A stretch of DNA of 64,000 nucleotides. It comes from Armatimonadia bacterium. GTDB taxonomy: Bacteria; Armatimonadota; Zipacnadia; Zipacnadales; UBA11051. The notes under the pieces are model-generated. The model had not been told where the DNA came from, did not search any database, and worked only from the letters and a program-made list of their open reading frames with translations. This document shows positions 1 to 64,000 of the stretch, piece by piece; position 1 is the first letter of the stretch, and each line of letters starts with the position of its first letter. The DNA is taken from NCBI GenBank assembly GCA_039683575.1, contig JBDKRC010000235.1:4100-68099 (forward strand), read 5' to 3'. Made by a program: the position numbers and the translations under genes.

Positions 1-3000
1 CAGCAGATATCGTAGTCTCCATCTGTCAGCCGCTCAAGTGCGGCCAGAACGCTCTCACGATTCTCCTGTTGCACGAGGCCCTTGCTGGCGACTAGGCGCT
101 GCAGTTGCAGCCACCAGTAACGCTGGTCCGGACGTGCATCATCGCCTCCGGCCGCGTCTTCACAACAGGGCAGGAACACCTCGACGAGATGGTCTAGGCC
201 ATTCTCGAGTTGTAGCCGCGCCTCGTCCAGATAGTAGTCCGGCTGGCGGGCGAGCTTGCACTCAAAGAGCCGCGCGTTGAGCTGCAGCCGTCCGTCCTCA
301 CTCCGGAGAACCACTAACCAGAGAAGGTCGGGGCGCGTAGAGGTAAGTGAAGTGTCGAACCAATGTTGGTATGCGTCAAGGGAGATCAGCTGGTCGCAGA
401 TGGCGTCCGCTGGCGCATGTAGGAGCTTCCTAGTCAGGGCGTATGCCATAAAGTCGTGAATGTGCTGTCCGAGCCCCGTAGCTCGTACCAGCGACAGGCC
501 GGACAACTGCTGGGCTTCTCGCAGCACGCTCTCGGCCACCGTGTCGTAGGTGGCTGCGTCCCAGCCGCCGTAGAGATCCCTGATGGCCGGCTTGAGTCGG
601 CGCAGAATGTCACTCAGCCGGAACTGCTCGGTTGAGACAGTGTAGTTTGCTTCTCCGTGGGAGCCGACCCCGGATCCGAACCCGATGATCTCGCGCACGG
701 CGGCGCCGGAGGCGGCGTCCCCATCTCCCGCCCTACAGGACAGCAAGCGCTCGTCCACGCATGGGTCAATGCAGACGACCCAGTCGGCTCTCTGATGTAG
801 CCCGTCAACCACTGTCTGCCACGGCGCATAGTCTCCGCTACCCATCACCAGGTGATGGGCCTCGGGTACCGCATCGGGATGGCGCAACCGCGCCATGATC
901 TCCGTGTACTCGCTACCTAGCAGGAACTGGCGGTTACTGAGCACCCGCTCGCGACGCAGCATCTGTCCCGGGTCACGACTGGCACAGAAGGGCTTCTCTA
1001 GCACGGGGAACTTGAGCGTCCTCTTGAGCGCGTAGTACTCGGGGACCGTCTCGAACCTGCCGCCCTCGTCACCAGCGGCCATGAAGCCGTTCAGGATAAC
1101 GACGTCGACATCCAGGCTGGCAAGCAGCGGCAGGAACTGTTGCTCCCGCTCTCGTCTCTTCTGCCCATCGCTTCGCGCCGTCGCCAGCAGGCGGTGTGCC
1201 GCGGAAAGCTCGACACTCCGGTAGTGTTTCAGCGAGGCCTGGCTTTCGGCCGCTTCCCAACGGGCCCGCCACTCGCTGAGCCACGTTTTCACTTCGCCTT
1301 CGTCACCGGACTCGCTGAGGATGGTCACAGACAGGGCATAGGGTGCCCTCCCCGGATCGCGCTTGTCGCACACCTCGCGCAGGTAGCCGTCGAGTGCCGC
1401 GATGAGTGGCTGCACGTCGCGGTTCTGGTACACCGCAAGGCTCAGGCCGTCATCGGCTTGTGGGTGCAGCTCCCGGTAGTCGCTCAGGATTCGCCTGATG
1501 AGAGTTGCCTCCCGGCTCTCACGAAACAGCTCGGCATCAGGGATGTCCTCCTCCTCGAAGGCGTCATAGCGCAGCAGCAAGCGGGTCGTCAGGCTGGCCT
1601 CACCAGGCTCTACGCACCCCAGCCGGTGCACAAACCCTTCGCCGCTCACGCTCGTGTCAAGCTTGCAGTCCTGGTTCACCAGCAGGCCGCAGAGCGGCGT
1701 GTACAGGGAAGCCAGATCGAGGTAGTTGCCCCAGACGATGTTGCGGAAGGATCGTGTGCCTGGAGCCCGCAACTCCCGGGCCGCCAGCCGGGGGAAATAC
1801 ACTCGCAGGTACTGGGCCTGCGCCTGGATCATCTCCAACAGCGCTGGATGAAGCAGCGTGACAATCGCGGAGGGTTCGAAACGCTCCCAGAACCACTCGT
1901 TGTCGTCGCGTTTGCGGTCGGCGATGAGGAGGAACGCGCGGAAGAGGAGCGGCCCGAGGAAGCTATGGCGCCCGGTCTCGTCGTGCAGGTAGTAGCGGGC
2001 CGCCTCGCGGTATGCATGGCTCAGAGGCTGCCAGGCGTCCAGCAGGGCCGCGTGGAGCCCGTGGTCACGCGCGTGCATCAGGAACTGCACGTACTGGCGC
2101 CCCAGCTCCTCGATCCGCCACAGCAGAGGGTCACTGGCGGGAAGGCCCGGAGCGTCGAGGAGGTTCAGAACGCGGCTGTCAGGGCTCTCCAGGCCCTGCT
2201 GCAGCACGCGGGTCGTCTCCTCCGCGTCCTTGGCCAGCATAAGCTCTTCGTAGTATGGCACCGTGAAGACAGGCACGTGGCACACCAGCGGATCCGCCAT
2301 TGCTCCCGCCGCCCATTCCAGCATCTCGTCTGCGATGCGGTAGGGATGGATCGCCGGGAGGCGCCAGGCGAACTGCCGCTCCACCGGCTTGCCCAGTCCA
2401 TCCCCATCGATGCTGACAGAGAAAACGAGCGAAGGCTCGGCGCTTCCCGCTGGCACACACCTGACCCAATCGCCGGTCAGCGCCACCTCCAGAGCCACCC
2501 CCCGGTCATCTCCCACCAGGTTGCTTAGCTCCAGACCGTCACGCAGCCATTCCTCGACACCGCCGAGGAAGCGGGCCAGCATCTGCCCTGCGTTCCACTC
2601 CTGGTCCTTCTTGGTGTCTCCCCCCAGGTCGTGCTTGAACTCGCTTGTGCGGATGCTAAGGCTCACCAGTGCTTCATGCGGCACAAGCCCTGCGCCTGCA
2701 GCCTCAGCCTTGTAGCTCTCCAGGGTCCGCCAGAGGCCCGTCAGCAGAACGTCGAGTGGGCCCCCGCTAAGCTTGCTCACCGTGTCGCGAGTCCTGGGCT
2801 TGCGGGGGCCCTTGAACCCGAGAATCTCATCGCGGATCGCCACGTAGTCGCAGCCCAGCAGGCGACCACGCAGTTCCGCACGGTTGCTCTGCGCGTACTC
2901 CTGAACTGCCTGCACGAACTGCCGGTTGTCCGCGAAGTCGCCCTTGGCGTCGGGAGAGAACCAGTCCTGTTCCGGCTGGTTCCCTTTCTCCTGGAGAAAC

Positions 3001-3776
3001 GCGTCGATGGCTCTGAGTGCCTTGTCGCGAGGGCGTGCCTCCATGAAAGCATCGTAGGAGTAGAAACCGACTGCGTCATCGAGATATGGGCCGAAAGAGA
3101 CGTGGCTGCCGAAGCGGTAGCCTGTGAAATGTGGCAGCCTGTGCAGACCGAGCGAGCGTAGCAGTAGTCTCTCAGCGTCACGACCATCCTGGCAGGCCGC
3201 CAGGTCCATCGTCTCCAGCAGGCTGCTAACTTGCAGAATGTCTGCCAGTCCCCGATCTACCAAAGGCTTGAGTACCTCGTCGAAACGCTGGTACGTGTCC
3301 GTCTCGTAGGCGATATGCGCGCCGGTCAGAACCTCCCGCACCCAGGGCGTGAAGCTGCCCTCCATTTCCTGCCCCCACACCACCTCCGGGCCGCAGTGGT
3401 GAAAGTCTGCGAGGCCGCTGCGGTCGGTTATCAGGTCCACCCCCACCAGGACGGTCAAGGGACCTAGTCCGTTGCGGACCGCCGTCAGGCTGCCCTGGTA
3501 CTCACACCATTCATCTCGCTCCTCGATCCGCGCCGCTGCGCTTCGCTCGGCTTCTCGAACCGGCTGCCCCCACTGCTTCCGCAGCTCTCTGGCTATCTTG
3601 AACAACGGCCGTGGGAGCCCTGGGCCTGCCAGCCACTCGTCCTCCAGCAGCCGGCCGACTTCCAGTGTGGCCTCGGCGGGCAACGCCGGAATGACCACCA
3701 GGACAGCGTCATCCGTTGCCTGTCCGGCGGCCTGATCGCGGATGTAGCGGCATACCGAACGCGCGAAGAGCTTCAT
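1..3776 (-). CDS. Large uncharacterised protein, partial (at least 1258 aa; 3' end beyond window start). Last gene of the defence operon.
   Basis: Minus-strand frame with ATG at 3776-3774 overlaps the TGA stop (3775-3773) of the upstream gene. The track lists no stop-bounded minus ORF in this frame between 1 and 3776. Hand translation of the segments checked (3776-3701, 1199-1131) gives an uninterrupted sensible protein (MKLFARSVCRYIRDQAAGQATDDAV...). The 462-aa plus-strand ORF at 1140-2528 is its antisense shadow. No family recognised. Confidence 0.6.
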   Translation of the reverse strand, partial: MKLFARSVCRYIRDQAAGQATDDAVLVVIPALPAEATLEVGRLLEDEWLAGPGLPRPLFKIARELRKQWGQPVREAERSAAARIEERDEWCEYQGSLTAVRNGLGPLTVLVGVDLITDRSGLADFHHCGPEVVWGQEMEGSFTPWVREVLTGAHIAYETDTYQRFDEVLKPLVDRGLADILQVSSLLETMDLAACQDGRDAERLLLRSLGLHRLPHFTGYRFGSHVSFGPYLDDAVGFYSYDAFMEARPRDKALRAIDAFLQEKGNQPEQDWFSPDAKGDFADNRQFVQAVQEYAQSNRAELRGRLLGCDYVAIRDEILGFKGPRKPRTRDTVSKLSGGPLDVLLTGLWRTLESYKAEAAGAGLVPHEALVSLSIRTSEFKHDLGGDTKKDQEWNAGQMLARFLGGVEEWLRDGLELSNLVGDDRGVALEVALTGDWVRCVPAGSAEPSLVFSVSIDGDGLGKPVERQFAWRLPAIHPYRIADEMLEWAAGAMADPLVCHVPVFTVPYYEELMLAKDAEETTRVLQQGLESPDSRVLNLLDAPGLPASDPLLWRIEELGRQYVQFLMHARDHGLHAALLDAWQPLSHAYREAARYYLHDETGRHSFLGPLLFRAFLLIADRKRDDNEWFWERFEPSAIVTLLHPALLEMIQAQAQYLRVYFPRLAARELRAPGTRSFRNIVWGNYLDLASLYTPLCGLLVNQDCKLDTSVSGEGFVHRLGCVEPGEASLTTRLLLRYDAFEEEDIPDAELFRESREATLIRRILSDYRELHPQADDGLSLAVYQNRDVQPLIAALDGYLREVCDKRDPGRAPYALSVTILSESGDEGEVKTWLSEWRARWEAAESQASLKHYRSVELSAAHRLLATARSDGQKRREREQQFLPLLASLDVDVVILNGFMAAGDEGGRFETVPEYYALKRTLKFPVLEKPFCASRDPGQMLRRERVLSNRQFLLGSEYTEIMARLRHPDAVPEAHHLVMGSGDYAPWQTVVDGLHQRADWVVCIDPCVDERLLSCRAGDGDAASGAAVREIIGFGSGVGSHGEANYTVSTEQFRLSDILRRLKPAIRDLYGGWDAATYDTVAESVLREAQQLSGLSLVRATGLGQHIHDFMAYALTRKLLHAPADAICDQLISLDAYQHWFDTSLTSTRPDLLWLVVLRSEDGRLQLNARLFECKLARQPDYYLDEARLQLENGLDHLVEVFLPCCEDAAGGDDARPDQRYWWLQLQRLVASKGLVQQENRESVLAALERLTDGDYDIC

Positions 3777-5458
3777 GCTTGCCTCTCAGCTTCCACAAAA
3801 GGGTTCTGGACCAAGGAGTCGGCGTCAGACAGCCGCACGAGGAAGCCTGCCGCCTCCAGCATGCTCATGAACCAGGCCTCGGCCTCCCCGCCGAGGGTCA
3901 GCAGACAGGTTCTGCCACACCAGGCACTGGACGCACCCAACCGCCGGTCATCGACCGCGAGACCGTAGTGAGCGAACATCAGGTCCTTGAAACCCTCGTA
4001 GGTCACGCGCTTCCCGGGTGGCAGCAGTGACAGGACTAGGTAGCGCAGCAGATGCTCGTTGAGAACGAACCGGGCGCCAGGGCCCTGGCGGGGCACGATC
4101 AGCCCCAATCGCTTGGCCACCGATAGGAAGAGCTTGTGCCCATAGCGCGTGTCTGCCTCCGGGTACAGATCGTTGGCCTGCTTACCGTTTGCTTCGACGG
4201 CATACTTCCGTCTGGCCACGGCCTCCTCGATCTCGGGATGGCGCAGCGCCTCCCGGATGAGGCGCTGTAGCCGGCTGACACAGCGCTGCGAGATGCGTTT
4301 GGCGGGCGTGGAGTCGCCGCTCGCGTCGGAGAGCGCCCACACGAACCCCAGTGGTCCAGCATACTCCCGCACCTCCGCGGCCCACTCGACATAGCGGGCG
4401 CTCTGAGCGCACAGGCTGCGCAGGAGTTGGAGGGCGCAGGCTGTCTGCATCAACTCGAGCCGCTCGATAGGGTCGACGGCCGCTGCGCAGACGTGCACCA
4501 GTTCCAGTGCAAACAGCCACCCCTCGGGCCAGCCCTCGCTCGGGCACCAGCCGCAGTCGCTGAAACGGGGCTGCCCCCCGTCGTCACAATCGGTCTGCTG
4601 CGATGTCTCCGGCTCAATAACCTGATCAATGAAGCGTGCCAGTGCTCCAACACCCTCCGGACACTGACCGGTCAGTACCCGCCGCAGGCCTACCTCCAGG
4701 GCATCGCGCACTCGCTCAGGCGAGCGTTCGTCTTCGCCGAACCCGATGTCCGCTTCTTCACACCAGCCGCGGATCTGTTCAGGGCTCTGGCGCAGCGCGT
4801 TGCAGAGCTGCAGGTACAGCACCTCGCCACCGCGCGCCACGAAGCGATGCCGTCCGACTGTGAAGAACTGGGGCATCTTCTCCGCCACTTCCGCCCACGT
4901 CGTCACCCCCCTGCGCCGAGCCTCTGTCTCGTTCCATATGGTGTCACCGGCAAGTACTTCGGGGCAGATCGGCGTGAACGCCTGAGCACACCACGTCCGC
5001 CGCCCTCCTATAGCCTGGAACCCAAGGAAGAGGTTCTCCAGCGTCTGGACTACCTCGCGCGGTGAAACGCCCTCGGGCGGCCTCAGTCTCTCTGGACTCT
5101 GTAGCTCAGCCAGCAAGCTGATGTAATGCTCTCTGTGGCTGCTGTGGCGGCTCGCAAGCTTCGATGCCCCCATAAACGCGAACAGCTTCAGGTTGAGACG
5201 CGCTCGCGGGCTGTATCGCAACGGCTGGCCCTCGGGCCAATCGCATAGACTGTCCAACCCCGGTATTGTCCTGTCGACTGGCAGAGAGGTGTTTCCGATC
5301 CGCTTTGGTGAGGCGGCAACCAGCAGCAGCTCGATCAGCAGCTCCGGAACCGTCTGGTCCGCGAAAAAGCGCCGCCCGAACAACTGAACGGCGGGGTTGG
5401 CGTCCTGGCCCTCAGCCGACAGTATGTCGAGTGGGATGCTCGGGAAGGGCGTAGGCAT
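3773..5458 (-). CDS. Uncharacterised protein (about 561 aa), translationally coupled to the upstream kinase gene.
   Basis: ATG at 5458-5456 shares one nucleotide with the TGA stop of the 1553-aa gene (TGATG). The protein reads MPTPFPSIPLDILSAEGQ... The track ORF 3773-5614 extends N-terminally into the upstream gene. No recognisable motif. Confidence 0.6.
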   Translation of the reverse strand: MPTPFPSIPLDILSAEGQDANPAVQLFGRRFFADQTVPELLIELLLVAASPKRIGNTSLPVDRTIPGLDSLCDWPEGQPLRYSPRARLNLKLFAFMGASKLASRHSSHREHYISLLAELQSPERLRPPEGVSPREVVQTLENLFLGFQAIGGRRTWCAQAFTPICPEVLAGDTIWNETEARRRGVTTWAEVAEKMPQFFTVGRHRFVARGGEVLYLQLCNALRQSPEQIRGWCEEADIGFGEDERSPERVRDALEVGLRRVLTGQCPEGVGALARFIDQVIEPETSQQTDCDDGGQPRFSDCGWCPSEGWPEGWLFALELVHVCAAAVDPIERLELMQTACALQLLRSLCAQSARYVEWAAEVREYAGPLGFVWALSDASGDSTPAKRISQRCVSRLQRLIREALRHPEIEEAVARRKYAVEANGKQANDLYPEADTRYGHKLFLSVAKRLGLIVPRQGPGARFVLNEHLLRYLVLSLLPPGKRVTYEGFKDLMFAHYGLAVDDRRLGASSAWCGRTCLLTLGGEAEAWFMSMLEAAGFLVRLSDADSLVQNPFVEAERQA

Positions 5459-8400
5459 CAGTCGACCTCCAGACGATGCTCGCTGACTGTGAACCGTTGC
5501 TGGTGGAACATACGGTTGGTCCGCAGCCGCACCAGGATCAGGTCTGGGCCGGTCTCGGGTGGGTAGGCATGCAAGAGCTGACCCTTGAAGCGCTCCAGAC
5601 GGTCGGCGTAGCACGCCTGTAGCTGCCGACTGATCTCACCTCGCTGGCGTGCCATAACGTAGTCGAGGAAAGACAGGTTCAACACCAAACACACCGGCTC
5701 AAGCCCGTGCTCACTAGTGAGTTCCAGCTCTCGCCTCTTGGCGCCACTCCCTCCGTCCACCGTCTGCAACGACAGGTCGAAGTCACTCGTGGGCACCGAG
5801 GTCAGGACAATCTGGGCGCTTTGGCGCACCTGAGACGAGCGACGGCTCAAGGTCATATGCAGTCTCTCATCAGGCAGAGGCCCCTCGGGCAGGCGTACAC
5901 CGGTAAGGTGCTCTTGCAGCACCTGGAATAGCCGTGTCTGCAGGAGCTTGCGCTCACGGTAGTCCAGTTGGGTCGCCTGCTGCCATGCGGCATGCCGGAT
6001 GATCATGGGCGAATCGAGGTATGCCGTGAGGTAGCGCTCGCTTTCATCTTCGTCAAAGGCGTAGAGGAAGAACAGGACCCGGCGAGCCTGCTCGCGAGCA
6101 ACCGCCTGCGCCTCCTCCTCCGTGATCCCCCTACCGGCGCCCGCGTCGCATAGCTGTTGGAAGACATCCTGCAGTCCCTCGATCACCAAGGGGGTATTGC
6201 GTGTCTCTATCGACTGCCACAGGCGGCGTTCCCACGCCGCACAGAGCCGACGGCCGAACCCTTGAGCCCGCGCCAGGCGCACGGCCTGCAGCTGCAGGGC
6301 CGGGAGATCGATGTTCCTTCCGTCGTCGCCGAAAAACCTGTTGAAGAACATATATTCCGGTCCCGGCGAGGAGGCCGATCTGGCGACCATCGAGGCCGCC
6401 TGCGCACAACTGAGCCCGGAGGTCAGCATATATGCCAGGTGAGCCGACGCCTGCCGGAGGGTGAGACGCGCGCCGTACTCATACATACGGCGGTATGCCA
6501 GCAGAAGACGCTGGGTTACGAGACCGGGATGCTGCTGCAACAGTGCGGCATTCTGACGGATGGGGCATCCGCTTCGGCATGCCTTCCCCTCGCAGTCATC
6601 CCAGTTCGCGGGCTCCAGGAGACGGCGGAACAGCCTCTCCACCAGCGGGAGGTTGTCCATCTTGGAAAGGTTGATGATCTGTAGCGGGACCCCGTGGAAG
6701 TGCAGTGGCCTTGGTCCCGCCTGCTCCAGCGCGGTCAGAAGTGCGCTCTCGGTCTCCCGCCAGTCCGCCTTCAGCGCCTGCTCGTGCTGCCGGAAGGTCT
6801 CCAGCAAGGTACCGCTGTTCGAGACCAGCAGGAAGCGAGGCCCCCCCGCGGCCAGCATCTCCGCCAGCAACTCCGCACGCTCTTCCCCGTCCCACTCGCT
6901 TAGGTCCTTTACGAGCGACGTGTCCAATGCTTCGACTTGGCTGTCTTCCCTGCGTTCTAGGGGCGCCTGCAGCGGGCGATGGAGGTGCTGGTTGCGGAAC
7001 CGCTTCAGGCATTGCAGCAGGATGATGGACTTGCCGTCTCCAGCGTGGCCCGTTAGGACCACATGTGTCCGTGTTTCTCCTAGCAGAAGCTCGTTGATGA
7101 CATCCGCCAGAGGGTGGGCAACCTGTACCGATCCGAACAACGGGTTGGTCGCCTGCGACTCGGCCAGAGAGTTCTTGCTGCCACCCCGGCGACAGTGCAG
7201 GCTGTTGAGGTAGGCAACGAAGGCGTTGCCCTCAGGCTGCTCCTGTTCGAGCTGCGGGCCGGAGAACGGTGCAATCTGCTCGGGTTGATCACCGCGGGCT
7301 ATTTCAGTCGGGGCTTCCCGGTCTGTGCGGGTTGGTTGCACGTCTCGTATGGGGGTGAGAGCCGCTTCCTCGCGTTCGGGCACTCCAAGGGGCGCCAGAT
7401 CGGCCGCGGGTGTCTCAGCGCTCGCTTCGACCTGCTCTGCTTCGACCTGCGGAAGCGCTCGTTGCAGCGCCCGCAGCATCTCGGCGGCAGTGCCGAAACG
7501 CTTGTTGGCTTCTGTGGCTACAGCCTGGGCGAACCATAGCTCAAGCTCCGGGCCGAGGGCGCGTCGCTCCGGCGGCAGCGGCGCCGGCTGCACGCCAACC
7601 TGCAGCTGCGTGTACGGCGTCCGCCCACAGTACCACTCGAAAAGGGTCACTCCGAGAGCAAACAGATCTCCCTGTTCGCAGTAGTCGCGATCTTGCCCCG
7701 ACCGCAAGTCCGGCGGCACGTAGCCCTCAGTGCCCTGGTATGGCGCAATCTTCGGGAAGCTGGCGCATCCAAAGTCCACGATGACTGGCAGCCGGCTGTC
7801 GGTAAGCAGGATGTTCTCAGGCTTGATGTCGTTGTGCAGGATGGGCTCAGCACCGTCGTCGCCCCGGTGGCCATGCAGGGCCGCCAGCGCTTCCAGGAGC
7901 TGTGTTGCCCAGGCTGCGAACTGATCAAGGTCAGGCAGTAACCCGGCGCTGATCTCGTTCCGCAGACTCCGCTCGGAAAGCCGCTGGAAGGCGATGTAGA
8001 AGCGTCCGTCCCCTTCCCAGGTGCTGTGATTCTCCACCCGGACGATCCCGGGGTGGTGCACGGCTCCGGCAAACTGCTGCTCCTCGAGCCCGTGCCACTG
8101 CGGCACATCTCGGCCAAACAGCTTCACGACCACCAGTCGGCCTCTTGGGCCGACAGCCCGGTACAGTTGCGCCTCTACCCCCTGCTTGATGAGACACTCG
8201 ATCTCGTAGAGGTCATTGCGGGTGCCTGGCTCCAGGACCGGGTTCAGCACGGGAAGCCGCGGTGGGGTATCGTCGCCAGCCAGGCGCGCAAGCACTGCCG
8301 CTGCCGTAGCAAGACGCTGGGAGGGTTCTTGACGGACCAAGTCCGAGACCAACGCGCGCGCCCGTGCGGACACTCCCACCAGGGCCTCCGCTTCAACCTC

Positions 8401-10119
8401 GGCCAAGCCCCCGCCGGTCTTCTCCAGGTCCGTCGAGCAGGCAAACGGCGGCCTGCCCGTAAGCAGCTCGAAGAGAACCACCCCGAGACTGAACAGGTCG
8501 GCCGCCTCAGTGAGGTCCCCTCCGTAGTAGACCTCGGGGGCGATGTAGGGTGATCTGGGCAGTCTCTCGGCGTCCAGAATCACCGTCTGATGCTCCTCCT
8601 CCAGACGATAGGAAAGGTCGAAGTTGGTCAGCTTCGGCACCCCGCCAGCCATCACGACGTTCTCGGGGGAGAGAGCACGATGGATCACGTCTCGCTCGTG
8701 ACTTGCCTGCAGACCCTGAAGCACTCCCTCTGCCACTGTGAGAGCGTCTTGTTCCTGCAGCGGTTCGCGATCCTGAAGCCGGTCTCTAAGCGTTCCACTC
8801 TCCGACCAGTCACTGCCCTCAACCAGGTAGCCCATCTCGCTGGGAATGCGCCAGACCTTGAGAATGTTCGGATGATCCCCGATGGCCAGCACAGATTCGA
8901 GCGCCCCTTGGGCTCGTCTCCAGAGCTCCTCTCTCTCCTCCCCCGAGCCGGGCGGAGGCGGGAAGAACACGCGAAGGCGGCTCAGTCTGCGGCGCCCAGC
9001 GCCGGTTGGCCGGGCAATCACCTCGGCGCGGTCCTCACTCTGGTACAGCCGCTCCACCACCTCATACCCGGGGAACGCGTAGTCGCGGGGCGGGTTGGGG
9101 GTGGTGAGTTCCTCCAGGTAGTCACAGAAGGCCTTGACCTGCGCTTCCTGCAGAATGGTTCCCTTGCGTTCGCGTTGCCGCTTGAGGTAGGCGATCAGTG
9201 ACTTAGTGCCATCGAAGGTAGGATTGCTGGTAGTCGTGTCCGGGTCTGCAGCCCCGTTCACGGTGGCTTCAGGGTTCGTCAGCACTACGACCGACTCCAC
9301 GAATACTTCGGGGAATATGGCGAAACCACGGTCGTACATCCCACGAAGCAGCTTGGCCTTGTGCGAGTTGCCAAGGTGCGGATCGGGACGACACGAGGAA
9401 CGGTTCAGCAGCCAGGAGTAGGGACGAATGTCGATCTGCCCGCTCCAATGCTTCAGTTCCACCACGTAGATACCGAACGGGCACACCAGGATCAGATCAG
9501 TCTCAAAATAGCGATTGGACTGGCGGTCGTGGATCTGACGGTTTGCCAGGGCATAGCCAAGTTCCTGGGTAGTCAGGCGCTTGCAGATGTCCTCGATCGC
9601 CGCGGCCTCGTGGGGGAATGCCCCGGGTGATGTCCCAGTCACTATGGTGCCCGCGGGGCCGCCAGCCGCATTGCTCCCCTCCCTGACAGTCGTCAGGCGG
9701 CTGATGATCTCATAATCGACCCGTTGGCGGGTTGCCTCCACTTGAAGAAAATCGAATACTTCGCCGTCCAGTTGAGCGTGGCTTACGAGCTCGCTGAGAG
9801 CTGCCGGCGAGCCAACGGAGGTGGTGCGAGCCAACTCAGCTTCCTTGCCATCACACGGCACAAGTTCCCAAAAGCTGGAGCTGCGGAGGTGGAAGAACGG
9901 TGCCAGCGGCCGGTCTCGATCATTGGGCCCGGCATACGTGGCGAATACCTCGGTGAAGCACTCCCGGAACTCTGCGTTGAAGAACACGCATCCGTCCCGG
10001 ACGCGCCCCCTCCGGATGAGCTCAATCACGGCCAGCATAGCTAAGTACTTGTGCGGCTTGAACATAGGGCCAGGCTGCCCCAGATCCCTGAGCTCGCTGA
10101 TGAAGTCGTCGATGGACAT
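5458..10119 (-). CDS. PglW-like multidomain protein: N-terminal uncharacterised domain, NERD nuclease-related domain, pseudokinase, Ser/Thr protein kinase, P-loop NTPase (1553 aa).
   Basis: NERD-like block LILVCPFGIYVVELKHWSGQIDIRPYSWLL. Kinase-like domain 1 lacks the catalytic Asp (VIHRALSPENVV, NFD instead of DFG, but APE present: SPYIAPEVYYG). Kinase domain 2 has VVVKLF (beta-3 Lys), HNDIKPENILL and DFGCA. Walker A is VVLTGHAGDGKSIILL. 14-bp gap to the upstream cysteine desulfurase. Confidence 0.8.
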   Translation of the reverse strand: MSIDDFISELRDLGQPGPMFKPHKYLAMLAVIELIRRGRVRDGCVFFNAEFRECFTEVFATYAGPNDRDRPLAPFFHLRSSSFWELVPCDGKEAELARTTSVGSPAALSELVSHAQLDGEVFDFLQVEATRQRVDYEIISRLTTVREGSNAAGGPAGTIVTGTSPGAFPHEAAAIEDICKRLTTQELGYALANRQIHDRQSNRYFETDLILVCPFGIYVVELKHWSGQIDIRPYSWLLNRSSCRPDPHLGNSHKAKLLRGMYDRGFAIFPEVFVESVVVLTNPEATVNGAADPDTTTSNPTFDGTKSLIAYLKRQRERKGTILQEAQVKAFCDYLEELTTPNPPRDYAFPGYEVVERLYQSEDRAEVIARPTGAGRRRLSRLRVFFPPPPGSGEEREELWRRAQGALESVLAIGDHPNILKVWRIPSEMGYLVEGSDWSESGTLRDRLQDREPLQEQDALTVAEGVLQGLQASHERDVIHRALSPENVVMAGGVPKLTNFDLSYRLEEEHQTVILDAERLPRSPYIAPEVYYGGDLTEAADLFSLGVVLFELLTGRPPFACSTDLEKTGGGLAEVEAEALVGVSARARALVSDLVRQEPSQRLATAAAVLARLAGDDTPPRLPVLNPVLEPGTRNDLYEIECLIKQGVEAQLYRAVGPRGRLVVVKLFGRDVPQWHGLEEQQFAGAVHHPGIVRVENHSTWEGDGRFYIAFQRLSERSLRNEISAGLLPDLDQFAAWATQLLEALAALHGHRGDDGAEPILHNDIKPENILLTDSRLPVIVDFGCASFPKIAPYQGTEGYVPPDLRSGQDRDYCEQGDLFALGVTLFEWYCGRTPYTQLQVGVQPAPLPPERRALGPELELWFAQAVATEANKRFGTAAEMLRALQRALPQVEAEQVEASAETPAADLAPLGVPEREEAALTPIRDVQPTRTDREAPTEIARGDQPEQIAPFSGPQLEQEQPEGNAFVAYLNSLHCRRGGSKNSLAESQATNPLFGSVQVAHPLADVINELLLGETRTHVVLTGHAGDGKSIILLQCLKRFRNQHLHRPLQAPLERREDSQVEALDTSLVKDLSEWDGEERAELLAEMLAAGGPRFLLVSNSGTLLETFRQHEQALKADWRETESALLTALEQAGPRPLHFHGVPLQIINLSKMDNLPLVERLFRRLLEPANWDDCEGKACRSGCPIRQNAALLQQHPGLVTQRLLLAYRRMYEYGARLTLRQASAHLAYMLTSGLSCAQAASMVARSASSPGPEYMFFNRFFGDDGRNIDLPALQLQAVRLARAQGFGRRLCAAWERRLWQSIETRNTPLVIEGLQDVFQQLCDAGAGRGITEEEAQAVAREQARRVLFFLYAFDEDESERYLTAYLDSPMIIRHAAWQQATQLDYRERKLLQTRLFQVLQEHLTGVRLPEGPLPDERLHMTLSRRSSQVRQSAQIVLTSVPTSDFDLSLQTVDGGSGAKRRELELTSEHGLEPVCLVLNLSFLDYVMARQRGEISRQLQACYADRLERFKGQLLHAYPPETGPDLILVRLRTNRMFHQQRFTVSEHRLEVD

Positions 10120-10132
10120 ACCGAATGGCTCC

Positions 10133-11287
10133 TCAAGGTCTGGTCGAGGTCAGCGCGACCGCCGTTGCCAATTCGCCTACCGCGACGGACACATCTTCCG
10201 CAGTGTTGTAGCGACCGAATGAGAGACGAATCGTCTGTTCCGCCTGGGCCCGCGGGAGCCCCATTGCCAGTAGCACGTGGGATGGCGCCAGAGTGCCTGT
10301 GCCGCAGGCCGAGCCCTGGCTGATGCAGATGCCGCTCGCTCGGGAGATGACCAAGTCTGAGGCGCTACCATGGATCGTGATGCTACTGGTCCCAGGCAAC
10401 CGCGGAGCACCTGTCCCGTTGACGGCCATACAGTCCAGACGCCCGGCCAATTCCGCCTCAAACCGGTCGCGCAACGCAGCCGTACGATTGGGCTCAGAGG
10501 CGAGGTCGGCGCTGCAAAGGCGGCAGGCTCTCCCGAAACCGACTATGCCTGGTACGTTCAGCGTGCCAGGGCGCAGACCGTCCTCTTGGCCTCCGCCGAA
10601 CTGCAGCGGCGTTAGCAGCGAGCGCATCTCGCCGTCACGGACGTAGAGAGCGCCGACCCCTTTGGGCCCATAGAGTTTGTGCGCGCTGAAGGAGGCCAGA
10701 TGCACTGGTAGCGCATGCAGGTCCAGCGGGACCTTGCCCAGCACCTGGGCGCCATCCGTGTGCATAAAGGCACCGCACCTCCTGGCCAGCTCGCCTATCT
10801 CCGCTACCGGCTGAACCGTCCCAACCTCGTTGTTACCACCCTGCACGGAAACCAAGAGGGTCTTCTCGTCGATCAGAGACGCCGCAGCCTCAAGATCCAC
10901 ACTGGCGTTTCGGTCCACGGGCAGCAGGACCACCTGAAAGCCCTGTTCGGCCAGATAGTCGCAAGGCCCAAGGATGGACTTGTGCTCCACCGCGGATACG
11001 ATGATCTTGCGCCGACCGGGGTTAGAGCGAGCCAAGCCCAGCAGGGCCAGGTTGTTGCTCTCTGTGGCCCCGGAGGTGAAGATGATCTGCCCCGGGCTAC
11101 AGCCGGCCAGCGCAGCAACTGCTTCGCGGGCGGCCGCCACGGCAGTAGCGGCAGCGCGCCCCATCACGTGCGGGCTGCCGGCATTGCCGAACTCAGTGGT
11201 CAGGAAAGGCAGCATCGCCTCCACGACCTGGGGGGCGCAGCGCGTAGTGGCGTTACAGTCGAGATAGACAGGCGCCTGTCGTTGCAT
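10133..11287 (-). CDS. Cysteine desulfurase (class V aminotransferase; IscS/NifS/DndA/SspA-like).
   Basis: PLP-lysine motif SAHKLYGPKGVGALYV, N-terminal VYLDCNATT, and GSACGTG near the C-terminal active-site Cys region. Likely start is the Met of MQRQAPVYLD. Confidence 0.85.
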   Translation of the reverse strand: MQRQAPVYLDCNATTRCAPQVVEAMLPFLTTEFGNAGSPHVMGRAAATAVAAAREAVAALAGCSPGQIIFTSGATESNNLALLGLARSNPGRRKIIVSAVEHKSILGPCDYLAEQGFQVVLLPVDRNASVDLEAAASLIDEKTLLVSVQGGNNEVGTVQPVAEIGELARRCGAFMHTDGAQVLGKVPLDLHALPVHLASFSAHKLYGPKGVGALYVRDGEMRSLLTPLQFGGGQEDGLRPGTLNVPGIVGFGRACRLCSADLASEPNRTAALRDRFEAELAGRLDCMAVNGTGAPRLPGTSSITIHGSASDLVISRASGICISQGSACGTGTLAPSHVLLAMGLPRAQAEQTIRLSFGRYNTAEDVSVAVGELATAVALTSTRP

Positions 11288-11358
11288 ACAGCAAGTCCTC
11301 AAGGAGATCTCCGCCAGCCTGGCGGGTGCCCACCACGGTTAGCTCCCGATGGGTTCCT

Positions 11359-12189
11359 TCAGAGAGCGCAGATCAGGCAGCCCCGATCTGCGCTGTCGTC
11401 CGCATCGTCGAGTACCTCGCCAAGCGAGACACCGGCGCGGAAGCCGCCTGCACGTTCGCGACGCTGCTCGAACTCAGCCTCGATCTGTGCTACGCGTTCC
11501 GGTCGCGAGAGCTCCTCCAGGCTTTCACCCTGCACCCAGGTGTAGCGCTGTCCTGTGTCAGTGTCGGCCTTCTCATACTCCATCGCCTGCTTGAAGAGAC
11601 CCGGGTGTTCTCTCATCAGCCCAACCCACTCGCGGCGTTGCTGGAAGAAGCAGAAGTAGCACCCCGAACGCGAGCGCCAGCGGTAGTAGTCTGGGAGGCC
11701 CAGGCCGCTCTCCTCCAGTATCCGCAGCACACCGGCTCTGTTAATGCCCTCCTCGATGAACGGGAAGCACGCGACTATGTTGGGCTTCGTTGACAGATAG
11801 CCCTTCCTGTGCCGCTCGTCTGCACGAATGCCCACGTAGGTGACGGCGGGGGTCTCACCGATGAACTTCTCAAATGGCTTCAGTTTGAGATACTCCGTGC
11901 ACCACCGGATCTGCGGTGATGGCAGATAGCCACGACGTATGCTGAGGAGGTCATCGAAGCCCATCCCGTCGTGCTTCAGGCGGATGATCGGTCTGCCGAG
12001 ATAGACTTCCAACCGGTCGAGGTAGTCGTACGTCTCGTCAAGCTCCTTGTCCGTATCACAGAACACGTACTCCATATCCGGCATGCGGTCACGCAGGTGG
12101 ATGGCCAGCGCTGTGCTGTCCTTGCCGCCTGAGAGCGAGAGGATATGCCGGGTGTTTCCGGCTTGCTGAGGCGTGCCGCTGTCACTCAT
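11359..12189 (-). CDS. PAPS-reductase-family ATP pyrophosphatase (DndC/SspD/BrxP-like, short form about 276 aa).
   Basis: PP-loop motif ILSLSGGKDSTALAIHL, with C-terminal Cys pairs (CYFCF, CLIC). Start taken at MSDSGTPQQ, overlapping the ATPase stop by a few nt. Confidence 0.75.
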   Translation of the reverse strand: MSDSGTPQQAGNTRHILSLSGGKDSTALAIHLRDRMPDMEYVFCDTDKELDETYDYLDRLEVYLGRPIIRLKHDGMGFDDLLSIRRGYLPSPQIRWCTEYLKLKPFEKFIGETPAVTYVGIRADERHRKGYLSTKPNIVACFPFIEEGINRAGVLRILEESGLGLPDYYRWRSRSGCYFCFFQQRREWVGLMREHPGLFKQAMEYEKADTDTGQRYTWVQGESLEELSRPERVAQIEAEFEQRRERAGGFRAGVSLGEVLDDADDSADRGCLICAL

Positions 12190-15100
12190 CTTCTGTGGTG
12201 TCTCCGATCTTGCCCGCGGCAAGCTTGAGGGCCGCCTTCACGACATGTGCAGGCAGCTTCGCTATCGCGGGATTGAGCGCTTTCATGATCTTGTCCGACA
12301 GAGCCTGCGCGCGCTGCATCTCGGCGGGCAGGAGTTCCGGCAGGTCCAACGTGGTAACCGAGGCGCTCCGCATCGTAGCGGCTGCGCTTCTCAGCAGAGC
12401 CCCCACCATCTCCGCTGCTTCCGGGAAACGCTTGCGGTCGAGGTCGCTCCAGTTGCGTGGGGGGCGTTGAGCGACAAGCGCAAGCACCGTCTCGACCCCC
12501 TCAGCTGTGTCGTCGACCTCCTGCATACGCGCCAGCAGAGCCGCTAACCGAGGTTCTCTCACCCACGGCCGTAGGCGGTCGCCGAGGCCTCGCAGCTCAT
12601 CCCAGCCCGCCTCCCCTGCTGGTAAGTTGCAGGCGCGTAGTAGAGTGTCACGGGCCGAGGCGATGGCTGTAGGCGCGACTGCCCCCCATTCCCGAAGGCA
12701 CCCGTTAAGGCGCTCAAAGAACTTCTGCACCTGGCCGGTTTCCGTCTCGTCAGCCCCGAACGCAGGGAAGCCCAGCGCGCCAGGGAGATCCGCGAAAAGC
12801 AGTTGCTCCGGGGATCGTGCCGCGGCAAAGGCCTCGCGCAGAGCAACTACCGGCGCGCTCAGTTCCTGAGTGTGCCAGGCCAGTTCCGGGAGGCTGCGCA
12901 CCATCCGGAACAAGGCCCGCACCACCGGCAGAGTCGCTGAGTTCACCTGCAGACTGCGAGCCAGTCGCCCTACCACCTCCGCGCGGGCGCCTGTAACCTG
13001 CCCACCCGCTATGGCGTACAGCTCCGGCCTGCGCATAAGCACTTCGAAGTCCGCGATGCCGACCTCCGGAAGGAATGTGCCTTCGCGGTACAGTGTCGTC
13101 TCATCTGGGTAAGCCAGCATAAAGGCACACAGCAGCACCGGGTGCAGGCCCTCTGGTACGCCAATGGGCGGGGCGGCCAAGCCGGCGAAGAGTCCATCGA
13201 GTTGGACCGGCTCCAGCCCATCGGCCAGAATCTGCCGGTCTAGGAACTCCCAGACCGAAGCGAGAGCAGCATCGCTCGTACGGTCGGGAGGGTGGAAGCC
13301 CCAGCGGCACGAGTCGTCCTCTCGGTGCAAGCCGGTGACCAGAAGGACGGACTCGTACATGCTGCGCTCAGGAGGGTAGCCTTCAAGCCCCAACAGGGGC
13401 TCCCCCGCTCGCGTCAGCATCCTCTCGATCAGGTTGCGGCGGGCAGCGGTTGCGGCCGCGGACAGAGTCCTCCTTGCGATGAGCTCGTTGCGGATGCGTG
13501 GTGACTTGGGGAAGAGGCTGTCACAGACGTCTGAGACCAGCTTGGACACGTCAGTGGGTGTGCGGACGGCCTTCTGCTGTCCGCCCCAGAACCAGAGACA
13601 CTGGCTGCCACGCGGCGCCGGCCGTGGATCCAGGAGGCCATCGAGGTCCCGCAGCAATACCTGCTCCGCCTCGCTGATGCGGATTGAGATCTCTCGACGG
13701 GCCACTCGGTCGTCGCGAAGCTCTGGGGTGTTGTCCCAGACCCAACGCAGCGCAGCTAGCTCCTGAACAGCCGCTCGCAGCTCACCTATCTCTTGCGGCA
13801 CCGCCACCAACAGGTCGTGCCGCGCCCCGGCACCGGCCGTGGCGACGGCGACGAACTCATCAGACCGCTTGAGCGAATAGGCCAGGCACACTGCGACGTG
13901 GGCGGGGGCCGTCTCGGAGGCTTTCCAGTCCAGAGACAGTTCAGATGGGTCGTCGAGGTAAGCCACGGCCAAGTGCCGCAAGGCGCCAGTCTCGAAGCTG
14001 TGCCGGCGTGCGACCAAAGGACGCGGGGGCAGGTAGTGCCTGATGTTCTCCGCCAGGCTGAGCCTGTCCCGCGTGTGGGTAGCGCCCTGCTCAAGACGCT
14101 CATCGATGTCGACGTCACTGCCTTCCCAGATCTGAAAGGCGTCTGTGAATGTGCGGAACGTCAGGACAGACTTCTCACGCAACTGAGCGAGGCTGTCTTC
14201 TAGTTTTGCCGGCGGCTTGGTCTGGTCTGAGAGAACGAGTGAAAGTACCTGCTGATGGGCCTGTAGGTGGCTGAACTCGCCCAGAGCATTGAGGATCCCC
14301 GTTGACTTCACGAGCGCCTTGTGGAGATCGGTCAGGTCGCTTCTGCGGTCAAGCACGTCCACAGCCTCAAGCCAACGCTTCGCCTGCGGGTGCCGGTACA
14401 GGCCGGTCCCGAAGTTCGCGACGAAGTAGTCGAAAAGGTCAGGTAGCCGGACGAAGGCAGGCGTCCCCCCCTCCGCTGTGTGAGCCCGGAGAAAGTCCTG
14501 CAAGGCATACGGTTCCTGGCTGCTCAGATAGGCGAAGAGAGAGCGTTCGTTCTGCGCAAAGCGCCGGAACAGGTAGGGCAAGGCCACTAACGTAACGGGA
14601 TGGAGTGGATAGGCTCTGACGGCCAGGCGCTCGAAGTCGCGGGGGGGCATCCCCGGAGGAGCGACGACTGGTGCGGCGGCGCGCGCCACCGCCTGCACTC
14701 GCTTCGCCAGTGACGCCGGCAGTTCCCGCCCGGTCGGCCGGAGAGCGCTCGCGATCATCCGCACAACCTGATCAACCGGCTCGAGGAACGGAACGTCGTG
14801 GAAGCGCCCGCCTATCTTCTCCCATTCGCGACGGGTTACCGCATCCAGGTGCTGGCCGTATTCCTCGAACGCCTGATGCAGGAAGCCGAGGAAGAGAACT
14901 GGCTCGACGCCGCTGCGGCTGGCGTATTCGGCGAGTTCCTGCAGCACGAACACATCACCGCGCCGAGGGTCTCGGGCTGCGTACTCGAAGAGCTTGCCCA
15001 GCTCGTCAACAATGACTAGGAGGCCTGTGTAACCTTGTGCTCGGGCAACAGCGGCCAGCTCCTGCAGGGCACCGACGACGTCCCGGCTGTCGGCAAAGGC

Positions 15101-15610
15101 CCCCGCTTGCAGGGCCTTCAGCAGCGCGGCCAAACGCTTCCTTAGTCGCGCGGTAGCGGCGCCCTCCAGCCCTGCGATAGCAGCCAACATGCCCTGTAGC
15201 AGGCAGGCCGCAGCCGGAGCCCGCCGGGCCGTCACCAGCACTGGCAGCATAGTGCCGTTGCCATTGGCGCGAAGGCATCCTTGAGCAAGAGTCTCGGCGA
15301 GGTCGGGGGCAGCCAGCAAAAGCTTCTGCCTCGCCTGGTCCCCTGCGGCGTCTTTGAGGCAGAGCAGGCGCGTCAGGAACACGGCGAAGGCTGATTTGCC
15401 GACGCCATAGGGGCCGGTAATCGTCCAGGCTCGCGCTACGGAGCCCTCACTTAGCCCCTCTGCGAGACGGTGCAAGGCCTGCCGTGCATTGGCCGTCAGG
15501 ACATAGTCGCCGTTAGTACCGTTGCCGCGCGCATCCTGCTCGAGGCTAACCGACCGCAGGAACCTACGCCCGACCTCCACGTACTGATCCAGCGACTTCT
15601 GCATCTCCAT
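12182..15610 (-). CDS. Large P-loop ATPase, SspC/BrxC (PglY)-like (1142 aa).
   Basis: Walker A WTITGPYGVGKSAFAVFL (about aa 68) and Walker B GLLVIVDELGKLF (about aa 200), then a roughly 900-aa helical body. Its start shares one nt with the stop of the upstream gene. Family assignment is by architecture and context, not by alignment. Confidence 0.6.
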   Translation of the reverse strand: MEMQKSLDQYVEVGRRFLRSVSLEQDARGNGTNGDYVLTANARQALHRLAEGLSEGSVARAWTITGPYGVGKSAFAVFLTRLLCLKDAAGDQARQKLLLAAPDLAETLAQGCLRANGNGTMLPVLVTARRAPAAACLLQGMLAAIAGLEGAATARLRKRLAALLKALQAGAFADSRDVVGALQELAAVARAQGYTGLLVIVDELGKLFEYAARDPRRGDVFVLQELAEYASRSGVEPVLFLGFLHQAFEEYGQHLDAVTRREWEKIGGRFHDVPFLEPVDQVVRMIASALRPTGRELPASLAKRVQAVARAAAPVVAPPGMPPRDFERLAVRAYPLHPVTLVALPYLFRRFAQNERSLFAYLSSQEPYALQDFLRAHTAEGGTPAFVRLPDLFDYFVANFGTGLYRHPQAKRWLEAVDVLDRRSDLTDLHKALVKSTGILNALGEFSHLQAHQQVLSLVLSDQTKPPAKLEDSLAQLREKSVLTFRTFTDAFQIWEGSDVDIDERLEQGATHTRDRLSLAENIRHYLPPRPLVARRHSFETGALRHLAVAYLDDPSELSLDWKASETAPAHVAVCLAYSLKRSDEFVAVATAGAGARHDLLVAVPQEIGELRAAVQELAALRWVWDNTPELRDDRVARREISIRISEAEQVLLRDLDGLLDPRPAPRGSQCLWFWGGQQKAVRTPTDVSKLVSDVCDSLFPKSPRIRNELIARRTLSAAATAARRNLIERMLTRAGEPLLGLEGYPPERSMYESVLLVTGLHREDDSCRWGFHPPDRTSDAALASVWEFLDRQILADGLEPVQLDGLFAGLAAPPIGVPEGLHPVLLCAFMLAYPDETTLYREGTFLPEVGIADFEVLMRRPELYAIAGGQVTGARAEVVGRLARSLQVNSATLPVVRALFRMVRSLPELAWHTQELSAPVVALREAFAAARSPEQLLFADLPGALGFPAFGADETETGQVQKFFERLNGCLREWGAVAPTAIASARDTLLRACNLPAGEAGWDELRGLGDRLRPWVREPRLAALLARMQEVDDTAEGVETVLALVAQRPPRNWSDLDRKRFPEAAEMVGALLRSAAATMRSASVTTLDLPELLPAEMQRAQALSDKIMKALNPAIAKLPAHVVKAALKLAAGKIGDTTEDE

Positions 15611-16562
15611 TATGAGCCATTTCCTGCGCCGAAGTAGCGATCAAGCAACGCCAAGGCGTCGAATTCGCGACGGCGGTAGATCTGCTTCAGGCCTGCCGTC
15701 TCATCAACAGAGACTGCGCCGTCGGTCAGTTCCTCGAGCTCCTCTACGTACTCGATGAGGCTGTTCTCATCCAGCTTGAAGGCCTGACCGGGACTTCCTT
15801 TTCCGTACAGGCACTGCTGGATGCCCAGTGTGCTCTGGGTCTCGCGAGTACGACTGAAGTGCTGGTCAAGGGCAAACGCAAACACGGGCGCCGGCAGCGA
15901 CGGCTTCGGGCCGATGCCAAAGGCGTACAGGTCTCCGTCAGCAGATGGCTGGATCAGCCGGAGGGATAGCAGGGGACAGTCGAAGCTCTCCTCGGGCAGC
16001 GCTTCTCCGATCTCGGCGCGCGGGGCCGCATAGGTGCGAAGAAAGCAGTCGAAGTCGCGGGACAAGGACGAGCGCGCAACCTTCAGCGCCCCCTTCTCTG
16101 CAACAGAGGCCAGATGGTCTACAGCTTCACGCCGGGTGAAATCGGGACGATGGTAGTGACAGAAGAGCAGCTGCCACGTGGTGCAGACACTTGGGTTTGA
16201 GACCAGCATCCAGTGGATGAGCCAGAGGGAGGCGTCGTCCTCAAGGAATGGGTCCCAGCCTTCTGGCAACAGCAGAAGGCGCGCCATAGGTGTGGGCTGC
16301 AGTGGCTGCGCTTTGCCTCGCGGCGCACCCGGCACCGGTTCTATGAGCTGCGTCACTGTGCACCAATGTCTTATGCTCTGCACCATATTCTTGCCCACCC
16401 CCAGGTGAACGAGCGCATCCTCATCGGAGAAGATGGTTGCCCGCTGCTCGACGCCCCTTACCCCCTTCTCAAGCCAACCATAGCGGAAAGCAAAGGTCTG
16501 GTGGCCGGAGAAACGATAGGACACCTTGCCCTGCGTGGTCTCATTACTATCGGCAATGATCA
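15610..16562 (-). CDS. SspB-like DUF4007-type protein (first gene of the operon).
   Basis: The conserved block SYRFSGHQTFAFRYGWLEKG resembles the GHETF..RYGWL signature I associate with DUF4007/SspB. A GGAG RBS sits 9 nt before the ATG at 16562 (MIIADSNE). The track ORF extends to 16734 with a less likely upstream start. Confidence 0.5.
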
Positions 16563-17641
16563 TCTCGTCAGCTCCGGGACGGGGCTTGCCTGCCGCAGCA
16601 GCTAGGGGGAGGTAGACGGTCGTGCAGAGACCGACGGGGAAGAACGGTGTATCCCCCTCGTAGACCGCAACCTCGGCTGAAGAAGGCGCAATGGCTGTTT
16701 CGACGGCTGTCGAGCCCGGACCTTCCTCTCCCATGCACTCCAGGTAGCGTCACGCGCCACATACTCGCTCAGCAATCTGGGACAGCTTCCTCCGTCCGCG
16801 TCAGAGCTCGGGAACGCGCGAACTCAGCAGAGTCACAATGGATGGTGTCCGGCTCCTCATACAACTCACGCGCTACGCGTAAGCAGTGAGGCTCACAAGC
16901 CCACGCCGCCGCCGAGCCGGAACACCTCATCGTCCACCGTGGCGGTCTCACGGCACTCGCCAGATCGTGCTATCGGTGTCTCGCCCTCGGCTTGGGTGAC
17001 TGGGCCGGCGGGCAGCGCAGGGCCGACCGAGCCGCAAGAGCCCAAGATGGGCACTACCGCCCCGTGACGAGGAATTCTGGCCTGTCTGGGGTCGAGGCCA
17101 TCCCGAGGATCCACGGCCACCCTCGGCTTCCCAAGTTACCCAACCCGAGGATTCTCGGCTTCCCTCGGCTTGGCCCGCACTCCCCCAGGCGCCCCACTAG
17201 AACGCCTGGCCCAGGCCGCACACATGGGCGGAACGGGGGCCCCGGACCGGCGGCCCAGGGAGCCCGATCCCCGAGAAATCCAAGGTCAACCGATGCTCCT
17301 CCTGGGCCAGCCCGAACACACCCTCCATCAGAATCACCACTCAACGTCCCTACCGGCGTCCGGAACGGGGCCCCAAGGCCTGGTCCCCCGGGGGCCTGAT
17401 CCTGCAGGGCATGCCACACACAGCAGCGGCCGGATTCCGTCAAGACATACTTCCGCCGGCCACGCAAGCGGTTGCGTCGGGTCCTCTTTGGCCTCCTATC
17501 CCCCCGGGGGTCTCGGCGGCGGGGGGAGGTGGAGTCCCGATGGGACCCACACCGTCAGAACCTCGAGACGAAGGGGTGAGCCAGCCCCATTCGTCGCAGT
17601 GTGACGACGGCGGAGAGGCCCCGAAGTGCCATCCGACCGAT

Positions 17642-17677
17642 CCCCCTTGGCCGCCGGCGTCGTGAACCCACCCGTGG
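17642..17677 (+). promoter_or_regulatory. Conserved promoter/operator motif, copy 1 (CCCCTTGGCC-N-CGTGAACCCACCCGTGG).
   Basis: Matches the 8-copy consensus CCCCTTGCCCACG-N6-7-CGTGA(A/G)CCCACCCGTG, immediately upstream of the start at 17680. Confidence 0.6.
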
Positions 17678-17679
17678 AT

Positions 17680-18153
17680 ATGACAACCACGCACCCCCCA
17701 ATCACCAAGACCGGATGCACCGCCTGTGGGCACCGCGAAAAGCCATCGGCCATCTCCGACAATATGGCCAGGTTCACGAACAGGGACGGCCGCACGGACC
17801 GCTGCCTGCGCCGGTGCGGCATCGAGGTGCCCTTGGGCACCAAGGTGCTGCTGTGCCGCCAGCATGCTGTCACGCTGGAGCAGGAGCTGACGACGGAGTA
17901 CGGCTCTGCGTGCCCTTATGTCCGCCCGCTGCCGCACAGCGAGGTTGTGGTCGGGTTGGATACCCGACCCAGCATGGCGGAACTGACCACCTGGACCGGT
18001 GACCCGTTCCTACCGACGGCAACCCTCGGGCCGGAGTACCAGCTCTTCGGCAGACACCGTGCGCGGCGGGTGTCGGTGGAGTTCGAGGGTCGAGAGTTCA
18101 GTGGCGTGTGGCTGCCGGACTGTCAGGACCTCGTCCGGCTCCGGGCGGGGTGA
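17680..18153 (+). CDS. Hypothetical protein (157 aa).
   Basis: ORF begins MTTTHPPITKTGCTACGHREKP, 3 nt downstream of motif copy 1 (leaderless-like). Confidence 0.45.
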   Translation: MTTTHPPITKTGCTACGHREKPSAISDNMARFTNRDGRTDRCLRRCGIEVPLGTKVLLCRQHAVTLEQELTTEYGSACPYVRPLPHSEVVVGLDTRPSMAELTTWTGDPFLPTATLGPEYQLFGRHRARRVSVEFEGREFSGVWLPDCQDLVRLRAG

Positions 18154-18160
18154 CACCGAT

Positions 18161-18197
18161 CCGCCTTGCCCGACGACACCCGTGAACCCACCCACAG
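18161..18197 (+). promoter_or_regulatory. Conserved promoter/operator motif, copy 2.
   Basis: CCGCCTTGCCCGACGACACCCGTGAACCCACCCACAGG, directly before the ATG at 18199. Confidence 0.55.
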
Positions 18198-18198
18198 G

Positions 18199-18525
18199 AT
18201 GGAGGTAACGACCGTGCATGACGATACCCAGACGCCGACCGTCTTCAGGACATACCCGGATGGTGAGGTGGCGGCCCTCTTCCCGACGATCCCGGCAGAC
18301 CCGAATGGCAACTGCTCGTCATACGTCCATGTCGGGCAGCACGGGGCCGCCGACCCGCACCACCTGATCTCCCGCACCCGCCCGGCGACGCCGGACGAGT
18401 ATGCGGAACTCACTGCAGAGTTGGAGGCCATCGGGTACGCCGTCCGGCCCGTCAGGAGGATGACCCACCGAATGGTCGAGGAGCGGCGGGTGACTACCGA
18501 GCCCCCTTGCCCACGCGGGTCGTGA
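18199..18525 (+). CDS. Hypothetical protein (108 aa).
   Basis: MEVTTVHDDTQTPTVFRTYPDGEVAALFPT..., preceded by motif copy 2. Confidence 0.45.
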   Translation: MEVTTVHDDTQTPTVFRTYPDGEVAALFPTIPADPNGNCSSYVHVGQHGAADPHHLISRTRPATPDEYAELTAELEAIGYAVRPVRRMTHRMVEERRVTTEPPCPRGS

Positions 18526-18536
18526 ACCCACCCGTG
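18502..18536 (+). promoter_or_regulatory. Conserved promoter/operator motif, copy 3.
   Basis: CCCCTTGCCCACGCGGGTCGTGAACCCACCCGTG, followed by GGAGGTG and the ATG at 18555. Confidence 0.6.
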
Positions 18537-18554
18537 TTCCGGAGGTGATGACGG

Positions 18555-18950
18555 ATGAGCCGGCCACTGCTGGATGACGAGATGAAGGCCAGGCTGCCCG
18601 AGCTGTACTCGCAGGAGGACTTGACAGACCCGATCGTGCAGGTGCTGCTGCTCGGGGCCACCGGATGGGTGTGGGCCATCACCGAGTACTCCGATGTAGC
18701 ACCTGATGGGTGCGAGCATCTTGCGTTCGGGTGGGTGTGCGGCGACTACCCCGAACTGGGCTACGTCCCGATGGACGAGCTCGACGAGTTGAACGCCGAC
18801 TGCCTGGAGGGGTTTGGGTACGTCTGGGTCGACACGACCTTCACCCCCCGCCCCCTCTCCCAAGTACGGGCCGAGGCAGAGGACATCCGCCGACGCCTGC
18901 GGGAGGAGTTGGAGGCCGGGGAGCATCAGGTCATCAGGGTTCGGGGCTGA
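18555..18950 (+). CDS. Hypothetical protein (131 aa), acidic.
   Basis: MSRPLLDDEMKARLPELYSQEDLTDPIVQVLLLGATGWVWAITEYSD... A GGAGGTG RBS lies upstream. Confidence 0.5.
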   Translation: MSRPLLDDEMKARLPELYSQEDLTDPIVQVLLLGATGWVWAITEYSDVAPDGCEHLAFGWVCGDYPELGYVPMDELDELNADCLEGFGYVWVDTTFTPRPLSQVRAEAEDIRRRLREELEAGEHQVIRVRG

Positions 18951-19003
18951 CGCCGGAGGGTAGGGCCCATCGAGCCGATCAGCCCGAGAACCGAACGGAG
19001 GTG

Positions 19004-19465
19004 ATGAAGATGCTGAGCGCCGCCACTTTCGGGTCGTTGCTGGAGAGGGGCGATGTCCTCGTGAAGGACGGCGATGCCTACCGTCCCCTGGCCGCCAATG
19101 ACGCACATCGCCGGATGTACGTGCGCCTGTCGGATGGCACCCACGTGATGCTGGCGTTCACCGGCGGCGGCACCGACGGGCCCGGCGCCGCCCCGCAGCG
19201 GGTGAGGATCGACATCGGTGGCTCCGTGGCCGACGCCGTCAGGGACGCTAACGTGGCTGCGGCGCCGTACACGAGCGTGGTCGGCTCCTGTCTGAAGGCC
19301 TACGTGCTGTTCCTGGTCGGGGTGGCGGTCGTGGGCATGGCGGCGGTGGCGCTGTTCGGTGACTACGGCCAGCCGGGGCTGCTCGCGAGGTACCCCTTCC
19401 AGTCAGCCGTGATTGCCGCCATCGTGATCTGGATCGTCATCGCCCGGAGGCGGCGACGTCGGTGA
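19004..19465 (+). CDS. Small membrane protein (153 aa).
   Basis: GGAGGTG sits 0-1 nt before ATGAAGATG. The C-terminal half is hydrophobic (VLFLVGVAVVGMAAVALF...VIAAIVIWIVIARRRRRR), consistent with two TM helices. Confidence 0.5.
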   Translation: MKMLSAATFGSLLERGDVLVKDGDAYRPLAANDAHRRMYVRLSDGTHVMLAFTGGGTDGPGAAPQRVRIDIGGSVADAVRDANVAAAPYTSVVGSCLKAYVLFLVGVAVVGMAAVALFGDYGQPGLLARYPFQSAVIAAIVIWIVIARRRRRR

Positions 19466-19480
19466 CGGTCCCCCGCGGTC

Positions 19481-19514
19481 CCACTTTGCCGGACGGGGGA
19501 CGTGAACCCACCGG
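19481..19514 (+). promoter_or_regulatory. Conserved promoter/operator motif, copy 4 (more diverged).
   Basis: CCACTTTGCCGGACGGGGGACGTGAACCCACCGGCTC, upstream of the start at 19544. Confidence 0.45.
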
Positions 19515-19543
19515 CTCAACACCACGCCGGAAGGCGTCGAACG

Positions 19544-19855
19544 ATGACCACCTACTGCGACGCAGAGGGCTGCGAGAACGAGGCCACCGAGGTCGTCCCG
19601 GTCTCCGTCGGCGAGAATGCCGTCGAACATCGCCGCTACTGCTACCCCTGCTCCGCGGCGTGCCACACGGGGGCACAGCACGCGCGCTTCCGGGCGATCC
19701 GGCGACTGACGGCCCATATGGATTCGCTCAAGAAGCAAGGGTTCGTCACCGAGGCGGGCGTCATCTTCATGGCGCTCCAGAAGCTCGATACTGCGACCGA
19801 CCCCGGCGAGGAGGGGGTGGGGCCGCCGCCCCTCGATGGTCCGGGAGATCAGTAG
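19544..19855 (+). CDS. Small Cys-rich (zinc-finger-like) protein (103 aa).
   Basis: MTTYCDAEGCENEATEVVPVSVGENAVEHRRYCYPCSAACH, with two Cys clusters. Confidence 0.45.
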   Translation: MTTYCDAEGCENEATEVVPVSVGENAVEHRRYCYPCSAACHTGAQHARFRAIRRLTAHMDSLKKQGFVTEAGVIFMALQKLDTATDPGEEGVGPPPLDGPGDQ

Positions 19856-19860
19856 CCGAC

Positions 19861-19895
19861 CCCCCTTGCCCACGGGTGGGGTGAGCCCACCCGTG
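19861..19895 (+). promoter_or_regulatory. Conserved promoter/operator motif, copy 5 (perfect 10-bp inverted repeat CACGGGTGGG / CCCACCCGTG).
   Basis: CCCCCTTGCCCACGGGTGGGGTGAGCCCACCCGTG, followed by AGGAGG and the ATG at 19913. Confidence 0.65.
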
Positions 19896-19912
19896 AGCAG
19901 GAGGTGATCAGG

Positions 19913-20872
19913 ATGCACGAGCGTGTGACACTGACGGACCGTGACAGCCGTGCCCGGCTCATGCGGCAACACGTCGAGGCCGTGGCCCGCTCGATCGTCG
20001 AGGACCACGATGGCGACGAGGTGTTCGCCCGCTACCTCAGCCTGACGAAGCACGTCCACCACTACAGCAGCGGCAATCGGATGTTGATTGCCTGGCAGGC
20101 ACCGGACAGCCGCTTGGTCGCATCGAGGTCGGCGTTCGACGCCGTCGCCAAGGGGCAGGGGCACGAGGGCCGTCAGTTCTCGAGTCGCAGGGGCAGACGC
20201 TGGACGCAGCACGTCACCATCGCCGCCGGGTCGAGGGCCATCTGGGTGTGGGGACCGACGAGGCGGAGCCGCTCCGTCGTGACCACCGACACCGAGACGG
20301 GCGAGGAGACACGGGAGGTCATCCCATTCACCGGCTTCATCCCCGTCGATCTTTGGGCCATCGAGGATGTCCGCTATGCCGACGATGGCGAGCCAATGGA
20401 GCCGCCGGACTTCGTACAACCCATAGAGGACGAGGCGCTGTACCACTCGCTGCTCGCGTTTGCCGAGGACAAGGACATCGAAGTGTGCGAACGGGGCCTC
20501 AACGGGGCCCGTGGCGTCTCGATGGTGGGCCGGATCGGCCTGCAGGCGGGCGACCATTGGTCCCTGCGAATCGGGCCGCTGATCCACGAATTGGGCCACG
20601 AGTTGATGCACGACGTCCACGCGCGGCTGACCGAGCCGAACTACCTGCACGAGCACGAGGCGGAGGCGGTGGCGACGGTGGTGCTGGGCTACCTCGGACA
20701 CCCCACGGCGATCTCTGCCAGTTACCTTAGGAACTGGGGTGCGTCCCCCAGGAACGTTGTCGCCTCGATGGATCGGATCGCCTCCTGTGCGGGAGAGATC
20801 GTGGAGTTCATCGAGCGACGGACCGAGGTGTCGGTCGAGGTCGCACGGGCGACCTCACTGGCGGTGGCCTGA
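19913..20872 (+). CDS. ArdC-like antirestriction protein (N-terminal ssDNA-binding-like domain, C-terminal zincin HExxH metalloprotease domain).
   Basis: N-terminal YSSGNRMLIAWQAPD resembles ArdC_N. C-terminal HELGHELMH matches HExxH. An AGGAGG RBS lies 9 nt upstream of the ATG. Confidence 0.55.
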   Translation: MHERVTLTDRDSRARLMRQHVEAVARSIVEDHDGDEVFARYLSLTKHVHHYSSGNRMLIAWQAPDSRLVASRSAFDAVAKGQGHEGRQFSSRRGRRWTQHVTIAAGSRAIWVWGPTRRSRSVVTTDTETGEETREVIPFTGFIPVDLWAIEDVRYADDGEPMEPPDFVQPIEDEALYHSLLAFAEDKDIEVCERGLNGARGVSMVGRIGLQAGDHWSLRIGPLIHELGHELMHDVHARLTEPNYLHEHEAEAVATVVLGYLGHPTAISASYLRNWGASPRNVVASMDRIASCAGEIVEFIERRTEVSVEVARATSLAVA

Positions 20873-20890
20873 GCGGTGGCGAGGTGGGCG

Positions 20891-21238
20891 CTACTCCCTC
20901 CCACCCGCCGCCTGCAGCATCCGCCGCAGTTCGGCTGCGATCGCCTGACGCACGTCATCGTCGGGCAGCAGGCCTCCACTGTACAGTGCCGCCGGCGGCA
21001 GCAATCCGACGGCCACGTACACTGGCAGACCGTGAGCCGTATCCCACAGTGGCCAGATCATCTCGCCCTCGACGAAGCTCGTGACTGGTTGGCCCCACAG
21101 CTTACGTGCCGCCCGTGCTACCAGTCCCTCATCCAGCCCCAGCCGCACCTGTATCCAGTGGTCCGTGGGGTTCGCCCCCCGCTCCGCCCGGACCTCATCG
21201 GGTGTCGCCGGTCTCAGTTCGATACCTCGCTCACTCAT
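20891..21238 (-). CDS. Hypothetical protein (115 aa), convergent with ardC-like.
   Basis: MSERGIELRPATPDEVRAERGANPTDHWIQVRLGLDEGLVARAARKLWGQP..., with ordinary composition. Confidence 0.4.
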   Translation of the reverse strand: MSERGIELRPATPDEVRAERGANPTDHWIQVRLGLDEGLVARAARKLWGQPVTSFVEGEMIWPLWDTAHGLPVYVAVGLLPPAALYSGGLLPDDDVRQAIAAELRRMLQAAGGRE

Positions 21239-21312
21239 GTCATGGCCTCCTCTGGTCAGTCGTATGCACCCTTATACCGATTGCCCCACCCATCGACCTA
21301 CAACCGACCGAG

Positions 21313-21347
21313 TCCCCTTGTCCACGGGCGGCGTGAGCCCACCCCTG
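21313..21347 (+). promoter_or_regulatory. Conserved promoter/operator motif, copy 6.
   Basis: TCCCCTTGTCCACGGGCGGCGTGAGCCCACCCCTG, upstream of the ATG at 21375. Confidence 0.55.
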
Positions 21348-21374
21348 GGCATCACCCTGACGGGGAGGACGGAC

Positions 21375-21635
21375 ATGAGACGCATCCTGATCGTCTGGCA
21401 CGATCTCGACCACAGCCGCACCGCACATGAGTTCGCCACCGCCGAGGAGGCCGAGGCCTGGCTCAGGGACGTGCTGCAGGAGTACTGCCCGCACGAGGAG
21501 CTGGAACGGGGCGGCTACACGCCCGACGGGATCGGTATGTTGGGGCTGTATCAGGGGGAGGGTCTCGACGACGTCGGCTCGCTCGATGTCTACATCGACG
21601 GCATCGGCGTCGGACCGGAGGCCCTCCGTGAGTGA
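21375..21635 (+). CDS. Hypothetical protein (86 aa).
   Basis: MRRILIVWHDLDHSRTAHEFATAEEAEAWLRDVLQEYCPHEE... Confidence 0.45.
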   Translation: MRRILIVWHDLDHSRTAHEFATAEEAEAWLRDVLQEYCPHEELERGGYTPDGIGMLGLYQGEGLDDVGSLDVYIDGIGVGPEALRE

Positions 21636-22089
21636 GCATCGACGGCTCCTGTTGGGCCCTTGGCCGCCCGAGAACTGGCGGCGGGACGATCGCATCCCGC
21701 TCATGTCCCTCCGCAAGGATCTGCTGTACTGCTTGTTGTCGCGGTGTGGCGAGGTCCTGCCTTGGGAACTGCCGGCGATGACGCCGACAGAGGTGCTGTG
21801 CCGGCTGAACGCGGCGGGACCTCCGCTCGACGACCGGGCCATCCCCGTGATCGAGGGGGTCCTCGAGGCAATGTACCGCGACGGGATCGTGGGACGCATC
21901 CCGCCACCAAGGGTCGGCGAGGCCGCATCCTACGTGGCCCGTGACGCCGCTGAGATGGACCTGCCACGGGGCAAACCGGTGATGCTCCTGCACATGAGGG
22001 ATGGCGTGGAGCGGTCACTGGCTCTGGGGGCCGTCGGCGTCGCGGTGGACGAACTGGCCGATGAACCGACGGCACCACACGGAAGGTGA
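21628..22089 (+). CDS. Hypothetical protein (about 153 aa), GTG start overlapping the previous stop.
   Basis: VSEHRRLLLGPWPPENWRRDDRIPLMSLRKDLLYCLLSRCGEVLPWELPAMTPTEV..., with an 8-nt overlap with the upstream gene. Confidence 0.4.
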   Translation: MSEHRRLLLGPWPPENWRRDDRIPLMSLRKDLLYCLLSRCGEVLPWELPAMTPTEVLCRLNAAGPPLDDRAIPVIEGVLEAMYRDGIVGRIPPPRVGEAASYVARDAAEMDLPRGKPVMLLHMRDGVERSLALGAVGVAVDELADEPTAPHGR

Positions 22090-22382
22090 GCGGGATGCCC
22101 ACGGTCATAGGGCACACGCCGGACGGACGGGAGATCATCCGCCACGACCCCTCTGAGGGCTGCCGCTACCGCTGCCTGACCTGCGGCAACTGGCTGGCGC
22201 GGCGCCGCGAGGTCAGGGGGCACTGGGCCCTGTACTCGGACGGGCACAGCGTGTACGCGGACCGCGCGGGACGGACGTACCATCAGACGGTGGAGGGGCT
22301 GCATCGGAGGGACTGGCCGACTGGCAGTGCCGACCAGGCCGACGGGACGGAGGCCGATGCTCCCGGTGCCACCGGCGGATAG
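22086..22382 (+). CDS. Small CxxC protein (about 95 aa).
   Basis: MPTVIGHTPDGREIIRHDPSEGCRYRCLTCGNWLARRRE... (zinc-ribbon-like). A GGAAGGTG RBS lies upstream. Confidence 0.4.
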   Translation: MSGMPTVIGHTPDGREIIRHDPSEGCRYRCLTCGNWLARRREVRGHWALYSDGHSVYADRAGRTYHQTVEGLHRRDWPTGSADQADGTEADAPGATGG

Positions 22383-22403
22383 GGGTGGGCTGGTAAGGAC
22401 CGG

Positions 22404-22440
22404 CCCCCCTTGCCCACGAACGGCGTGAGCCCACCCGTGG
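22404..22440 (+). promoter_or_regulatory. Conserved promoter/operator motif, copy 7.
   Basis: CCCCCCTTGCCCACGAACGGCGTGAGCCCACCCGTGG, then GAGGAGG and the ATG at 22465. Confidence 0.6.
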
Positions 22441-22464
22441 TCATCACACCCGAGGAGGCGGGGC

Positions 22465-22947
22465 ATGTCCAGATCGTTCAAGCAGAGGTTCCGTAGGGAC
22501 GTATCCGACCTGCTGGCGTCCATCTCGGTGGACCCGGAGCCGCGCCGCACCCTCGTCAGCTGGCCGCTGTTCGACGCCCTCGTCGAGATCGAGGCGGAGG
22601 TCAACAGCCCCCGCACGAACTGGCACCTGGTGGCGGCCCTGACTGGGGCGAAGAGCTACATCGTGACCGTCCCGTATGGCCGCTCCTGCGATGACCCCTT
22701 CTGGGCGGAGGAGCGGGCGGACGATGAACCCTCCATCTACGGGATTCTCGATGGCCTGCACTTCCGTGCGGCTATGCGGGTGGGCGTTCTGGCCTCCGGC
22801 CTCTCGGTGTTCGGCGGCACCGCCGACGGCGTGGAGATCCGGCACGGGGAGGTCGACACGCAGGCGTCACCCGGCAGCCCGACCCTGCGGCTGATCGCGG
22901 CGGAGCGTGCCCGGATCGAGGCGGACCCCGCGGACGACGGGGGATGA
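22465..22947 (+). CDS. Hypothetical protein (160 aa).
   Basis: MSRSFKQRFRRDVSDLLASISVDPEPRRTLVSWPLFDALVEIEAEVNSP... Confidence 0.45.
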   Translation: MSRSFKQRFRRDVSDLLASISVDPEPRRTLVSWPLFDALVEIEAEVNSPRTNWHLVAALTGAKSYIVTVPYGRSCDDPFWAEERADDEPSIYGILDGLHFRAAMRVGVLASGLSVFGGTADGVEIRHGEVDTQASPGSPTLRLIAAERARIEADPADDGG

Positions 22948-22995
22948 ACCGGACCAGATGGACGGTGGGCGTAGCACGAACGACAGGAGACATCT

Positions 22996-23613
22996 ATGAG
23001 CGACCACGATGATGTGTATGAACCCGACGCCGACCCGAAGAACCTGTTCGAACGCCACAGGGCCTCCGGCGAACCGCTGAGCCAGGCCGATGTTGCCGCG
23101 ATCATTGCGGCGGGTCTCGCCGGGAAAGACGAGTTCGACATGACGGGCGGTGGATGCTACCTACACGCCCCGACGTTCCCGGACCCCGACGCCGACACCG
23201 GATCACGGGACCTGCCCCGGCCGCGGGATATGGCCACGGCCGCGGCGTTCCGCGACTGGCTGAGCGGCGAGGTGGACTGGTGGTGCGGGGAAAACGGCCT
23301 CGCCCCCCACGGCGGGGGGGAGAACCTCGGCGACCTGTACCGCGAGTTCGACGTGGCGGATGTGTTCTCAAGGATCGGCGTGACGGCGATTCCCGCCTAC
23401 GACGAGCAGACGCTCTACCTCGTGGGACCGGACGCGGCCTGGATCGCCGCCACGGGGATCGAACTCGGGGGCGAATCGGAGACGCTGTGGCAGGACCCGC
23501 TGGGCAGCCTGCGACTGGACGTACCCGTGAACGAACTCCACACCTACCGCGACCGCCTGCTGCGGCTCGCCGGCGAGATCACCGCCGTCCTGGATCGGGG
23601 GGAGGGACTATGA
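22996..23613 (+). CDS. Hypothetical protein (205 aa).
   Basis: MSDHDDVYEPDADPKNLFERHRASGEPLSQADVAAIIAAGLAGKDEFDMTGGGCYLHAPTFPD... Confidence 0.45.
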   Translation: MSDHDDVYEPDADPKNLFERHRASGEPLSQADVAAIIAAGLAGKDEFDMTGGGCYLHAPTFPDPDADTGSRDLPRPRDMATAAAFRDWLSGEVDWWCGENGLAPHGGGENLGDLYREFDVADVFSRIGVTAIPAYDEQTLYLVGPDAAWIAATGIELGGESETLWQDPLGSLRLDVPVNELHTYRDRLLRLAGEITAVLDRGEGL

Positions 23614-23813
23614 CCGGTACCGTCCTCGACCTGAACGACTTCGGGTCATTCTGGCTGCTGACAATCGCTGCCGAGCGTCGGATCGTGGAGCAGCCCATCG
23701 AGCCCCGTCATATGCGGCACCTGGTCGAGGGGGAGGGGCTGGAATCACCGTACGACCTTGAGGGACGGGAGGTCCAGGTGAGCGACGACGGCATGGCGAT
23801 CCGGCTGATGTGA
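23610..23813 (+). CDS. Small hypothetical protein (67 aa).
   Basis: MTGTVLDLNDFGSFWLLTIAAERRIVEQPIEPRHMRHLVEGEGLESPYDLEGREVQVSDDGMAIRLM. Its ATG overlaps the upstream stop. Confidence 0.35.
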   Translation: MTGTVLDLNDFGSFWLLTIAAERRIVEQPIEPRHMRHLVEGEGLESPYDLEGREVQVSDDGMAIRLM

Positions 23814-23854
23814 GATGGGAGGCACAGGTGACCACACAGATTACCCAGGAGGAA

Positions 23855-24337
23855 ATGATGCGGACAGCGTCACACCGGCTGGCCCTCGCCATCGGGTTCG
23901 ACCGCCCATTGAGCATCGAGGACGTGGAGGAGATCTGCGACCAGGGCATCGCCGATAGCGGAGACTTTCTCCCCGACCCCGAGGACCCGACGGCACATAC
24001 CTACTGCGGCGACCGCTGGGCGGTCGAGTACAGCACCGGGCGGCCACGGCTGGTGGAGGCCATCGAGGTCGGCCCCCACCCCATCGGGCCTGCCACTGCG
24101 AGGGCCGAGCGGGCGTTCGCCCTGATCATCGACATGGTCGATTGCGTCGGCCCGCCGATGACCCAGGACTGCGTAGACCGGATCCGCAGGGAGAGCTGGG
24201 GGGATAGGTTCGGAAGGGCCGCCCAGAGCGATGCCACGGACCAGTTGTTGGACCTGATCTATCGTGACGGGGATGCCCCCGATTCCGAGCGGACCGTTCC
24301 CACCGAGGAGGTGGATCAGAATGAGGAAGAGCGATGA
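23855..24337 (+). CDS. Hypothetical protein (160 aa).
   Basis: AGGAGGAA lies directly before ATGATG (MMRTASHRLALAIGFDRPLSIEDVEEICDQGIADSGDF...). Confidence 0.4.
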   Translation: MMRTASHRLALAIGFDRPLSIEDVEEICDQGIADSGDFLPDPEDPTAHTYCGDRWAVEYSTGRPRLVEAIEVGPHPIGPATARAERAFALIIDMVDCVGPPMTQDCVDRIRRESWGDRFGRAAQSDATDQLLDLIYRDGDAPDSERTVPTEEVDQNEEER

Positions 24338-25568
24338 GCCGCAGGTGGCGGTAGACGCCTCGGAGGAGCGGAAGCGGAGGGCGGAGGAGCGGCTCGTCGC
24401 CGCCTCCAAGATCCGCTGGACACCGAGGGAGCTATCCGAACGTATGGCCGCACAGGTGGTGGGCCAGCAGGACGCCCTCCGCACGATCTCGGTGGCCGCC
24501 ATACAGCACGTGGCCGCACGGGTGCGGAGGATCGCCAGTACGATGCCCCCCGTGCAGCCCACGCGGATTGATCCCATCCTTTGCATCGGGGGCCCCGGAA
24601 CAGGGAAGATGCTGACATGTAAGGTGTTGGGGCTGCAGTTGGGAATCCCGTACCACATCGCCGACGCGGGCCGCATCACCGCCGAGGGGTGGCAGGGCCT
24701 CGGACTGTCGGAGGTGCTTCACCCCCTGCTGACGCAGGCGGCCGGGTACATGGACTACGCCCGCTGCGGGGCGGTCTGCCTCGATGAGATCGACAAACTC
24801 AGGAGGGCAGACATGACCTCACATGGCGGCCGTGATATCTCGGGGGGCGATGCCCAGAACGTCCTCCTGAAGCTGCTCAACGGAGACGTGGTGCAGTTCG
24901 AGGTGTTCGGCGGCCCCAACGGGACCGGCCGGACCATGATCACGTTCCCGACGGATCACCTGCTCGTGATGGCGGCGGGGGCGTTCGAGGGGCTGGAATC
25001 CGTGGTGCTGGATCGCCTCCGGGGTCGCCGGCGGATGGGCTTCGGCGGCGACGATCGCAGGCCGGACGAACTCTCACCGTCGGAGTTGCGGCGGATGGTG
25101 ACCCGCGAGGACCTGCAGACCTACGGTCTCAGGCGGGAGATCTGCTCGAGGTTCGGCCGCATCGTCGTCTTCGACGACCTCGATCGGCGAGCCCTGCGGA
25201 GGATTCTGCTGGAGACGCCGGAGGGGCCATTCTCCACCGTACAGGCACTGGCCAGGTCGCAGGGCTTCCGATTCGATGACTTCCCTCCCGCCCTGATCGA
25301 GGCCATCCTCGACCGCTGCGGCGGTGATGCACGGCGGCTCGCGGGACTCGTGTCACAGGCGACGGAGGCGGCGTTCTACTGCGTACCCGACAGGATCAGG
25401 GCGATGGGCCGCCGGGCGACCGACGGTGAGGTGGTGGTGGGCCTACGGTCGGATAGCCTCGACAACGGCTATCATACGGTCAGGGTCGAACAGCCGGTGG
25501 GCGTGGACGATGACGAGGACGTCGCCCTTCCGCAGCCCCGCCGGGCCCGAACCGCGAGGGGCGGGTGA
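24321..25568 (+). CDS. ClpX/HslU-like AAA+ ATPase (415 aa).
   Basis: ILCIGGPGTGKMLTCKVLGLQLGIPYHIADAGRITAEGWQGLGLSEV...CLDEIDKL...ISGGDAQNVLLKLLNG lines up well with the ClpX Walker A, Walker B and sensor region. A GAGGAGG RBS lies 9 nt upstream of the ATG at 24321. Confidence 0.7.
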   Translation: MRKSDEPQVAVDASEERKRRAEERLVAASKIRWTPRELSERMAAQVVGQQDALRTISVAAIQHVAARVRRIASTMPPVQPTRIDPILCIGGPGTGKMLTCKVLGLQLGIPYHIADAGRITAEGWQGLGLSEVLHPLLTQAAGYMDYARCGAVCLDEIDKLRRADMTSHGGRDISGGDAQNVLLKLLNGDVVQFEVFGGPNGTGRTMITFPTDHLLVMAAGAFEGLESVVLDRLRGRRRMGFGGDDRRPDELSPSELRRMVTREDLQTYGLRREICSRFGRIVVFDDLDRRALRRILLETPEGPFSTVQALARSQGFRFDDFPPALIEAILDRCGGDARRLAGLVSQATEAAFYCVPDRIRAMGRRATDGEVVVGLRSDSLDNGYHTVRVEQPVGVDDDEDVALPQPRRARTARGG

Positions 25569-25823
25569 TCCGTCCCGTCCGCGTTGGGACGTGGTCGGGT
25601 GTCGCTGATTCGGAGCTGGCCAGCAGGGCATCGCAGGTCCCGCTGAGGTAGCGTTACAGAGATGATCCGGGCACCCCGCGCCGACGTGGGTACGGACTGG
25701 GGAGGCCGTTGCATACGACGTCCAATCCCACATGAGACTTTCGCCTTGGGCCCGGGCATCGTATGATAGACCGCGGCAATGGACCCAAAGCCGATTGCCA
25801 GCAACTGGAGGAGGTACCCGCAG

Positions 25824-26618
25824 ATGCCGAACCGACCATCCGAGGGCGAGCCATCGACAGCACGAGCCGTTCCCGTGCAGGGCCTGGAGGCTTGCCCCGA
25901 CCGGAGACGTGCCGTCGCATACCACGAGGCGGGGCATGCGGTGATGGACTGCCTGAGAGGGCGCAGCTTCAGGTGGGTGAGCATCGTCCGCACGGACGCC
26001 TACGCCGGACAGGTTCAGGGGTACGACCTCCCCAAGTGGTTCGAGCCTGACATGGCCTCCGGCCCGGAGTATGACGAGGTGATCGAGACCCTCGTGCTGG
26101 GTCTGCTGGCGGGCGGTGTCGTCGAGGAGGAATACATAGGGATACGGCCCGAGCCATGGTCAGTGCAGAGCGACCTGGAGAAGGCGGTGACGCTCGCCGA
26201 GTGCCTCAGTGGCAGCATCGAGGACACCGAGAACTATTTGGACGAGATGAGGGAACGGGCACGAACGCTCCTACGGGAACACTGGACCGCGGTTGAGACC
26301 CTGGCGACCGCACTCCTGCAGCGCCCGAAGATGAACGGCAGTGCGGCATGCCAGATCATCGAGGCGGCACTGCCAGCGGCGGCGAAGGAGGAGGCCGCAC
26401 GACGCCGTAGGGTATGGGGACGGATCGCTCAGCGAATGGGCAAGGACAGGGCGATCGAGGAGCGTTCCCAAAGGGCGCGGAGGCACTCTGCCTTGGAGAA
26501 CGAACTCCTGAAGGTGCTGAATGAGCACCTCCGCGACCACCCCATGGAGCGGGACGACGTGCTGGCCGTGCTGTGGCATATGGGAGGGCGCGTGCGGGAG
26601 GCGTACAGGTCGGCCTGA
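25824..26618 (+). CDS. Stand-alone FtsH-type (M41) zinc metallopeptidase domain protein (264 aa), no TM or ATPase domain.
   Basis: RRAVAYHEAGHAVMD matches the FtsH HEAGH zinc site (FtsH has AYHEAGHA). A GGAGGAGG RBS lies 9 nt before the ATG at 25824. It immediately follows the ClpX-like ATPase. Confidence 0.6.
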   Translation: MPNRPSEGEPSTARAVPVQGLEACPDRRRAVAYHEAGHAVMDCLRGRSFRWVSIVRTDAYAGQVQGYDLPKWFEPDMASGPEYDEVIETLVLGLLAGGVVEEEYIGIRPEPWSVQSDLEKAVTLAECLSGSIEDTENYLDEMRERARTLLREHWTAVETLATALLQRPKMNGSAACQIIEAALPAAAKEEAARRRRVWGRIAQRMGKDRAIEERSQRARRHSALENELLKVLNEHLRDHPMERDDVLAVLWHMGGRVREAYRSA

Positions 26619-26780
26619 CGGGCGCCTGGCGTCATAGGGTTCCGCTCGTTCACGGCGTCTCATCTCATAATCTCATCGGCGAGGCGGATGAAATGCAGGG
26701 CCGTTATCCGTCCCACGTGGTCGGACCGCGGCCTTTCCACGGGCCCATGGCCGTACGGTGGTGGGGGTGGTGAGGCAGCC

Positions 26781-27050
26781 TCACACCGAGGCCACGTCAC
26801 CATCGAGGCGCCATCCCCTCAGACCGACAGTGAGGCCCCCGTCGTCGGGATTCCCACTGTCGTAGGCGTCGAGGAACAACGTTCCGAGCGGACCATCGGT
26901 GTCGCCGAAGCGCACCGACGCCGCCTCCCCATCCGCCAGGGCCTCCACGGCCCTCACGTCGTCGGGTTCCGGTGCCAAGTTCGGGAACAACTCCAGCAGA
27001 CCGCCGCGGCGGGCCGCGGCAAGCACCTGCTGCAGGGCATTGTCTACCAT
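26781..27050 (-). CDS. Small acidic hypothetical protein (89 aa).
   Basis: MVDNALQQVLAAARRGGLLELFPNLAPEPDDVRAVEALADGE..., with GGAG 6 nt upstream. The overlapping plus-strand ORF 26688-27251 is Arg-rich junk. Confidence 0.35.
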   Translation of the reverse strand: MVDNALQQVLAAARRGGLLELFPNLAPEPDDVRAVEALADGEAASVRFGDTDGPLGTLFLDAYDSGNPDDGGLTVGLRGWRLDGDVASV

Positions 27051-27496
27051 CGGTCGTCTCCAGTGCTCGTATCCGCGGTGGGCACGGCGGGCGGTCGTCA
27101 CCCCGGTGTGGCCGAGGGGCTGATCAGGGCGCGCCGCATACCTTTCCTGTTCGCCGCGACGTCACGTTGTCCTCCGTCCGTCCAACCCGGCCGGGCATCC
27201 GATGAGGAGCACCCAACTCTCCCGCGATGCCGGACGATCGGCTGGACGTGATGGGCCATTCATTAAGTCGAATCGATTATGGGCACGAATCTTCGCTCTA
27301 GGCGGTTGTTCAACTGCGGTGGGGACTGGGATCATCGCCACACCAGGCGGGGCCTGGAGCGCAGCCACGCTCTTGTGACGGCACATCTGAGCGGGGGCTC
27401 GGGGGCTGGCAGTTGAGGGCTACCCGCCAGTCCTCCGCCCCGCCCGTTCGCGACGATCTGGTTCCCGTCCGGCGCGCCATCAGCGGTATTCGACAC

Positions 27497-27703
27497 TCAG
27501 TTCAGCGGCCAACCTGCCATCTTCACGTCTGAACACCCGGTCGCAAGGTGACGCCCTCCTCGTCCCAGAAAGGACCTCTCCGCATCGTGGATGTCCAGGT
27601 TCACCAACGTGCTGCCATCGTCCGACACCCTGGCAGACACCCCATCCAGTTGCACCGTATCCCCGTCCTTCAGTATGAATTCGTCCCCTTCCCTGTATGC
27701 CAT
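27497..27703 (-). CDS. Small hypothetical protein (68 aa).
   Basis: A GGAGGAG RBS lies 8 nt upstream of the ATG (MAYREGDEFILKDGDTVQLDGVSARVSDDGSTLVNLDIHDAERSF...). Confidence 0.4.
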   Translation of the reverse strand: MAYREGDEFILKDGDTVQLDGVSARVSDDGSTLVNLDIHDAERSFLGRGGRHLATGCSDVKMAGWPLN

Positions 27704-27801
27704 GTTGAACACTCCTCCAGTTGGTCCCTGTGCCTGCAGTGGCCCCGCCGCCACCCGCGATGTCCAGGCCCGTTCGGCGGTGCTCCGCCCGGCTGGGGCC
27801 A

Positions 27802-28068
27802 TCATTCGTTCGCGGTCGGGGACTCGCGCGGGGTGCCGAGTTGAACCAGATAGCCATCCTTGGGTTCGAGGACGAACTCGGCGTACTCGGCGCCGCAGCC
27901 GTCGCACCGGACGTACAGCGTCTCCTCATCCTCATGGAACACCTCCCGCATAGACCAGTCCTGAGTCGTCTCGCTGGTGTTGCTGACCGCAAACTCCACC
28001 ATGTTGCGGCATACCGCGATCAGGTCCTGCTCGCCGCAGGCGGGGCACGTATCGATGGGCTTGCTCAC
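27802..28068 (-). CDS. Small zinc-ribbon protein (about 88 aa).
   Basis: Two CxxC pairs (CPACGEQD ... CDGCGAEY). A GTG start is preceded by GAGGGAGA. Confidence 0.4.
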   Translation of the reverse strand: MSKPIDTCPACGEQDLIAVCRNMVEFAVSNTSETTQDWSMREVFHEDEETLYVRCDGCGAEYAEFVLEPKDGYLVQLGTPRESPTANE

Positions 28069-28130
28069 GTCATTCACTCTCCCTCGCAGGTATGTGCACA
28101 GGCGGGATGACCGGTCGGCTCCCTTGAGAT

Positions 28131-30677
28131 TCAGCCAGCCACCAGCGCATCGTCGCAGCCGAATTCGCAGGCGTACTCCGGCGGATCCAGGGCGATCGCG
28201 TCGTAGCAACTTCTGTCGCCGTCCCAGTAGCCACCGCCCTCGTCGAGAGCGTTGCCCTCAAAACAGTCCACGGGATCATTCCAGTAGTCGTTCGGATCAC
28301 CAAGGTAGGCATCGACGTCATGTATCCTACGTTCGTAGCAACGGCCCCAGTCGCAGAAGGTCCGCCCCACCATGGATGCGATCGGGACCTGAAGGTCCGG
28401 GCCTACCGACCCGTGGCAGATGTCATCACGACATACCGAGTCCAGCGGGCCTATCAGGCTGATCGTCACGGGGATGCGTCCGAGGGCAGAGAGCCTGGCA
28501 GGACCGCTGCTGTCGTGACTGTATCGCAGGATCGCCGCCTGCTCAGGATCTTGGTCTCCGGGTCGCTGCCCGAAGTGCCGGACGCGCTCCTGATGGTCCC
28601 GCGTGGCCATCGCCCGCAGTTCGTCGGCGATATGGTCGAGGCGGGCGTATTCGAGGACGGTGCAGACGACGCTCACGGGATGGTAGGCGTTGGGCCAGGA
28701 GTGGGCGTCGCAGTGTCGCAGTTCCTCTTCCAGGTGCTGAACCGCGCGGCGGCACACGTCGCAGACGCCTGCCGTGTCGCGCTCGTCTCCACCCCCAGGT
28801 GCAACGCCGTGAGTACGGCAGCATCCCGGAACTCTGGCAGGCCGAGTGTTCGCGGCGTCTGGGGCAGGATCCAGCAACTCGCCCTCGATCCACCATTCCA
28901 CGCTCCCATCGGCCCACTCGACGGCCGGGCCGTCCGCACGGTGGCGCCGGCCGCGCGACCACCACATTCGTGTTCCGTCGGGTGCCTCCACCGCCGGGCC
29001 ATCGTCGCGGTGCAGCCTGCCTTGGCGACACCACATCCGGGTACCGTCGGGCAGGATCGTAGCCGCGCCATCCTCGCGGTGGGCGCGCCCGTCGCTGTAC
29101 CAGCGGTCGGTGCCATCCGCCGACTCGACTCTGATGAGCATGCCATCCAGGAACCACCTGTTGTACCCGTCGCCGTGTTCGATGGCTGGCCCGTCCTCGC
29201 GGTGGCGACGTCCGCGCCGGTACCACTCTCTCGTACCGTCGGGCCGCTCGATCGCGGGCCCACCCACACGGTGCCGACAGCCCTCGAGGTACCACTCCAG
29301 GGTGCCGTCCGGGCGCTGTACCGCCGGGCCATCGTCCCGGTGAAGACGCCCGTCACGATGCCAGCACTGGCTACCGTCCGGACCGTCGACCGGGCCGACG
29401 GCGGGATCACTGCAGCGAGGGCCATCCGCACGCCCAGAGCGTGGGATCCGGGCTGGTATCCGAACGACATAGACGACGACGTCGTCCTCGATTGTCTGAT
29501 CCGGGTACAGGCCCTCTATGTCAACGGGGATGACTCCCAGGTCGTGCAGCCCGGCGGGCTCCTCCAGGTTGTCGGCGCGGCGGAGTCTCACCGGCGAGAC
29601 CCATACGTCCGCGTCCGGGTCCGCCCAGTCGTCGCTGCATCGCCACGTCATCATGGCCAGCGTGGCCCGCGCGGCCTCGTCCTCCAGCCCCCTCGCGATC
29701 AGTACGTCGCAGACCTCGTCCAGCCTGTGGTACCCCTGCGGGCGGCCGTGGCCCTGCCAGAGGTCCGTTTCGTATACCAGGGACACGGCCGCACGTCGGC
29801 AGGCCGGGCACATCGGGTGAGCCAACTCGGCCGCTTCGCCACCGTCTGCCAAGTGCGGCGACGCTCCATGCTCCAGGTGAGGGCAGTGCGTCCTGATCCC
29901 CCCGTCAGCGGTCGGTATGCCGCGGGCGTCCGGCCCCGGTGCTGGACGTCCGTCGATCCACCGTTCGGCGTCCCCGCCCACCCGTTCCACGGCGGGGCCG
30001 TCGACGCGGTGGCGCCGACCGTGCGAGAGCCAGATCCTGGTACCGTCGGCCATCTCAATGGCCGGGCCATCATCCCGGTGAAGCACACCATCCCGGCACC
30101 ACATCCGTGTCCCATCTGCGAGTTCCACGGCGGGGCCATCCTCGCGGCCGATGATCCCATCCGGACACCAACATCGGCTGCCATCAGGCTCCAACACGGA
30201 TTGCAGGCGTCCCGCCAGAACCCACTTCCGCCCCCCATCCGGGTACTCGATGGCGGGGCCGTCGTCCCGGTGCGGCTCGCCCCCCTGGTACCAAGCGTAG
30301 TACCCCCAGAGCGTCTCAACGGCCGGGCCATCGTCCCGATGCAGTTCCCCGTCGTGATACCATTCGCGCCCCCCGCGGGCATACTGCACTGCCGGGCCAT
30401 CATCCCGGTGGCAGACGCCATACCGGTACCACCAGGTGCTGCCGTCGGACCACTCGATGGCAGGGTGGCCTTCACGATGTGGCACCCCGCGCCAGCACCA
30501 GTAGGTCGACCCATCCCGATCGATGATGGCGGGCCCCTCCTCGCGATGGGGAAGCCCCGCCCTCAGGTGCAGTATGGAGACCGCTCCGGTCATATGATCC
30601 CCGATGTGTACCTGCTCACTTGGTGCCTCGATCACCTCGACCAAGGCGATGTTGCTGATCCGCGCGTTGCCGATCAT
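28131..30677 (-). CDS. MORN-variant repeat protein (848 aa) with two blocks of about 23-aa repeats.
   Basis: More than 20 tandem units of the type W..dG..HReDGPAvE.pDGt.eWw.rG (e.g. HREDGPAIEHGDGYNRWFLDGML; HRDDGPAVEAPDGTRMWWSRGRR). A GGAGG RBS lies 8 nt upstream of the ATG at 30677. The 903-aa plus-strand ORF 28320-31031 is the shadow. Confidence 0.65.
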   Translation of the reverse strand: MIGNARISNIALVEVIEAPSEQVHIGDHMTGAVSILHLRAGLPHREEGPAIIDRDGSTYWCWRGVPHREGHPAIEWSDGSTWWYRYGVCHRDDGPAVQYARGGREWYHDGELHRDDGPAVETLWGYYAWYQGGEPHRDDGPAIEYPDGGRKWVLAGRLQSVLEPDGSRCWCPDGIIGREDGPAVELADGTRMWCRDGVLHRDDGPAIEMADGTRIWLSHGRRHRVDGPAVERVGGDAERWIDGRPAPGPDARGIPTADGGIRTHCPHLEHGASPHLADGGEAAELAHPMCPACRRAAVSLVYETDLWQGHGRPQGYHRLDEVCDVLIARGLEDEAARATLAMMTWRCSDDWADPDADVWVSPVRLRRADNLEEPAGLHDLGVIPVDIEGLYPDQTIEDDVVVYVVRIPARIPRSGRADGPRCSDPAVGPVDGPDGSQCWHRDGRLHRDDGPAVQRPDGTLEWYLEGCRHRVGGPAIERPDGTREWYRRGRRHREDGPAIEHGDGYNRWFLDGMLIRVESADGTDRWYSDGRAHREDGAATILPDGTRMWCRQGRLHRDDGPAVEAPDGTRMWWSRGRRHRADGPAVEWADGSVEWWIEGELLDPAPDAANTRPARVPGCCRTHGVAPGGGDERDTAGVCDVCRRAVQHLEEELRHCDAHSWPNAYHPVSVVCTVLEYARLDHIADELRAMATRDHQERVRHFGQRPGDQDPEQAAILRYSHDSSGPARLSALGRIPVTISLIGPLDSVCRDDICHGSVGPDLQVPIASMVGRTFCDWGRCYERRIHDVDAYLGDPNDYWNDPVDCFEGNALDEGGGYWDGDRSCYDAIALDPPEYACEFGCDDALVAG

Positions 30678-30747
30678 CCGCTCAGCCTCCTTCGCCGCCC
30701 ACCCGTGCGGCACGCCGCCGCACCTCGTATTGCCCCCACACCGAGTC

Positions 30748-32025
30748 TTATACGCATGTGCCACCGGGACATATCTTCTCATGTCCGTCGGGGGGCGGCG
30801 ACGGAATCCCATACCTGCTGCGGGCCCCATCCGACCACGGGATGTCCGCCAGCCGCTCCCGCCAGTCCCGCAGCAGGAAGTGTGCCGGGTACTCCAGGCC
30901 GAACGCATGGCTGCGCCAGGCGATCGCCTCCAGCAGGTGCCGGTGCCTGTCTGAACCTGCCGCGAGCAGCAGCAGGCTCCTCAGGCCCTCCTCGGTCTCA
31001 TCGGCGTCGCCCGTCCTGGGGCGGTAGGTGACCACGGCGGGGATACCGTGGTCGGCCAGCAACCGGACCTTCTCGGTGTCGTTGGGGACCGGCCGCGCCC
31101 GGATCCCCGCCGCGACGTTCTCCCACTCCTCCGGCGTCCGCGGCCACGGGATGCACCCCAGCAACGCCTCGATCCGGGCCGGATCAGGCTCGATCGGCCC
31201 CTCCCCATCGGGCTCGCCCACCGAGGTGGCCGCGACCGCCCTCATGTCACCGCGGTTCGTCCGCCAGACCTGACAGTTCGCCATGAAGCGTGAGCGGGCG
31301 CGTTCGTCATAGAAGATGCCGTCGAGGTCGGTCACGTTGGTGGTGATGATCGTGGCGAGCCGCCCCTGGTAGCGCTCGTCGATTAGCCTCCCCCAGTTGC
31401 GGACGGCCTCGGATGTCGGAGACTCCGTTCCGAGGTCGTCCACGACCAGCAACGGCGTCTCCAGGAGGCCGTCCCACTCCCTGCTCCTCATCCAAGCCGG
31501 CTCGAAGGTGACGGCACCGAGGCATCGAAACAAGCTGTCAGCGGCGATGAACCGGGCGTCCTCGTTGCCACTGACTCGGGCGTAGGTAACCAGGACGAGC
31601 CCGGCGATGCAGGTCTTCCCGGCCCCGACCGGGCCCACGATGACCACGTTGCGGCCGCCCCGGACGTTGCTCTCCAGCCCGGCGAGGTACGACAGGACGT
31701 CGTCCGCGATGTCGCCCGGCAGGTCTTCCAGCGTCGGGTTTCGCGAACGGACTGGTATCTGGAACCTCCCACCGTACCGTTCCATCCGGGCGCCCCAGTG
31801 TGGGCACCAGCGCGGGTTATCCAGCGGGCAGGGACGCTCGGTCGCCTCAGTTGCGGGATCCGGCGGGTCGTGTGGTCTGCTCGAGTTGGGCGGCAGACGG
31901 TACTCACCGCGGCAGTACGCGGGATCGAAGGGTTGCTTCAGTTCGACGAACCCATCTTCCCGGGTGTAAGTGGGCCAATCGTTGAGGATCAGGGGACACA
32001 TCTGATCTGGTGCCCATGTGCTCAT
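30748..32025 (-). CDS. DnaC/IstB-like AAA+ helicase-loader ATPase with a C-terminal extension (425 aa).
   Basis: Walker A RNVVIVGPVGAGKTCIAG, Walker B LLVVDDLGTE, and sensor block RLATIITTN. GGAG lies upstream. Confidence 0.7.
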   Translation of the reverse strand: MSTWAPDQMCPLILNDWPTYTREDGFVELKQPFDPAYCRGEYRLPPNSSRPHDPPDPATEATERPCPLDNPRWCPHWGARMERYGGRFQIPVRSRNPTLEDLPGDIADDVLSYLAGLESNVRGGRNVVIVGPVGAGKTCIAGLVLVTYARVSGNEDARFIAADSLFRCLGAVTFEPAWMRSREWDGLLETPLLVVDDLGTESPTSEAVRNWGRLIDERYQGRLATIITTNVTDLDGIFYDERARSRFMANCQVWRTNRGDMRAVAATSVGEPDGEGPIEPDPARIEALLGCIPWPRTPEEWENVAAGIRARPVPNDTEKVRLLADHGIPAVVTYRPRTGDADETEEGLRSLLLLAAGSDRHRHLLEAIAWRSHAFGLEYPAHFLLRDWRERLADIPWSDGARSRYGIPSPPPDGHEKICPGGTCV

Positions 32026-32039
32026 CGGTCTTCACACTC

Positions 32040-33260
32040 CTACAGCCGATTCGCCAGTTCCCCCAGCAACTGGCGTCTCCGTCGGTTATCTTCCCTCACC
32101 TGCCGCAGGTCCTCGGCGGTCTCAGACCGCCTCGGCTCCCCGGAGGTGGTGCCGGTTCCCGGTTCGATCCGGCGATGGCCGAATCGCGTCCGGGAGTTGC
32201 GAATCACGTCCAGCACGTGTTCCCGCCCCTCGCGGAGGGCCGCGACCAGGCACGGGACGATCTTCTCCCGTAGCCCCTTATCCGTGTAATAGTCAGTGAA
32301 GATGGTGATCATGTCCGAGGCCTCGCGGGGGGTAACGACGGAGCGGTACTTCCGGGCCAGGGAGGCGGTGAGCCCGGCCCGACGCAGCAGGTCCTCGACC
32401 TGCTGCTCATCAGCCGGGGCATCGGTGGGGGCGGGAGACGCGGAGTGGTCCCCCCGCCTGGGACCCTCGCTGCGCTCGGGCCCGCTCACGACGGCAGACG
32501 GGGATGAGGTCCTGAGGTCGTTGCTCTCAGACTCGCCGTTGTCGTTGTCGTTTCCGTCGTAGTTCGAGTCCGAACGACAGGTCAGGTCGTCATCACCGGC
32601 CGTGGACGTGACGGGGGCGGCGAAGGCCGCCGCCGGAACGTCTGATGATGATTCCTCTGATAGATTCTCTGACCTAACGTCTGAACAACGTCTGACGGAG
32701 GGCACGAAGCCCTGAGCCTGTTGGGCTGAGGGCACTTCCGTCACCCCGTTTTGGGAATCTTCCACCCCATTTCGGGAATCCGTCGCCCCGTTTTGGGAAT
32801 CGATCACCCCATTTTGGGGAGCGGGATTCCCATTTTGGGAACCGAATTCCCCGTTTTGGGAAACCGGATCTCGTTGTCGGGAACCGACGGTCCGCTCGGC
32901 CGACGCCGCTGATTGGCCGTGCCAACCCTCGAAGTCGGCCACCAGCACCGACCCTCCATCGAGGGTGACCAGCCCACGGGCGGTCAGCCTGGTGAGGTCT
33001 GCGCGGACGTGATCGACGCGGATGCCGAGGTCCGCGGCGAGATCGGGCAGCGGCCGGATCACCTGCCCTGGCACCAGCCGACCGTTGCGGTCCGCCCCTC
33101 GCCAGGCATTGGCCAGCAGCGTGATGAACAGGTACCGCTGACGCCAGGTCAGCCCCGACATGCGGGCGTCATGTAGCAGGCCGGGGGTCAGCGGAAAGAA
33201 GCCGCCCCTCCTGGCGGTCTTGCGGTCATCACCGTGACTGGGGGAATCGTACGTGGGCAT
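32040..33260 (-). CDS. Replication-initiator-like protein: winged-helix N-domain, internal low-complexity SQNG repeats, conserved C-terminal domain (about 406 aa).
   Basis: N-terminal ...LTWRQRYLFITLLANAWRGADRNGRLVPGQ...RADLTRLTARGLVTLDGGSV. A GAGAGGAG RBS lies 7 nt before the ATG at 33260 (MPTYDSP). It sits directly upstream of the DnaC-like gene. Confidence 0.5.
   Translation of the reverse strand: MPTYDSPSHGDDRKTARRGGFFPLTPGLLHDARMSGLTWRQRYLFITLLANAWRGADRNGRLVPGQVIRPLPDLAADLGIRVDHVRADLTRLTARGLVTLDGGSVLVADFEGWHGQSAASAERTVGSRQRDPVSQNGEFGSQNGNPAPQNGVIDSQNGATDSRNGVEDSQNGVTEVPSAQQAQGFVPSVRRCSDVRSENLSEESSSDVPAAAFAAPVTSTAGDDDLTCRSDSNYDGNDNDNGESESNDLRTSSPSAVVSGPERSEGPRRGDHSASPAPTDAPADEQQVEDLLRRAGLTASLARKYRSVVTPREASDMITIFTDYYTDKGLREKIVPCLVAALREGREHVLDVIRNSRTRFGHRRIEPGTGTTSGEPRRSETAEDLRQVREDNRRRRQLLGELANRL
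32740..32890. repeat. Coding tandem repeat, about 7 units of 21 bp (CCCCGTTTTGGGAATC-like), encoding [S/E]QNG[x]3 repeats.
   Basis: Visible as cgttttgggaatc / catttcgggaatc / cattttggggagc / cattttgggaacc / cgttttgggaaacc periodic units. Confidence 0.7.
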
Positions 33261-33311
33261 CTGGGTCTCCTCTCGTCCCCGGGGTGGCATCGCTCCTCTG
33301 GCTGTGCGGCT

Positions 33312-33354
33312 GGGAGAGGGGTGGAGGAGACCCGGGGGGTCGACACCCCTCTCC
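33312..33354. promoter_or_regulatory. Perfect 12-bp inverted repeat (GGGAGAGGGGTG-N19-CACCCCTCTCCC) about 50 bp upstream of the replication-initiator start. Operator, origin element or terminator.
   Basis: Read directly from the sequence. Confidence 0.45.
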
Positions 33355-33577
33355 CGGCTGTCGCCCGCCCCCGGGGGCCTATTCCCGAGGCGTGGTGGCG
33401 ACATCCAACCATCAGTAATGGGGATCTGACCCTTCGACCTGCATCCGGCGGTCGACCAGGACGGAATCGGTCAGCTTAGCATTGGATCCGGGCACGGGAA
33501 TGGTTGCAGAAAGGTCAGTGTTGGGATGCGCTGCGTTGGAGATCGGGGGGATGGAGGGCGACTCGGAGGCGGAAGGC

Positions 33578-34594
33578 TCAGGCCCGATGCTCTCGCTTGC
33601 GGCGATTGGCCTGGAGCAGTTGGACCTGCCGCTCCAACGGCAGAGCGAAGAAGAGGTGGATGGCCAGGTCCACGACGTCCGAGAGCCGGATGTGTCGACC
33701 GAGGGCGCGGGAGCCCAGCAAGGAGAGCTGGGTGATGTGGGTGATGCTCGATCTGCGGAGGGCGAAGGTTCGGGCCTGGGACGCGCCGCGGCGGCCCAGC
33801 AGTTCGGCGTGGTCGAGGACTGGGCTGGTCCGTATGGCGACCGCGACGATCTCCGACAACCTGATGTGACGGCCGGTGCGCTCCGACAGCGTCCTGGAGA
33901 ACACCCGCAGCGATCCGATCGCCTCGGAGGACAGGTAGTACAGTCGGGGTACGACATCCTGAGGGTCTTGGATGGCCGAGGCGCGACCGACCTCATCGCC
34001 AGGCCCCGCCGACTGCGGCGTCACCTCTTCGGGCATGTGCCGACGGACGAGGTCCGGCACTAGCGTCACCACGAGCAGGTCCGGGGCACCGGCAACACCG
34101 CGGTCGGGCGGGAGGCCGACGGCCTTCAGCGGCTTGATGATGTCACCGATGACGTCACAACGTCCTGCCCTCGAAGGCACGACGAGGATTCTCGTTGCCT
34201 GGAGACCAGCAAGTCGTGGGGGGCTGGCCACCACGACACGATCATGATCTGCCAGAAGCCGCTCGATCAGTCGTGTGAGAAGTTCCGCGACCACATCGGT
34301 GCCATCGGCATCATCTGTCGGGCTCGGTCTCACGGTCAGCGCGCTGAGCCCCGGCACGGCGGAGGACGCCGTCATCTGACTCACATCAGCAACTCCATCG
34401 GCCAAGGCCGTCAGCAGTGATGGCAGGTCGCACGTCCCCGCACGGCCCCGCTGCCGGGACCGCGGCGGTCGTGGAGTCAGGTCGAGCAGGATGGTCCTGA
34501 GGCCGGCCCACGCGCAGGCCTCGGCGAGGTCGTGCGCCGTCGCACACTGGCCCTTCCGCGAGCGGCAGGAGGTGAGGATGAGGAGTTGGCCCAT
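33578..34594 (-). CDS. ParA/MinD-like partition ATPase homolog with a degenerate Walker A (338 aa).
   Basis: N-terminal QLLILTSCRSRKGQCATAHDLAEACAWAGLRTILLDLTP aligns with ParA [22 protein letters not shown]...RVLLIDLDPQ but lacks GKT. Possibly a pseudo-ATPase. Confidence 0.4.
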   Translation of the reverse strand: MGQLLILTSCRSRKGQCATAHDLAEACAWAGLRTILLDLTPRPPRSRQRGRAGTCDLPSLLTALADGVADVSQMTASSAVPGLSALTVRPSPTDDADGTDVVAELLTRLIERLLADHDRVVVASPPRLAGLQATRILVVPSRAGRCDVIGDIIKPLKAVGLPPDRGVAGAPDLLVVTLVPDLVRRHMPEEVTPQSAGPGDEVGRASAIQDPQDVVPRLYYLSSEAIGSLRVFSRTLSERTGRHIRLSEIVAVAIRTSPVLDHAELLGRRGASQARTFALRRSSITHITQLSLLGSRALGRHIRLSDVVDLAIHLFFALPLERQVQLLQANRRKREHRA

Positions 34595-34657
34595 GGGGTG
34601 GTTACAGGTGCCCGCAATGATATGATGATATGGTTACGACGTCGCCCTTTTCGCCGC

Positions 34658-35764
34658 CTACGAGCCCCGCTCCTCCCGCCTCGAGGCGGCGATCGGGGGC
34701 GGTCCCGGTTGCCCCGGGCTGACACCAGAGATCGCCTCCAACGAGGGGCGCAGGGCGAGCCCGATCGCCTTCGCCAACAACGGTGGGACGGCGTTCCCGA
34801 CCTGAACCATGGCCGAGGCCATCTCACCGGAGAAGCGGAAGCTGTCGGGAAAGGACTGCAGCCTGGCCATCTCCCGTGCCGAGATCGTCCGCGGCAGTTC
34901 ATAATGGATGTGCGGCGCGCCGTTGTTGTGCTTGATCGTCGGGGACGGCAGGCCGATGCGGAGCCGGCGCCAACTGCCGGAGTAGCCATCGTACAGCGTC
35001 TCCCCGGGGGCGACCCGCGCCAGACGCATCTCCATCTCGGATGTGTGGCGGGTCCATTCGTGGTTGGTGGCGGGATCCCTGGGGCGGCCCTTGAGATCGT
35101 TGATGGCGCACTCCACGGGAATGAAACGGCGGCGGGACAGCAGCGGCAGTGGCCGGGGGTTGGGCCGGCCATATCGATTGGCAACGATGAACAGCCTTCT
35201 TCTCATCTGGGGGACGCCGAACTCGGCGGATTCGAGCATCATCACGGATCCATCCGGGTAGCCGATGCCAGCTAGGCCGTCGAGGATCCGCTGGATGCGC
35301 CCCCCCTGCTCGATGCTCAGTAGTCCTGGAACGTTCTCCATCACCAGGAAGTGCGGGCGCAGGATGCCCGCGACGCGGAGGAACTCCTGGTACAGGTGCC
35401 CGCGGGGGTCGGCCGGGTCACGTTTCCCCGCCGTCGAGTGGCTCTGGCACGGCGGCCCGCCGCAGATGACGTCAGGCGGGGCACCTGGGAAAAGCGCCAG
35501 AAGGTCATACTCGCTCAGATCCTCGATGAGCCCGGTGTGCAGCCGGGTGCCGGGAAAGTTGTTGGCGTAGGTGGCGTAGGCATCGGCGTCGGCCTCGACC
35601 GCCAGCACGGGTTCGTAACCCGCCATACCGAACCCCAGGCTCAGCCCACCGGCGCCGGCGAACAGGTCGACGACGCGGTAGGTCGAGCCCGTGTCCACCT
35701 GAGAGGTGTCCACCCACTCGATGTCGCTGCCCTCATAGCTCCTAAACTTTGGCGTTTTCTGCAT
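34658..35764 (-). CDS. dcm: DNA cytosine-5 methyltransferase.
   Basis: Motif I VVDLFAGAGGLSLGF, motif IV GGPPCQSHS, motif VI ENVPGL. Confidence 0.9.
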   Translation of the reverse strand: MQKTPKFRSYEGSDIEWVDTSQVDTGSTYRVVDLFAGAGGLSLGFGMAGYEPVLAVEADADAYATYANNFPGTRLHTGLIEDLSEYDLLALFPGAPPDVICGGPPCQSHSTAGKRDPADPRGHLYQEFLRVAGILRPHFLVMENVPGLLSIEQGGRIQRILDGLAGIGYPDGSVMMLESAEFGVPQMRRRLFIVANRYGRPNPRPLPLLSRRRFIPVECAINDLKGRPRDPATNHEWTRHTSEMEMRLARVAPGETLYDGYSGSWRRLRIGLPSPTIKHNNGAPHIHYELPRTISAREMARLQSFPDSFRFSGEMASAMVQVGNAVPPLLAKAIGLALRPSLEAISGVSPGQPGPPPIAASRREERGS

Positions 35765-35822
35765 CGGCCTCGTGGCGCATATATGTAAGGTAGAGGTGGA
35801 ACCTCGGCTGACTCTTGCTGCC

Positions 35823-36242
35823 TCACGGTGAGGCGTCCTCGGGGAAGAGCCGCCGCAACCGCCGCCCCAGCTTCACGGAGTTCCTCGTCTCGCACTCCCA
35901 CACTATCACCACACGCCAGCCCAGCCGCCGTAGTTCGCGCTGGTTCTCACGATCAAGCTCGATGTTCCGCTCGAACTTCGCCAACCAGAACTCGCTGTTC
36001 CGCATCGGTCGTTGGGTATGGCAGCAACCGCCGTGACGGTGCCAGTAACAGCCGTGCACAACGACCACCGTCCCCCATCTCGGCAGGACGATGTCCGGAC
36101 GGCCGGGCAGGTCCCGCCGATGGAGCCGGAACCGCAGGCCCATCTCGTGGAGCATCCGCCGAACGATCAGCTCCGGCCTCGTGTTCCTGGAGCCGACGGC
36201 GGCGAGTCTCCTGCTGGATATCTCTGGCGACTCGTGACGCAT
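35823..36242 (-). CDS. vsr: Very-short-patch-repair endonuclease.
   Basis: TRPELIVRRMLHEMGLRF...DIVLPRWGTVVVVHGCYWHRH...EFWLAKFERN matches Vsr. Adjacent to dcm. Confidence 0.85.
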   Translation of the reverse strand: MRHESPEISSRRLAAVGSRNTRPELIVRRMLHEMGLRFRLHRRDLPGRPDIVLPRWGTVVVVHGCYWHRHGGCCHTQRPMRNSEFWLAKFERNIELDRENQRELRRLGWRVVIVWECETRNSVKLGRRLRRLFPEDASP

Positions 36243-36443
36243 GGTGGAGTGGATACCTTGCCTTGGGCAGCCTCCCCCGTGTCATCTTAGCCGTGGTGCC
36301 GCCGACCCGCAAGTGCATCGGTGTCCGTGCGGAGGCACATCAGTCTCCACAAGGGGCAAGTTGGCGAGCCTGGTGCTATTGCTTTCGCCCGGTGAAGCCT
36401 CTACAATCGCTTATGTCCGAAGTACAGGGAGGATTCGCCTGCT

Positions 36444-36641
36444 ATGAGCGATCACAAGGACGAGAGGGTCGAGGCCGAGAGATTGTGGCGCACCCATATC
36501 GAGACGGCCGAGCCGCTCGATCAGGACGAGGTGCGTTTGGTCGTGTTTCACGGCTTTGCCAAGGAGGAGGACTGGGATGATCGCGGCGGAAACCTCTTCT
36601 GGCACACTGCCACCTGGCCTGATCCCGACGCCATCGAATGA
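36444..36641 (+). CDS. Small hypothetical protein (65 aa).
   Basis: MSDHKDERVEAERLWRTHIETAEPLDQDEVRLVVFHGFAKEEDWDDRGGNLFWHTATWPDPDAIE. GGGAGGA lies upstream. Confidence 0.35.
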   Translation: MSDHKDERVEAERLWRTHIETAEPLDQDEVRLVVFHGFAKEEDWDDRGGNLFWHTATWPDPDAIE

Positions 36642-36663
36642 GATCGCATCCCCGTCGTCCTCC

Positions 36664-37633
36664 TCAGTCATCACGGTGCCGCACCGACCTGTACGGCAGG
36701 TGCAACATCGCCGCGGCCGCCTTCTTCGTCTCCTCGCCCCGCCGGTCATAGCGCACCGTGGAAGTGATCTGCCGGTGGCCGGCGTGATTCATACAGGTAG
36801 ACATATCCGTCAAAGACAACAAAGTTGACAAACATGTGCGGCGCAGATCGTGAGGGGTCAGGTCACGCACTCCAGCCTGGCGGACCCTCCGCTTGAGCAT
36901 CCGGTAGATGGCCCGGTCCGACAATCGCACCCCCACCTGCATCCTGCCAGCCTTGTCGACTGGGCAGAAGAGCCGGCCCGGCTCATCCCCGCGGACCGCG
37001 ATGTAGTCTTCGATGGCGTCCCGAGCCCCATTGTCGAGGTAAATCGCGCGCTCAGCAAAACCCTTCCCAGTAACCACGAGTTCAGAAGTCTCCGGCCGGT
37101 AGCTATCCAGTTTCAGTGACGAAACCTCGGCCCGCCTCAAGGCCCCGGCGAACATGAGACCGATCAGGGCCACGTCCCTGATGCCGGCGGGGCCCTCGTC
37201 CCTCAGGCAGGCTTCCACCAGTGCGCCGATCTCCCCTGACGTGACAGCCCGCCCCGCCAGCAGTCGTGATCCCCGCACCGGTCGTACGTCACGGATTCGC
37301 TGGTAGTCATCGCTGGAGATGAGCTCCAGCCCCCACGCCGCCCTTGCCACGCCACGGATCGCATGAAGTGTGGCGTTGATGGTCGCAGGCGCGTAGCCCA
37401 GCTCCACGAGCTTCGTCCGCACGGCCGCCACGTGTTGGTAACGAAGTCGTGCCCAGTCCAGCCCCAGGAAGTCCCGGGTCCCCGCCGTCAGTTCCGCCAC
37501 CTTACTCAGTTTGCCCGCCATTGCCCGTCTCCCCGTCGGCGCCAACGACGCCAAGTACACCAGCGCGGGATGCTGATCCGGCGGCAGTTCCCCCCTCTGC
37601 ATCTCCCCACGAACGCTAATGATTTCGTTCATC
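36664..37633 (-). CDS. int: Tyrosine site-specific recombinase (phage-integrase family).
   Basis: C-terminal catalytic region ...LTPHDLRRTCLSTLL...HRQITSTVRYDRRGEE (R-H-R-Y). A GAGGAGG RBS lies 10 nt upstream of the ATG at 37633 (MNEIISVRG). Confidence 0.85.
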
Positions 37634-37703
37634 GGTCCGATTCGCCTCCTCAAAGCCGCTGAAGATTGGGGGCTGAGAATGGTGATTCTCGACCCCAATG
37701 ACT

Positions 37704-37737
37704 GGGTGGGTTCGCAGACCCTGCGGGCAAGGGGGGT
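37704..37737 (-). promoter_or_regulatory. Conserved promoter/operator motif, copy 8 (minus strand), upstream of int.
   Basis: The reverse complement reads CCCCCCTTGCCCGCAGGGTCTGCGAACCCACCC. Confidence 0.55.
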
Positions 37738-37848
37738 CGGTGGATACGCATAGCCATGACCGCCAGTATTGCCGCGTCTTACAAGCTGACTGCTCACGTC
37801 TCCCGTCTCATGTCATGTCGCCGGGCGTCCAGGCCAAACCCATATAAG

Positions 37849-37952
37849 GCTCCCTGCAACGGGGCTGTTGATCCTGATGTGGCGAGGCCGGGCAGCCGGA
37901 TGGCGACGACCAGCCAGGGATCTCTTCCGTGGCCTCCCGTTGCAGAGGGAGC
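37849..37952. repeat. Imperfect inverted repeat pair (GGCTCCCTGCAACGG ... CCGTTGCAGAGGGAGC) flanking about 75 bp between int and the methyltransferase gene. Candidate recombination (att) site or element boundary.
   Basis: Read directly. The local region is also lower in GC. Confidence 0.35.
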
Positions 37953-38011
37953 TGCGCTATGCGTTCAGCGAAGCGAAGTTCGTCGGTTGCTACGCCCGTG
38001 AAGGAGAGCGA

Positions 38012-39128
38012 GATGGTCGTCGGCTTCCCCGCCGCCGCTGTGGCAGGCAAGCGCGGGAGCTACCAGATCATCTGCGGCGACGCCGGGGAGGTGGTCCCGA
38101 TGCTGCCGCAGGTGCACGCCGTGGTGACATCGCCACCCTACTGGGGCAAGCGGATCTATGGGGACTCGGGAGTCGAAGTCGGCCGCGAGGGGAACGTCGA
38201 GCAGTACATCGAGACCTTGGTCAGCATCTTCACGTCGATCCCGCTCCACCCGCGTGGTTCGATCTGGGTCAACATCGGCGACAAGCGCGACCCACGGAAC
38301 GGTGGCCTGCTGGGCATCCCGCACCGCCTCGTCACTGCTATGATGCAGGCGGGGTTCATCCTGGTGGACGACAGTGTCTGGGCCAAGGGGATCGTTGGGG
38401 TGGACGGACGGACCCAAGGCGGATTCCTGACCGAGCCGGCGCGACACAGACTGAACGGCAATGCCTTCGAGCCGATGTACAGGTTCGTTCGCACGCGCAG
38501 GGCCAGCGATGCCTGGACTGACGTATATGCGGTGGCTATCCCCCGTCAGAACGTCCCCGACGTCCGCTACCTCCCCGAAGACCTGATGACCTGTCACACC
38601 TCCGTCGAGGGCCGCTGCCTCCCCAATGTGTGGCTGATCCCGATGGGCCAGACTAGCGAGAAGCACTTCGGTGTGTTTCCGGTGAGCCTCGTGGAGCGGT
38701 GCATCGCCATGGCCTGCCCCATCTGGGTCAATGGAGATAACTCCCTGGTTGAGAGGCGAATCGAGATGGTGCCCTACATCGAGGGTCGCGGCTCGGACCG
38801 CTATATGGGCAAGCGCTCTTTGGTGGCCGCGGATGATGGCGGGGAGATGCGTGCGATGTGCGGGCGCAATGACACCGGCCACGATTACGTTCCTCGCAAG
38901 CCGGTCACGCTCGGTTGGACCGAGTGCGACCCGGAGGGGCAGGCCGGAATCGTCCTGGACCCCTTCTGTGGCACGGGCACGACCGGCGTGGCGGCGCTGA
39001 AGCTGGGGCGCTCCTTCATCGGCATCGATCTCTACGACGCGTACTGCGAGATCGCCCGTGGCCGCTGTGAGGAGACGCTGCACTTCCTTAACGAGCACGG
39101 GCTGGATCCGCTGGCACTGATGCGGTGA
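38012..39128 (+). CDS. Beta-class N4/N6 DNA amino-methyltransferase (orphan, no cognate endonuclease seen).
   Basis: Motif IV VVTSPPYWG precedes motif I VLDPFCGTGTTGVAA (beta-class order). A GGAG RBS lies before the ATG at 38012. Confidence 0.75.
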
Positions 39129-39292
39129 GTGGGTCCGTCGTGAGCACCACGCCCGACATGTGGAGCGGACCGAGTAGACCTGTATAAGGGAATCGTGTTG
39201 GGCAGAGGCGTGGACACCGACTTGGCGCACTGGGACGACGCAGCATGGCGTCTCCTCTCACGCAATCAGCATAACCTAAGGAGCAATGAGCT

Positions 39293-39643
39293 ATGGAGCA
39301 CAAAGCCACGTTGTACGTCCCGGCGCCGGAGTTCGACGCCGTGTGCCGGGAGTGTAACCGCGAGCAGAACAGCGACGACGGAACTCTCTTCGATGAGGAG
39401 GTCCATTTCGCCAGTGGCACGATGATGGCGGTACAGGTGTGCCCCTCGAAGGGTTCGACTGTCTGGACCCAGGGTGTGCTCTTTGAGCGCGCCAACGACG
39501 GGGGCTTCTATGAAGTCGGGTGTACCGGCGTGAGAGACGACATAGGCGGAGAGTACATCGTGTACGAGGGCGACGATGAGTACGTCGTCACGGTGGTGCG
39601 TGCCAAACAGGACCGGGAGCGCCGCGTCGGGCTTGCGGTGTAG
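39293..39643 (+). CDS. Hypothetical protein (116 aa).
   Basis: AAGGAG lies 8 nt upstream of the ATG (MEHKATLYVPAPEFDAVCRECNREQNSDDGTLFDEE...). Confidence 0.5.
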   Translation: MEHKATLYVPAPEFDAVCRECNREQNSDDGTLFDEEVHFASGTMMAVQVCPSKGSTVWTQGVLFERANDGGFYEVGCTGVRDDIGGEYIVYEGDDEYVVTVVRAKQDRERRVGLAV

Positions 39644-40275
39644 TCGTCTCAGGCCAACTAGGGAGCGGTCGCTGTGGACTCGGACTAGATCTGCGTCGAA
39701 GACAGCATCTTCAGGAACAGATGCCCCCACTGTTACGAGTGCCGGAGCCACCATCGGACATGTAGCGCCCTGACGGCGATTGACGTAGTATCCAAAAAGA
39801 GATGAGCGGCTCGCTGACATGGGGCCAGATGGGTGAACCGGGGTGTCCCGGCTGGATACGGACGGAAGAGCCCGACACGCCTTCCGAGACGCGGCATCGG
39901 AACGCCACGGTGGAGCGACGCCTGGCATCGCCGCTTGTGATTCAAGAATGACCCAATGTGACGGCGGAATCCTGTTTTCAGCGCACGCTGGCAACAGGGC
40001 TTGCCAACGACGGGGCCGCTCACATTCAACATGAGACGCTGCGGCGTACAATGGCTCCAGATCGAAGGCCTCGGCCGAGCATGAAGCGCGACACGGTTGT
40101 GGGGGGATGTGTCCACCGAGGGTGATGGCGTGCGGGGCTCGTGCTGCGGGATGACGCCACCGCCACCCCCGATTGCATATGAGGAATCGTCCTTTCGTGG
40201 TACGGGCCCACGACGTAACATCCCTCCAGACATCGAGGCCGTCGGGGCCCCAGAGACATAAGGAGAAAAACCAGA

Positions 40276-40830
40276 ATGGCTAACCCAACCAGTCGCAGTC
40301 AGAAGCCCACATCGCGATCGACCGAACCGTGGCGGGTGGACACGGAGGCGGCCTTCGTCAACTCGGTGTCACCTACGCCCGACGGCTCGGCCCTGTCGGT
40401 GCGTTTCGGGCTCGTGAGGTTCTACTTGGTTCCGCAGGGGGCAGAGGCTGCCGACGTGGCGACGCTCGGAGAACTGGTGCGCGAACTCTGCGGCGTCAGC
40501 CGGACCCGCGGCGCGCCCATCTACGTGAAGCTCTGGGATCCCCGTGGCCGCCCTCCCCGCAAGTTCACTGAACTGTCCAAACCACCTCAGACGGAGAGGT
40601 GGGCCCGGCTGGGTCTCATCGCTGCCAGCCTTGAGCACCAGCCCTTGGGGCATTGGTACGAGTTGGTCCTGACGACGTTAATGGTCGAGCACGGGGGCAC
40701 ACTTGGGGCCCGTGTCAGGGCCGGCGACGCGGTACATCTCGTGATTCGAGTTCCTGAGGATGAGGGCTGCCGTCGATTGGCAGAGGTCGTTGTTGCCAAC
40801 GTTCAGGCAATATGCCGGACGATCGCGTAA
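40276..40830 (+). CDS. Hypothetical protein (184 aa).
   Basis: AAGGAG lies upstream (MANPTSRSQKPTSRSTEPWRVDTEAAFVNSVSPTPDGSALSVRFGLVRFYLVPQG...). Confidence 0.5.
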   Translation: MANPTSRSQKPTSRSTEPWRVDTEAAFVNSVSPTPDGSALSVRFGLVRFYLVPQGAEAADVATLGELVRELCGVSRTRGAPIYVKLWDPRGRPPRKFTELSKPPQTERWARLGLIAASLEHQPLGHWYELVLTTLMVEHGGTLGARVRAGDAVHLVIRVPEDEGCRRLAEVVVANVQAICRTIA

Positions 40831-41442
40831 CGCCGACCGCCGGCGTGCCACGAGCCGTCCCAAGCACAGGCCGCACCGGCACCGCATATGCGGGCCGGAT
40901 CACGACGGAGATGGTGAGCATTATGAGCACGCTCTTTGCGGGGACGTACGAGGATACTGTCCAGGGCCGGGCGACCCGGCTGCTGGCGGGCGTGGCCCAG
41001 GTCGTGGAGTTGCACTTGGGTTCGAGGAGGACGACGAGAACAAGGTCGGCTGTATGATCGACCTGCACCGGATCGAACGGGACGATCTGCCCGAGGACCA
41101 GCGGTCGCTGTGCGACGAGCTGCGGGCGTACTTCGGGATCGAGTAGGAGCGCAGGGGGGAAGAGCCGGGCACACCACAGGACGCACGCCACGGCGTCGCT
41201 TGGGCGGGCCGACATCACGATGAGAAGGTGAAAAATGATGCCCAATGCATATGAGTTGCAGTTGAGGTCGCCCCCTACGGGGCGCAAGAACGGCGACGGG
41301 TCCGCGAGTCAGATTCGCGAACCCGTCAACAGGGGGGATGGTTGAGATCCGTCCCGTGGATCGTATACACCGGAGTCAGGGCTATGTCAAGGCCGCCGGG
41401 CAGAGGCCGCCACGGGATGCGGGCAAAAGGCCTTCGCACACT

Positions 41443-42096
41443 ATGAATATGAAGGGGATCACCCCGATGCTCAACGAGAACCTTGCCGCAGGAGTCAGGG
41501 CGGTGCCGACGCCGCACACGCAGCGGCCGCCGGGGATGACGGAGATGACGGAGATGACGGAGACCGTCATCAGGACGCCCGAAGGGGCCTACAGCACCAG
41601 GGATGAGGTCCAGGTGGCAGGCTGGTACGTGGATGATGTTCGCGTACCGGTCGCACACGAAGACGAGTTGCGTACCGAGCAGTGGTATGTTGACGATGAT
41701 GGTGCCCCGATCGCCCTGGACGGGGAATTGCGGGTTGAAGAGTGGGCCGTTGACGACTACGGGGACCCCATCGCAAGGGAACTGGACCTCGAGTGGGTCG
41801 AGCTCTACATCGATTCCAGCGGGAAGCCGATCGGCGAGGTCGATGAGTGCGTCGAAGTGCCCGCCCACCGCGGCGACAACTGCCAGGTATGCGTCCGGCG
41901 GGGTCGGTCGACCCAAACCGTCCCAGCCACGTCGCTGGCCTCCGGCGCGCAGATCGTCGGTGTGATCTGCCCCGACTGCGGCTCCACTGTAGCCTGGCGT
42001 GATGGCGCTGGCATTGTGGCGGAGTGCGAGTGTGGTGGCCTGATCTCCATGGCCTCTATCATTGCGAGGCCTTCGGCCAACGCGAAGGCTGGATAG
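41443..42096 (+). CDS. Hypothetical protein with internal repeats and a C-terminal zinc ribbon (about 217 aa).
   Basis: Three repeats (GWYVDDVRVPVA / EQWYVDDDGAPIA / EEWAVDDYGDPIA), then C-terminal CQVC...CPDCGS...CECGG. Confidence 0.4.
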   Translation: MNMKGITPMLNENLAAGVRAVPTPHTQRPPGMTEMTEMTETVIRTPEGAYSTRDEVQVAGWYVDDVRVPVAHEDELRTEQWYVDDDGAPIALDGELRVEEWAVDDYGDPIARELDLEWVELYIDSSGKPIGEVDECVEVPAHRGDNCQVCVRRGRSTQTVPATSLASGAQIVGVICPDCGSTVAWRDGAGIVAECECGGLISMASIIARPSANAKAG

Positions 42097-43653
42097 CGGC
42101 TTGCTGCGGGAGGCCCGGGCGGATGCCCGGTGATCCGCCCGGACCTCCGTTCAACGAGCCGAGCAGCGCGCCGTGCGCGAGTATCCCGAATGCGTACCGC
42201 CGGAGCGTATCGCGTCGGTTTCGCCGACAGGGATGGCATTGCATCCCGTGCACACATGGTTACTGAACATACCTACTGCCATCCAGACTGCGGCACGACA
42301 GACCAAGGGGAGTAACCGGGCAAGGCCCAAGTGGAACGGAGACGCATACCGTCCGTTCCATCGGCGGCCAAGCACCAGATGATGCACGGCGCAACGCAAC
42401 GGGTCGATCTGGCACACGATGATCCGGCGCATACCACGGTGCGGTTCGGGCACGAAGGAATGATCACCAATGGACAAGACAGCGTGCAACACGCGGGGAG
42501 ATGATGTCCGCAGGCCGACACTTGACAAGCCGATCGTTACGATCGAAGTCGCCCACCCCGCGAGGGAGGTGCCCGATGATGACGCTCCGTTCGAGCACGC
42601 CCTACGCATACGGATTCGCGGATATGATCTACTACTGCTGGCTCTGTGACCGCATCCCCCTGACCATGGAAGAGCGGCACCCGAGCTTCCTGTTCAAGGC
42701 GCAACTCGTCGCCCCTGACTGCGCGATGTACGGCATCCCCGACTACTGGATGTCACCGGGATCGACTTCCCGGACGGGTGCGATCACACCAATGGGGCGG
42801 ACGAGCTCTGCTTTGGCCCCCACGGCTTCAGCGACGTTGTGCTTCGCCTCGTCTCCGAGTTGCGGGCCGAACCGTGGGATGCCAACCTCACAGACGAACA
42901 CCGAAGGATGCCCTGGGAGGACACGCCTGGGATGCGAGAGCTGATTGACAAGTTGGCAGGGCTACGCTACCCGGCAATGGCCACCGAAGAGCACCGGCAT
43001 CGCACTGGCGGGCTCTGATTGCCCGTCGCTCTGCGAAGTGCTTCTGCCTGCTGGGCCAACTGGGACTGGTGAACGTGACAATCTCCGAGATGCAGCATCT
43101 ATATCAGACCGCGATGGCGCCGATTGTCGGCGCAGCACTGGCTGAGTTCCTGAGCGGGCAGAGCCGCCGAGCGGTGCCATCCTCCAGCTACGCTGCATCG
43201 GAGACCAGTCGTTCCGCCTATGCCGATAGCCAGAAGACAACAGCCTTTGCCGTATGCGTGCTCGCTCTCCGCTTGTGTCTCGCCTCCCTCTACTATGACC
43301 AGCATGATCAGCATGATCAGGGTCGCTGCTTCAAGCGACTCGATCTCTTGCCCGCCATCTCGCAGGAATGGTGGCACTGTGCGTAGGCACTCCATCGCGG
43401 CCACATCCGGACCGCTGAGCGTCCTGCGATGGCCCGCCTGATCTCTGCCTGTTGGCGCCATCCATCGCAGTGTCATCGCCGCATTTGCGTTGCTAATATG
43501 CGCTGAGAAACTGGCTCACGTGTTCAGGCGCGACCACTCTCCCTGCGCGGCTATGCCCGAATGGATTCCGCCACAAAGAAGACGCGAAGGCCTCCTGCGC
43601 GGTAAACTGGAGACGGCGGATGCCGCCTAGCCATACACCGGTCAAGGACAGCA

Positions 43654-45117
43654 ATGCGTTGCGCCATCTACATCAGGGTTTCCACTGAAGAGCAGGCCCG
43701 TGACGGCCTCTCTCTCGATATGCAGAGACACCGCTGTGAACAGGCCGCGTTCGCAGCAGGGGCGGCGAGTATCGAGCACTTCTGCGATGACGGCTACTCC
43801 GGCACTAGGTCAGACAATCGTCCGGCGCTGCAGGGCTTCCTCAGCCGCCTCTCTGAGTTCGACGTGCTCTACGTCTGGAAGTTGGATCGGCTGGCGCGAT
43901 CGGCGAGGGATTGGCATAACATCATGCACGTCCTCGCGGCGGCTGACGTAGGGTTTGTGAGCATATCGGAAGCGATCGACGCCCACGGGATTGTCGGCAA
44001 GGCCACCCTTGGCATCCTGGCGAACGTTGCCGAGCTTTTCGTCGACATACTGCGAGAGAATGTGAAGGCCGCGCTGGCGGAGCGCACACAGCGGGGGCTC
44101 ACGCTGGGCCCCGTACCCTTTGGCTATCAGCGCGGTGCCAAGGGTGACCCAATCCTGCCGGATCCGCACACCGCACCAATCCTGCTAGAACTCTACCAGC
44201 GTTACGCCGAAGGGGAGACCATCGCCGGCCTTGCCAAGTGGTTGACGATCGCCACGAAGCGATCTACCCCTTGGGCGCCGACGGTGGTTCGGAAGATGCT
44301 GACCAATCCCGTGTACGCCGGACGCATCGTTCACAATGGGGAGGTGTTGGAGGGACTACATGTTGCCATCGTGCCCGATGACGTCTGGCGGGCGGCACAG
44401 GCACGCTGCCGTGAGAGCCAGCGGGTACATCCACCCGCCCGTCAACGGTCGCTGGCTCCGGTGTACCGCTGTGGCTTCTGCGGTGCAGCGGTTATGCGGC
44501 ATACTGGCAACCAAGCCTGCTATGGGTGCAGTGTACGCCAGTACGCGCCGCCGGCAGACCGTCACGCTCCTCTGTGGGTACCCATTGTGAAGGTTGAGCA
44601 CTACACCTGGGAAGTTGTCAGGTGGCTGACTTCAGATGAGGCCGCAGACATTGCACACCGTCGTCAGCAAGTACAGGCCACCGGCAAGCACAAAGGAGGC
44701 CGGACGGTGCTATTGACGGCAGAGCGAGACGAGATGATCTCTGCCATAGCGTACAATCTGGAGGCAGCACGGCTGGGCGCCGTTCCGGTGACGATCTTGA
44801 TAGATCAGAACCGACCTCTGCAGGCTAGGCTGGGGCAGATCGACACGGAACTCGCCCGTCTCGTCTATGATGAGCCAGACCCAGTCCCCCATCTATCGCA
44901 GGGCGAGCTTCTGGCCTTAGTGCAGTCTGCGTCCGCGGAAGAGCAGCGTTTGTTCCTGCGCAGTGTCTTTGACCGAGTGGAGCTATTCCCTGACCGTATG
45001 CGGTTCATCCTACGGTCGGCGGGGCTACCCCCTCTTGTGGCAGAACTGCCAAGATACTACGCCCCCGGACGTGGCGTATCCCCGCCCCTCGCGCTCCACG
45101 CAGACCCCCCTACCTGA
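43654..45117 (+). CDS. Large serine recombinase (serine integrase).
   Basis: Resolvase catalytic domain IYIRVSTEEQ (nucleophilic Ser) and DRLARS, followed by a recombinase domain (W..V..MLTNPVYAGR) and a C-terminal Cys-rich (CGFCG...CYGC) zinc-ribbon/coiled-coil region. GC is about 60%, lower than the upstream DNA. Confidence 0.9.
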   Translation: MRCAIYIRVSTEEQARDGLSLDMQRHRCEQAAFAAGAASIEHFCDDGYSGTRSDNRPALQGFLSRLSEFDVLYVWKLDRLARSARDWHNIMHVLAAADVGFVSISEAIDAHGIVGKATLGILANVAELFVDILRENVKAALAERTQRGLTLGPVPFGYQRGAKGDPILPDPHTAPILLELYQRYAEGETIAGLAKWLTIATKRSTPWAPTVVRKMLTNPVYAGRIVHNGEVLEGLHVAIVPDDVWRAAQARCRESQRVHPPARQRSLAPVYRCGFCGAAVMRHTGNQACYGCSVRQYAPPADRHAPLWVPIVKVEHYTWEVVRWLTSDEAADIAHRRQQVQATGKHKGGRTVLLTAERDEMISAIAYNLEAARLGAVPVTILIDQNRPLQARLGQIDTELARLVYDEPDPVPHLSQGELLALVQSASAEEQRLFLRSVFDRVELFPDRMRFILRSAGLPPLVAELPRYYAPGRGVSPPLALHADPPT

Positions 45118-45264
45118 AGTGACGCGCCTAGCAGGATTCGGGCCTGTTCCTGCAGAAGATCAGACCTCGGCACAGGGTCGTGGCGGGCGGCGTCAGCCGG
45201 TTGCCTACGCGCCGTGTCGCCAAGGTATGCCTCAGCAACCTAGACCCCAAGGGAGACCTCTGAT

Positions 45265-46299
45265 ATGGCCAAACGCAATTTATCAATGATTGAATACTTC
45301 AACAAGATGGCAAAGAACTGGGTCCCGCTGCTGACCTTCCAGGGCAACTCGCTCGCTGAATTCGAGGACTGGCAGGCCAAGGCCAGCGAGAAGTTTTTCG
45401 AGCTTCTCGGCGACTTTCCCCAGTCGGTGGATTCGGAGCCGGAGATCATCTACTCCATCGAAGAAGATGGGATCATCCGCGAAAAGGTAATCTTCGACTC
45501 CGAGGAGGAGATGTCCGTCCCGTGCGTAGTCCTGCGGCCGACCGATATGGAGGCCGACGGCACCAACGCCGCAATCCTGTGCAGCCACGGCCACGGGCCG
45601 TACGGCAAAGAGCCTGTGGCCGGCAACAAGTCCAGCGCCGGGCTGCGCGAGCAGATCGCCGCCCACCAGTACAACTATGGCGAGATCATGGCCCGTGCGG
45701 GGTATATGACACTCTCGCCCGACCTGCGTGTGTTCGGCGAACGTTCCGACGGCGGCAACCCCTACCCCGGCCGCGACCGTTGCAACGTGCAGTTCCTGCG
45801 CGGGGCGATGTGGGGCGTGTACACGCTGATGCTCAACATCTGGGACATGAAGTGCTGCGTAGACTACCTGCAGTCGCGCGCTGAGATGAACCCCGACCGC
45901 ATAGGCATGATGGGCCTGAGCCAGGGAGGCACGATGACGACCTTCGCCACGGCCGCCGAGCCGCGGATCAAGTGCGCCGACATCATCGGCTACCTGATCC
46001 CGTGGGAGCACCTTGCCATCAACCGGGCCAACTGGTGCGGAAGCCAGATGATTCCCGGCGTGTATCGCTTCTTTGACGTGCCGGATATCGCCGGCCTGAT
46101 CGCCCCGCGCCCACTCCTCATCGAGATGGGCGTACAGGACAGCGGCTTCTTCATCGAGGAGCAGTTGAAGGCGTTCGACCACCTCAAGCGGATCTACGAC
46201 GCGGCGGGCGCAGGCGAGGACCTGTGGCAGGACATGCATCCGGGAGAGCATGCGTTTGCCAACAACAAGGCGCACGAGTTCTTTGGGAAGTATCTGTGA
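45265..46299 (+). CDS. Alpha/beta-hydrolase-fold esterase (dienelactone-hydrolase/acetyl-esterase-like, 344 aa).
   Basis: Nucleophile elbow GLSQGG, a CSHGHGPYG block, and C-terminal DSGFF...HPGEHAF. GC is about 55%. Confidence 0.6.
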   Translation: MAKRNLSMIEYFNKMAKNWVPLLTFQGNSLAEFEDWQAKASEKFFELLGDFPQSVDSEPEIIYSIEEDGIIREKVIFDSEEEMSVPCVVLRPTDMEADGTNAAILCSHGHGPYGKEPVAGNKSSAGLREQIAAHQYNYGEIMARAGYMTLSPDLRVFGERSDGGNPYPGRDRCNVQFLRGAMWGVYTLMLNIWDMKCCVDYLQSRAEMNPDRIGMMGLSQGGTMTTFATAAEPRIKCADIIGYLIPWEHLAINRANWCGSQMIPGVYRFFDVPDIAGLIAPRPLLIEMGVQDSGFFIEEQLKAFDHLKRIYDAAGAGEDLWQDMHPGEHAFANNKAHEFFGKYL

Positions 46300-46338
46300 G
46301 CGAAGGAGATCAGCACGCACTGCCCATGGAGGAAGACT

Positions 46339-47562
46339 ATGCCAAACGAGCACGCCACCGGCACCAGACGGCTCAGGGGAGAGGCAGTCATCGCCTGCGC
46401 ATTGGCGTCCGCGTTCCTTCTGCTCTCCACCGCTCGGACGCAGGCCCAGCAGGCCGATGTCTCCAGTCTCTGGGTTAACGACAATAAGGGCGACGACAAT
46501 GCGACTGGTGACCGTGCGCATCCTCTGAAGTCGATCTCGGTTGCCTTGTCCAAGCTATCGGAACCCCTGCTGCACGGGGTGACCATCCACTGGGCCGGCG
46601 GCACGATCCTGTCCAGCGGCGGCAGGTGGATGCTTCCGGATCGCCTGCAACTTATGCTCCGCATGCTCCCCAGTGCGGGCGTGCGAATCGTCGGCGAACC
46701 CAACGAAGCGGGAGCGCTTCCGGTGCTGGCGTTCCGGGGTGATCCACTGGTTGATGTTGTCGAGGGCAACTGGTGGCTGGAAAACTTGCAGATCGGCAAC
46801 GGCAATTACGCTTGCGGTTTGAGGGCAACGGGGCCCGGGGTGGTGCGCCTCAGCAACGTGACGTTCCGCATCTATACCAACAGCGGCTGTGCCATACAGG
46901 CCCGTCGAGGCGGTCTGGTCGAACTCAGCGGCGCGATCAAGATCAATGAACACCTCCACGACCAAGCACCCCCTGACAGCTTTGCCAGTATCGTGGCGGA
47001 GTACTCCGGCATCGTCCGCTACGTCGACAGCGACCATAGTTCGCTCGATATGGGCAACGGTCAGTTGTCGACCAGCTACTATGGCGTGATCGAGCTCGGG
47101 GCCAAGGACGTGCGCGTCACAAGCTGGGGCGGGCAGAGCAACTGCGTCGCCATCAATGACAGTGGCCGCATCGACTTCCATGGCTCAACGATCCGACTGT
47201 GTGCCCGCCTCAAAGGCAACACACCTGTCGGCCTTGAGGACGATGGGCATGTGCTGGGCGAGGGAGCTCACTTGATCATCGAGGGTGACAACAACAACGC
47301 CATCGTTCTCCAGAAGAACAGCGCCTTCGGATGCACTACGGTCGAACTAAGAGGGCCTATCCGGACGGCGGTCAGTGCGATGAGCGGATCCACCTTTCAC
47401 GGCGGCTTTCTTGGCGACATCGGAAGTGTGGACGTCGACACGGGTGCCTGCGTTGCAATCGGCGAGGTCCAGGGGCGCATCACCGGGCAAGTGACTGCCA
47501 TCCGTGGCGGCACAGTCGTCCTTCCAGGAGGCAAGGTCATATTTGGTCAGGGCGGCCTCTAG
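46339..47562 (+). CDS. Secreted right-handed parallel beta-helix-like protein (407 aa).
   Basis: Signal peptide (VIACALASAFLLLSTARTQAQQ), then WVNDNKGDDNATGDRAHPLKSISVAL and Gly/Asn-rich repetitive strands. Confidence 0.4.
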   Translation: MPNEHATGTRRLRGEAVIACALASAFLLLSTARTQAQQADVSSLWVNDNKGDDNATGDRAHPLKSISVALSKLSEPLLHGVTIHWAGGTILSSGGRWMLPDRLQLMLRMLPSAGVRIVGEPNEAGALPVLAFRGDPLVDVVEGNWWLENLQIGNGNYACGLRATGPGVVRLSNVTFRIYTNSGCAIQARRGGLVELSGAIKINEHLHDQAPPDSFASIVAEYSGIVRYVDSDHSSLDMGNGQLSTSYYGVIELGAKDVRVTSWGGQSNCVAINDSGRIDFHGSTIRLCARLKGNTPVGLEDDGHVLGEGAHLIIEGDNNNAIVLQKNSAFGCTTVELRGPIRTAVSAMSGSTFHGGFLGDIGSVDVDTGACVAIGEVQGRITGQVTAIRGGTVVLPGGKVIFGQGGL

Positions 47563-47585
47563 GCGCCCGACCGGGCCTCATCGCT

Positions 47586-47818
47586 CCCCGCCGCTGCTGA
47601 TCGAGATGGGCGTACAGGACAGCGGTTTCTTCATTCAGCGCTTGCTCAAGCAACTGGCGGCGTATGACTACCTGAGGTGCATCGCAGATGCACCTCATAG
47701 CGCATCTATGACGCGGCGGGAGCCGGCGAGGACCTGCGCCAGGACATGCCCCCAGTGAGCACGCGTTTCTTAACAACAAGGTGCACCAGTTCTTCGGAGA
47801 GCACTTGTCGAGCGTCTG
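47586..47818 (+). pseudogene. Degenerate copy of the 3' end of the 45265-46299 hydrolase gene (frameshifted, with indels).
   Basis: ccgctgctgatcgagatgggcgtacaggacagcgg is nearly identical to 46108-46160. Downstream, atctatgacgcggcgggagccggcgaggacctg...aacaacaaggtgcaccagttcttcgg is a diverged homolog of the gene end. It contains the perfect palindrome GAGGTGCATC-GCA-GATGCACCTC at about 47672-47694. Confidence 0.7.
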
Positions 47819-48112
47819 ACCACTGAGCAGTCTCCCACGTCGGGGCTTGGCCGCCGGCCACGGTTCAGCACCACTACTGAGGAGCTACTTATGTCGCGGT
47901 CCGCACCCGCTGGGATGAGAATGCGCAAGATGGTGGCTGATGTCGGCGGCCGGAGCGGAGTCCGGGCGAACTAGACTCCGCCGCCTGTCAGGCGAACCTG
48001 ACACCCGCCGACTCGATGGTTTGGTGCCCGCCAAGGCGGCCCTGCCCATCTTTCCATTTCTTTGCCGTTGCCGTTACCATCCTCGCCGTTATTCTCAGAG
48101 GAGGTTCGTCAC

Positions 48113-49610
48113 CATGGATCGACTGACCGTTTCGCGCCTTCTGACCACGCTGTTGTCGATGGCGCTGCTCTCAACCGGATGGGCCCTGCCGTGTAGACAG
48201 TGCGGCGCTGGACCTGCAACCGTGGCCCAACGTCGGGCAGACTGCGGTGCGGTGGCACCGACCAAGGCCGTTGCGTACGCTGAGCCCGAGGTGGCCTGGG
48301 CTGGGCGGCCGCCGGCCGTCGGAATACGAGTGGCGCAGGCGGTTCCTGTCCCCGTCCCTCCGGTCGCACCGGTCACGCCGGCGGCCGGCCAGAAGGGTAT
48401 GCCATGGGAGCGGGCGGGCACCGCTGTGGGGCAGGAGATTGTGGGGCCCGACGGGGGCAAGATGGTGTGGGTGCCCGCCGGCAGCCTCCTGATGGGGTCA
48501 GACGAGAAGGACGCGCCTACCGATGAGAAGCCTGCACACCTGATGAAGCTCACCGGGGGCTTCTGGCTGGGGAAGTACGAAGTCACGATCGGACAGTACC
48601 GGGCCTTCTGCCAGGCGACGGAGAGGCGGTTCGGTTCCGACACCAGCGCCCCACCGGATCACCCCATGGAGGGACCGAGTTGGGATGAGGCAGCCGCTTA
48701 CTGCCAGCATTTCGGTCTTGTGCTACCCACGGAGGCGCAGTGGGAGTACGCGGCGCGAGGCGCTGACGGAAGGCGGTATCCATGGGGCAACGAGTGGGAC
48801 GCGAAGAAGTGCTGTAATGGTGCGAACAGGGGTACGGGAAGGGTTTTGACTCTGGCCGTGGGCAGCGTTGAGGCGGACCGTAGCTGGTGCGGTGCGGCAG
48901 ACATGGCTGGGAATGTCCGTGAATGGTGCGCGGACTGGTATGGCGATGCCTACTACGCGCAATCGCCTCCAGAAGACCCCAAAGGGGCCGGCAACGGCGA
49001 GTTCCGAGTCCTCCGGGGTGGTTCTGTTGAAGCCAACGGCGAGAGCTATTTCAGCGCATGGCGCCGCGGGCGGTGTCGTCCGGATATGCAGTACTTCTCC
49101 ATCGGGTTCCGTTGTGTGGCTTTGCCGTCCCAACCGATGCTCGATGGCAGTGACGTTGTGGTCGAGGGCGAGAGCTACACCAGTATTGCCCAATCCATGG
49201 CGCGGGGCAGCGATGCGGCCGCCTCCGGAGGGGCCTATGTCGGCATTCCGCTGGCTGAACCGCACGCGGCAAGAGAAGCTGCAACCCAGGACACGGGCAA
49301 CTGCGCGTATACGGTCGTGATCTCCACTGCCGGGGAGTACCGTCTGTGGGCGCGGGTATGGTGGACAGATTCCTTCGGCAACTCATTCTACCTGAGGCCG
49401 CCGGACAAGAAGATCATCGTGCTCGGCCAGGATTCGACCTTCCAGAGCTGGCACTGGGTCCGCGGCCCGTCATTGCACCTTGACGCGGGTCCAGTGACCA
49501 TCGTCGTTCAGAATCGCGAGGGTGGTACCCGGCTTGATGAGTTCCTGCTGACGACGAAGACAGACTACGTGCCGATCGGCCCCCTGTCAGAGACCGCGCA
49601 GAACAACTGA
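48113..49610 (+). CDS. Secreted FGE-sulfatase (SUMF1/formylglycine-generating-enzyme family) domain protein with a C-terminal extra domain.
   Basis: GGFWLGKYEVTIGQYRAFC...NVREWCADWY...FRVLRGGS...IGFRCV are typical of PF03781. Signal peptide after the Met at 48113 (MDRLTVSRLLTTLLSMALLSTGWA). Confidence 0.75.
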
Positions 49611-50045
49611 GTCACCGCGAGAGCAGGGCGCCTACACTATCGCGGTGCTGCAGTTGCGCCCATGTCACCGGCACAGATCGTCACCGCTGCCTCTCCGGGC
49701 GGAGTGAGCGTTGCGGGGCACAAAGACCACGCAAGCAGGCAACACGCGGCTGGCCGACTGCAGAACCGCGGAGGCCCCCAGGCTGTATTGGACCAGTTCT
49801 GAGGTCAGCGCCTGATCGCTCCCCGCCCGCTCCTGATGGAAATGAACGCGCAGGACAACCGTGTCTTCATCGAGAAATGGTTGTATAGCGTTCAATTATC
49901 TGAAGTGCCACCCGTGGAGCGCCTTGATGAGGCTATCGGCGCTGGCGGAGGTCTCTCGCAGCACCTGCACCCGGACGACCGTGTTAGCCTGACAGTAGGC
50001 GGAGTGGCCTTGTCTGCGGCACATCCAGGTCTAGGAGGAAACCAA

Positions 50046-52433
50046 GTGAAGAACGTAATTCTGGTTCTGGTCCTGACGCTGTGCTCCCTGTGTCTCGTCG
50101 CGCACGCACAGACGGTCACCCTCGATTCTCCACGAGAAGTCCGTATGTCCGAGGGCACAAAGGTGTGCGAACAGGCGGACAAACTCTTGGATGAAGGCAA
50201 GCCCTCGGAGGCGCTAAAGCTATACCAGCAGGTGCTGACCTTCCTGCCAACCTCCCCCCGGGCAAAGGCCGGGGTCGCGGAGTGCAAGGTGCTGTTGGCG
50301 GCCACGACACCCGTGGCGGGGGGCCAAGTTTCGACTGGGGCCAGCCACTATCCCACCAAATACATCCGGTTTCCTCTGCCCCCACAGGGAACTAGAACGT
50401 TGCTGTTGAGCTTCGCGGCGAATGCGGCGGGGCAGTATACGATCATGGAAGTGGATGTTGACGGGAATGGCAAGATCGAGACCGCGGAGCGGCGGCAGGG
50501 GACTGCGCGAACGTACCAGAACTGTGAGTTCAGCGGGGCCGACCTGGGAGAGTTCGCGTTGCCACCAGGACCGGCTGGAAAGGTTTCGATCACGACCAGT
50601 TGGTCTCACGCGGCGCAGCCCGGCAAGCCCGTGGTTGACCAGTTCAGCGGGAAGTGGCAGTGGCTGTCGCCTGCGGGGCAGGATACGTGGAGCTATGCCG
50701 GGACGTGGCTGGGGCGTTTCAGTCTGGACAACCTCAATCAGGGCAGCATCTATGGGGAGAAGGCTGCACTGAGGCCGTACCCGCAGTTGGAGGGGGTGGC
50801 GGCAGGACAAGCGATAGTGCGGGTGCAAGGCGTGAGTGTTCCGTGGGGAACCGCGACGAACTGGCTTAAGAACGGCGCGCAGTGCGAAATGAAGCTGAGA
50901 GTGACGGATGAGAAGGGGACTGCAGTCCATCAGGGGGCTCTGCAGGCTGGGTCAAACGGGCTTTTTGAGACGACGGTGACGCTGCCCGGAGGAAAGTATG
51001 TGGCAGAGGTTCGCACCGATACGGGGCCGATAGCGGGCGAGGTCGCCGGGACGGTTCCGTTTGAGGTGAAGGCTTCGCTGGCGGCGACACAGAGGACGGG
51101 GCTCAAGGGACCTGTCATGAAGGTTGGCCGGCGGATCTTCAAGGACGACGCCGAGGGCACTGACAACTACAGCCTCATGTCGTGGGTTCAGGATTTCAGG
51201 GAATGCTGCGCCAGCGACTATGTGTTGCCCGAAAAGAGCATGCTGGTGGTGCGGCCACTGGATAATGTACAACTGACGGATGTGCAGTGCATCGCTCTGG
51301 CGGAGGAGCTGGCAACCGTGCAGGCGCCGGTGGGGGTGCAGATGTATGGACAGAAGGAGTTGACCATCAAGGGAATAACGGCACTGGCGAAGGTGCCGAA
51401 CCTGCGTTCGCTGGCCTTGATGCGATTTGACAACCTGGACGACAAGGCCTGCGAGACGATTGCCACGGCAAAAGAGCTGCGGTTCCTGTGGCTGAACCAG
51501 AATGCGAAGATCACGGACCAGGGAATCCAGTACCTGGGCGCTCTGCCTGAGCTGGGCTATCTCAATATTGGGGATACGCCCGTTGTTGGGTCGGGTCTGA
51601 AGGCGCTGTCAGGCTGCAATAAGCTCGACCGGATCTATGTCGGGTCGGCGGCTTTCAAGGACGCCGCGCCTTTGGGGGCCTTTACGTCGGTGCGGGAGTT
51701 AGCCCTGTGGGGGGCGAAGGACACGACGGGCCTGGAGGAACTGCGTAACCTGCAGCGGCTGAAGTGGCTCAGCGTTCATGGCATTGACTGCCCTCCGGAC
51801 AAGCTCAAGTTCCTCTCCGAGCTTCCTGAGTTGATGAACCTCTCGATCCAGGGCAACCAGTTGCTGACGGATATTAGTACCACGCCTATCCCCCAGATTA
51901 CACGTCTGAAATACCTCAGTCTGCGAGACTGCCGTAACCTGGCTGCGGGGCTAAACTCTCTGGGAGGGCTGCGAGCCCTCGACAGCCTGGATCTGCAGGG
52001 TTGCCGTTCGCTTGACGGGACGGGCCTGAAAGTGCTCACCGGTGCGCCGATATTCTGGCTGGACCTCAGCGGGTGCGAAAGCATGAAGGACGCCGGACTG
52101 AGCGAGGTGGGCAGCCTGACGCAGGTTAACCAACTCGAGGCCGACGGGACAGGGCTGGGCGACGGGGCGGTGGCGCAGTGGCAGGGCTTGGCGAGTATGA
52201 CGCGGCTTGACGCCTATAACACACCGCTTACGGATGCAGGAATGGAGGCCTTGGCGCGGCTCCCCGTACGCTACCTGGGCCTGAACGGGTGCAAGGCCAT
52301 TACCGACAAGGGATTAATGGCCCTGACGCGCTCGGACAAGCTGCAGTCGGTGGGGGTAGGCGGTACGGCAGTGACAGACGCAGGGATAGCAGCGGCGCGG
52401 CAGGCCAAGCCGCAACTGCAGATCAGCAAATAA
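50046..52433 (+). CDS. Secreted leucine-rich-repeat protein with the conserved N-terminal module (paralog 1, about 795 aa).
   Basis: AGGAGG lies 8 nt before GTG. Signal peptide VKNVILVLVLTLCSLCLVAHAQT, then SPREVRMSEGTKVCEQADKLLDEGKPSEALKLYQQVLTFLPTSPRAKAGV. The C-terminal half has LRRs (LRSLALMRFDNL..., LRFLWLNQNAKITDQGIQYLGALPELGYLNIGDT...). Confidence 0.6.
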   Translation: MKNVILVLVLTLCSLCLVAHAQTVTLDSPREVRMSEGTKVCEQADKLLDEGKPSEALKLYQQVLTFLPTSPRAKAGVAECKVLLAATTPVAGGQVSTGASHYPTKYIRFPLPPQGTRTLLLSFAANAAGQYTIMEVDVDGNGKIETAERRQGTARTYQNCEFSGADLGEFALPPGPAGKVSITTSWSHAAQPGKPVVDQFSGKWQWLSPAGQDTWSYAGTWLGRFSLDNLNQGSIYGEKAALRPYPQLEGVAAGQAIVRVQGVSVPWGTATNWLKNGAQCEMKLRVTDEKGTAVHQGALQAGSNGLFETTVTLPGGKYVAEVRTDTGPIAGEVAGTVPFEVKASLAATQRTGLKGPVMKVGRRIFKDDAEGTDNYSLMSWVQDFRECCASDYVLPEKSMLVVRPLDNVQLTDVQCIALAEELATVQAPVGVQMYGQKELTIKGITALAKVPNLRSLALMRFDNLDDKACETIATAKELRFLWLNQNAKITDQGIQYLGALPELGYLNIGDTPVVGSGLKALSGCNKLDRIYVGSAAFKDAAPLGAFTSVRELALWGAKDTTGLEELRNLQRLKWLSVHGIDCPPDKLKFLSELPELMNLSIQGNQLLTDISTTPIPQITRLKYLSLRDCRNLAAGLNSLGGLRALDSLDLQGCRSLDGTGLKVLTGAPIFWLDLSGCESMKDAGLSEVGSLTQVNQLEADGTGLGDGAVAQWQGLASMTRLDAYNTPLTDAGMEALARLPVRYLGLNGCKAITDKGLMALTRSDKLQSVGVGGTAVTDAGIAAARQAKPQLQISK

Positions 52434-52452
52434 CTGTGGGGAGAAGCCTGAG

Positions 52453-54075
52453 ATGAAGAAGATCGTGCTTCTGCTGCTCGTGGGGATACTTGGTGTCATT
52501 GTGACTGCCCAAGCACAGACGGCGACTGTTGATTCCCCGCGTGAAGTGCGCATCGCGGAAGGCACCAAGCTTTGCGACCAGGCGGACAAGCTACTGGCGG
52601 AGGGGAAGGTGCAGGACGCTTTGAAGCTGTACCAGGCGGCGCTGAAGATCCTGCCGACTTCGCCGCGGGCGAAGGCCGGAGTGGAGAAGGCGAAGGGGGC
52701 GGCGGCAGCCCCGCAAGCCACGGCACAGCCGACGCCACCAGCCGCGCCCCCCCTCCCGCCACTGCCTCAGGAAGATGTGCCCGTGCCGCCGCAGACACAG
52801 GGTGCCTGCCCTCCGGAGGCGCTGGCGTGGCCAACGGTGATGGCGACCAAGCTGCAGGACCAGATTCCGTGGAAGGCATTCTACTGCAGTGTGGGACAGT
52901 ATGGCGGCGGGCTGGAGCGGGCCGCCCAGGCCGGACTGCGCGTGTGGGGTAGCTGGACCAATACAGCGATGTGGCTGCAACAGCCGCTTTCGGACCAATG
53001 GCTGCTGACGGTGGAAGTGGGATACCCTAAGGAAGACAAGAGCGGTCAGGCGGCCATCTGGCTCAATGGGCCAGGCCACGGGACCTCGGTCAAGGCGGGT
53101 TACTGCATCCAGGTGGGCCGCACCGAGGGAGCCATGTACGGACCAGGGACGACGGGACGCTTCACTGTCGCCCCGCCGTTCGCTGCCGAGAGCTATCACA
53201 TTGTCAACGTGCTCCGCAAGGGGCCGCAGTTCAGCTTATGGCTGGATGGACAGGAGATCGGCAGCTTTGAGGATACCGCGTCACTGTCCGGGCCGCTGTA
53301 CTCCCGTATTGGCATCGGGGCACTCGGCGGAAGCGAGGTATACTACCGGAACCTGCGGATCCAGGCAGTGCCACCGACTCCGGCTGCCCTCACTGAGATG
53401 AGCAAGATGCCAGCCGCACCCGCGCCGACCACGCCGCCCGCTCCGAACGGTGAGTTGCTGGCCGAAGTGAAGATGGATGGCCAGAATCCGGACTGGCACA
53501 TCTCGATGCCGCAGTCCACGTTCTGGAGGGGAGACCGGGTCATTCTCTGTGGCACATCGCCACGACTGCTCTGGCAGAAGGGGACAACCCAGGACTTCGC
53601 TTTCGAAGCAGACGTCCAGTACGTGCCCAGAAAGTACCCGGACCCACTGATGGTGCCGGAGGCGCAGCCAGACCGTTACTTGGCGACAGGCGCGGCGGAA
53701 GCGGAGTTGTTCATGTTCGTAAGGTTCGCTTCCGTGGTACCGATTGACCCTAAGGACGAATACCAGCCGCCGCCCGGCGCAGGCTGGCACTTCAGTTTCA
53801 ACCAGCAGGACCACCGTCTGGTGTGGAGAGATGCGGAGGGACGCCAGGGCGAGGCAACCAGCGTCCCCGCCTTCTGCCCCTTCGGCGGCAACAGATACAC
53901 GGTTCGAGTGGAGGTGCGACACGATCTCATTAGAGCCTATGTGAATGGGGCGCTGGTGACGGAGACGCCGCTGGGGGATCACTCGTGGCCGGCTAACCAG
54001 AAGGCTTTCGCGGCTGTCGGTAATTTGTTTGAAGGTGTCACCGTCTACGGCGCCCGCATCTATGCTCTGCAGTGA
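52453..54075 (+). CDS. Secreted DUF1080 (3-keto-disaccharide-hydrolase-like) two-domain protein with the conserved N-terminal module (paralog 2, 540 aa).
   Basis: Signal peptide MKKIVLLLLVGILGVIVTAQAQT and the SPREVRIAEGTKLCDQADKLLAEGK...LPTSPRAKAGV module. DUF1080-like endings VYYRNLRIQA and TVYGARIYALQ. Confidence 0.55.
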   Translation: MKKIVLLLLVGILGVIVTAQAQTATVDSPREVRIAEGTKLCDQADKLLAEGKVQDALKLYQAALKILPTSPRAKAGVEKAKGAAAAPQATAQPTPPAAPPLPPLPQEDVPVPPQTQGACPPEALAWPTVMATKLQDQIPWKAFYCSVGQYGGGLERAAQAGLRVWGSWTNTAMWLQQPLSDQWLLTVEVGYPKEDKSGQAAIWLNGPGHGTSVKAGYCIQVGRTEGAMYGPGTTGRFTVAPPFAAESYHIVNVLRKGPQFSLWLDGQEIGSFEDTASLSGPLYSRIGIGALGGSEVYYRNLRIQAVPPTPAALTEMSKMPAAPAPTTPPAPNGELLAEVKMDGQNPDWHISMPQSTFWRGDRVILCGTSPRLLWQKGTTQDFAFEADVQYVPRKYPDPLMVPEAQPDRYLATGAAEAELFMFVRFASVVPIDPKDEYQPPPGAGWHFSFNQQDHRLVWRDAEGRQGEATSVPAFCPFGGNRYTVRVEVRHDLIRAYVNGALVTETPLGDHSWPANQKAFAAVGNLFEGVTVYGARIYALQ

Positions 54076-54134
54076 CAATCGCAGGCGCACGCAGCAGCTG
54101 GTAGTGCAGAATGCTAGACTTGGGAGGCAGCCAG

Positions 54135-55850
54135 ATGAGGAAACCAGTTCCGTTTCTGATGTTGGCGATCTGGTTGGGATGTCTCGTCGCATACGCGCAG
54201 ACAGTGACCATTGATTCGCCACGCGAGGTGCGCATTGCCGAGGGTACTAAGCTTTGCGATCAGGCTGATGGGCTGGTCGCGGAGCGGAAGTATGCGGAGG
54301 CTCTGTCACTATATCGTGACGTACTGAAGATTCTGCCTACTTCGCCGCGGGCGAAGGGCGGGGTGGCGGCTTGTGAGGGGAAGTTGAAGGAGGCGGCGGC
54401 CGCGCCGAAGGCGGTCGTGGAGACGCCAAAGCCAGCGCCGGTGGCACAGGCGGCACCGCCAGCGGCGCCGCTGGCAGTGCCGGTGGCAATGGCGTCGCCG
54501 ACGGTGCAGTTAGGGCGACGGTTATTGCCTCCCAATCCCGATGACTATGAAGCATACAGCATGTTCGGCGAGATGCTTGACTGGACTAAGTCCACCGTCA
54601 GCCAGTATAAGAAACTTCCCGAGGGCAACATGCTGATAGTCACGGCCCATGGCTGGGACCCGGGAGGCCAGTTGGAGGACGGACAACTGGTGACGCTGGT
54701 GCAGGAGTTGCGCGAAATCAGGTGCCCGGTGGTGCTGACGCTGCTGAAGCAGACGAAACTGACTACGGCGGGATATGCGCAGTTGGCGGGATTGCCGAAC
54801 GTCGTGGCCCTGGCGGTGCAACAGTGCGCGACGGTGGATGATGAGGTTCTGGCGAGTTTCGCCAAAATACCGGCGCTGCGTTCGCTGATGCTCAATGAGT
54901 GCCACAAGGTGACTGATGTGGGGGTCAAGCGGCTGGCGGCGCTGCAGGATCTGCAGTATCTGAATGTGGCCAAGTGTGAGTTGGTTACGAGTGAGGGCGT
55001 GAAGGCGCTCAGCGCGTGTCCGAAGCTGGCGTCGCTGAACTTGTGGGGGACGCAGGGGTTTGCTGACGTTACGGCACTGACTGGGCTGACGTCACTGCGG
55101 GCGCTGGTGATGTTTTCAAAGCTGGACTCCAAGACACTGCCCGAGCTTGGGAAGCTGAAGAAGCTGCAGACACTAAACATGTCGGGGAACAATTTCGAGC
55201 GAGATTACAGCTTCCTCGCAGCTTTGCCGGAGTTGGAGACGCTGACGATAGCTGACGATCATATGCTCAGCGATATCGGCAAGAGCGATCTTGCGGGATG
55301 CAGGAACCTTAAGAGCCTGTCGCTGCCGAACTGCGGAGGGTTGACAGGCAGCGTGGCGCCCCTGGCGGCTCTTACCCAACTGGAGTCACTTAGTCTGAGC
55401 TACTGTCAGGAATTCACTGGAGAGGGGCTGCGGGAGTTAGCGGTGCTGCCGAAGCTGGAGGCACTTAGCATAACTGAGGCGTCGAAAGTCGGCAGTCCAG
55501 CGCTGGGCGAGATTGCCGCGCTGACGCAGTTGAAGTCGCTCAACCTGTGGAACTGCGACCTCTCTGACGCCGGGTTGGCGCAGTTGGCATCCCTGAAGGG
55601 ACTGCAGAAGGTCGGTTTGGCGGGCAAAGCAATAACGGACGTCACTTTGCAGTTGCTGGGAGGATTACCTGCTCTAGAGGAGGTAAGCCTGCGCGATACC
55701 ATAGAAGTCACTGACGCGGGGCTACTGGCACTAGCGCAGGCACCCGCAATGAAAAGGGTAGCCATACGGTACAGCAAAGTGACGCCAGCAGGCATCGGAG
55801 CGGCTAAGGCGGCCAAGCCCGGCCTTGTAACCGAAGTGATAGCGCCGTAG
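54135..55850 (+). CDS. Secreted leucine-rich-repeat protein with the conserved N-terminal module (paralog 3, about 572 aa).
   Basis: GGAGG lies 8 nt before the ATG. MRKPVPFLMLAIWLGCLVAYAQT, then the SPREVRIAEGTKLCDQADGLVAERK...LPTSPRAKGGV module. LRRs (LQYLNVAKCELVTSEGVKALSACPKLASLNLWGT...). Confidence 0.6.
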   Translation: MRKPVPFLMLAIWLGCLVAYAQTVTIDSPREVRIAEGTKLCDQADGLVAERKYAEALSLYRDVLKILPTSPRAKGGVAACEGKLKEAAAAPKAVVETPKPAPVAQAAPPAAPLAVPVAMASPTVQLGRRLLPPNPDDYEAYSMFGEMLDWTKSTVSQYKKLPEGNMLIVTAHGWDPGGQLEDGQLVTLVQELREIRCPVVLTLLKQTKLTTAGYAQLAGLPNVVALAVQQCATVDDEVLASFAKIPALRSLMLNECHKVTDVGVKRLAALQDLQYLNVAKCELVTSEGVKALSACPKLASLNLWGTQGFADVTALTGLTSLRALVMFSKLDSKTLPELGKLKKLQTLNMSGNNFERDYSFLAALPELETLTIADDHMLSDIGKSDLAGCRNLKSLSLPNCGGLTGSVAPLAALTQLESLSLSYCQEFTGEGLRELAVLPKLEALSITEASKVGSPALGEIAALTQLKSLNLWNCDLSDAGLAQLASLKGLQKVGLAGKAITDVTLQLLGGLPALEEVSLRDTIEVTDAGLLALAQAPAMKRVAIRYSKVTPAGIGAAKAAKPGLVTEVIAP

Positions 55851-55879
55851 TAGGTGAACTAACAGCAGGGCCTGGGGAT

Positions 55880-56270
55880 GCCGGCGGGCAGCGGTAACTC
55901 TAAAAGTGACCATGGCTGGTACGCCTTCAGCCCTGACAGCAAGAGGCTGATCGGGGGACAGCGGTGCGGACAGAAGTGGCGGGTAGTGGTAGAGATCCAG
56001 CCGGGGCCGGAGTACGACGCCATCGGCGTCCTGGGCGTCCTGGGCGGCAGCAACCCCTCCAAATCGCCAGCGTGTTTCAGCCCCGACAGCCGCCGCGTGG
56101 CGTATGCCGAGCAGCACGGGGCAAGTGGTTCGTCGTGCTCGACGGCGCTCCCGGCCCCGCGTACGATGACTGCTTCGGCCCGGTGTTTCCGCCGAACGGC
56201 AAGCTGGATTACTTGGCTGTAGAGGACGGCGTGCTGTATCGTGTCTCAGCGCTACCCCACGGCGCCTAGC
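55880..56270 (+). pseudogene. Frameshifted fragment of a PD40/WD40-like beta-propeller repeat protein.
   Basis: Two frames carry repeat units (WYAFSPDSKRL / CFSPDSRRVAYAEQHG in one frame; KWFVVLDGAPGPAYDDCFGPVFPPNGKLDYLAVEDG in another) that match each other (KWRVVVEIQPGPEYDAIG). Confidence 0.35.
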
Positions 56271-56304
56271 GCGCCGGGAGATCACATCGAAGGAGCGAAC
56301 TGCA

Positions 56305-57942
56305 ATGAGCAGGGCTACCATCTACCTGGTCATGGCCGTATGGTTAGCGGTTATGGTCGGTGTTCACGCGCAGACAGTGACGCCGACTTCCCCCCGTGAA
56401 GTCAGAATCGCCGAGGGGATCAAACTGTGCGATCAGGCGGACAAGCTACTGGCGGAGGGGAAGGCTCAGGACGCTTTGAAGCTGTACCAGTCGGCGCTAA
56501 AGATCCTGCCGACGTCACCGCGCGCGAAGGCCGGGGTAGAGAAGGCGAAGGCCCCCCCGGCGGCGCCCGTAGCCGTTCCAGCGCCACCGGCCGCCGAAAC
56601 CGTGCCAGTGCTGGAGCCGCCCAAGCCACCGACCCTCCCGCTGCCGCAGGATGAGTTTGCTGTTCCACCGGAGACACAGCAAGCCTGCCCCGCCGAGGCC
56701 TTGGCGTGGCCGACTGTAATGGCGACGACGTTGCAGGGGAGGATTCCCTGGCACGCCTTCTACATCTACGCCGGGCAATATGGCGGCAGCGTCAAGCCAG
56801 AGGGGCAGGCGGGACTGAGGGTCTGGGGCTCTTGGACCGACACCGCGCTGTGGCTGCGCCAGCCGCTTTCGGAATACTGGCTGCTCACAACTGAGGTGTG
56901 CGTCAAGAAAGACGACGGCATCTGTTTCCCGTGCTTTTGGCTGAGTGGCCCGGGATACGGCAATGCCCTCGGAATGCCCTACTCAGTGTCAATGACCTGC
57001 TCCGAAGGGTCTGTCACCGGCGGCGGGCGCACGGGCAAGTTCCGCATGCCCGAGGGCGTGAAAGAGGGAAGCTACTACACTCTCAACCTGCTGCGACAAG
57101 GGTCGCACTTTTCGATGTGGGTGAATGGTCAGCAGATTGGTGAGTTCGATGATGCGACTCTGACTGGCCCCCAATACAGCCATATAGCGATCGGCGCTCA
57201 GGGTGCCCCGGAAAAGGGCGTCTTCTTCCGGAATCTCCGCATCCAGGCGCTACCCCTGACGGCCGAACAGGCTGTGTCACTGGCGACGCCGCCGCTGTTG
57301 CCGGAAGCGACGACACCGCCCGCCCCCAACAAAAAGCTCCTGCAGGAACTTAGCCTCGACGGGCGCAGTGAAGGCTGGACATTTCCGCAGCCTCAGAACA
57401 TCTATTGGAAGCATGACAAGGCTGTGCTTGTGGATTCAGCTGCACGCCTGCTGTGGCAGACGGGGCTGACAGAGGATTTTGCTCTCGAAGTGGATGCCCA
57501 ATACCTCCCGAAGGTCTTCCCTACTCCGCTGATGCTCCCGGACAACCTGCCTGACGCCTACCTGCTTACCGGTGCCGCCGAAGGTGAACTGCAGTTGCAC
57601 GTGGGCTTGGGTGATGTAGCACCCACCGGTATGGACGGAGCAGACTTGCCCTCGCGGTGGCTCTTTATCTTCAACTCGTCCGGCAACCGGCTGGTGTGGA
57701 CGGGTGCCAATAAACAGGAGCAGAAAGCTTCCTCCCCGTACTTTGGCCCCACCAATGGCAACAGATACACGCTACGAATGGAGTTCCGGCGTAACGCCAT
57801 ACGCGCCTTCATCAACGGCCGACTAATGTTCGAGTCCGCAACCACCGATCACCCGTGGCTCCCGGGAACCAAGGCTTTCACGGGCCTGGATCAGGTCTAC
57901 GATGGCATCGTCATCCACGGCATGCGGATCTACAGTCTGTAG
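56305..57942 (+). CDS. Secreted DUF1080-like two-domain protein with the conserved N-terminal module (paralog 4, 545 aa).
   Basis: AAGGAG RBS. MSRATIYLVMAVWLAVMVGVHAQT plus the module. Collinear with paralog 2 (VFFRNLRIQALP ... HGMRIYSL). Confidence 0.55.
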   Translation: MSRATIYLVMAVWLAVMVGVHAQTVTPTSPREVRIAEGIKLCDQADKLLAEGKAQDALKLYQSALKILPTSPRAKAGVEKAKAPPAAPVAVPAPPAAETVPVLEPPKPPTLPLPQDEFAVPPETQQACPAEALAWPTVMATTLQGRIPWHAFYIYAGQYGGSVKPEGQAGLRVWGSWTDTALWLRQPLSEYWLLTTEVCVKKDDGICFPCFWLSGPGYGNALGMPYSVSMTCSEGSVTGGGRTGKFRMPEGVKEGSYYTLNLLRQGSHFSMWVNGQQIGEFDDATLTGPQYSHIAIGAQGAPEKGVFFRNLRIQALPLTAEQAVSLATPPLLPEATTPPAPNKKLLQELSLDGRSEGWTFPQPQNIYWKHDKAVLVDSAARLLWQTGLTEDFALEVDAQYLPKVFPTPLMLPDNLPDAYLLTGAAEGELQLHVGLGDVAPTGMDGADLPSRWLFIFNSSGNRLVWTGANKQEQKASSPYFGPTNGNRYTLRMEFRRNAIRAFINGRLMFESATTDHPWLPGTKAFTGLDQVYDGIVIHGMRIYSL

Positions 57943-57996
57943 ATCAGGCAGAAAGCCATTGCCGTCGCTGCCACAACGTACAGAGGGAGAACACCG

Positions 57997-58242
57997 ATGA
58001 CGAAGGCGACGCTCTTCTTAAGTGTCATACTCTTGCTCGGTGCGACTGTCGTTAGTTCCGCTGAGACCGTCACCGCGACATCGCCGCGCGAAGTGCGCAT
58101 CGCGGAGGGAACGAAGCTGTGCGACCAGGCCGACAAGCTGCTGGCGGAGGCGCAGGCGCAAGAAGCTATGAAACTGTACCAGCAGGTCCTGACCTTCCTG
58201 CCAACGTCCCCGCGGGCGAAGGCGGGTCGGTCAACCTGCTAG
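57997..58242 (+). pseudogene. Truncated fifth paralog of the N-terminal module family (81 aa), ended by an in-frame TAG that aligns with a Glu codon of the paralogs.
   Basis: MTKATLFLSVILLLGATVVSSAETVTATSPREVRIAEGTKLCDQADKLLAEAQAQEAMKLYQQVLTFLPTSPRAKAGRSTC*. GCG AAG GCG GGT CGG TCA ACC TGC TAG GAG AAA CTG AAG aligns with the paralog-3 sequence GCG AAG GGC GGG GTG GCG GCT TGT GAG GGG AAG TTG AAG (TAG versus GAG). The same frame continues into the hydrolase 3'-end fragment. Confidence 0.6.
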
Positions 58243-58371
58243 GAGAAACTGAAGCAACAGCCGACGGCGTGTACCGCCGCAGCCAGGCCGGCCTTTGTGC
58301 TGCCGCCTTCAACCAGCATTTTCGAGGCTGCCATAGAAGGCAACTTGACGTCCTTGCGCGACTTCCTGGAC

Positions 58372-58584
58372 ATAGCGGGTCTCATCGCCCCGCGCCCACT
58401 CCTCATCGAGATGGGCGTGCAGGACAGCGGGTTCTTCATCGAAGAGCAACTGACAGCCTTCTCGCACCTCAAGCGCATCTACGACGCCGCCGGCGCGGGC
58501 GAGGACCTCTGGAAGGACATGCACCCGGGGGAGCATGCGTTTGCCAACAACAAGGCGCATGAGTTCTTTGGGAAGTACCTGTAG
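58372..58584 (+). repeat. Copy of the 3' end of the hydrolase gene (about 93% aa identity over the last 70 codons), in frame with the truncated paralog upstream.
   Basis: DIAGLIAPRPLLIEMGVQDSGFFIEEQLTAFSHLKRIYDAAGAGEDLWKDMHPGEHAFANNKAHEFFGKYL* matches DIAGLIAPRPLLIEMGVQDSGFFIEEQLKAFDHLKRIYDAAGAGEDLWQDMHPGEHAFANNKAHEFFGKYL*. Confidence 0.8.
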
Positions 58585-58872
58585 AGCATCTCATGCGATG
58601 ACGGCTGTCTCATAGGCGCTGACAACGAACATGCTCTCGAGTAGAGAGGCCCATGCGCTTTCTCGGCCCACGCCTCCGTTGCTTCCTGGTGCCGAAGCCT
58701 CACCTCACAGGGCTGTGGCCACCCCGGCGGAGAGGGGGGAGTGCTGGTCGTGCCTGTCCACGCATCCCTCGATCCGTTCGATGGCCGCCTTCGTGGCGGG
58801 GAGACCCGCGCCTGACGTCCTATTGCGTGATGTCGTACGGGCGAAGCCATGCTTCATAATGGAGGATTTGCG

Positions 58873-60441
58873 ATGAAACCTGCCCTGCTCCACTATCTCC
58901 GCGTCGCCATGATCCTACTCTGCGCCGGCTGTCGGACGGGGCCGCTTGGCGCACAGTCCTCGCCCAGACTGGTTGAGGTGTATCTTTCGGACATCGGGGC
59001 CGCATCGCTGCCGGCCGAACCATCACGGTATCACGAGAATAGCAGTTTCTACGGGCGTCAGATGACTATCAACGGCAAAGAGTACGCCCGGGGAATCGGG
59101 ACTCATGCGCCGTCGAAGATCACGTATGACCTCGAAGGTCTGGGTTTCACCCGGTTCCGGGGGGTGGTGGGAGTTGACCAGGAGACGGCTGAGGAGCCCG
59201 GGGGCAGTTGTGAGTTCGTCCTGATCGGAGATGGTAACGAGATATTCAATAGTGGCGTGGTCAGGAAGGTCGACGTGGGCGTAACCGTGGACGTTGACGT
59301 GCGTGGTATCACGGAACTGCAGTTGGTCGTGACGGACGCGGACGATGGCGATACGTGTGATCACGCAGACTGGGCTGATGCGCGTCTTCTGAGGCCCGCC
59401 ACCGCCACTCCGCCTCTGCCGCCAAAGGGCCATCAGCCTCCGGTCAGCAACCCACCGAGTTCTCCCCGCCTGCTCACCGATACGCTGCGGGAACTCAAGG
59501 TCCTGGTCGTGTGCATCGATCCCCCCGTCAATTCTGCCGACGGGAAGCGGCTGCACGAGGTGGCCCGCTGGAATGATCCCCGGCAGCTTGCGGACCAGTA
59601 CATCGCCGCTCTTCGTGGGTGCAGCAAGGGCTATCTTCGCTACCGTATCGTTGACTGGGTAGACTGCGACTACTTCCTCCTACAGGCAGATGGTTTTCGC
59701 TACCCAACCGCCGAAGCCTACCTTACCGCCCTCCGCGGCCAAGCCATTCACCGGCCTGATGTTGCCGGTCTTCGTAGGTTCATCACAGACGGCGTCACCT
59801 ACCATTTCAACAATCCCCGAAGCATCGCGCAGCGCGTGGCGGACGGCGAGATAGATGAGGTCTTCGTGTTCAACCCATGGGGTGCCGGCGGGTTCGGCGA
59901 GGCCAACATGGCCGGTCCAGCCCCATTTGGCATCAATGGGTCCATCCGCATCGTGCCGGAAACCGGACGCAACATCGCCGTCATGGAGTTCAATTATGAG
60001 AGAGGCGTTGACTGCATGCTTGAGAATTTCTGCCACCGCACTGAACGCAGCCTAAGTCGCGCATATGGGCTTTTTGGTCGGCCGGCGCCGCAAGGAACGC
60101 TTGACAACTGGCAACGCTTCAGTGCCTACGACAAGATCATGCCAGGGAATGCAGCCGTAGGGAACTGTCACTTTGCCCCCAATAGCGCATCAGACTATGA
60201 CTGGGGGAACAAACGAATGGTGCCAAGTTCATGCGACGACTGGCTATTGAACTGGCCGGACTTGCGGGGTATCCGGCGGGAGGTGGACTGCTCCGAGTGG
60301 GGCGGCGGCGACATGCGCCTGCATCACATCTGGTGGCTGAACCATCTGCCGTGTGCACGCGGCACAAACCCTGACGGTTTGGAGAACAACTGGTGGAAAT
60401 ACGTGGTCGATCTCGATGGTTATGCCGCCCACCCACGGTGA
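58873..60441 (+). CDS. Lipoprotein with an N-terminal NPCBM/NEW2 carbohydrate-binding-like domain and an uncharacterised C-terminal domain (about 522 aa).
   Basis: GGAGG lies 8 nt before the ATG. Lipobox LLCAGC. NPCBM hallmarks: ...YARGIGTHAPSKITYDLEGLGFTRFRGVVGVDQE...CEFVLIGDGNEIFNSGVV...LQLVVTDADDGDTCDHADWADARLL. Confidence 0.7.
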   Translation: MKPALLHYLRVAMILLCAGCRTGPLGAQSSPRLVEVYLSDIGAASLPAEPSRYHENSSFYGRQMTINGKEYARGIGTHAPSKITYDLEGLGFTRFRGVVGVDQETAEEPGGSCEFVLIGDGNEIFNSGVVRKVDVGVTVDVDVRGITELQLVVTDADDGDTCDHADWADARLLRPATATPPLPPKGHQPPVSNPPSSPRLLTDTLRELKVLVVCIDPPVNSADGKRLHEVARWNDPRQLADQYIAALRGCSKGYLRYRIVDWVDCDYFLLQADGFRYPTAEAYLTALRGQAIHRPDVAGLRRFITDGVTYHFNNPRSIAQRVADGEIDEVFVFNPWGAGGFGEANMAGPAPFGINGSIRIVPETGRNIAVMEFNYERGVDCMLENFCHRTERSLSRAYGLFGRPAPQGTLDNWQRFSAYDKIMPGNAAVGNCHFAPNSASDYDWGNKRMVPSSCDDWLLNWPDLRGIRREVDCSEWGGGDMRLHHIWWLNHLPCARGTNPDGLENNWWKYVVDLDGYAAHPR

Positions 60442-60717
60442 TCTGGCATTGGAGGGGCCGCAGCGTCAGCGCCCGAGGTGGGATCACCGCTAGGTCACGA
60501 CCCGCTGCGTTACGCAAGGCGCACGGGGCTGCGCTTCGGTTGCGGAACCGGGCCGAGTGTAGGCTGCCAGGATCTTGTTGCTGCGGCCGAGGACCATATT
60601 GGCGGGTTCTTGGCCCACACACTATCTGCCGGGCGCCAATCGAAGGCGGATGCAGCGCCAACACAGTGGCGTCGGCTATTGTCGTTAGGTGACTAGACAG
60701 TACCCAACATCTACAAG

Positions 60718-60949
60718 TACTTTGACGTCCCAGACATTGCCGGGCTGATCGCGCCACGGCCGCTGCTGATCGAGGCCGGTGTCCAGGATAGCGGGTTCTT
60801 CATTGAGGAGCAGTTGGCGGCCTTTGACCACCTCCAGCGCATTTATGACGCGGCTGGGGTTGGCGAGGACCTGTGGCAGGACGTGCATCCGGGGGAGCAT
60901 GCGTTCGCCAACAATAAGGCGCATGAGTTCTTTGGGAAGTATCTGTAGA
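60718..60949 (+). repeat. Most diverged copy of the hydrolase 3' end (about 77 codons, ending KYL*), abutting the convergent SWIM gene. Candidate original attB-side remnant.
   Basis: YKYFDVPDIAGLIAPRPLLIEAGVQDSGFFIEEQLAAFDHLQRIYDAAGVGEDLWQDVHPGEHAFANNKAHEFFGKYL*. Confidence 0.75.
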
Positions 60950-60955
60950 TCGGCG

Positions 60956-61873
60956 TCAGCGGCGCGTCTTCGCTGAGGGGACGTCTTCGGCGGAGCCTTC
61001 GGGCAGGAAGACCTGCATCCCGGTCTCGGACGCGCGTGGGTAGATCGCCTCAAGGGCTGCCTGCAGCGGTGTCTCGCCCCGCCAGAAGGGAAAGTTGCCC
61101 AGCCGCCGGGGCAGGGCGGCGGGCACCGTCGGGACGCGGACCTCTCCGAACAGGTCGTCCGGCAGCGCCTCGCCGTGCCAGAAGTCTGGAGGGCTCGTCG
61201 GCAGCGGCTCTTCAGGCAGGACCGGCGCCGGTTCGGGTTCCTCACAAACACCGAGACCGGCCGGGCCGATCAGTTCGACGAGCCCGTCGCGCTCCATCCC
61301 GCGCAGTCTGAAAATCAGGAAGGGATCACGGTCGAACTCCTCGCCCAACAGATAGTAGACGGCGGCGATGTGTTTGCAGGGGTTGGACCAGTCTGGACAC
61401 GAGCACTGGGTCTGCAGATCGCTGACCGGGTTGGGAAACAGAGACAGCCCGGCCTCGGCGAAGACGGTCTCAATGTCCTGGGGCATCTCTCCGGCCAGCA
61501 GCCGCGCGGCGAAGATGGCCTGGCTGGCCAGGCGTTCGCCCACTTGTGCCCACTCCTCATGCGACAGCGCCTTGACGGTCACCACCACCTTGTAGGGCTT
61601 CCTACGCGAGCCCTGCACTTCGGCGGTCACGAGTCCGCGGTCAATGTCAACGCTGAGCACCTGGCCTCCGCGCGCATAGCGCTTGCCGCGACCCAAGCGT
61701 GCGCCCAGGTCAAAGCTCTCCAGGACCGCGATCCACCGCTTGGCCCACCAGTTCCTGGCGAAGGAGCCTCGCTGGGCATGAGCCTTGATCCCGCCGTCAG
61801 CAGCCAGCGGCTTGGACTCTGGAAACTTCGGGTAATGGTCATCCCAGTGCGAACGCATGGCAATTCTCCTCAA
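60956..61873 (-). CDS. SWIM zinc-finger protein (SNF2-helicase partner).
   Basis: SWIM CxCxnCxH motif CSCPDWSNPCKHIAAVYYLL. Confidence 0.75.
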   Translation of the reverse strand: MRRIAMRSHWDDHYPKFPESKPLAADGGIKAHAQRGSFARNWWAKRWIAVLESFDLGARLGRGKRYARGGQVLSVDIDRGLVTAEVQGSRRKPYKVVVTVKALSHEEWAQVGERLASQAIFAARLLAGEMPQDIETVFAEAGLSLFPNPVSDLQTQCSCPDWSNPCKHIAAVYYLLGEEFDRDPFLIFRLRGMERDGLVELIGPAGLGVCEEPEPAPVLPEEPLPTSPPDFWHGEALPDDLFGEVRVPTVPAALPRRLGNFPFWRGETPLQAALEAIYPRASETGMQVFLPEGSAEDVPSAKTRR

Positions 61874-62457
61874 GACGAAGCCGGCTGACCGCCCGCCTGT
61901 CGCTCGAACAATATGATGGACCGGTCAGCCGCCAGCGCCTCGGGTCTGAGCGTGAACTCTGCGTGCTGCCGCAGATGCGGTGGGTCGCCACACCTGAGCA
62001 CCCAGCATTCGGGCTTGCCCGGCCTCGGACAGTCATTGAACAGGCACAGGCGACCCCGATAACGGTCCGTACCCGGCTCCATGAGGAAGACGTCAACCAT
62101 GTGCTGAGCGATGCTGTGGTTGCCGGCTTCCAGGTACCGGCTGACGGCCACGTTCCGTGCCCGTTGCAGCGCCTTCAGGCAGGTTAGGTCGCTGACCCAC
62201 ACGGCCAGGTCCAAGTCGTCACAGGGGCGAGTGACCTCCCCAAAGTGGCGGAGGCGGCGGGCGTATGGAGGCTGCATGACTGGCGGGGCCGCCACCGAGC
62301 CGAACAGCAAGATCCGCTCCACAGCGCCGATCTGCGCCATAGCTCTCGCGACCCAGTCGGCAACCTCCCGCAGGCGGCGGTTGCGCTCTCGGTTGTACCG
62401 GTCTTCCGCCGCGATCTGCGCGACCAGGTTGGAATCCGCTCCTCGCGCGCCCCGCAT
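61870..62457 (-). CDS. Minimal nucleotidyltransferase (Pol-beta superfamily) domain protein.
   Basis: G[S/G] motif ERILLFGSVAAP, then the acidic pair DLDLAV. Lies between the SNF2 and SWIM genes with 4-nt overlaps. Confidence 0.45.
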   Translation of the reverse strand: MRGARGADSNLVAQIAAEDRYNRERNRRLREVADWVARAMAQIGAVERILLFGSVAAPPVMQPPYARRLRHFGEVTRPCDDLDLAVWVSDLTCLKALQRARNVAVSRYLEAGNHSIAQHMVDVFLMEPGTDRYRGRLCLFNDCPRPGKPECWVLRCGDPPHLRQHAEFTLRPEALAADRSIILFERQAGGQPASS

Positions 62458-64000
62458 CTACTCCGCCACCGCCCCTTCGCCCAGCGCGAACAGCCCCTTG
62501 AGTTCGTCCGTCGACAGCTCGGTCAGCCAGGCCTCGCCCGTACCGACGACCTGCTCGGAGATGGCCTGTTTCTTCTCGATCATCTCGTCAATCCGTTCCT
62601 CCATCGTCCCGGCGCACAGGAACTTGTGCACCTGCACATCCCGCGTCTGACCGATGCGGAACGCGCGGTCCGTCGCCTGGTTCTCCACCGCCGGGTTCCA
62701 CCAGCGGTCGAAGTGGAAGACATGGTTGGCACGGGTGAGGTTGAGCCCGGTGCCTCCCGCCTTGAGTGACAACACAAACAATGGCGGTCCGGCCTCCCCC
62801 TCCTGGAAGCGCGCAACCATCTCGTCGCGCCGCTTCTTGGGCACACCGCCATGCAGGAAGATGACCTCCTGCCCGAAGGTCTCCTGCAGGTGCCGCACCA
62901 GCAGGTGCCCCATCTCGGTGAACTGGGTGAAGATCAGCGCGGCCTCGCGCATGGCCAGGATCTCCTCAACCATCTCCGTCAGACGCGTCAGTTTCCCCGA
63001 GCGGCCGGGGATCGGCGAGTTGTCGCCGAGGAAATGTGCGGGGTGGTTGCACACCTGTTTGAGCCTCGCCAGCGCCGCCAGAACCAGCCCCCGGCGCTCC
63101 ATGCCGCCCTTCCCCTCCAGTGCCGCGGCCACTTCCCCGGTGACCGCCTGGTACAGCGAGGCCTGCTCCTTGGTCAAAGTGCAGAAGACCTTCATCTCCA
63201 TCTTCTCAGGCAGGTCGGCAATGATCGAGCGGTCGGTCTTCAAGCGGCGAAGGATGAATGGTGATGTCACCCGCTTGAGCCGCGCGGCGGCGTCCGGTCC
63301 ATAGCCGGCTTGAATGGGCAGCAGGTACTGCTCTCGGTATGATTTCTGGCTGCCGAGCAGTCCGGGGTTGAGGAACTCCATCAGCGACCACAGGTCGCCG
63401 ACGTTATTCTCCACCGGCGTCCCGGTCAGTGCGATGCGGTAATCGGCTGGCAGGGCACGGGCCGCGCGGGACTGCTTGGTTCCTGCGTTCTTGATATTCT
63501 GGGCCACGTCGAGGATCACGCCCGCCCACTTCACCTGCTGCAGGTGCGCCAGGTCGCAATGCAACAGCGCATAGCTGGAGACGACCAGGGCGTGCTCCCC
63601 CGCGGCGGTGACGAACGCCTCGCCCTTCTGTCGCTTGACGCCATGGTGCACCATCACCGGAAGGTCAGGCGTGAACCGCGCGGCCTCCCTTTGCCAGTTG
63701 CCCACCACGGACGTGGGGCAAACCAGCAGCACGGGCTGCTTCCCATTCGACGCCCATTCCCGCTGGATCAGCGCCAGCGCCTGCAGCGTCTTGCCCAGGC
63801 CCATGTCATCGGCCAGGCAGGCGCCGAATCCCCATTGTTTGAGGAAGCTGAGCCACGAGTACCCGCGCAGTTGGTAGGGGCGCAGGTCGGCGCGTAGGTC
63901 GCCCGGCGGCGACAGAACCTCGAAACTCGCCGAGCCCTGAAGCCGCCCGAGCAGCTCGCCCAGCCACCCGCTGGCCGCGACGTCACTAACCGGCAAGCCG
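62458..64000 (-). CDS. SNF2/RAD54-family helicase, partial (N-terminus beyond the window end).
   Basis: DEXDc segment LRPYQLRGYSWLSFLKQWGFGACLADDMGLGKTLQALALI, Walker B-like LDVAQNIKN, and HELICc FVLSLKAGGTGLNLTRANHVFHFDRWWNPAVENQATDRAFRIGQTRDVQVHKF. The apparent TTG start at 63996 is just an edge effect. Confidence 0.85.
   Translation of the reverse strand, partial: GLPVSDVAASGWLGELLGRLQGSASFEVLSPPGDLRADLRPYQLRGYSWLSFLKQWGFGACLADDMGLGKTLQALALIQREWASNGKQPVLLVCPTSVVGNWQREAARFTPDLPVMVHHGVKRQKGEAFVTAAGEHALVVSSYALLHCDLAHLQQVKWAGVILDVAQNIKNAGTKQSRAARALPADYRIALTGTPVENNVGDLWSLMEFLNPGLLGSQKSYREQYLLPIQAGYGPDAAARLKRVTSPFILRRLKTDRSIIADLPEKMEMKVFCTLTKEQASLYQAVTGEVAAALEGKGGMERRGLVLAALARLKQVCNHPAHFLGDNSPIPGRSGKLTRLTEMVEEILAMREAALIFTQFTEMGHLLVRHLQETFGQEVIFLHGGVPKKRRDEMVARFQEGEAGPPLFVLSLKAGGTGLNLTRANHVFHFDRWWNPAVENQATDRAFRIGQTRDVQVHKFLCAGTMEERIDEMIEKKQAISEQVVGTGEAWLTELSTDELKGLFALGEGAVAE

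What the first reader, a model, noticed from the sequence alone, without database searches (positions are those of the whole stretch)
17642..37737. Eight copies of a roughly 35-bp conserved promoter/operator motif with an embedded inverted repeat, preceding genes of the mobile element including its integrase
The consensus is CCCCTTGCCCACG-N6-7-CGTGA(A/G)CCCACCCGTG. In copy 5 the halves form a perfect 10-bp palindrome, CACGGGTGGG/CCCACCCGTG.

Each copy ends 3-30 bp before a start codon. Several of those are leaderless-like; others have a GGAGG RBS.

Seven copies are at 17.6-22.4 kb on the plus strand, and one is on the minus strand upstream of int at 37.7 kb.

This looks like a regulon controlled by one element-encoded DNA-binding protein or sigma factor, i.e. 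one regulatory protein controlling maintenance and excision genes together. The TTGCCC part may serve as a -35 element.
Basis: seen in the sequence. Interest (0 to 1): 0.65.

Follow-up and report, generated by a model that had tools for sequence, protein, structure and literature searches.

The report
Repeated promoter cassettes in mobile element
The eight repeats are real and are most likely copies of one unusual promoter, sometimes built as a hairpin-forming palindrome, that sits in front of each small gene and the integrase of an uncharacterised integrated element; this resembles promoter/stem-loop cassettes known from some phages.

Summary
All eight copies exist at the stated places. A two-box pattern hits 7 times against 0 in shuffles, and a model built from the copies finds nothing in the other 44 kb of the window or in 1.9 Mb of unrelated DNA.

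Related metagenomic elements carry the same unit before almost every small gene. One has 46 copies in 19.7 kb.

The conserved core is CCG-A-n-CCCCTTG(CCC), a 17-19 nt spacer, CCCA(C/T)C, about 6 nt, then C-A-TCAC. Most copies are followed by GGAGG and a start codon 21-24 nt after that A.

In five related elements read directly, and six further gene calls in the protein alignment, the first array gene has no ribosome-binding site, and its ATG sits exactly on that A. I therefore infer that transcription starts there. This puts TTG at -33/-34 and CCCACC at -13 to -8. It is a promoter with a -35-like box and no TATAAT-like -10.

The inverted repeat is an optional add-on. Only copy 5 in the window folds significantly. 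In relatives the arms covary.

No sigma factor or repressor gene was found in the window.

Closest analogues are the ESAS promoter/inverted-repeat motifs of cluster K mycobacteriophages and the PeSL cassettes of T4-type phages. I class this as a new variant of a known kind.

The parts
17635..17686 (+). Copy 1. No hairpin. Inferred +1 = 17680, which is the A of the ATG of the first array gene (leaderless).
   Evidence: 52.6 bits. The position of the ATG relative to the motif is conserved in 5 elements and in further homologues.
18154..18206 (+). Copy 2, with a spacer 1 nt longer. Inferred +1 about 18200. GGAGG, then GTG start at 18214.
   Evidence: (32 bits).
18495..18546 (+). Copy 3. Inferred +1 about 18540. 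The ribosome-binding site starts right at +1. ATG at 18555.
   Evidence: (46.6 bits).
19474..19527 (+). Copy 4, degenerate (CTTTGCC). Inferred +1 about 19521. ATG at 19544. It lies at the breakpoint where L001 carries two extra motif+ORF cassettes.
   Evidence: (31.2 bits).
19854..19905 (+). Copy 5, before the ArdC-like gene. It is the only window copy with a significant palindrome: arms 19866-19880 / 19886-19900, loop 19881-19885. Inferred +1 = 19899. ATG at 19913.
   Evidence: z = -4.4; 61.6 bits. ArdC fold match.
21306..21357 (+). Copy 6, in the divergent intergenic region after the minus-strand gene 20891-21238. Has GGGCATCAC. Inferred +1 = 21351. ATG at 21375.
   Evidence: (58.8 bits).
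22398..22449 (+). Copy 7. Has GTCATCAC. Inferred +1 = 22443. ATG at 22465.
   Evidence: (62.9 bits).
37691..37742 (-). Copy 8, on the minus strand in the divergent region between int and a + strand methyltransferase gene. No hairpin. Inferred +1 about 37697-37699. int ATG at 37632.
   Evidence: (30.1 bits).
17680..27251 (+). Rightward array of about 16 mostly small genes with no family assignment. It includes a Cys-rich first gene (17680-18153), an ArdC-like protein (19913-20872), a ClpX-like AAA+ protein (24321-25568) and an FtsH/M41-like protein (25824-26618). Copies 1-7 lie in its first 5 kb.
27802..37632 (-). Leftward gene block with only copy 8 upstream, so possibly one operon. Order: XerC/D-like integrase, Vsr, Dcm, a 338-aa protein, a 454-aa protein with a weak winged-helix signal, a DnaC/IstB-like ATPase, a 925-aa repeat protein, a 135-aa protein.
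   Evidence: The operon status is inferred.

Best explanation
The repeats are copies of one promoter cassette of about 50 bp that belongs to the element.

Anatomy, numbered from the inferred start site:
- A C-rich box ending in an invariant CCCTTG, with TTG at -34/-33, usually followed by CCC.
- A spacer of 17-19 bp whose sequence is free.
- A second near-invariant box, CCCA(C/T)C, at -13 to -8.
- G-rich bases, then C(-1) A(+1) TCAC.

RNA polymerase starts at that A. The transcript has one of three leaders: 21-24 nt with a GGAGG ribosome-binding site, 8-15 nt beginning at the ribosome-binding site, or none (first gene of the array).

Copies 1-7 give the genes at the head of the rightward array their own promoters. 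That array includes an ArdC-like antirestriction-type protein. Copy 8 drives int and probably the whole leftward block of integrase, Vsr, Dcm and replication genes.

The -10 position is GC-rich and unlike TATAAT. Recognition therefore probably needs something other than the plain housekeeping holoenzyme: an alternative sigma factor or an activator, from the host or the element. That factor is not identified.

The inverted repeat is an add-on, in which the spacer has become the reverse complement of -13..+1. The whole promoter is then a palindrome with a 12-15 bp stem. It lies entirely upstream of +1, so it is transcribed only by polymerases arriving from the upstream cassette. Its most likely role is to insulate cassettes, as a terminator, attenuator or 3'-end-stabilising hairpin like those of T4 PeSLs. 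Second most likely, it is an operator for a dimeric repressor.

The near-identical cassettes also supply homology for gain and loss of gene+promoter units.

Shown: the anatomy, conservation, position and covariation. Inferred: the start site, the promoter function and the hairpin's role.
For: 1. Two conserved boxes at a fixed distance, with a free spacer, across 86 copies in 6 elements. Element-weighted frequencies: C, T, T 1.00 and G 0.98 in CTTG; A(-10) 0.96; C(-8) 0.98; C(-1) 0.88; A(+1) 0.88; A(+4) 0.95. The distance from TTG to +1 is 33-34 nt in 74 of 82 copies measured.

2. Every copy points at the next gene. This includes copies in divergent intergenic regions: window copies 6 and 8, and L004 7611-7664 on the minus strand.

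3. The first array gene is a homologous Cys-rich protein of 157-160 aa. It has no ribosome-binding site, and its ATG lies exactly on the A of C-A-TCAC in the window, L001, L168, L004 and L003. In L004 an in-frame stop 33 nt upstream leaves no other possible start. NCBI's own annotation uses the same start. Over-extended gene calls in six further homologues translate the motif and show the same TTG-to-ATG distance.

4. The distance from +1 to the start codon is 21-24 nt in 55 of 76 copies. The ribosome-binding site never begins upstream of +1.

5. The motif is specific to the element.

6. No sigma-70-consensus promoter and no intrinsic terminator is found in 16.7-23 kb, so nothing else there looks like a promoter.

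7. Hairpin as an add-on. Only 1 of 8 window copies folds significantly. Where the hairpin is present, the arms covary: 39 cells changed on both sides against 18.2 +/- 3.1 in shuffles, and 77.7% of cells paired against 36-47% for slid registers. The ArdC-like gene's promoter keeps a strong hairpin in five of six elements even though the arm sequences differ. Copies that head a transcription unit fold poorly (median -9.1 kcal/mol, n = 9) compared with copies behind a co-directional gene (median -25.8, n = 78, p = 0.003; without L169, p = 0.048).

8. Cassette turnover. The backbone gene order is conserved with units gained and lost. The window/L001 homology breaks inside copy 4, where L001 has two extra motif+ORF units.

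9. Published analogues. ESAS are 46-47-bp repeated motifs holding a putative promoter plus a 15-bp inverted repeat (PMC11373665). PeSLs are a promoter plus a stem-loop that can overlap the -35 or -10 box and that terminates transcription (PMC2839356).
Against: - There are no transcript data. The start site rests on the leaderless inference.
- The -10 position has no TANNNT, and no factor that could read CCCACC was found in the element.
- The hairpin has no U-tract, so it is not a classical terminator.
- G-U wobbles are not enriched on the sense strand (GT/TG 22 against AC/CA 54 overall; 3-7 against 7-8 in near-perfect copies). This gives no positive support for folding at the RNA level.
- The head-of-unit copies form only 3-4 orthologous groups, so the p-values overstate independence.
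- Several mid-array copies in L169 also lack the hairpin.
Confidence: 0.6

Rival explanations
1. Operator regulon. The conserved sequence is chiefly the binding site of one element-encoded dimeric repressor or activator. The real promoters are separate or only overlap it. The palindrome is the functional part.
For: The palindrome spans -33 to +1, the classic place for a repressor to block polymerase. Its outer bases, TGCCC/GGGCA, are conserved across elements. An Xre-type HTH gene lies 0.7-1.4 kb upstream of the array in L003/L171, L168, L172 and L167. Repressor binding has been proposed for the ESAS inverted repeat (PMC11373665). CUP repeats of IncN plasmids are ArdK binding sites at leading-region promoters (PMC6289460).
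Against: - Seven of eight window copies have no significant palindrome.
- The 5' arm is unrelated sequence in many copies that keep both boxes.
- Within one element the arms differ by compensatory changes. A single protein reading bases would not require that.
- The window has no Xre homologue and no other HTH or sigma hit.
- L167 has an Xre gene but a hairpin-less motif.
Confidence: 0.12
2. RNA-level element. The array is one long transcript, and the motif is an intercistronic RNA signal, either a processing site cut at GGGC^A or a translational operator. This would produce the 5' ends seen, including the leaderless first gene.
For: The hairpin ends exactly at -1/+1. Spacing to the ribosome-binding site is regular. 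A leaderless AUG could be produced by cleavage. A conserved region of about 900 nt without convincing ORFs upstream of copy 1 could hold the real promoter.
Against: - The leaderless copies have no hairpin in any of the five elements, so a hairpin-guided nuclease is excluded there.
- Two boxes at a fixed distance with a free spacer is how duplex DNA is read by a polymerase holoenzyme. It is not typical of RNA recognition.
- Copies occur on the opposite strand in divergent regions.
- There is no sense-strand G-U enrichment.
- There is no Rfam match.
Confidence: 0.1
3. Recombination sites. The hairpin units act like integron attC sites, or like targets of the element's tyrosine recombinase, and mobilise gene cassettes.
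For: Arrays of up to 46 near-identical units flank small, mostly unique ORFs in one orientation. Structure is conserved while sequence varies. Cassette-sized indels are bounded by the units. A tyrosine recombinase gene carries a copy of the motif.
Against: - The integrase is XerC/D-like. Its scores are far below every family cut-off, there is no integron-integrase hit, and it lies 15 kb from the array.
- There are no R''/R' GTTRRRY core sites in the consensus.
- The unit runs through the ribosome-binding site up to the ATG and is kept even where no hairpin exists.
- Ordinary homologous recombination between repeats of about 68 nt explains the indels, as was argued for PeSLs (PMC2839356).
Confidence: 0.07
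4. Plain transcription terminators or genome-wide selfish palindromes (REP/MITE-like) that happen to lie between genes.
For: GC-rich hairpins lie 5-25 nt after the stop codons of upstream genes.
Against: - There is no U-tract, and the scan finds no terminator-like sites.
- Copies sit at the head of transcription units and in divergent regions.
- The flanking boxes are conserved and oriented.
- The motif is absent from the 44 kb of flanks and from 1.9 Mb of control DNA.
Confidence: 0.03

Closest known systems
Extended start-associated sequences (ESAS) of cluster K mycobacteriophages (Pope 2011, PMC3203893; Adephagia 2024, PMC11373665; K4 phages 2025, PMC12699233)
   Same: - A repeated motif of about 46-50 bp in one orientation, in intergenic regions before non-structural genes of a temperate element.
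- It contains a putative promoter plus an imperfect 15-17-bp inverted repeat with a short variable spacer.
- One arm is better conserved than the other.
- The repeat consensus differs between sub-lineages.
- In some copies the last base of the right arm is the first base of the start codon.
- The function has not been proven experimentally.
   Different: - There is no sequence similarity.
- ESAS have SigA-like -35 and -10 hexamers, whereas here the -10 position is CCCA(C/T)C.
- ESAS go with a 13-bp SAS (GGGATAGGAGCCC) at the ribosome-binding site; here there is only a generic GGAGG.
- The host is an Armatimonadia MAG and the element has no recognisable virion genes.
- Copy number reaches 46 in one relative, against 7-10.
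PeSL (promoter-early stem-loop) cassettes of T4-type phages (PMC2839356, PMC4122927)
   Same: - A composite promoter + GC-rich stem-loop unit between small ORFan genes in hyperplastic regions.
- The stem-loop may lie between, or overlap, the -35 and -10 boxes.
- Indels between relatives are bounded by the units.
- Each cassette brings its own expression signals.
   Different: - PeSL promoters are strong sigma-70 consensus promoters with AT-rich upstream regions.
- Terminator activity and mini-circles were shown experimentally there and are untested here.
- Those are lytic phages; this is an integrated element.
CUP (conserved upstream) repeats of the IncN plasmid pKM101/R46 leading region (Delver and Belogurov 1997, as cited in PMC6289460)
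   Same: Repeated conserved upstream sequences at the promoters of several establishment or antirestriction genes and of a replication gene in one mobile element, forming one regulon. The array here contains an ArdC-like protein.
   Different: CUPs are bound by the plasmid repressor ArdK, and no counterpart was found here. There is no sequence similarity. No conjugation genes or oriT were seen in the window.
Integron attC sites and cassette arrays
   Same: Long one-directional arrays of small, mostly unique ORFs separated by homogeneous palindromic units whose structure is better conserved than their sequence.
   Different: - There is no IntI-type integrase and no attI/Pc arrangement.
- There are no GTTRRRY core sites.
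- The units are about 50 nt and include a promoter-like core and the ribosome-binding site.
- Many units have no hairpin.
Hairpin-form promoters: phage N4 virion RNA polymerase promoters and Frpo-type single-strand promoters of plasmid leading regions (N4 from my own knowledge; Frpo in PMC11541004)
   Same: A hairpin superimposed on a transcription start region before early or establishment genes.
   Different: - N4 hairpins have 5-7 bp stems and 3-nt loops and need a phage polymerase. No such gene is present here.
- Frpo hairpins are about 300 nt and rebuild the -35 and -10 boxes in the stem.
- Here the core motif works, by inference, without any hairpin.

Membership tests
Canonical sigma-70/SigA promoter | TTGnnn -35 box about 35 nt upstream of the start site | tested here: met
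   TTG is invariant and lies 33-34 nt before the inferred +1 in 74 of 82 copies measured. The +1 itself is inferred.
Canonical sigma-70/SigA promoter | TANNNT -10 hexamer 16-18 bp after the -35 box | tested here: not met
   Positions -13..-8 read CCCA(C/T)C. The consensus scan finds 0 sites in 16.7-23 kb.
ESAS of cluster K mycobacteriophages | Repeated oriented intergenic motif of about 46-50 bp before non-structural genes | tested here: met
   Eight copies in the window, and 86 full-length copies aligned across six elements. All are oriented toward the next gene.
ESAS of cluster K mycobacteriophages | Imperfect 15-17-bp inverted repeat with a short spacer inside the motif | tested here: inconclusive
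   Present in most copies of the relatives (52 of 87 copies fold at -20 kcal/mol or better) but in only 1 of 8 window copies.
ESAS of cluster K mycobacteriophages | Association with the 13-bp SAS GGGATAGGAGCCC and sequence relatedness to ESAS consensus | tested here: not met
   Only a generic GGAGG follows the motif. The consensus differs. There is no megablast match of the element to phage records.
T4 PeSL cassettes | Promoter and stem-loop combined in one unit that flanks small ORFans in a plastic region | tested here: met
   The promoter function is inferred, not measured.
T4 PeSL cassettes | Indels between close relatives bounded by the units | tested here: met
   The window/L001 homology breaks at copy 4. 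L001 has two extra motif+ORF units there.
T4 PeSL cassettes | Stem-loop terminates transcription; mini-circles form | not testable with these tools
   This needs reporter assays and inverse PCR. There is no U-tract after the stem.
Integron (attC / IntI) | IntI-type tyrosine recombinase next to attI and Pc at the head of the array | tested here: not met
   The integrase is XerC/D-like: 88.7 bits against a cut-off of 335. The only integron-labelled model it touches is the archaeal XerA 'tyrosine recombinase/integron integrase' model, at 66.7 bits against a cut-off of 220. The gene lies 15 kb from the array, at the other end of the element.
Integron (attC / IntI) | R''/R' core sites (RYYYAAC / GTTRRRY) at the base of the hairpin | tested here: not met
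   The stem base is TGCCC/GGGCA and the consensus has no GTT core.
Intrinsic terminator | GC-rich hairpin followed by a U-tract | tested here: not met
   The hairpin is followed by ATCACAC. There are 0 terminator-like sites in 16.7-23 kb.
REP/MITE-type dispersed palindromes | Many copies spread over the genome without relation to gene starts | tested here: not met
   There are no copies in the 44 kb of flanks and 0 hits in 1.9 Mb of other DNA. Only 64 kb of the host genome was available.
CUP/ArdK regulon of IncN plasmids | ArdK-type repressor and conjugative leading-region context | tested here: inconclusive
   An ArdC-like protein is present (fold match to 6i89, E = 3.9e-07). No repressor, relaxase or type IV secretion gene was recognised. 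ArdK homology was not searched for specifically.

The most novel reading that the evidence does not exclude
The hairpin-bearing units are more than promoters. They may be the recombination or assembly sites of an integron-like platform that builds long arrays of self-expressing cassettes (46 units in L169). The hairpin would fold in single-stranded DNA and be used by the element's tyrosine recombinase, or during single-strand entry of the element. The odd CCCACC '-10' would be read by a transcription specificity factor that has not yet been described.
Probability: 0.1. Interest if true: 0.85.

Novelty: new variant of a known kind. Interest (0 to 1): 0.55.

Why it matters
**An uncharacterised family of mobile elements.** So far it is seen only in an Armatimonadia MAG and in metagenomes. 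Nearly all its genes appear to be expressed from one stereotyped, non-canonical promoter.

**Why the cassettes are useful.** They mark dozens of small unknown genes as one co-regulated set, which contains an ArdC-like antirestriction-type protein. That set is a natural place to look for anti-defence or establishment functions.

**A testable promoter.** The cassettes give a clean promoter model for a phylum whose transcription signals are unknown: a precise predicted start site, two boxes and an optional hairpin.

**A recurring design.** The case adds an independent example to the ESAS and PeSL cases. This suggests that promoter+palindrome cassettes are a recurrent way in which mobile elements both express and shuffle accessory genes.

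Tried and rejected
**Searches for the element or motif in annotated collections**
- Megablast of the 20.6-kb element against phage and plasmid collections gave no match.
- Three exact motif variants were absent from IMG/VR.
- A looser gapped pattern gave only single chance hits, none confirmed by the model.
- Scans of GTDB genomes and JGI metagenomes with the ArdC-like protein returned almost only distant relatives at 25-30% identity, without the motif. Three closer loci (L087-L089, 41-66% identity) also came back, and the model found no copy in them.

**Searches for what reads the motif**
- A sigma factor, RNA polymerase or HTH protein in the element: none found.
- The 925-aa protein is a beta-propeller-type repeat protein, not a polymerase, and it is not conserved among the relatives.
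- The first-gene protein gave a poor model (pLDDT 65) with no meaningful fold match.

**Other tests of the motif's nature**
- Strand asymmetry of G-T against A-C mismatches, as a test for RNA folding: no sense-strand enrichment, and too few informative mismatches.
- Rfam: no family.
- Attachment-site repeats at the element's ends: none found, so the boundaries remain unresolved.
- CATCAC as the -10 hexamer: rejected. In the hairpin-type elements nothing conserved lies 16-18 bp upstream of it, and in the first gene the ATG replaces it.
- A sigma-54 or ECF-type reading of the boxes, checked by eye: the spacing does not fit.
- A consensus promoter scan of host DNA gave nothing above chance, so the host's own promoter type stays unknown.
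- Literature searches on phiC31 early promoters and on Armatimonadetes mobile elements gave nothing usable.

Full report

Yes. The window is about 64% G+C. The stretch from 17 to 38 kb is slightly richer.

The combined pattern CCTTG-N13-16-GARCCCACC, however, occurs 7 times against 0 in 100 shuffles. A looser scan adds the degenerate eighth copy at 19484.

A covariance model (R1) built from 51 copies finds exactly these eight full-length copies in the 64 kb. It finds none in 1.18 Mb of unrelated genomic loci and none in 0.69 Mb of viral loci.

Three details need correction:
- Only copy 5 folds better than shuffled sequence. The other seven do not.
- Copy 8 lies about 65-70 nt before the int ATG.
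- Only copy 1 is truly leaderless-like.

**2. Where the window comes from, and what surrounds the motif**

The 319-aa protein behind copy 5 is identical to a protein of an NCBI MAG named 'Armatimonadia bacterium'. Its relatives occur only in metagenomes.

*Rightward genes (17.7-27.3 kb).* About 16 mostly small genes have no Pfam, PHROGs or NCBIfam family. The exceptions are:
- a ClpX-like AAA+ protein followed by an FtsH/M41-like protein;
- the 319-aa HExxH protein, whose predicted structure matches the antirestriction protein ArdC of plasmid R388 over both domains (6i89, E = 3.9e-07, probability 1.0).

*Leftward genes (37.6 down to 27.8 kb).* In order: a XerC/D-like tyrosine recombinase, Vsr, a C5 cytosine methyltransferase, a 338-aa protein, a 454-aa protein with a weak winged-helix signal, a DnaC/IstB-like ATPase, a 925-aa repeat protein and a 135-aa protein. 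Only copy 8 lies upstream of this block.

There is no tRNA, no attachment-site repeat and no match to known phages or plasmids. The element's type and exact ends remain open.

**3. Related elements show what the motif really is**

I fetched the contigs that carry homologues of the ArdC-like protein and of the first-gene protein: L001-L006, L167-L172. All show the same layout. One-directional arrays of small genes are separated by 55-90 nt, and nearly every gap holds the motif. L169 has 46 copies in 19.7 kb before 41 or more ORFs, most of them unique.

The full form of the unit is:

CCCCG-A-C-A-CCCCTTG CCCAC-TG-GTGGG (loop of 4-6) CCCAC-CA-GTGGGC ATCACAC N GGAGG N ATG

TTGCCC and GGGCA form the base of a stem of 12-15 bp.

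Across 86 copies, weighted by element, two blocks are near-invariant:
- CCG-A-n-CCCCTTG-n-CC;
- A-n-CCCA(C/T)C-n-G-n-G-n-n-C-A-T-C-A.

The segment between them has a fixed length (17-19 nt) but free sequence.

**4. Where transcription probably starts**

The first gene of the array encodes a conserved Cys-rich protein of 157-160 aa. In the window, L001, L168, L004 and L003 its ATG has no ribosome-binding site. It lies exactly at the position occupied by the A of C-A-TCAC in the other copies.
- In L004 an in-frame stop 33 nt upstream leaves no alternative start.
- NCBI's annotation uses the same start.
- In six further homologues, over-extended gene calls translate the motif (…SPL…NPPVG-M). They show the same distance of 33 nt, or 34 in one, between TTG and ATG.

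A conserved ATG without a ribosome-binding site, at a fixed place in a conserved upstream motif, is most simply explained as a leaderless mRNA. That puts +1 on that A.

All other copies fit this. The start codon follows the A by 21-24 nt in 55 of 76 cases, by 8-15 nt in nine, and the ribosome-binding site never starts upstream of it.

With this +1, TTG lies at -33/-34 and CCCA(C/T)C at -13 to -8.

The -10 position has no TANNNT, and the consensus scan finds no sigma-70-type promoter in the array. The start site and the promoter function are inferences from comparative anatomy. No transcript data were available.

**5. The inverted repeat**

On the alignment of 51 copies, the 14-pair stem is formed in 77.7% of cells, against 36-47% for shifted registers. 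Thirty-nine cells are changed on both sides, against 18.2 +/- 3.1 in shuffles. Two pairs switch between A-T, G-C and C-G inside single elements.

The promoter of the ArdC-like gene keeps a strong hairpin in the window, L001, L168, L004 and L169, although the arm sequences differ.

Even so, the hairpin is not part of the core:
- The first-gene copies lack it in all five elements.
- Copy 8 lacks it.
- Many copies keep both boxes with an unrelated 5' arm.

The 3' arm coincides with the -13..+1 segment, so the 5' arm is the part that adapts. The hairpin lies wholly upstream of +1, so only polymerases coming from upstream would transcribe it.

Copies at the head of a transcription unit fold poorly (median -9.1 kcal/mol, n = 9). 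Copies behind a co-directional gene fold well (median -25.8, n = 78; p = 0.003; p = 0.048 without L169). The nine head-of-unit copies form only three or four orthologous groups.

This favours an insulating role: terminator, attenuator or 3'-end stabiliser. That role was shown experimentally for the stem-loops of T4 PeSLs, which can also overlap the -35 or -10 boxes (PMC2839356).

Two points count against it. There is no U-tract, and G-U wobbles are not enriched on the sense strand.

An operator for a dimeric repressor is the main alternative. An Xre gene precedes the array in four relatives, but the window has no homologue. The within-element compensatory changes also argue for structure rather than base readout.

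**6. Cassette behaviour**

The arrays share a backbone order: first gene … ArdC-like … AAA+. Units are gained, lost and occasionally moved between these anchors.

Between the window and its closest relative L001 (84-90% identical), homology breaks exactly at copy 4. There L001 has two additional motif+ORF units. The flanks follow L001's left and right neighbours up to the stop codon and from the ATG onward.

Recombination between the repeated units explains this without a dedicated recombinase. An attC-like mechanism fails the defining tests: there is no IntI-type integrase and there are no GTTRRRY core sites.

**7. Comparison with what is known**

The closest described things are:
- **ESAS motifs of cluster K mycobacteriophages.** These are repeated 46-47-bp motifs with a putative promoter and a 15-17-bp imperfect inverted repeat. 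The consensus differs between subclusters. In some copies the right arm ends on the start codon. The function is still unproven (PMC3203893, PMC11373665, PMC12699233).
- **PeSL cassettes of T4-type phages** (PMC2839356, PMC4122927).
- **CUP repeats of IncN plasmids.** These are a looser parallel: a repeated upstream sequence tying antirestriction and replication genes into one regulon (PMC6289460).

This case differs in several ways. It has no sequence similarity to any of them. The -10 region is GC-rich. The density is extreme in some relatives. The host phylum is different. The carrier is an integrated element without recognisable virion or conjugation genes.

**8. Verdict**

It is unproven on the single regulator, and wrong in treating the inverted repeat as a general feature of the window's copies.

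- Best explanation: an element-specific promoter cassette with an optional palindrome (confidence 0.6).
- Novelty: a new variant of a known kind.
- Interest: 0.55.

Noticed in passing
window 5458-16734 (- strand): The element lies next to what looks like a DNA phosphorothioation (SspABCD-like) module. It comprises a cysteine desulfurase (10133-11302), a PAPS-reductase-like protein (11359-12222), a 1142-aa BrxC/D-like ATPase (12182-15610) and a DUF4007 protein (15610-16734). Beside it is a 1553-aa protein with NERD and Ser/Thr kinase domains (5458-10119). The naming is my reading of Pfam hits.
   Followed up: partly
window 16735-17640: This is a stretch of about 900 nt without a convincing ORF, just upstream of copy 1. 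It is conserved in L001 (4278-4891) and L168. The ORFs called there translate to P/R/S-rich junk. It holds direct repeats of 32-42 nt (17098/17140, spaced 42 nt; 17229/17361). It may be an origin, an attachment region or the site of an upstream promoter.
   Followed up: partly
window 24321-26618 (+): A ClpX-like AAA+ protein (NCBIfam E = 8e-48, below the family cut-off) is followed by a protein with an FtsH/M41-type peptidase domain. The AAA+ gene is conserved at the end of the array in all related elements. This may be a split AAA+ protease carried by the element.
   Followed up: no
L169 1-19700 (ENA ERZ27247798 k141_400020, 75.6-kb contig): There are 46 near-identical promoter/hairpin units in 19.7 kb, before 41 or more small ORFs. 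Most ORFs are unique and a few are local duplicates. Some units are followed by no ORF (12902) or by a very short one (8295).
   Followed up: partly
L167 10000-16500 and L170 11000-11100: Two relatives use a different repeated unit with the same architecture and no hairpin: ACGACCTCCCTTCGG, exactly 18 free nt, CATC(A/C)C, then GGAGGTGA and the ATG. The upstream box sits about 10 nt (one helical turn) closer to CATCAC than in the main type.
   Followed up: partly
L003 5830-6156, L167 8730-9035, L168 5665-5982, L172 5097-5426: An Xre-type HTH gene lies 0.7-1.4 kb upstream of the array, in the same orientation, in four related elements. It is a candidate regulator. The window has no homologue.
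   Followed up: partly
window 19866-19913: At the ArdC-like gene the 3' arm of the hairpin runs straight into the ribosome-binding site (GGGCAGGAGGTG). A read-through transcript would fold part of that site into the stem, while a transcript started at the predicted +1 (19899) would leave it free. The same arrangement is found in L001 and L168.
   Followed up: no
window array ORFs 17680-28209: Among the small array proteins there are weak, sub-threshold Pfam hints to a Lar restriction-alleviation protein (E = 0.025), DUF2958 (E = 0.11) and several zinc-ribbon families. DUF6876 occurs in the arrays of L003 and L169. Together with the ArdC-like fold, this hints at an anti-defence or establishment gene set.
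   Followed up: no

Follow-up and report, generated by a model that had tools for sequence, protein, structure and literature searches.

Prophages and islands mobilised by large serine recombinases (LSRs) can split a host gene, as SPbeta does in spsM, the skin element in sigK and Listeria A118 in comK. Composite islands also build up beside the end of one conserved gene, as in the SCC islands at the 3' end of rlmH and in ICE/CIME accretion at the 3' end of fda in Streptococcus thermophilus. The attachment (att) sites of LSRs are put at about 40-50 bp in one report (PMC12286644). Sequential displacement through illegitimate recombination facilitated by homology is a mechanism put forward for T6SS and Rhs arrays, namely the orphan immunity/effector 3' ends of Vibrio cholerae T6SS loci and the orphan tips of Rhs/CDI loci (PMC5361080).

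Here we analysed a window, that is, the whole 64,000-nucleotide stretch studied, from an Armatimonadia metagenome-assembled genome (MAG) with locus tags ABFE08_. An earlier note had suggested a discrete 19-kb serine-integrase island between 42.1 kb and position 60,955; we found that this block is just the right-hand portion of a strain-specific island that is far larger. As with SPbeta, the skin element and A118, its target gene lies in two complementary halves without a long duplication, the putative attP reconstructed from them has inverted arms around a central dinucleotide, and siblings keep the target gene intact. Unlike those elements, this island has its recombinase gene away from both visible ends, harbours a paralogue of its target gene in intact form, and is at least 60 kb long and defence-loaded rather than made of recognisable phage genes. 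It resembles the T6SS and Rhs arrays in its layout (an intact gene, then co-oriented copies of that gene's 3' part that are 5'-truncated and spaced by foreign DNA), in its heterogeneous junctions, and in the proposed mechanism of a homologous anchor and an illegitimate join. However, the displaced 3' ends are conserved rather than variable toxin domains, the cargo genes are unrelated ones of secreted or housekeeping type (contigs L101 and L175 have an RsgA-like GTPase) rather than immunity genes, and the anchor gene encodes an esterase-like hydrolase. With SCC and ICE/CIME the array shares integrase-less tandem segments beside one conserved gene, separated by repeats from its 3' end; in those systems the repeats are short and one identical att core recurs at all junctions, whereas here att features occur at the outermost junction only. 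Mobile and chromosomal integrons likewise have a recombinase gene beside a co-oriented array of mostly single-gene, repeat-separated units, but this array has no IntI tyrosine recombinase, attI or folded attC sites, and its repeats are pieces of coding sequence.

The right edge is an integration junction in a hydrolase gene

The right edge of the island, at about 60.7 kb, is a genuine integration junction. By tblastn we located there the stranded 3' half of a native hydrolase gene, which faces a convergent SWIM gene:

60,675-60,698, + strand: attR element-side arm (P arm), GCTATTGTCGTTAGGTGACTAGAC
60,700-60,701, + strand: GT, the putative crossover dinucleotide, within the native hydrolase's Val263 codon
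60,700-60,948, + strand: f60, the 3' half of the native hydrolase gene (codons 263-344 and the stop codon), left stranded by the insertion
60,956-61,858, - strand: SWIM zinc-finger gene (Pfam SWIM), convergent with the hydrolase remnant and part of the native right flank
61,870-63,996, - strand: unk195 and SNF2 helicase genes (the latter with Pfam SNF2-rel_dom and Helicase_C, and running off the end of the window), also part of the native right flank

The earlier note had the block end exactly at the SWIM gene. A real edge does lie beside that gene, but its position is 60,699/60,701 rather than 60,955, and the last 248 nt of the block are native host sequence. All 82 residues encoded by f60 match the intact hydrolases P0246 and P0123 (82/82), and 81/82 match P0249, versus merely 72/82 (88%) for the intact hydrolase copy within the window; nucleotide identity to the intact genes in contigs L096, L175 and L177 is 92-93%. 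The complementary 5' half, P0245, is annotated on another contig: it ends at Val263, continues into a 13-residue tail, and over residues 1-263 is identical to P0249 at 262/263 positions and to the window's intact copy at 237/263 (90%). The hydrolase gene is split, and the two halves complement each other. P0245 probably belongs to the same genome as the window, judging from accession numbers that rank it about 1,080 proteins later than the genes of the window.

The SWIM, unk195 and native-type hydrolase genes are common to sibling Armatimonadia MAGs, and the SWIM product (300 aa, MEN6644029) clusters at 90% with three copies from sibling MAGs. In the sibling MAG ABFE07, a unk195 homologue, SWIM and an intact hydrolase (MEN6548609-611) lie on one 11,253-bp contig. 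This MAG appears to hold the uninterrupted (empty) site, as suggested by consecutive accession numbers rather than by sequence.

In a three-site alignment, GT is the only sequence common to attB (CAGATG-GT-GCCGAAC in L096), attR (CTAGACA-GT-ACCCAAC in the window) and attL, which was read from protein P0245 (...Q M V, then V K...); the arms are placed symmetrically around it. Read as its reverse complement, 60,675-60,698 agrees at 22/24 nt with codons for the P0245 tail VKSPNNNS, a fit reached by 0/20,000 shuffles and found nowhere else among 127,952 window positions. The P arm is single-copy in the window. About 80% of it is conserved in L097, an independent contig with this junction, where the DNA further upstream is unrelated. 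The arms are palindromic and, with the P' arm deduced from the protein tail, suggest a palindromic attP around a GT core such as large serine recombinases use. The split target gene, this putative attP and the apparent empty site support an LSR att site, and the cut was presumably made by a serine recombinase.

Base composition does not delimit a 19-kb block

Likelihood segmentation of the window placed GC change points at 16,900 (log-likelihood ratio, LLR, 27.1), 35,690 (LLR 26.4) and 60,950 (LLR 8.4), with GC contents of 63.6% (1-16,900), 67.3% (16,901-35,690), 62.4% (35,691-60,950) and 66.2% (60,951-64,000). The return to about 66% near 60,956, as originally reported, was therefore placed within a few bases. 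The fall from a 67% baseline to 55-60% at about 42.1 kb was confirmed neither in its left edge nor in its size: GC in the block 42,100-60,955 stands at 62.0%, and among 179 one-kb windows 15 are below 60% and none below 58% (minimum 58.4%). A boundary forced at 42,099 yields an LLR of only 1.2 (63.6% to the left versus 62.6% to the right). The baseline itself is confined to 16.9-35.7 kb, a local high-GC segment that stands out in composition more than anything else in the window, and does not hold elsewhere. Position 42.1 kb is neither a compositional nor a structural boundary; what lies there is a terminator-like hairpin:

42,109-42,148, + strand: terminator-like hairpin after the gene at 41,338-42,096; 16-nt arms, 94% complementary, 8-nt loop

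Codon usage, one of the checks proposed earlier, does reveal a difference. GC3 is 0.69 in the serine recombinase gene and 0.69-0.75 in the cargo genes, versus 0.85 in the intact hydrolase, 0.83 in the one hydrolase fragment measured (58,297-58,584), 0.80-0.86 in SWIM, unk195 and SNF2, and 0.82-0.86 on average in the chromosomal genes of relatives. The mild GC dip (62%) is due to the low GC3 of the cargo and recombinase genes. The companion tetranucleotide check did not single out the 42.1-60.95 kb block among the window segments: its correlation with relatives' chromosomal DNA was 0.56-0.59, other segments gave 0.42-0.57, and the relatives among themselves 0.65-0.76. The signature is atypical across the whole of 1-60,699.

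The island extends to the left beyond the window

1-60,699, no strand: composite strain-specific island, left end beyond the window

Every testable gene between 5.4 and 57.9 kb (12/12) is strain-specific, forming a singleton 90% cluster, although the sibling MAGs are incomplete and absence from them is weak evidence for any single gene. The window contains no attL, hydrolase 5' half or second copy of the att arm. Given these strain-specific genes and the lack of a left junction, the island covers at least 1-60,699. It includes an SspABCD-FGH-like defence system, a high-GC module with iterons, Dcm/Vsr, a tyrosine integrase and a DNA methylase, as well as the serine recombinase, the hydrolase paralogue and secreted-protein cargo. 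Of the serine-integrase island proposed earlier, horizontally acquired DNA and an LSR-like right junction beside SWIM hold, while the 42.1-kb start and the 19-kb unit do not. As a mobile element the island is of an ordinary type, and its edges are better defined than in that first reading.

An intact hydrolase paralogue is followed by truncated 3' ends

The right-hand part of the island carries four cargo segments behind an intact hydrolase gene, separated by three 5'-truncated hydrolase 3' ends:

45,265-46,299, + strand: intact hydrolase paralogue (H'), 344 aa, Pfam Abhydrolase_7, identical to MEN6644017
46,339-47,562, + strand: cargo 1, secreted protein of 407 aa, no family match, singleton cluster
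47,574-47,807, + strand: decayed, frameshifted hydrolase 3'-end copy (f47), from about codon 278-283
47,940-49,610, + strand: cargo 2, FGE-sulfatase-domain protein (Pfam)
49,810-49,973, + strand: decayed hydrolase 3'-end copy (f49), codons about 278-326
50,040-57,942, + strand: cargo 3, four paralogous secreted proteins (Pfam), the first start (~50,040) being an estimate; gene ends at 52,433, 54,075, 55,850 and 57,942
57,997-58,242, + strand: truncated fifth TPR-like N-terminal module, 81 aa (repeat and sequence comparison)
58,360-58,584, + strand: intact-frame hydrolase 3'-end copy (f58), codons 271-344 plus stop
58,849-60,441, + strand: cargo 4, NPCBM-domain protein (Pfam)

Pfam matches confirmed the gene content first read from the DNA: a large serine recombinase, FGE-sulfatase, LRR, DUF1080/3-keto-disaccharide hydrolase, NPCBM and SWIM. 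The cargo 3 proteins each have a signal peptide, a TPR-like N-terminal module (the 225-nt repeat family D1), a Pro/Ala linker and then an LRR or DUF1080 domain. The mechanical ORF at 49,836-52,433 begins within f49.

At the position of the integration site, H' reads ATG ATT CCC in the alignment and lacks the GT. H' probably offsets the loss of the native hydrolase gene. The five hydrolase 3' copies are co-oriented and each ends at its stop codon or is decayed, while their left ends differ. One copy with an intact frame, f58, shares 93% amino acid and 87% nucleotide identity with H', and its 29 nucleotide differences fall in 20 synonymous versus 5 non-synonymous codons. No inverted-repeat arm was found at the left junction of f58 or at the junctions of the other copies ascribed to displacement. 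The same repeat architecture is present in contigs L098, L101, L105 and L175, where a serine recombinase gene was not seen in the sequence available, and comparison of L101 with L096/L175 makes an insertion polymorphism directly visible. The 5'-truncated copies look like scars of serial 3'-end displacement.

A probable composite island with proposed serial 3'-end displacement

The history that we consider probable is a composite island of at least 1-60,699 that arose by LSR-type insertion at hydrolase Val263 and by serial 3'-end displacement. Site-specific recombination would have placed the island, at the codon for Val263, in a conserved alpha/beta-hydrolase (esterase) gene with a 344-aa product that, uninterrupted, was convergent with the SWIM-unk195-SNF2 genes. 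The insertion would have cut the enzyme between its nucleophile and C-terminal portions, leaving a 5' half now closed by the 13-residue tail from the island's left arm, on another contig, and a 3' half (60,700-60,948) beside SWIM. In each displacement, DNA of a related lineage may have recombined by homology within the hydrolase gene and then joined illegitimately slightly further on, bringing in a new 3' end and new downstream genes and shifting the old 3' end downstream.

The window has a single serine recombinase gene, with no paralogue:

43,654-45,117, + strand: large serine recombinase gene, 487 aa (Pfam Resolvase and Recombinase; PHROG 95 integrase)

Its N-terminus resembles the TP901-1 integrase, with an RVST serine, a CxxC...CxxC motif is visible, and its nearest relatives are at most 41% identical. 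In these relatives the gene lies at the right end of its own element, and at the three loci most closely examined its 3' end meets the adjacent host gene directly or overlaps with it. Here, the gene is 15.6 kb from attR, with the intact hydrolase gene between, and has no att arm at its 3' end. This placement counts against the composite-island history, as does the presence, on the island itself, of both a copy of the target gene and the scar array. This recombinase could have inserted the island, although we regard that as slightly less than an even chance.

Alternative explanations

Instead, an LSR element may once have occupied Val263 and left only its right end, roughly the NPCBM segment at 58.6-60.7 kb, after which the locus was repaired by homologous replacement with a related intact allele and underwent serial displacement. 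The hydrolase gene at 45,265 would then be in its native position, the recombinase and the DNA leftward of it would be separate upstream islands, and P0245 would come from another strain. Consistent with this, intact hydrolase genes with 3'-fragment arrays occur at chromosomal loci where the available sequence contains no visible recombinase, the recombinase's relatives close elements lying upstream of them, which fits an element end at about 45.2 kb, and P0245 could belong to another MAG. Nevertheless, we consider this history unlikely. The 45 kb to the left of the hydrolase contain no native-looking DNA, and within the ABFE08 range the hydrolase cluster has no members besides H' and the truncated P0245. 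Moreover, the differences of H' from the native allele are spread over its entire length, so replacement would need an upstream crossover in DNA that is itself strain-specific.

The discrete island of the earlier note, running from 42.1 to 60.95 kb, which would come from Planctomycetes/Verrucomicrobia and owe its mobility to the recombinase at its left end, is far less probable than the composite island. Its right edge is real, the recombinase and cargo genes share a low GC3, and FGE-sulfatase, LRR, DUF1080 and NPCBM-type domain families are common in Planctomycetes/Verrucomicrobia. However, 42.1 kb has no GC change, att arm or target-gene half, the genes to its left are just as strain-specific, and the block is broken up by a hydrolase gene of native type with high GC3. 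The pieces of hydrolase accompanying the cargo are alleles of Armatimonadia: the copies in this region are 85-97% identical to Armatimonadia alleles versus about 65% to a Planctomycetota homologue, which points to related donors and leaves a Planctomycetes/Verrucomicrobia origin unsupported.

It is similarly improbable that the hydrolase 3' end is a dedicated, integron-like capture site into which the adjacent serine recombinase inserts single-gene cassettes in trans, each bearing a hydrolase-like recombination site. The recombinase gene does lie directly upstream of co-oriented cargo, and the arrays in L098 and L101 are very compact, with fragments that begin a few bases from cargo stop codons. 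On the other hand, the left junctions fall at many positions without a common motif or inverted arms, no attC-like fold was detected (z from -1.8 to +0.8), and the hydrolase 3' end has no excess of synonymous conservation. The recombinase's relatives have no linkage to a hydrolase, the one other case, L107, being an element that sits in comM.

Finally, an assembly chimera that fused contigs of different strains or organisms at repeated hydrolase sequence, which the earlier note had raised and which a metagenome-assembled source with five related repeats might invite, is very unlikely, since the repeats are just 70-87% identical, each junction lies at a repeat edge beside unique DNA rather than within a shared stretch, the attR junction is outside any repeat and recurs in the independent metagenome contig L097, and similar arrays are present in at least four other assemblies.

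Gene content and base composition

The source contig is 68,981 bp long (locus tags ABFE08_, proteins MEN6643977 to MEN6644030). Pfam, PHROG and PADLOC scans of the window gave the gene map below; the whole window lacks tRNA genes and Rfam matches.

Genes of the window, by position and strand
1-16,734, minus strand: SspABCD and an SspFGH-like module, with the SspF part fused to NERD and a PglW-like kinase
17.6-27 kb, plus strand: small genes without family match, an AAA ATPase and an M41-like protein
28-36 kb, minus strand: repeat protein, IstB-like ATPase, Dcm, Vsr
36,664-37,797, minus strand: tyrosine integrase
37,929-39,128, plus strand: N6/N4 DNA methylase
39.3-42.1 kb, plus strand: small genes, none with a family match
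42.15-43.65 kb: ORF-poor stretch
43,654-45,117, plus strand: large serine recombinase, 487 aa
45,265-46,299, plus strand: alpha/beta hydrolase (H'), 344 aa
46.3-60.4 kb, plus strand: secreted-protein genes (a 407-aa protein without family match, FGE-sulfatase, two LRR, two DUF1080, NPCBM)
60,956-63,996, minus strand: SWIM, unk195 (195 aa), SNF2

An earlier note had described a lower-GC block at 42,100-60,955, with GC content falling from 67% to 55-60% at about 42.1 kb. We found GC contents of 63.6% at 1-16,900, 67.3% at 16,901-35,690, 62.4% at 35,691-60,950 and 66.2% in the last 3 kb. The block itself has 62.0%; the actual drop is about 2-4 points rather than 7-12. Among the 179 one-kb windows of the block, GC is below 60% in only 15 and below 58% in none. 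Likelihood segmentation placed change points at 16,900 (LLR 27.1), 35,690 (LLR 26.4) and 60,950 (LLR 8.4), whereas a boundary imposed at 42,099 reached an LLR of 1.2. Therefore, the right edge at about 60,950 is real, but the left edge at about 42.1 kb is no change point. GC3 was low in the recombinase gene (0.69) and the cargo genes (0.69-0.75), and high in H' (0.85), in the hydrolase fragment at 58,297-58,584 (0.83, the sole fragment measured) and in SWIM, unk195 and SNF2 (0.80-0.86); the mean for relatives' chromosomal genes is 0.82-0.86. Window segments correlated in tetranucleotide usage with relatives' chromosomal DNA at 0.42-0.59, as against 0.65-0.76 among the relatives themselves. Thus, the compositional shift can be seen in the GC3 of recombinase and cargo genes but not in tetranucleotides, where all long segments are about equally atypical. 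The strongest compositional feature of the window is the high-GC segment at 16,900-35,690, which lies inside the same island. Island limits should therefore not be drawn from a modest GC dip judged by eye.

The right edge is a serine-recombinase-type junction within a hydrolase gene

The last 160-250 nt of the hydrolase gene are repeated four times downstream of H', all in the same orientation.

Hydrolase 3'-end copies downstream of H' (plus strand)
47,574-47,807: f47, from codons ~278-283, frameshifted
49,810-49,973: f49, codons ~278-326, decayed
58,360-58,584: f58, codons 271-344, 93% amino acid identity, frame intact
60,700-60,948: f60, codons 263-344, frame intact

The last copy, f60, ends 7 nt before the SWIM stop codon. 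A hydrolase protein of 276 aa encoded on a 25,899-bp contig (MEN6645111.1, here P0245), which is a member of the 90% hydrolase cluster, is of native type and intact up to Val263, and then continues as VKSPNNNSWGVAA to a stop. We found that f60 is identical at 82/82 residues to two intact sibling or relative alleles (P0246 and P0123) and at 81/82 to P0249, but at only 72/82 to H'. Likewise, residues 1-263 of P0245 match P0249 at 262/263 positions and H' at only 237/263. As both pieces match the native allele and not H', they are therefore two halves of one native gene.

The island side of the f60 junction is GCTATTGTCGTTAGGTGACTAGAC (60,675-60,698). Its reverse complement, GTC TAG TCA CCT AAC GAC AAT AGC, fits the codons of VKSPNNNS at 22/24 nt, as scored against the eight P0245 tail residues beside the junction; scored against the full 16-residue tail, the comparison is uninformative. 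None of 20,000 shuffles reached 22, and no other site among 127,952 window positions scored even 21. Because of this fit, the two island arms appear to be mutually inverted: with the P arm read as DNA and the P' arm deduced from the P0245 protein tail, P' would be an inverted copy of P, and the DNA following the Val263 codon at the opposite junction (attL) is expected to be close to GGTNAAGTCACCTAACAAYAAYAGC. The arms are symmetric about a GT that is common to the uninterrupted site (attB, from contig L096 of another assembly; CAGATG-GT-GCCGAAC), the window junction (attR; CTAGACA-GT-ACCCAAC) and attL (Q M V | V K). Large-serine-recombinase sites typically consist of two arms that flank a central dinucleotide in inverted orientation, and the short site reconstructed here, with its imperfect inverted arms (P' taken from the tail) around the crossover dinucleotide, has the same layout. 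Large-serine-recombinase att sites are about 40-50 bp (PMC12286644). For a phylum that has received little study, our data thus provide a candidate att pair of a serine recombinase, with attB at about hydrolase codons 253-272 and a reconstructed attP of about 52 bp.

Intact targets were found in related genomes. In the sibling MAG ABFE07, one 11,253-bp contig encodes the unk195 homologue, SWIM and an intact hydrolase under consecutive accessions (MEN6548609, -610 and -611), which indicates an uninterrupted arrangement, adjacency being taken from accession numbering. The independent metagenome contig L097 has the same junction, with hydrolase codons 263-344 and then the SWIM 3' end, at 86% nucleotide identity; about 25 nt of the same arm precede the hydrolase part, beyond which the upstream DNA shows no relation. 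Such a pattern is expected where different elements share a conserved recombinase half-site. Recurrence of the junction in L097 makes an assembly chimera, which the earlier note had offered as an alternative, very unlikely. A search of viral contigs for the arm gave a single match, inside an ORF of a low-GC phage contig and without a palindromic partner, that we treated as chance. The right edge is thus a true island junction of the serine-recombinase type, and its position can be defined precisely.

In a second sibling MAG, ABFD94, SWIM and the intact hydrolase are separated by two annotated proteins (MEN6404625-MEN6404628, 12,941-bp contig), where ABFE07 has none; this may be another cargo variant in the same spot.

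The island extends beyond the left end of the window

Searches of the window for the hydrolase 5' half, a second copy of the arm or another serine recombinase found none. Exact look-up among about 15 billion proteins found 12 genes, spread over 5.4-57.9 kb (kinase, SspC, SspB, the 160-, 205-, 338- and 184-aa proteins, Dcm, the recombinase, both DUF1080 proteins and the 407-aa cargo protein), and each of the 12 forms a 90% identity cluster of its own. The 90% clusters of the native genes have 5 members for SWIM (three of them sibling-MAG copies), 4 for unk195 and 13 for the hydrolase. On the simplest reading, all of the window up to 60,699 is one composite island whose attL lies on the P0245 contig. 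P0245 probably belongs to the same MAG as the window, as judged from accession numbering: its accession follows the window's genes by about 1,080 proteins, and the sibling MAGs have at least 4,390 genes. We dropped contig size order as an argument for this assignment, since the contigs of the sibling MAG ABFD96 are not size-ordered.

These results uphold a serine-integrase island in so far as its right junction is of that type, but not the left edge, size, GC values or single-unit nature that had been proposed for it. Island genes run to the left end of the window, with no attL, hydrolase 5' half or arm copy at 42.1 kb to delimit a discrete 19-kb unit, and the suggested origin in Planctomycetes or Verrucomicrobia is not supported. 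The island boundary thus moves from 42.1 kb to past the window's left end, the right boundary becomes base-exact with an attP/attB pair, and a single strain-specific insertion accounts for the Ssp-type defence system, the methylases and the secreted proteins as its cargo. The island is of an ordinary kind, in a little-studied phylum. Two of its details are modestly unusual: it carries a paralogue of the gene that it split, and displaced 3' ends are stacked behind this paralogue, an arrangement that recurs in related genomes.

The serine recombinase lies far from the junction

The recombinase at 43,654-45,117 has Resolvase (1e-33) and Recombinase (1e-14) domains, and its catalytic RVST serine aligns with that of TP901-1 integrase. 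PF13408 was not matched, but a CxxC...CxxC motif is present, so that the protein has the resolvase-type catalytic, recombinase and zinc-ribbon/coiled-coil parts of a large serine recombinase, the zinc ribbon as judged by eye only. By sequence, it looks complete. Its gene does not adjoin an att end: it lies 15.6 kb from attR and has no arm beside it. The nearest relatives (26-41% identity) are encoded at the right end of their elements, with recombinase 3' ends that reach or run into the adjacent host gene (in a prophage in L091, in L089 and in a comM insertion in L107). We therefore regard the gene as a possible, though somewhat doubtful, cognate integrase of the island; a second recombinase may lie near attL.

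Linkage of a recombinase to the hydrolase was seen in one other case, L107/L108, which we rejected as coincidence because the element there is inserted in comM. In L107 (2,729-5,252; also in L108), the large serine recombinase gene (26% identity) overlaps with its 3' end a truncated convergent comM-like Mg-chelatase gene, and a hydrolase homologue happens to follow 1.2 kb downstream of the element. A prophage at 17-45 kb was also rejected: there were no PHROG structural matches, and the recombinase has no relatives in IMG/VR.

Internal hydrolase fragments as probable displacement scars

In the three copies with surviving 3' ends, homology runs as far as the hydrolase stop codon, whereas f49 has lost its 3' end. 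The repeats thus divide 46.3-60.7 kb into four cargo segments, split by f47, f49 and f58 and closed on the right by f60. Comparable hydrolase-fragment arrays were found in other assemblies, with no serine recombinase gene in the sequence available for those.

Hydrolase-fragment arrays in contigs of other assemblies
L101: hydrolase, 289-aa gene, fragment, RsgA-like gene, fragment, 239-aa gene
L098: two cargo genes and two fragments
L105: 104-aa ORF between hydrolase and one fragment, then a second cargo gene
L175: hydrolase, RsgA, fragment

The first fragment of L101, with its post-stop sequence and RsgA, corresponds to the intact 3' end and RsgA of L096, which is direct evidence of the insertion polymorphism. 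The genes beside the hydrolase are not conserved among relatives, and none of them occurs in the window.

The left starts of the fragments differ. Those of f58, f49 and f47 lie at codons ~271, ~278 and ~278-283, and fragments in other contigs begin 53, 66, 81-96 and 187 nt before the stop. No inverted arms or shared motif were detected at the internal junctions, the repeat ends do not fold like attC sites (folding z -1.8 to +0.8, both strands), and the hydrolase 3' end shows no extra synonymous-site conservation. Together, these results argue against a site-specific origin of the internal fragments. Between f58 and H', 20 codon differences are synonymous and 5 non-synonymous; therefore, the fragments were working gene ends before their displacement. 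The fragments are each most like a different close allele: f58 is 92-93% identical to the H'/L095 allele type and f60 97-100% to the L096/P0123 type, while a Planctomycetota hydrolase homologue is only about 65% identical.

Given the tests against a site-specific origin and the recurrence of the same architecture elsewhere, we infer that f47, f49 and f58 were left behind by sequential 3'-end displacement. Incoming DNA would have crossed over by homology inside the hydrolase gene and joined illegitimately slightly further on, which would leave the previous 3' end displaced downstream. The same combination is the mechanism suggested for T6SS effector-immunity arrays and Rhs loci (PMC5361080). 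Like such arrays, the window has an intact gene followed by co-oriented, 5'-truncated 3' parts with heterogeneous junctions. It differs in lacking variable toxin domains with immunity genes, in having two undecayed parts 85-93% identical to the resident 3' end, and in its cargo of FGE-sulfatase, LRR, DUF1080 and NPCBM proteins.

Other kinds of array fit less well. Tandem accretion of the SCC/CIME type has the same att core at every internal junction, which is not the case here. In an integron, an IntI-type tyrosine recombinase would stand by attI and hairpin-folding attC sites would bound the cassettes; here no such sites bound the segments, and the sole tyrosine integrase (36,664-37,797) is 8.5 kb upstream on the other strand. 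One could also propose that the hydrolase 3' end is a dedicated gene-capture platform in Armatimonadota, an enzyme-driven analogue of the integron in which a serine recombinase or other enzyme stacks promoterless cassettes. The arrays in L098, L101, L105, L175 and the window would then be products and not scars, and the island would spread the platform, together with a target-site-immune copy, between hosts. With heterogeneous starts and armless internal junctions, we consider this highly improbable. On the displacement reading, the 3'-end stacks known from toxin loci are also found, in several Armatimonadota assemblies, downstream of a conserved gene for an ordinary enzyme, and such scars could mark repeated gene flow at a hotspot.

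The RsgA-like GTPase gene (L101 2,539-3,735; L175 3,340-4,478) directly follows the hydrolase (L175, L096) or a fragment (L101). A short hydrolase 3' fragment comes after it and overlaps the RsgA stop codon (L101, L175). Thus, even a housekeeping-type gene can be found as a displaced segment.

The island-borne hydrolase

In H', the GLSQGG nucleophile motif is present and the C-terminal part is complete. The native gene was cut between its nucleophile region and the C-terminal part, which in the alpha/beta-hydrolase fold would hold the acid and histidine of the catalytic triad. Plausibly, if speculatively, H' replaces the lost native function. At the position of the integration site, H' reads ATG ATT CCC GGC (MIPGVYRFF), as compared with ATG GTG CCG AAC (MVPNIYKYF) in the native L096 type. 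Because of ATG ATT CCC, it lacks the GT crossover dinucleotide and, again speculatively, may be immune to insertion by the same recombinase.

Additional features of the window

The SspABCD phosphorothioation module is complete on the minus strand (SspB 15,610-16,734, SspC 12,182-15,610, SspD 11,359-12,222 and SspA 10,133-11,302) and is followed by SspF/G/H-like genes. A 1,553-aa protein (5,458-10,119) carries NERD and PglW-like Ser/Thr kinase domains, with the SspF-like region as its C-terminal part.

Most genes at 16,900-35,690 (67.3% GC) lack a Pfam or PHROG match. Among the small plus-strand genes there, a 53-nt intergenic repeat (CCGAnCCCCCTTGCCCACG...GTGAnCCCACCCGTG) occurs in five copies (17,637-22,452), and an inverted copy lies 15-20 kb away at the start of the tyrosine integrase gene (37,704-37,741); the repeat may be a common promoter or operator of one element. 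At 28,131-30,908 (minus strand), a 925-aa protein with many 69-nt (23-aa) repeats has a weak DUF6745 match. Five or six tandem 21-nt units (TCACCCCGTTTTGGGAATC-like) at 32,741-32,883, inside or just upstream of an ORF at 32,040-33,404, adjoin the IstB/DnaC-like ATPase gene and look like replication-origin iterons. A Dcm cytosine methylase and a Vsr mismatch endonuclease sit beside the tyrosine integrase gene (34,658-37,797). The GC change point at 35,690 coincides with the Dcm/Vsr boundary, where two parts of the composite island may have been joined.

The 1.5 kb or so that immediately precede the recombinase gene (42,150-43,650) have no convincing ORF, no Rfam match even at E 0.1, no tRNA and no notable repeats; a terminator-like hairpin (42,109-42,148) closes the preceding gene. 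Between 50,088 and 58,266, four paralogous secreted proteins have in common a 225-nt N-terminal module (a signal peptide plus ...SPREVRIAEGTKLCDQADKLL...LPTSPRAKAG) followed by differing C-terminal domains, LRR or DUF1080, and the module occurs a fifth time, in truncated form, at 57,997-58,242.

Follow-up and report, generated by a model that had tools for sequence, protein, structure and literature searches.

Integrase-free cassette arrays punctuated by repeated 3' ends of an esterase gene in Armatimonadota

How does the end of an ordinary esterase gene come to be repeated behind the intact gene, with unrelated genes between the copies? In the window (W), the whole 64,000-nt stretch of DNA from an Armatimonadia bacterium analysed here, the 3' end of an esterase gene (45265-46299, plus strand) recurs four more times downstream of the gene. 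This gives five copies: c1, the working 3' end of the gene itself, and c2 to c5, numbered in order along the window. Non-functional copies of the esterase 3' end are called tags here, and L-numbers denote related Armatimonadota loci. Comparison of the esterase gene with the window by blastn gave matches at 47574-47797 (c2, 70.4% nucleotide identity, E 2e-27), 58360-58587 (c4, 86.8%, E 3e-75) and 60720-60946 (c5, 84.1%, E 1e-67), and the repetition is far beyond chance. These matches bear out the positions given in the initial annotation, which had also put the copy at 58372 at 93% amino acid identity and that at 60718 at ~85% identity; at the protein level c4 (amino acids 271-344) is 93% and c5 (amino acids 259-344) 85% identical to the window esterase. 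The copy at 47586-47818, described there as degenerate and frameshifted, is c2, which is spread across three reading frames and is therefore frameshifted. The initial count of the gene end plus three copies was one short, however, as it missed c3 (49810-50015). This copy starts at 49810, is recognisable to 49973 and has a projected end at ~50015; it covers amino acids 278-326 at 48% amino acid identity, and its first 65 nt are 78% identical at the nucleotide level.

The homology boundaries had been said to differ slightly between copies. This is true of the left edges, which are staggered at ~249 (plus a 25-35-nt leader), 226, ~206 and ~209 nt before the stop codon, but the right edges are uniform, all lying at the esterase stop codon. 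Alignment of the copies, proposed at the outset as a way to find a shared core, does reveal one, namely the last 48-60 nt through the stop codon. A PGEH motif encoded by this core probably provides the catalytic histidine. No esterase 5' fragment was found anywhere in the window, and 3'-end repetition of this kind was not seen for any other gene in it. Residual esterase homology was not found upstream of the long tags either, and the idea that these are remnants of full-length gene copies was rejected on that ground.

The array is anchored by the intact esterase, a 344-residue Abhydrolase_7-type alpha/beta hydrolase by Pfam, whose nearest solved structures are the esterase-like proteins 3g8y and 3nuz. 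Its working 3' module, c1, spans 46027-46299 (~amino acids 255-344; all features from here to c5 are on the plus strand). Cassette 1 (46300-47570) contains one ORF (46339-47562) encoding a 407-residue protein with no Pfam hit, called a beta-helix protein in the initial annotation, whose closest homologue is 57% identical. It is followed by the degraded tag c2 (47571-47817), with ~70% nucleotide identity, frameshifts, an insertion of ~30 nt and a lost stop codon. Cassette 2 (47818-49809) encodes an FGE-sulfatase-domain protein (ORF 47940-49610; PF03781, E 5e-50) and is bounded by the strongly degraded c3. Cassette 3 (50016-58358) comprises four paralogous secreted proteins and a truncated fifth paralogue. 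By Pfam these are an LRR protein (listed start 49836, end 52433), a DUF1080/3-keto-disaccharide-hydrolase-like protein (52453-54075), a second LRR protein (54111-55850) and a DUF1080-like protein (56305-57942); the truncated paralogue (57997-58242) was recognised from its translation. The listed start of the first LRR protein lies inside c3, which supplies a spurious N-terminus to this ORF, and the position of the signal peptide in the translation makes ~50046 its likely true start. A 225-nt N-terminal repeat is present five times in cassette 3. The intact-looking tag c4 (58359-58584) leads into cassette 4 (58585-60675), with an NPCBM-domain protein (ORF 58849-60441; PF08305, E 5e-40) and a 235-nt spacer. 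The last copy, c5 (60676-60948, amino acids ~259-344), is a long 'class A' tag with a decayed leader of 25-35 nt that contains an in-frame TAG, and homology with the syntenic locus L160 starts exactly at 60676. The cargo between copies thus differs, as had been observed, but the FGE-sulfatase and LRR/DUF1080 genes, previously taken as one unit, form two cassettes because c3 sits between them.

Beyond c5, on the minus strand, lie genes for a SWIM protein (60956-61873, Pfam), a 195-residue protein (61870-62457) between SWIM and SNF2, and an SNF2 helicase (Pfam) that runs from 62458 to beyond the window (block 60956-64000). The reported adjacency of the last copy to the convergent SWIM gene stands, with the ends corrected to 60948 for c5 and 60956 for the SWIM ORF. 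L160 is the same SWIM-linked locus, with one RsgA cassette where the window has four others; it shares the SWIM-SNF2 block with W at 95.5% identity over a 3.3-kb match (~97-98% beyond the tag), and the step in W/L160 divergence falls within ±10 nt of the stop codon. The SWIM-195aa-SNF2 operon of L160 has a tag on each side (tag1 and tag2), the one after the SNF2 gene at 6824-7029 of that locus, contrary to the earlier view of the SWIM gene as a flank and c5 as the end of the array. A further locus, L142, has the 5' end of SNF2 linked through a tag to the 3' end of SWIM; its upstream ORF is the SNF2 N-terminus, recognised through L160, and has no match in the window because the window ends before that part of the gene. 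From this gene order, the SWIM-195aa-SNF2 block is probably another tag-flanked unit, in reverse orientation, and not chromosomal flank. A fully empty site, with the esterase followed directly by the SWIM gene, was sought in related genomes and none was found.

Two scans yielded 146 related esterase loci, of which 125 are complete at the gene end, 106 of these having 1 kb or more of downstream sequence. Extra copies occur at just four of these 125 loci (three arrays), all four within the subclade closest to the window. The same layout of esterase, cargo, tag and so on is present in eight further arrays from related Armatimonadota (L083, L152 with three cassettes, L080, L085/L003, L153/L154, L155/L156, L159 and L160), making nine arrays in total, with ~16 cargo units and tags of 48-260 nt. 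Esterases and upstream DNA are 95% identical between L152 and L083, with zero cassettes in common. The esterase of L077 is followed by RsgA, that of L083 by a gene for a 289-residue protein, a tag and then RsgA; identity between the two loci is 91% beginning at the stop codon, L083 having an extra cassette and a duplicated 3' end. Cargo includes glycoside-hydrolase-like, sulfatase-maturase-like, LRR, kinase, methyltransferase, GTPase, toxin-antitoxin and Imm26 genes, mostly as single genes, and 15 of the 16 units are co-oriented with the esterase. In several cases an ORF starts 0-40 nt past the stop codon, and in four there are 4-12 nt between the stop codon of the cargo gene and the following tag. 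Homology of the RsgA module stops exactly at the RsgA stop codon, and the tag behind RsgA belongs to one class in L083 and to another in L160. The left edges of tags fall into discrete classes (~-250, -190/-225, -110 and -60) that recur behind unrelated cargo. Foreign cargo is thus stacked behind the esterase, each unit with a leftover gene end, which makes the end of this gene a recurrent docking point for foreign DNA. Scans for promoters and terminators showed no enrichment, two scans of viral contigs found no tag on any of them, and exact-sequence look-ups of the esterase and the recombinase described below gave no match. The gene 'X' found downstream in L085/L080 proved unrelated to cassette 1 of the window, and a match in Cohnella is an ordinary degraded esterase pseudogene.

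Differences among c1, c4 and c5 are almost only synonymous (dN/dS 0.04-0.06 at dS 0.7-1.5). In 11 comparisons of a tag with its own gene end, from seven arrays, differences at the three codon positions number 51/47/154 (chi-square p ~1e-19) and no stop codons occur. This low dN/dS and codon-position bias indicate that the tags were shaped as parts of working genes. The functional ends closest to the window's tags are found in other genomes, not in the window's own gene: L077 for c5 (92%) and L078 for c4 (88%). The c5 copy is 100% identical in amino acid sequence to the intact C-terminus of L077 (16 silent nucleotide differences) and likewise to the L160 functional end; it follows the L077/L160 functional end over its full length and appears to match the ancestral resident allele. 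The c4 copy is a patchwork with best matches to the L078 functional end, L155 f1 and W c1, and tags in general are mosaics of several alleles. The comparisons support the view that the tags derive from different functional esterase alleles and are not in-place duplicates. Between c5 and L160 tag1 10.5% of positions differ, against only 2.7% in the adjacent SWIM gene, which fits gene conversion confined to the homologous stretch.

Sequence comparison also supports a foreign history for the working 3' end, c1, relative to the gene body. Between the W and L079 esterases, identity is 87.4% over the body and rises to 97.5% at the end, with a dS of 0.43-0.93 for amino acids 1-258 and 0.07 for amino acids 259-325. 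This pair is an outlier among 153 allele pairs, with an end-over-body difference of +10.1 against a mean of -2.8 (sd 3.0); for L079 and L153 the body is 92.1% and the end 84.1% identical. The last dense mismatch between W and L079 is at gene nt 762, and the breakpoint lies at gene nt 663-763, so that the exchanged tract begins 270-370 nt before the stop codon and not in the core. The locus thus combines foreign 3' ends, variable cassettes at one site, an absence of recombinases from the cassettes, and mosaicism. The initial proposal of serial integrations that each restore the target gene survives in part: serial acquisition with replacement 3' ends is supported by these patterns, but integrative elements are not, since none of the ~16 units carries an integrase.

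Indeed, neither integrase nor recombinase genes were found in any cargo unit of the nine arrays, nor do the cassettes carry replication genes. On the contigs of L152, L153, L155 and L159 (12-113 kb) no recombinase lies near the array in the stretch of up to 10 kb read on either side. The window has a large serine recombinase of 487 residues (43654-45117, plus strand) beside its array, overlooked in the initial annotation, with Pfam Resolvase (PF00239, E 9e-34) and Recombinase (PF07508, E 1e-14) domains and a match to the PHROG integrase phrog_95 (E 3e-83); a zinc-ribbon domain is seen in its homologues and was not scored in the protein itself. Its nearest homologue, 41% identical, is located at the right end of small phage-like elements. 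Upstream of the esterase, W and L155 are homologous as far as W 45093, a position within the final 24 nt of the recombinase ORF that is therefore taken as the end of an inserted element. Judged from this boundary, the recombinase is the last gene of a separate mobile element outside the array, its right end at ~45093-45117, 172 nt before the esterase start. A tyrosine integrase and two DNA methylases further upstream denote a separate mobile-element region. Around the upstream tyrosine-integrase and serine-recombinase elements, a search for flanking att-type direct repeats gave only chance 13-14-mers. The 81-nt cores fold like shuffled sequences in nine of ten cases (z -0.6 to +1.0; one -2.2), the copies have no inverted repeat or conserved dyad in common, the last 28 nt show nothing convincing by eye as a dif/Xer-like site, and there are no tRNA genes in the window.

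We tentatively favour an explanation in which the array consists of integrase-free cassettes at the esterase 3' end, built by repeated, homology-driven displacement of that end; its enzymology and order of events we infer. Incoming DNA would carry an esterase 3' end from another lineage followed by one or a few foreign genes, and would recombine with the resident esterase, which remains intact while its former 3' end stays downstream as a non-functional tag. Tags could then serve as portable homology: they would stay gene-like through conversion by functional alleles, tag-tag recombination might swap, delete and possibly circularise cassettes, and whole stretches of an array may be replaceable. 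The driver would most likely be the host homologous-recombination machinery, with occasional illegitimate joins making new tag junctions, the same route as proposed for rhs and T6SS effector/immunity arrays. Cassette 3 ends in a truncated paralogue, and so has an untidy junction of the illegitimate type. The expectation that older 3' ends are pushed downstream, the newest lying next to the gene, is not borne out by the order of decay, since decay is greatest in c2 and c3, the two tags closest to the gene, and c4 and c5 are intact. Other features sit less easily with displacement. It has affected one gene end in one subclade, whereas generic homologous and illegitimate recombination should be less specific; many junctions are very tidy; and cargo is overwhelmingly co-oriented, with discrete tag-edge classes behind unrelated genes. 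A divergence step within 10 nt of the stop codon is more natural from a fixed crossover site than from RecA-type exchange, and homologous recombination alone does not account for the origin of new tag junctions.

Several of these features argue for an integron- or SCC-like process, in which a recombinase encoded elsewhere recognises the last ~50 nt to the stop codon and inserts or excises circular cassettes, the tags being the element-borne half of the site. We consider this possible, though we lean against it. Targeting of a single gene end in a single clade, a core and right end common to all tags, compact single-gene cassettes in one orientation, rapid turnover between backgrounds 95% identical, and breakpoints at the stop codon would all be expected; the recurrence of tag classes behind unrelated cargo recalls attC families, and L142 is structured like the excised-circle or tandem junction of a SWIM-SNF2 unit. 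Against it, no recombinase was found in or beside the arrays other than the window's (several contigs are short), and the window's belongs to another element. The core has neither hairpin nor conserved dyad, tag length varies five-fold, the tract exchanged between W and L079 starts outside the core, and the same RsgA cargo carries different tag classes in L083 and L160. Put as a dedicated, integron-analogous system of cassette capture, with the coding 3' end, including the probable catalytic-histidine codon, as its site, gene pieces of 50-260 nt as the cassette tags and an unlinked, subclade-specific putative recombinase acting at the stop codon, the idea seems to us unlikely; on this view L142 would represent the junction of a cassette circle that had been excised.

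That the adjacent serine recombinase is itself the array integrase, forming a platform of recombinase, esterase and cassettes, is very improbable. A gap of 147 nt separates it from the esterase, which is downstream and on the same strand, and SCC elements and the ssrA islands of Dehalococcoides do accrete in tandem at gene 3' ends through large serine recombinases (PMC3146451). Yet no homologue was found near the esterase in the 146 loci and L152-L156, the other arrays included (for L159 and L160 on the basis of listed gene calls only), and its phage-like relatives, the element end at W 45093 and the mobile-element region upstream all assign it elsewhere. Still less credible is a local segmental duplication whose copies of the esterase 3' end then decayed, the genes between them having arrived through unrelated insertions. 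The direct repeats in one orientation and the degradation of c2 and c3 would suit it, but the overwhelmingly synonymous differences at high dS and the codon-position test contradict it, and tags resemble functional ends in other genomes more closely than they do the window's own. The same multi-copy arrangement in relatives, named at the outset as a sign of such duplication, was not seen; relatives carry different cassettes between esterase and tag. An assembly artefact, in which chimeric MAG contigs were joined through the repeat, we regard as next to negligible. Many related contigs do break within the esterase 3' end (L011, L068, L069 and L079), and L142 could be a chimera across a tag. The layout nevertheless appears in independent NCBI, JGI, ENA and Logan assemblies, including contigs of 113, 33 and 24 kb, and copies within an array are 10-30% diverged, too far apart to collapse.

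The homology-driven displacement that we favour has precedents. C-terminal displacement arrays go back to Jackson et al. 2009, as cited in PMC5361080. In rhs, CDI and T6SS loci, displaced 3' pieces are strung out behind a main gene, other genes come after each piece, and there is no integrase (PMC5361080). These arrays have mosaic alleles and are exchanged by homologous recombination (Kirchberger et al. 2017, PMC5361080), and a homologous anchor combined with an illegitimate join has been proposed as the origin of displacement arrays (PMC5361080). The esterase arrays share with these the orphan 3' fragments with conserved gene sequence, the lack of an integrase and the mosaic exchange of 3' ends. 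They differ in that the displaced pieces of rhs/CDI/T6SS loci carry variable toxin tips with cognate immunity genes, whereas here an ordinary esterase contributes its conserved end, the cargo consists of unrelated accessory genes, with just one immunity-type gene (Imm26), and junctions are tidier.

ICESt/CIME elements accrete in tandem at the 3' end of fda. SCC composite islands at rlmH (PMC7029136; bioRxiv 10.1101/336396) and Dehalococcoides ssrA islands (PMC3146451) likewise show tandem accretion at the 3' end of a gene. As in these islands, the target gene here is intact and direct 3'-end repeats lie between units, and some units of SCC-type islands are recombinase-free too ('pseudo-SCC', cis-mobilizable elements). 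The SCC/ssrA repeats, however, are 15-30 bp long and near-identical, compared with 48-260 nt and 10-30% divergence here, and many of their units carry a serine or tyrosine integrase beside attL, compared with none of ~16 mostly single-gene units here. Integrons are similar in that their cassettes are compact, co-oriented and mostly of one gene, with a repeat after each, and also in repeat families behind unrelated genes, in rapid turnover among close relatives and in toxin-antitoxin cargo, but the esterase arrays have no IntI, attI or Pc platform and, in place of structured attC hairpins, repeat parts of a protein-coding gene. In the tycheposons of Prochlorococcus, successive integrations at the same site push older elements into the island (bioRxiv 10.1101/2020.12.28.424599). 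Partial target copies scattered through the island are common to both, but tycheposons have a tRNA target, tyrosine or large serine integrases and often replication genes, none of which are found here.

Toxin genes (rhs, CDI, T6SS) are known to form arrays of displaced gene ends, and integrative elements to form arrays at tRNA and tmRNA genes and at a few genes for proteins. The esterase array links both types, in that an ordinary metabolic gene in a poorly studied phylum is a landing pad for ~16 units, which are integron-like in compactness and turnover without an integrase or a structured recombination site. If homology alone drives these arrays, short conserved coding segments would suffice as 'portable homology arms' with no need for dedicated machinery, which would bear on how integron cassettes and genomic islands arise; should the driver be a hidden recombinase, they would represent a new cassette system. 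A practical consequence is that tags interrupt metagenome assemblies and are annotated as small 'hypothetical' or 'alpha/beta hydrolase' proteins.

In the window, a large serine recombinase gene (43654-45117) is followed on the same + strand by an Abhydrolase_7-type esterase gene (45265-46299). ORF listing and Pfam searches place after it, also on the + strand, genes for a 407-aa protein with no Pfam match (46339-47562), an FGE-sulfatase-domain protein (47940-49610), four paralogous secreted proteins, LRR or DUF1080-like (about 50046-57942), a truncated fifth paralog of this family (57997-58242) and an NPCBM protein (58849-60441). A SWIM gene (60956-61873), a 195-aa gene and an SNF2 helicase gene that continues past the window edge follow on the - strand. 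The initial annotation reported four copies of the esterase 3' end. This repetition was borne out by repeat finding, tblastn and blastn within the window (E-values 1e-25 to 1e-75, all copies on the + strand), and the copies it noted are real, but the total is five. Besides the working gene end (c1, 46027-46299) there are c2 (47571-47817), c4 (58359-58584) and c5 (60700-60948, with its left edge at 60676 in the comparison with the related locus L160), and a strongly degraded copy, c3, which starts at 49810. All copies end on the right at the esterase stop codon, and their left edges are staggered. No esterase 5' fragments were found anywhere in the window by tblastn or blastn, blastn found no 3'-end repeats of any other window gene, and the window has no tRNA genes. 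The G+C content is 0.60-0.62 at 43-61 kb, against 0.65-0.68 in the flanks.

Codon-aligned comparison of c1, c4 and c5 gave dN/dS of 0.04-0.06 at dS of 0.7-1.5, with pairwise differences at the three codon positions of 4/3/22, 4/3/29 and 8/4/32. Local duplication as the source of the copies was rejected on these values and on the third-position excess. Across 11 pairs of a downstream copy (tag) and its own gene end, from seven arrays, the differences were 51/47/154 (chi-square, p about 1e-19), and no stop codons were present within these tags, so the tags must have been shaped inside working genes of different lineages. The c5 translation is identical to the last 74-80 residues of the L077 and L160 esterases, both intact, and over 74 codons c5 and L077 differ by 16 nucleotides, of which 15 are third-position changes. 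As c5 tracks this functional allele over its full length, it most plausibly represents the former resident gene end of the window lineage. The window's working 3' end is itself, on sequence comparison, a foreign module. Relative to the L079 esterase, dS is 0.43-0.93 in the gene body and 0.07 at aa 259-325, with dense mismatches last seen at gene nt 762; this pair is an outlier among 153 allele pairs (body 87.4%, end 97.5% identity). L079 and L153 present the converse case (body 92%, end only 84%).

The minimal piece common to the tags, their core, is the last 48-60 nt, encoding PGEHAFA(N/D)NKAHEFF(G/R)KYL; it probably holds the catalytic histidine, as the alpha/beta-hydrolase fold and the closest solved structures (3g8y and 3nuz) suggest. 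Tags fall into length classes of about 241-257 nt (five arrays), 188-226, 94-113 (five arrays), 61-73 and 48 nt. A decayed leader of 15-35 nt is common to the long tags of the window, L142, L152 and L159 despite differing upstream cargo; tags of the -110 class share a boundary position but no leader. No residue of esterase homology was found further left of the tags. In four cases 4-12 nt separate the cargo stop codon from the tag, and one cargo terminates in a truncated paralog. The core copies have no common inverted repeat, and no hairpin was found in the core (of ten sequences, one had a fold z of -2.2 and the other nine lay between -0.6 and +1.0).

Scans of genome and metagenome collections yielded 146 esterase loci; with the 80-aa C-terminal module as query, 31 short ORFs came up, which are displaced fragments. 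The gene end is complete in 125 loci, 106 of them with at least 1 kb downstream; when each of these was searched with its own gene end, extra copies occurred only in the Armatimonadia subclade nearest the window. Downstream of the esterase, the order is 289-aa gene, tag, RsgA GTPase, tag, DUF6891 in L083; GHL10, tag, LVIVD, tag, APH kinase, tag in L152 (a 113-kb contig); Imm26, tag, 162-aa gene, tag in L080; DUF4258 toxin and Zn-ribbon protein, tag in L085/L003; 168-aa gene, tag in L153/L154; short tag, 785-aa gene, tag, TIR-ankyrin in L155/L156; methyltransferase, tag in L159; and RsgA, tag, SWIM operon, tag in L160. The esterases and upstream DNA of L152 and L083 are 95% identical, yet the homology ends exactly at the stop codon and no cassettes are shared. 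In L077 the RsgA gene lies immediately 3' of the intact esterase; compared with it, L083 has an additional cassette and a duplicated 188-nt gene end preceding the RsgA module, which is 91% identical in the two from the stop codon onward. L085 and L080 have the same native neighbour gene 14 nt past the last tag, and therefore gained different cassettes between it and the esterase.

In L003 (1179) and L080 (1527) the GTG start of the first cassette ORF overlaps the esterase stop (CTGTGA), which suggests translational coupling. The array-heading esterase of L155 (5147-6182) is interrupted near aa 152, giving two ORFs; a frameshift and a long-read sequencing error are the two explanations, and if the split is real, the anchor esterase need not remain functional. 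Several metagenome and MAG contigs (L011, L068, L069, L079) stop inside the esterase at aa 285-325, in the repeated 3' module. Tags probably break assemblies, and arrays would thus be under-sampled. A candidate in the cultured Firmicute Cohnella rhizosphaerae (L157 9327-10246) was rejected as an array; it resembles a degraded esterase pseudogene, with 176-aa and 81-aa ORFs beside GFO/IDH/MocA genes.

Over 3.3 kb L160 and the window are 95.5% identical, from the exact left edge of c5 (60676) through the SWIM, 195-aa and SNF2 genes; left of this point, all that L160 carries is an RsgA cassette and an L077-type esterase. The check proposed initially, for an uninterrupted esterase beside the SWIM gene in related genomes, thus met an occupied site, not an empty one. 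Nor did the relatives carry the identical arrangement, the RsgA cassette of L160 being unlike any in the window: a single chromosomal locus, as judged from synteny, has entirely different cassette content in close relatives. Between the window and L160, c5 and the corresponding tag diverge by 10.5% (2/3/18 by codon position) and the adjoining SWIM gene by 2.7%, with the step within 10 nt either side of the stop codon. L160 has a second long tag past the SNF2 gene, so its SWIM operon is flanked by direct tags. In L142 (1-1287) an SNF2 5' end is joined to a tag and then to a SWIM 3' end (compare L160 6364-7029); this could be an excised circle, a tandem copy of the tag-SWIM-195aa-SNF2 unit or a chimera assembled across the repeat.

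The cargo units, about 16 in all, contain no recombinase genes, none is present in the 10 kb around the arrays of L152, L153, L155 and L159, and scans of viral contigs found no tags. Homology between the window and L155 upstream of the esterase extends to 45093, within the last 24 nt of the serine recombinase ORF. This limit is where a separate inserted element ends, and the recombinase was rejected as an array component. It has no close relatives (next best 41% identical), and its homologs are the terminal genes of small phage-like elements. In the carriers of the nearest homologs, the recombinase 3' end and a convergent host gene share 15-77 nt (L147 2887-2963, L149 9527-9542); such elements may insert into the 3' ends of protein genes and bring a substitute end encoded on the other strand. 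Upstream in the window are AAA/M41-like proteins (24264-26618), a DUF6745 protein (28131-30908), an IstB-like ATPase (30748-32025), a C-5 cytosine methylase (34658-35764), a tyrosine integrase (36664-37797, - strand) and an N6/N4 methylase (37929-39128). The integrase, ATPase and two methylases place the esterase at the edge of a mobile-element-rich region. Several further ORFs at 24264-45117 have no Pfam or PHROG match, and no att repeats bounding this stretch were found.

In our judgement the comparisons show that new genes arrived serially together with foreign esterase 3' ends and that cassettes turn over rapidly at a fixed locus. To this extent the initial reading of serial integrations stands, although the units carry no integrases. 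We infer the enzymology. The array would be built by homology-driven 3'-end displacement, as earlier proposed for rhs and T6SS arrays (PMC5361080), followed by tag-tag recombination and gene conversion. What inclines us to this view is that mosaics exist, that the exchange tract begins far upstream of the core, that tags vary in length, that one junction is untidy and that a recombinase is missing. The principal alternative is an unlinked, site-specific recombinase that acts close to the stop codon. In its favour are the targeting of a single gene end in a single clade, cassettes that are tidy and co-oriented, tag classes that recur, the jump in divergence at the stop codon and the junction seen in L142. 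We regard the feature as a variant, so far new, of displacement/accretion arrays at gene 3' ends; a dedicated, hitherto undescribed cassette system has a realistic chance, about a quarter. Known integrase-bearing analogues, namely SCC composite islands (PMC7029136; 10.1101/336396), Dehalococcoides ssrA islands (PMC3146451) and tycheposons (10.1101/2020.12.28.424599), differ from the window array in their short, near-identical repeats and element-borne integrases.

Copy c3 supplies the start of a long ORF at 49836, whose first residues MEMNAQDNRVFIEKWL resemble esterase IEMGVQDSGFFIEEQL. The LRR protein itself probably begins with a GTG at about 50046, immediately before the signal peptide, and annotations may carry a spurious N-terminus (49836-50046). 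A module of ~225 nt, encoding a signal peptide and TPR-like N-terminus (…SPREVRIAEGTKLCDQADKLL…LPTSPRAKAG…), occurs in five copies at 50088-58266, heading two LRR proteins, two DUF1080-like proteins and the truncated fifth gene. These genes are a paralog family with a common N-terminal module and swapped C-terminal domains.
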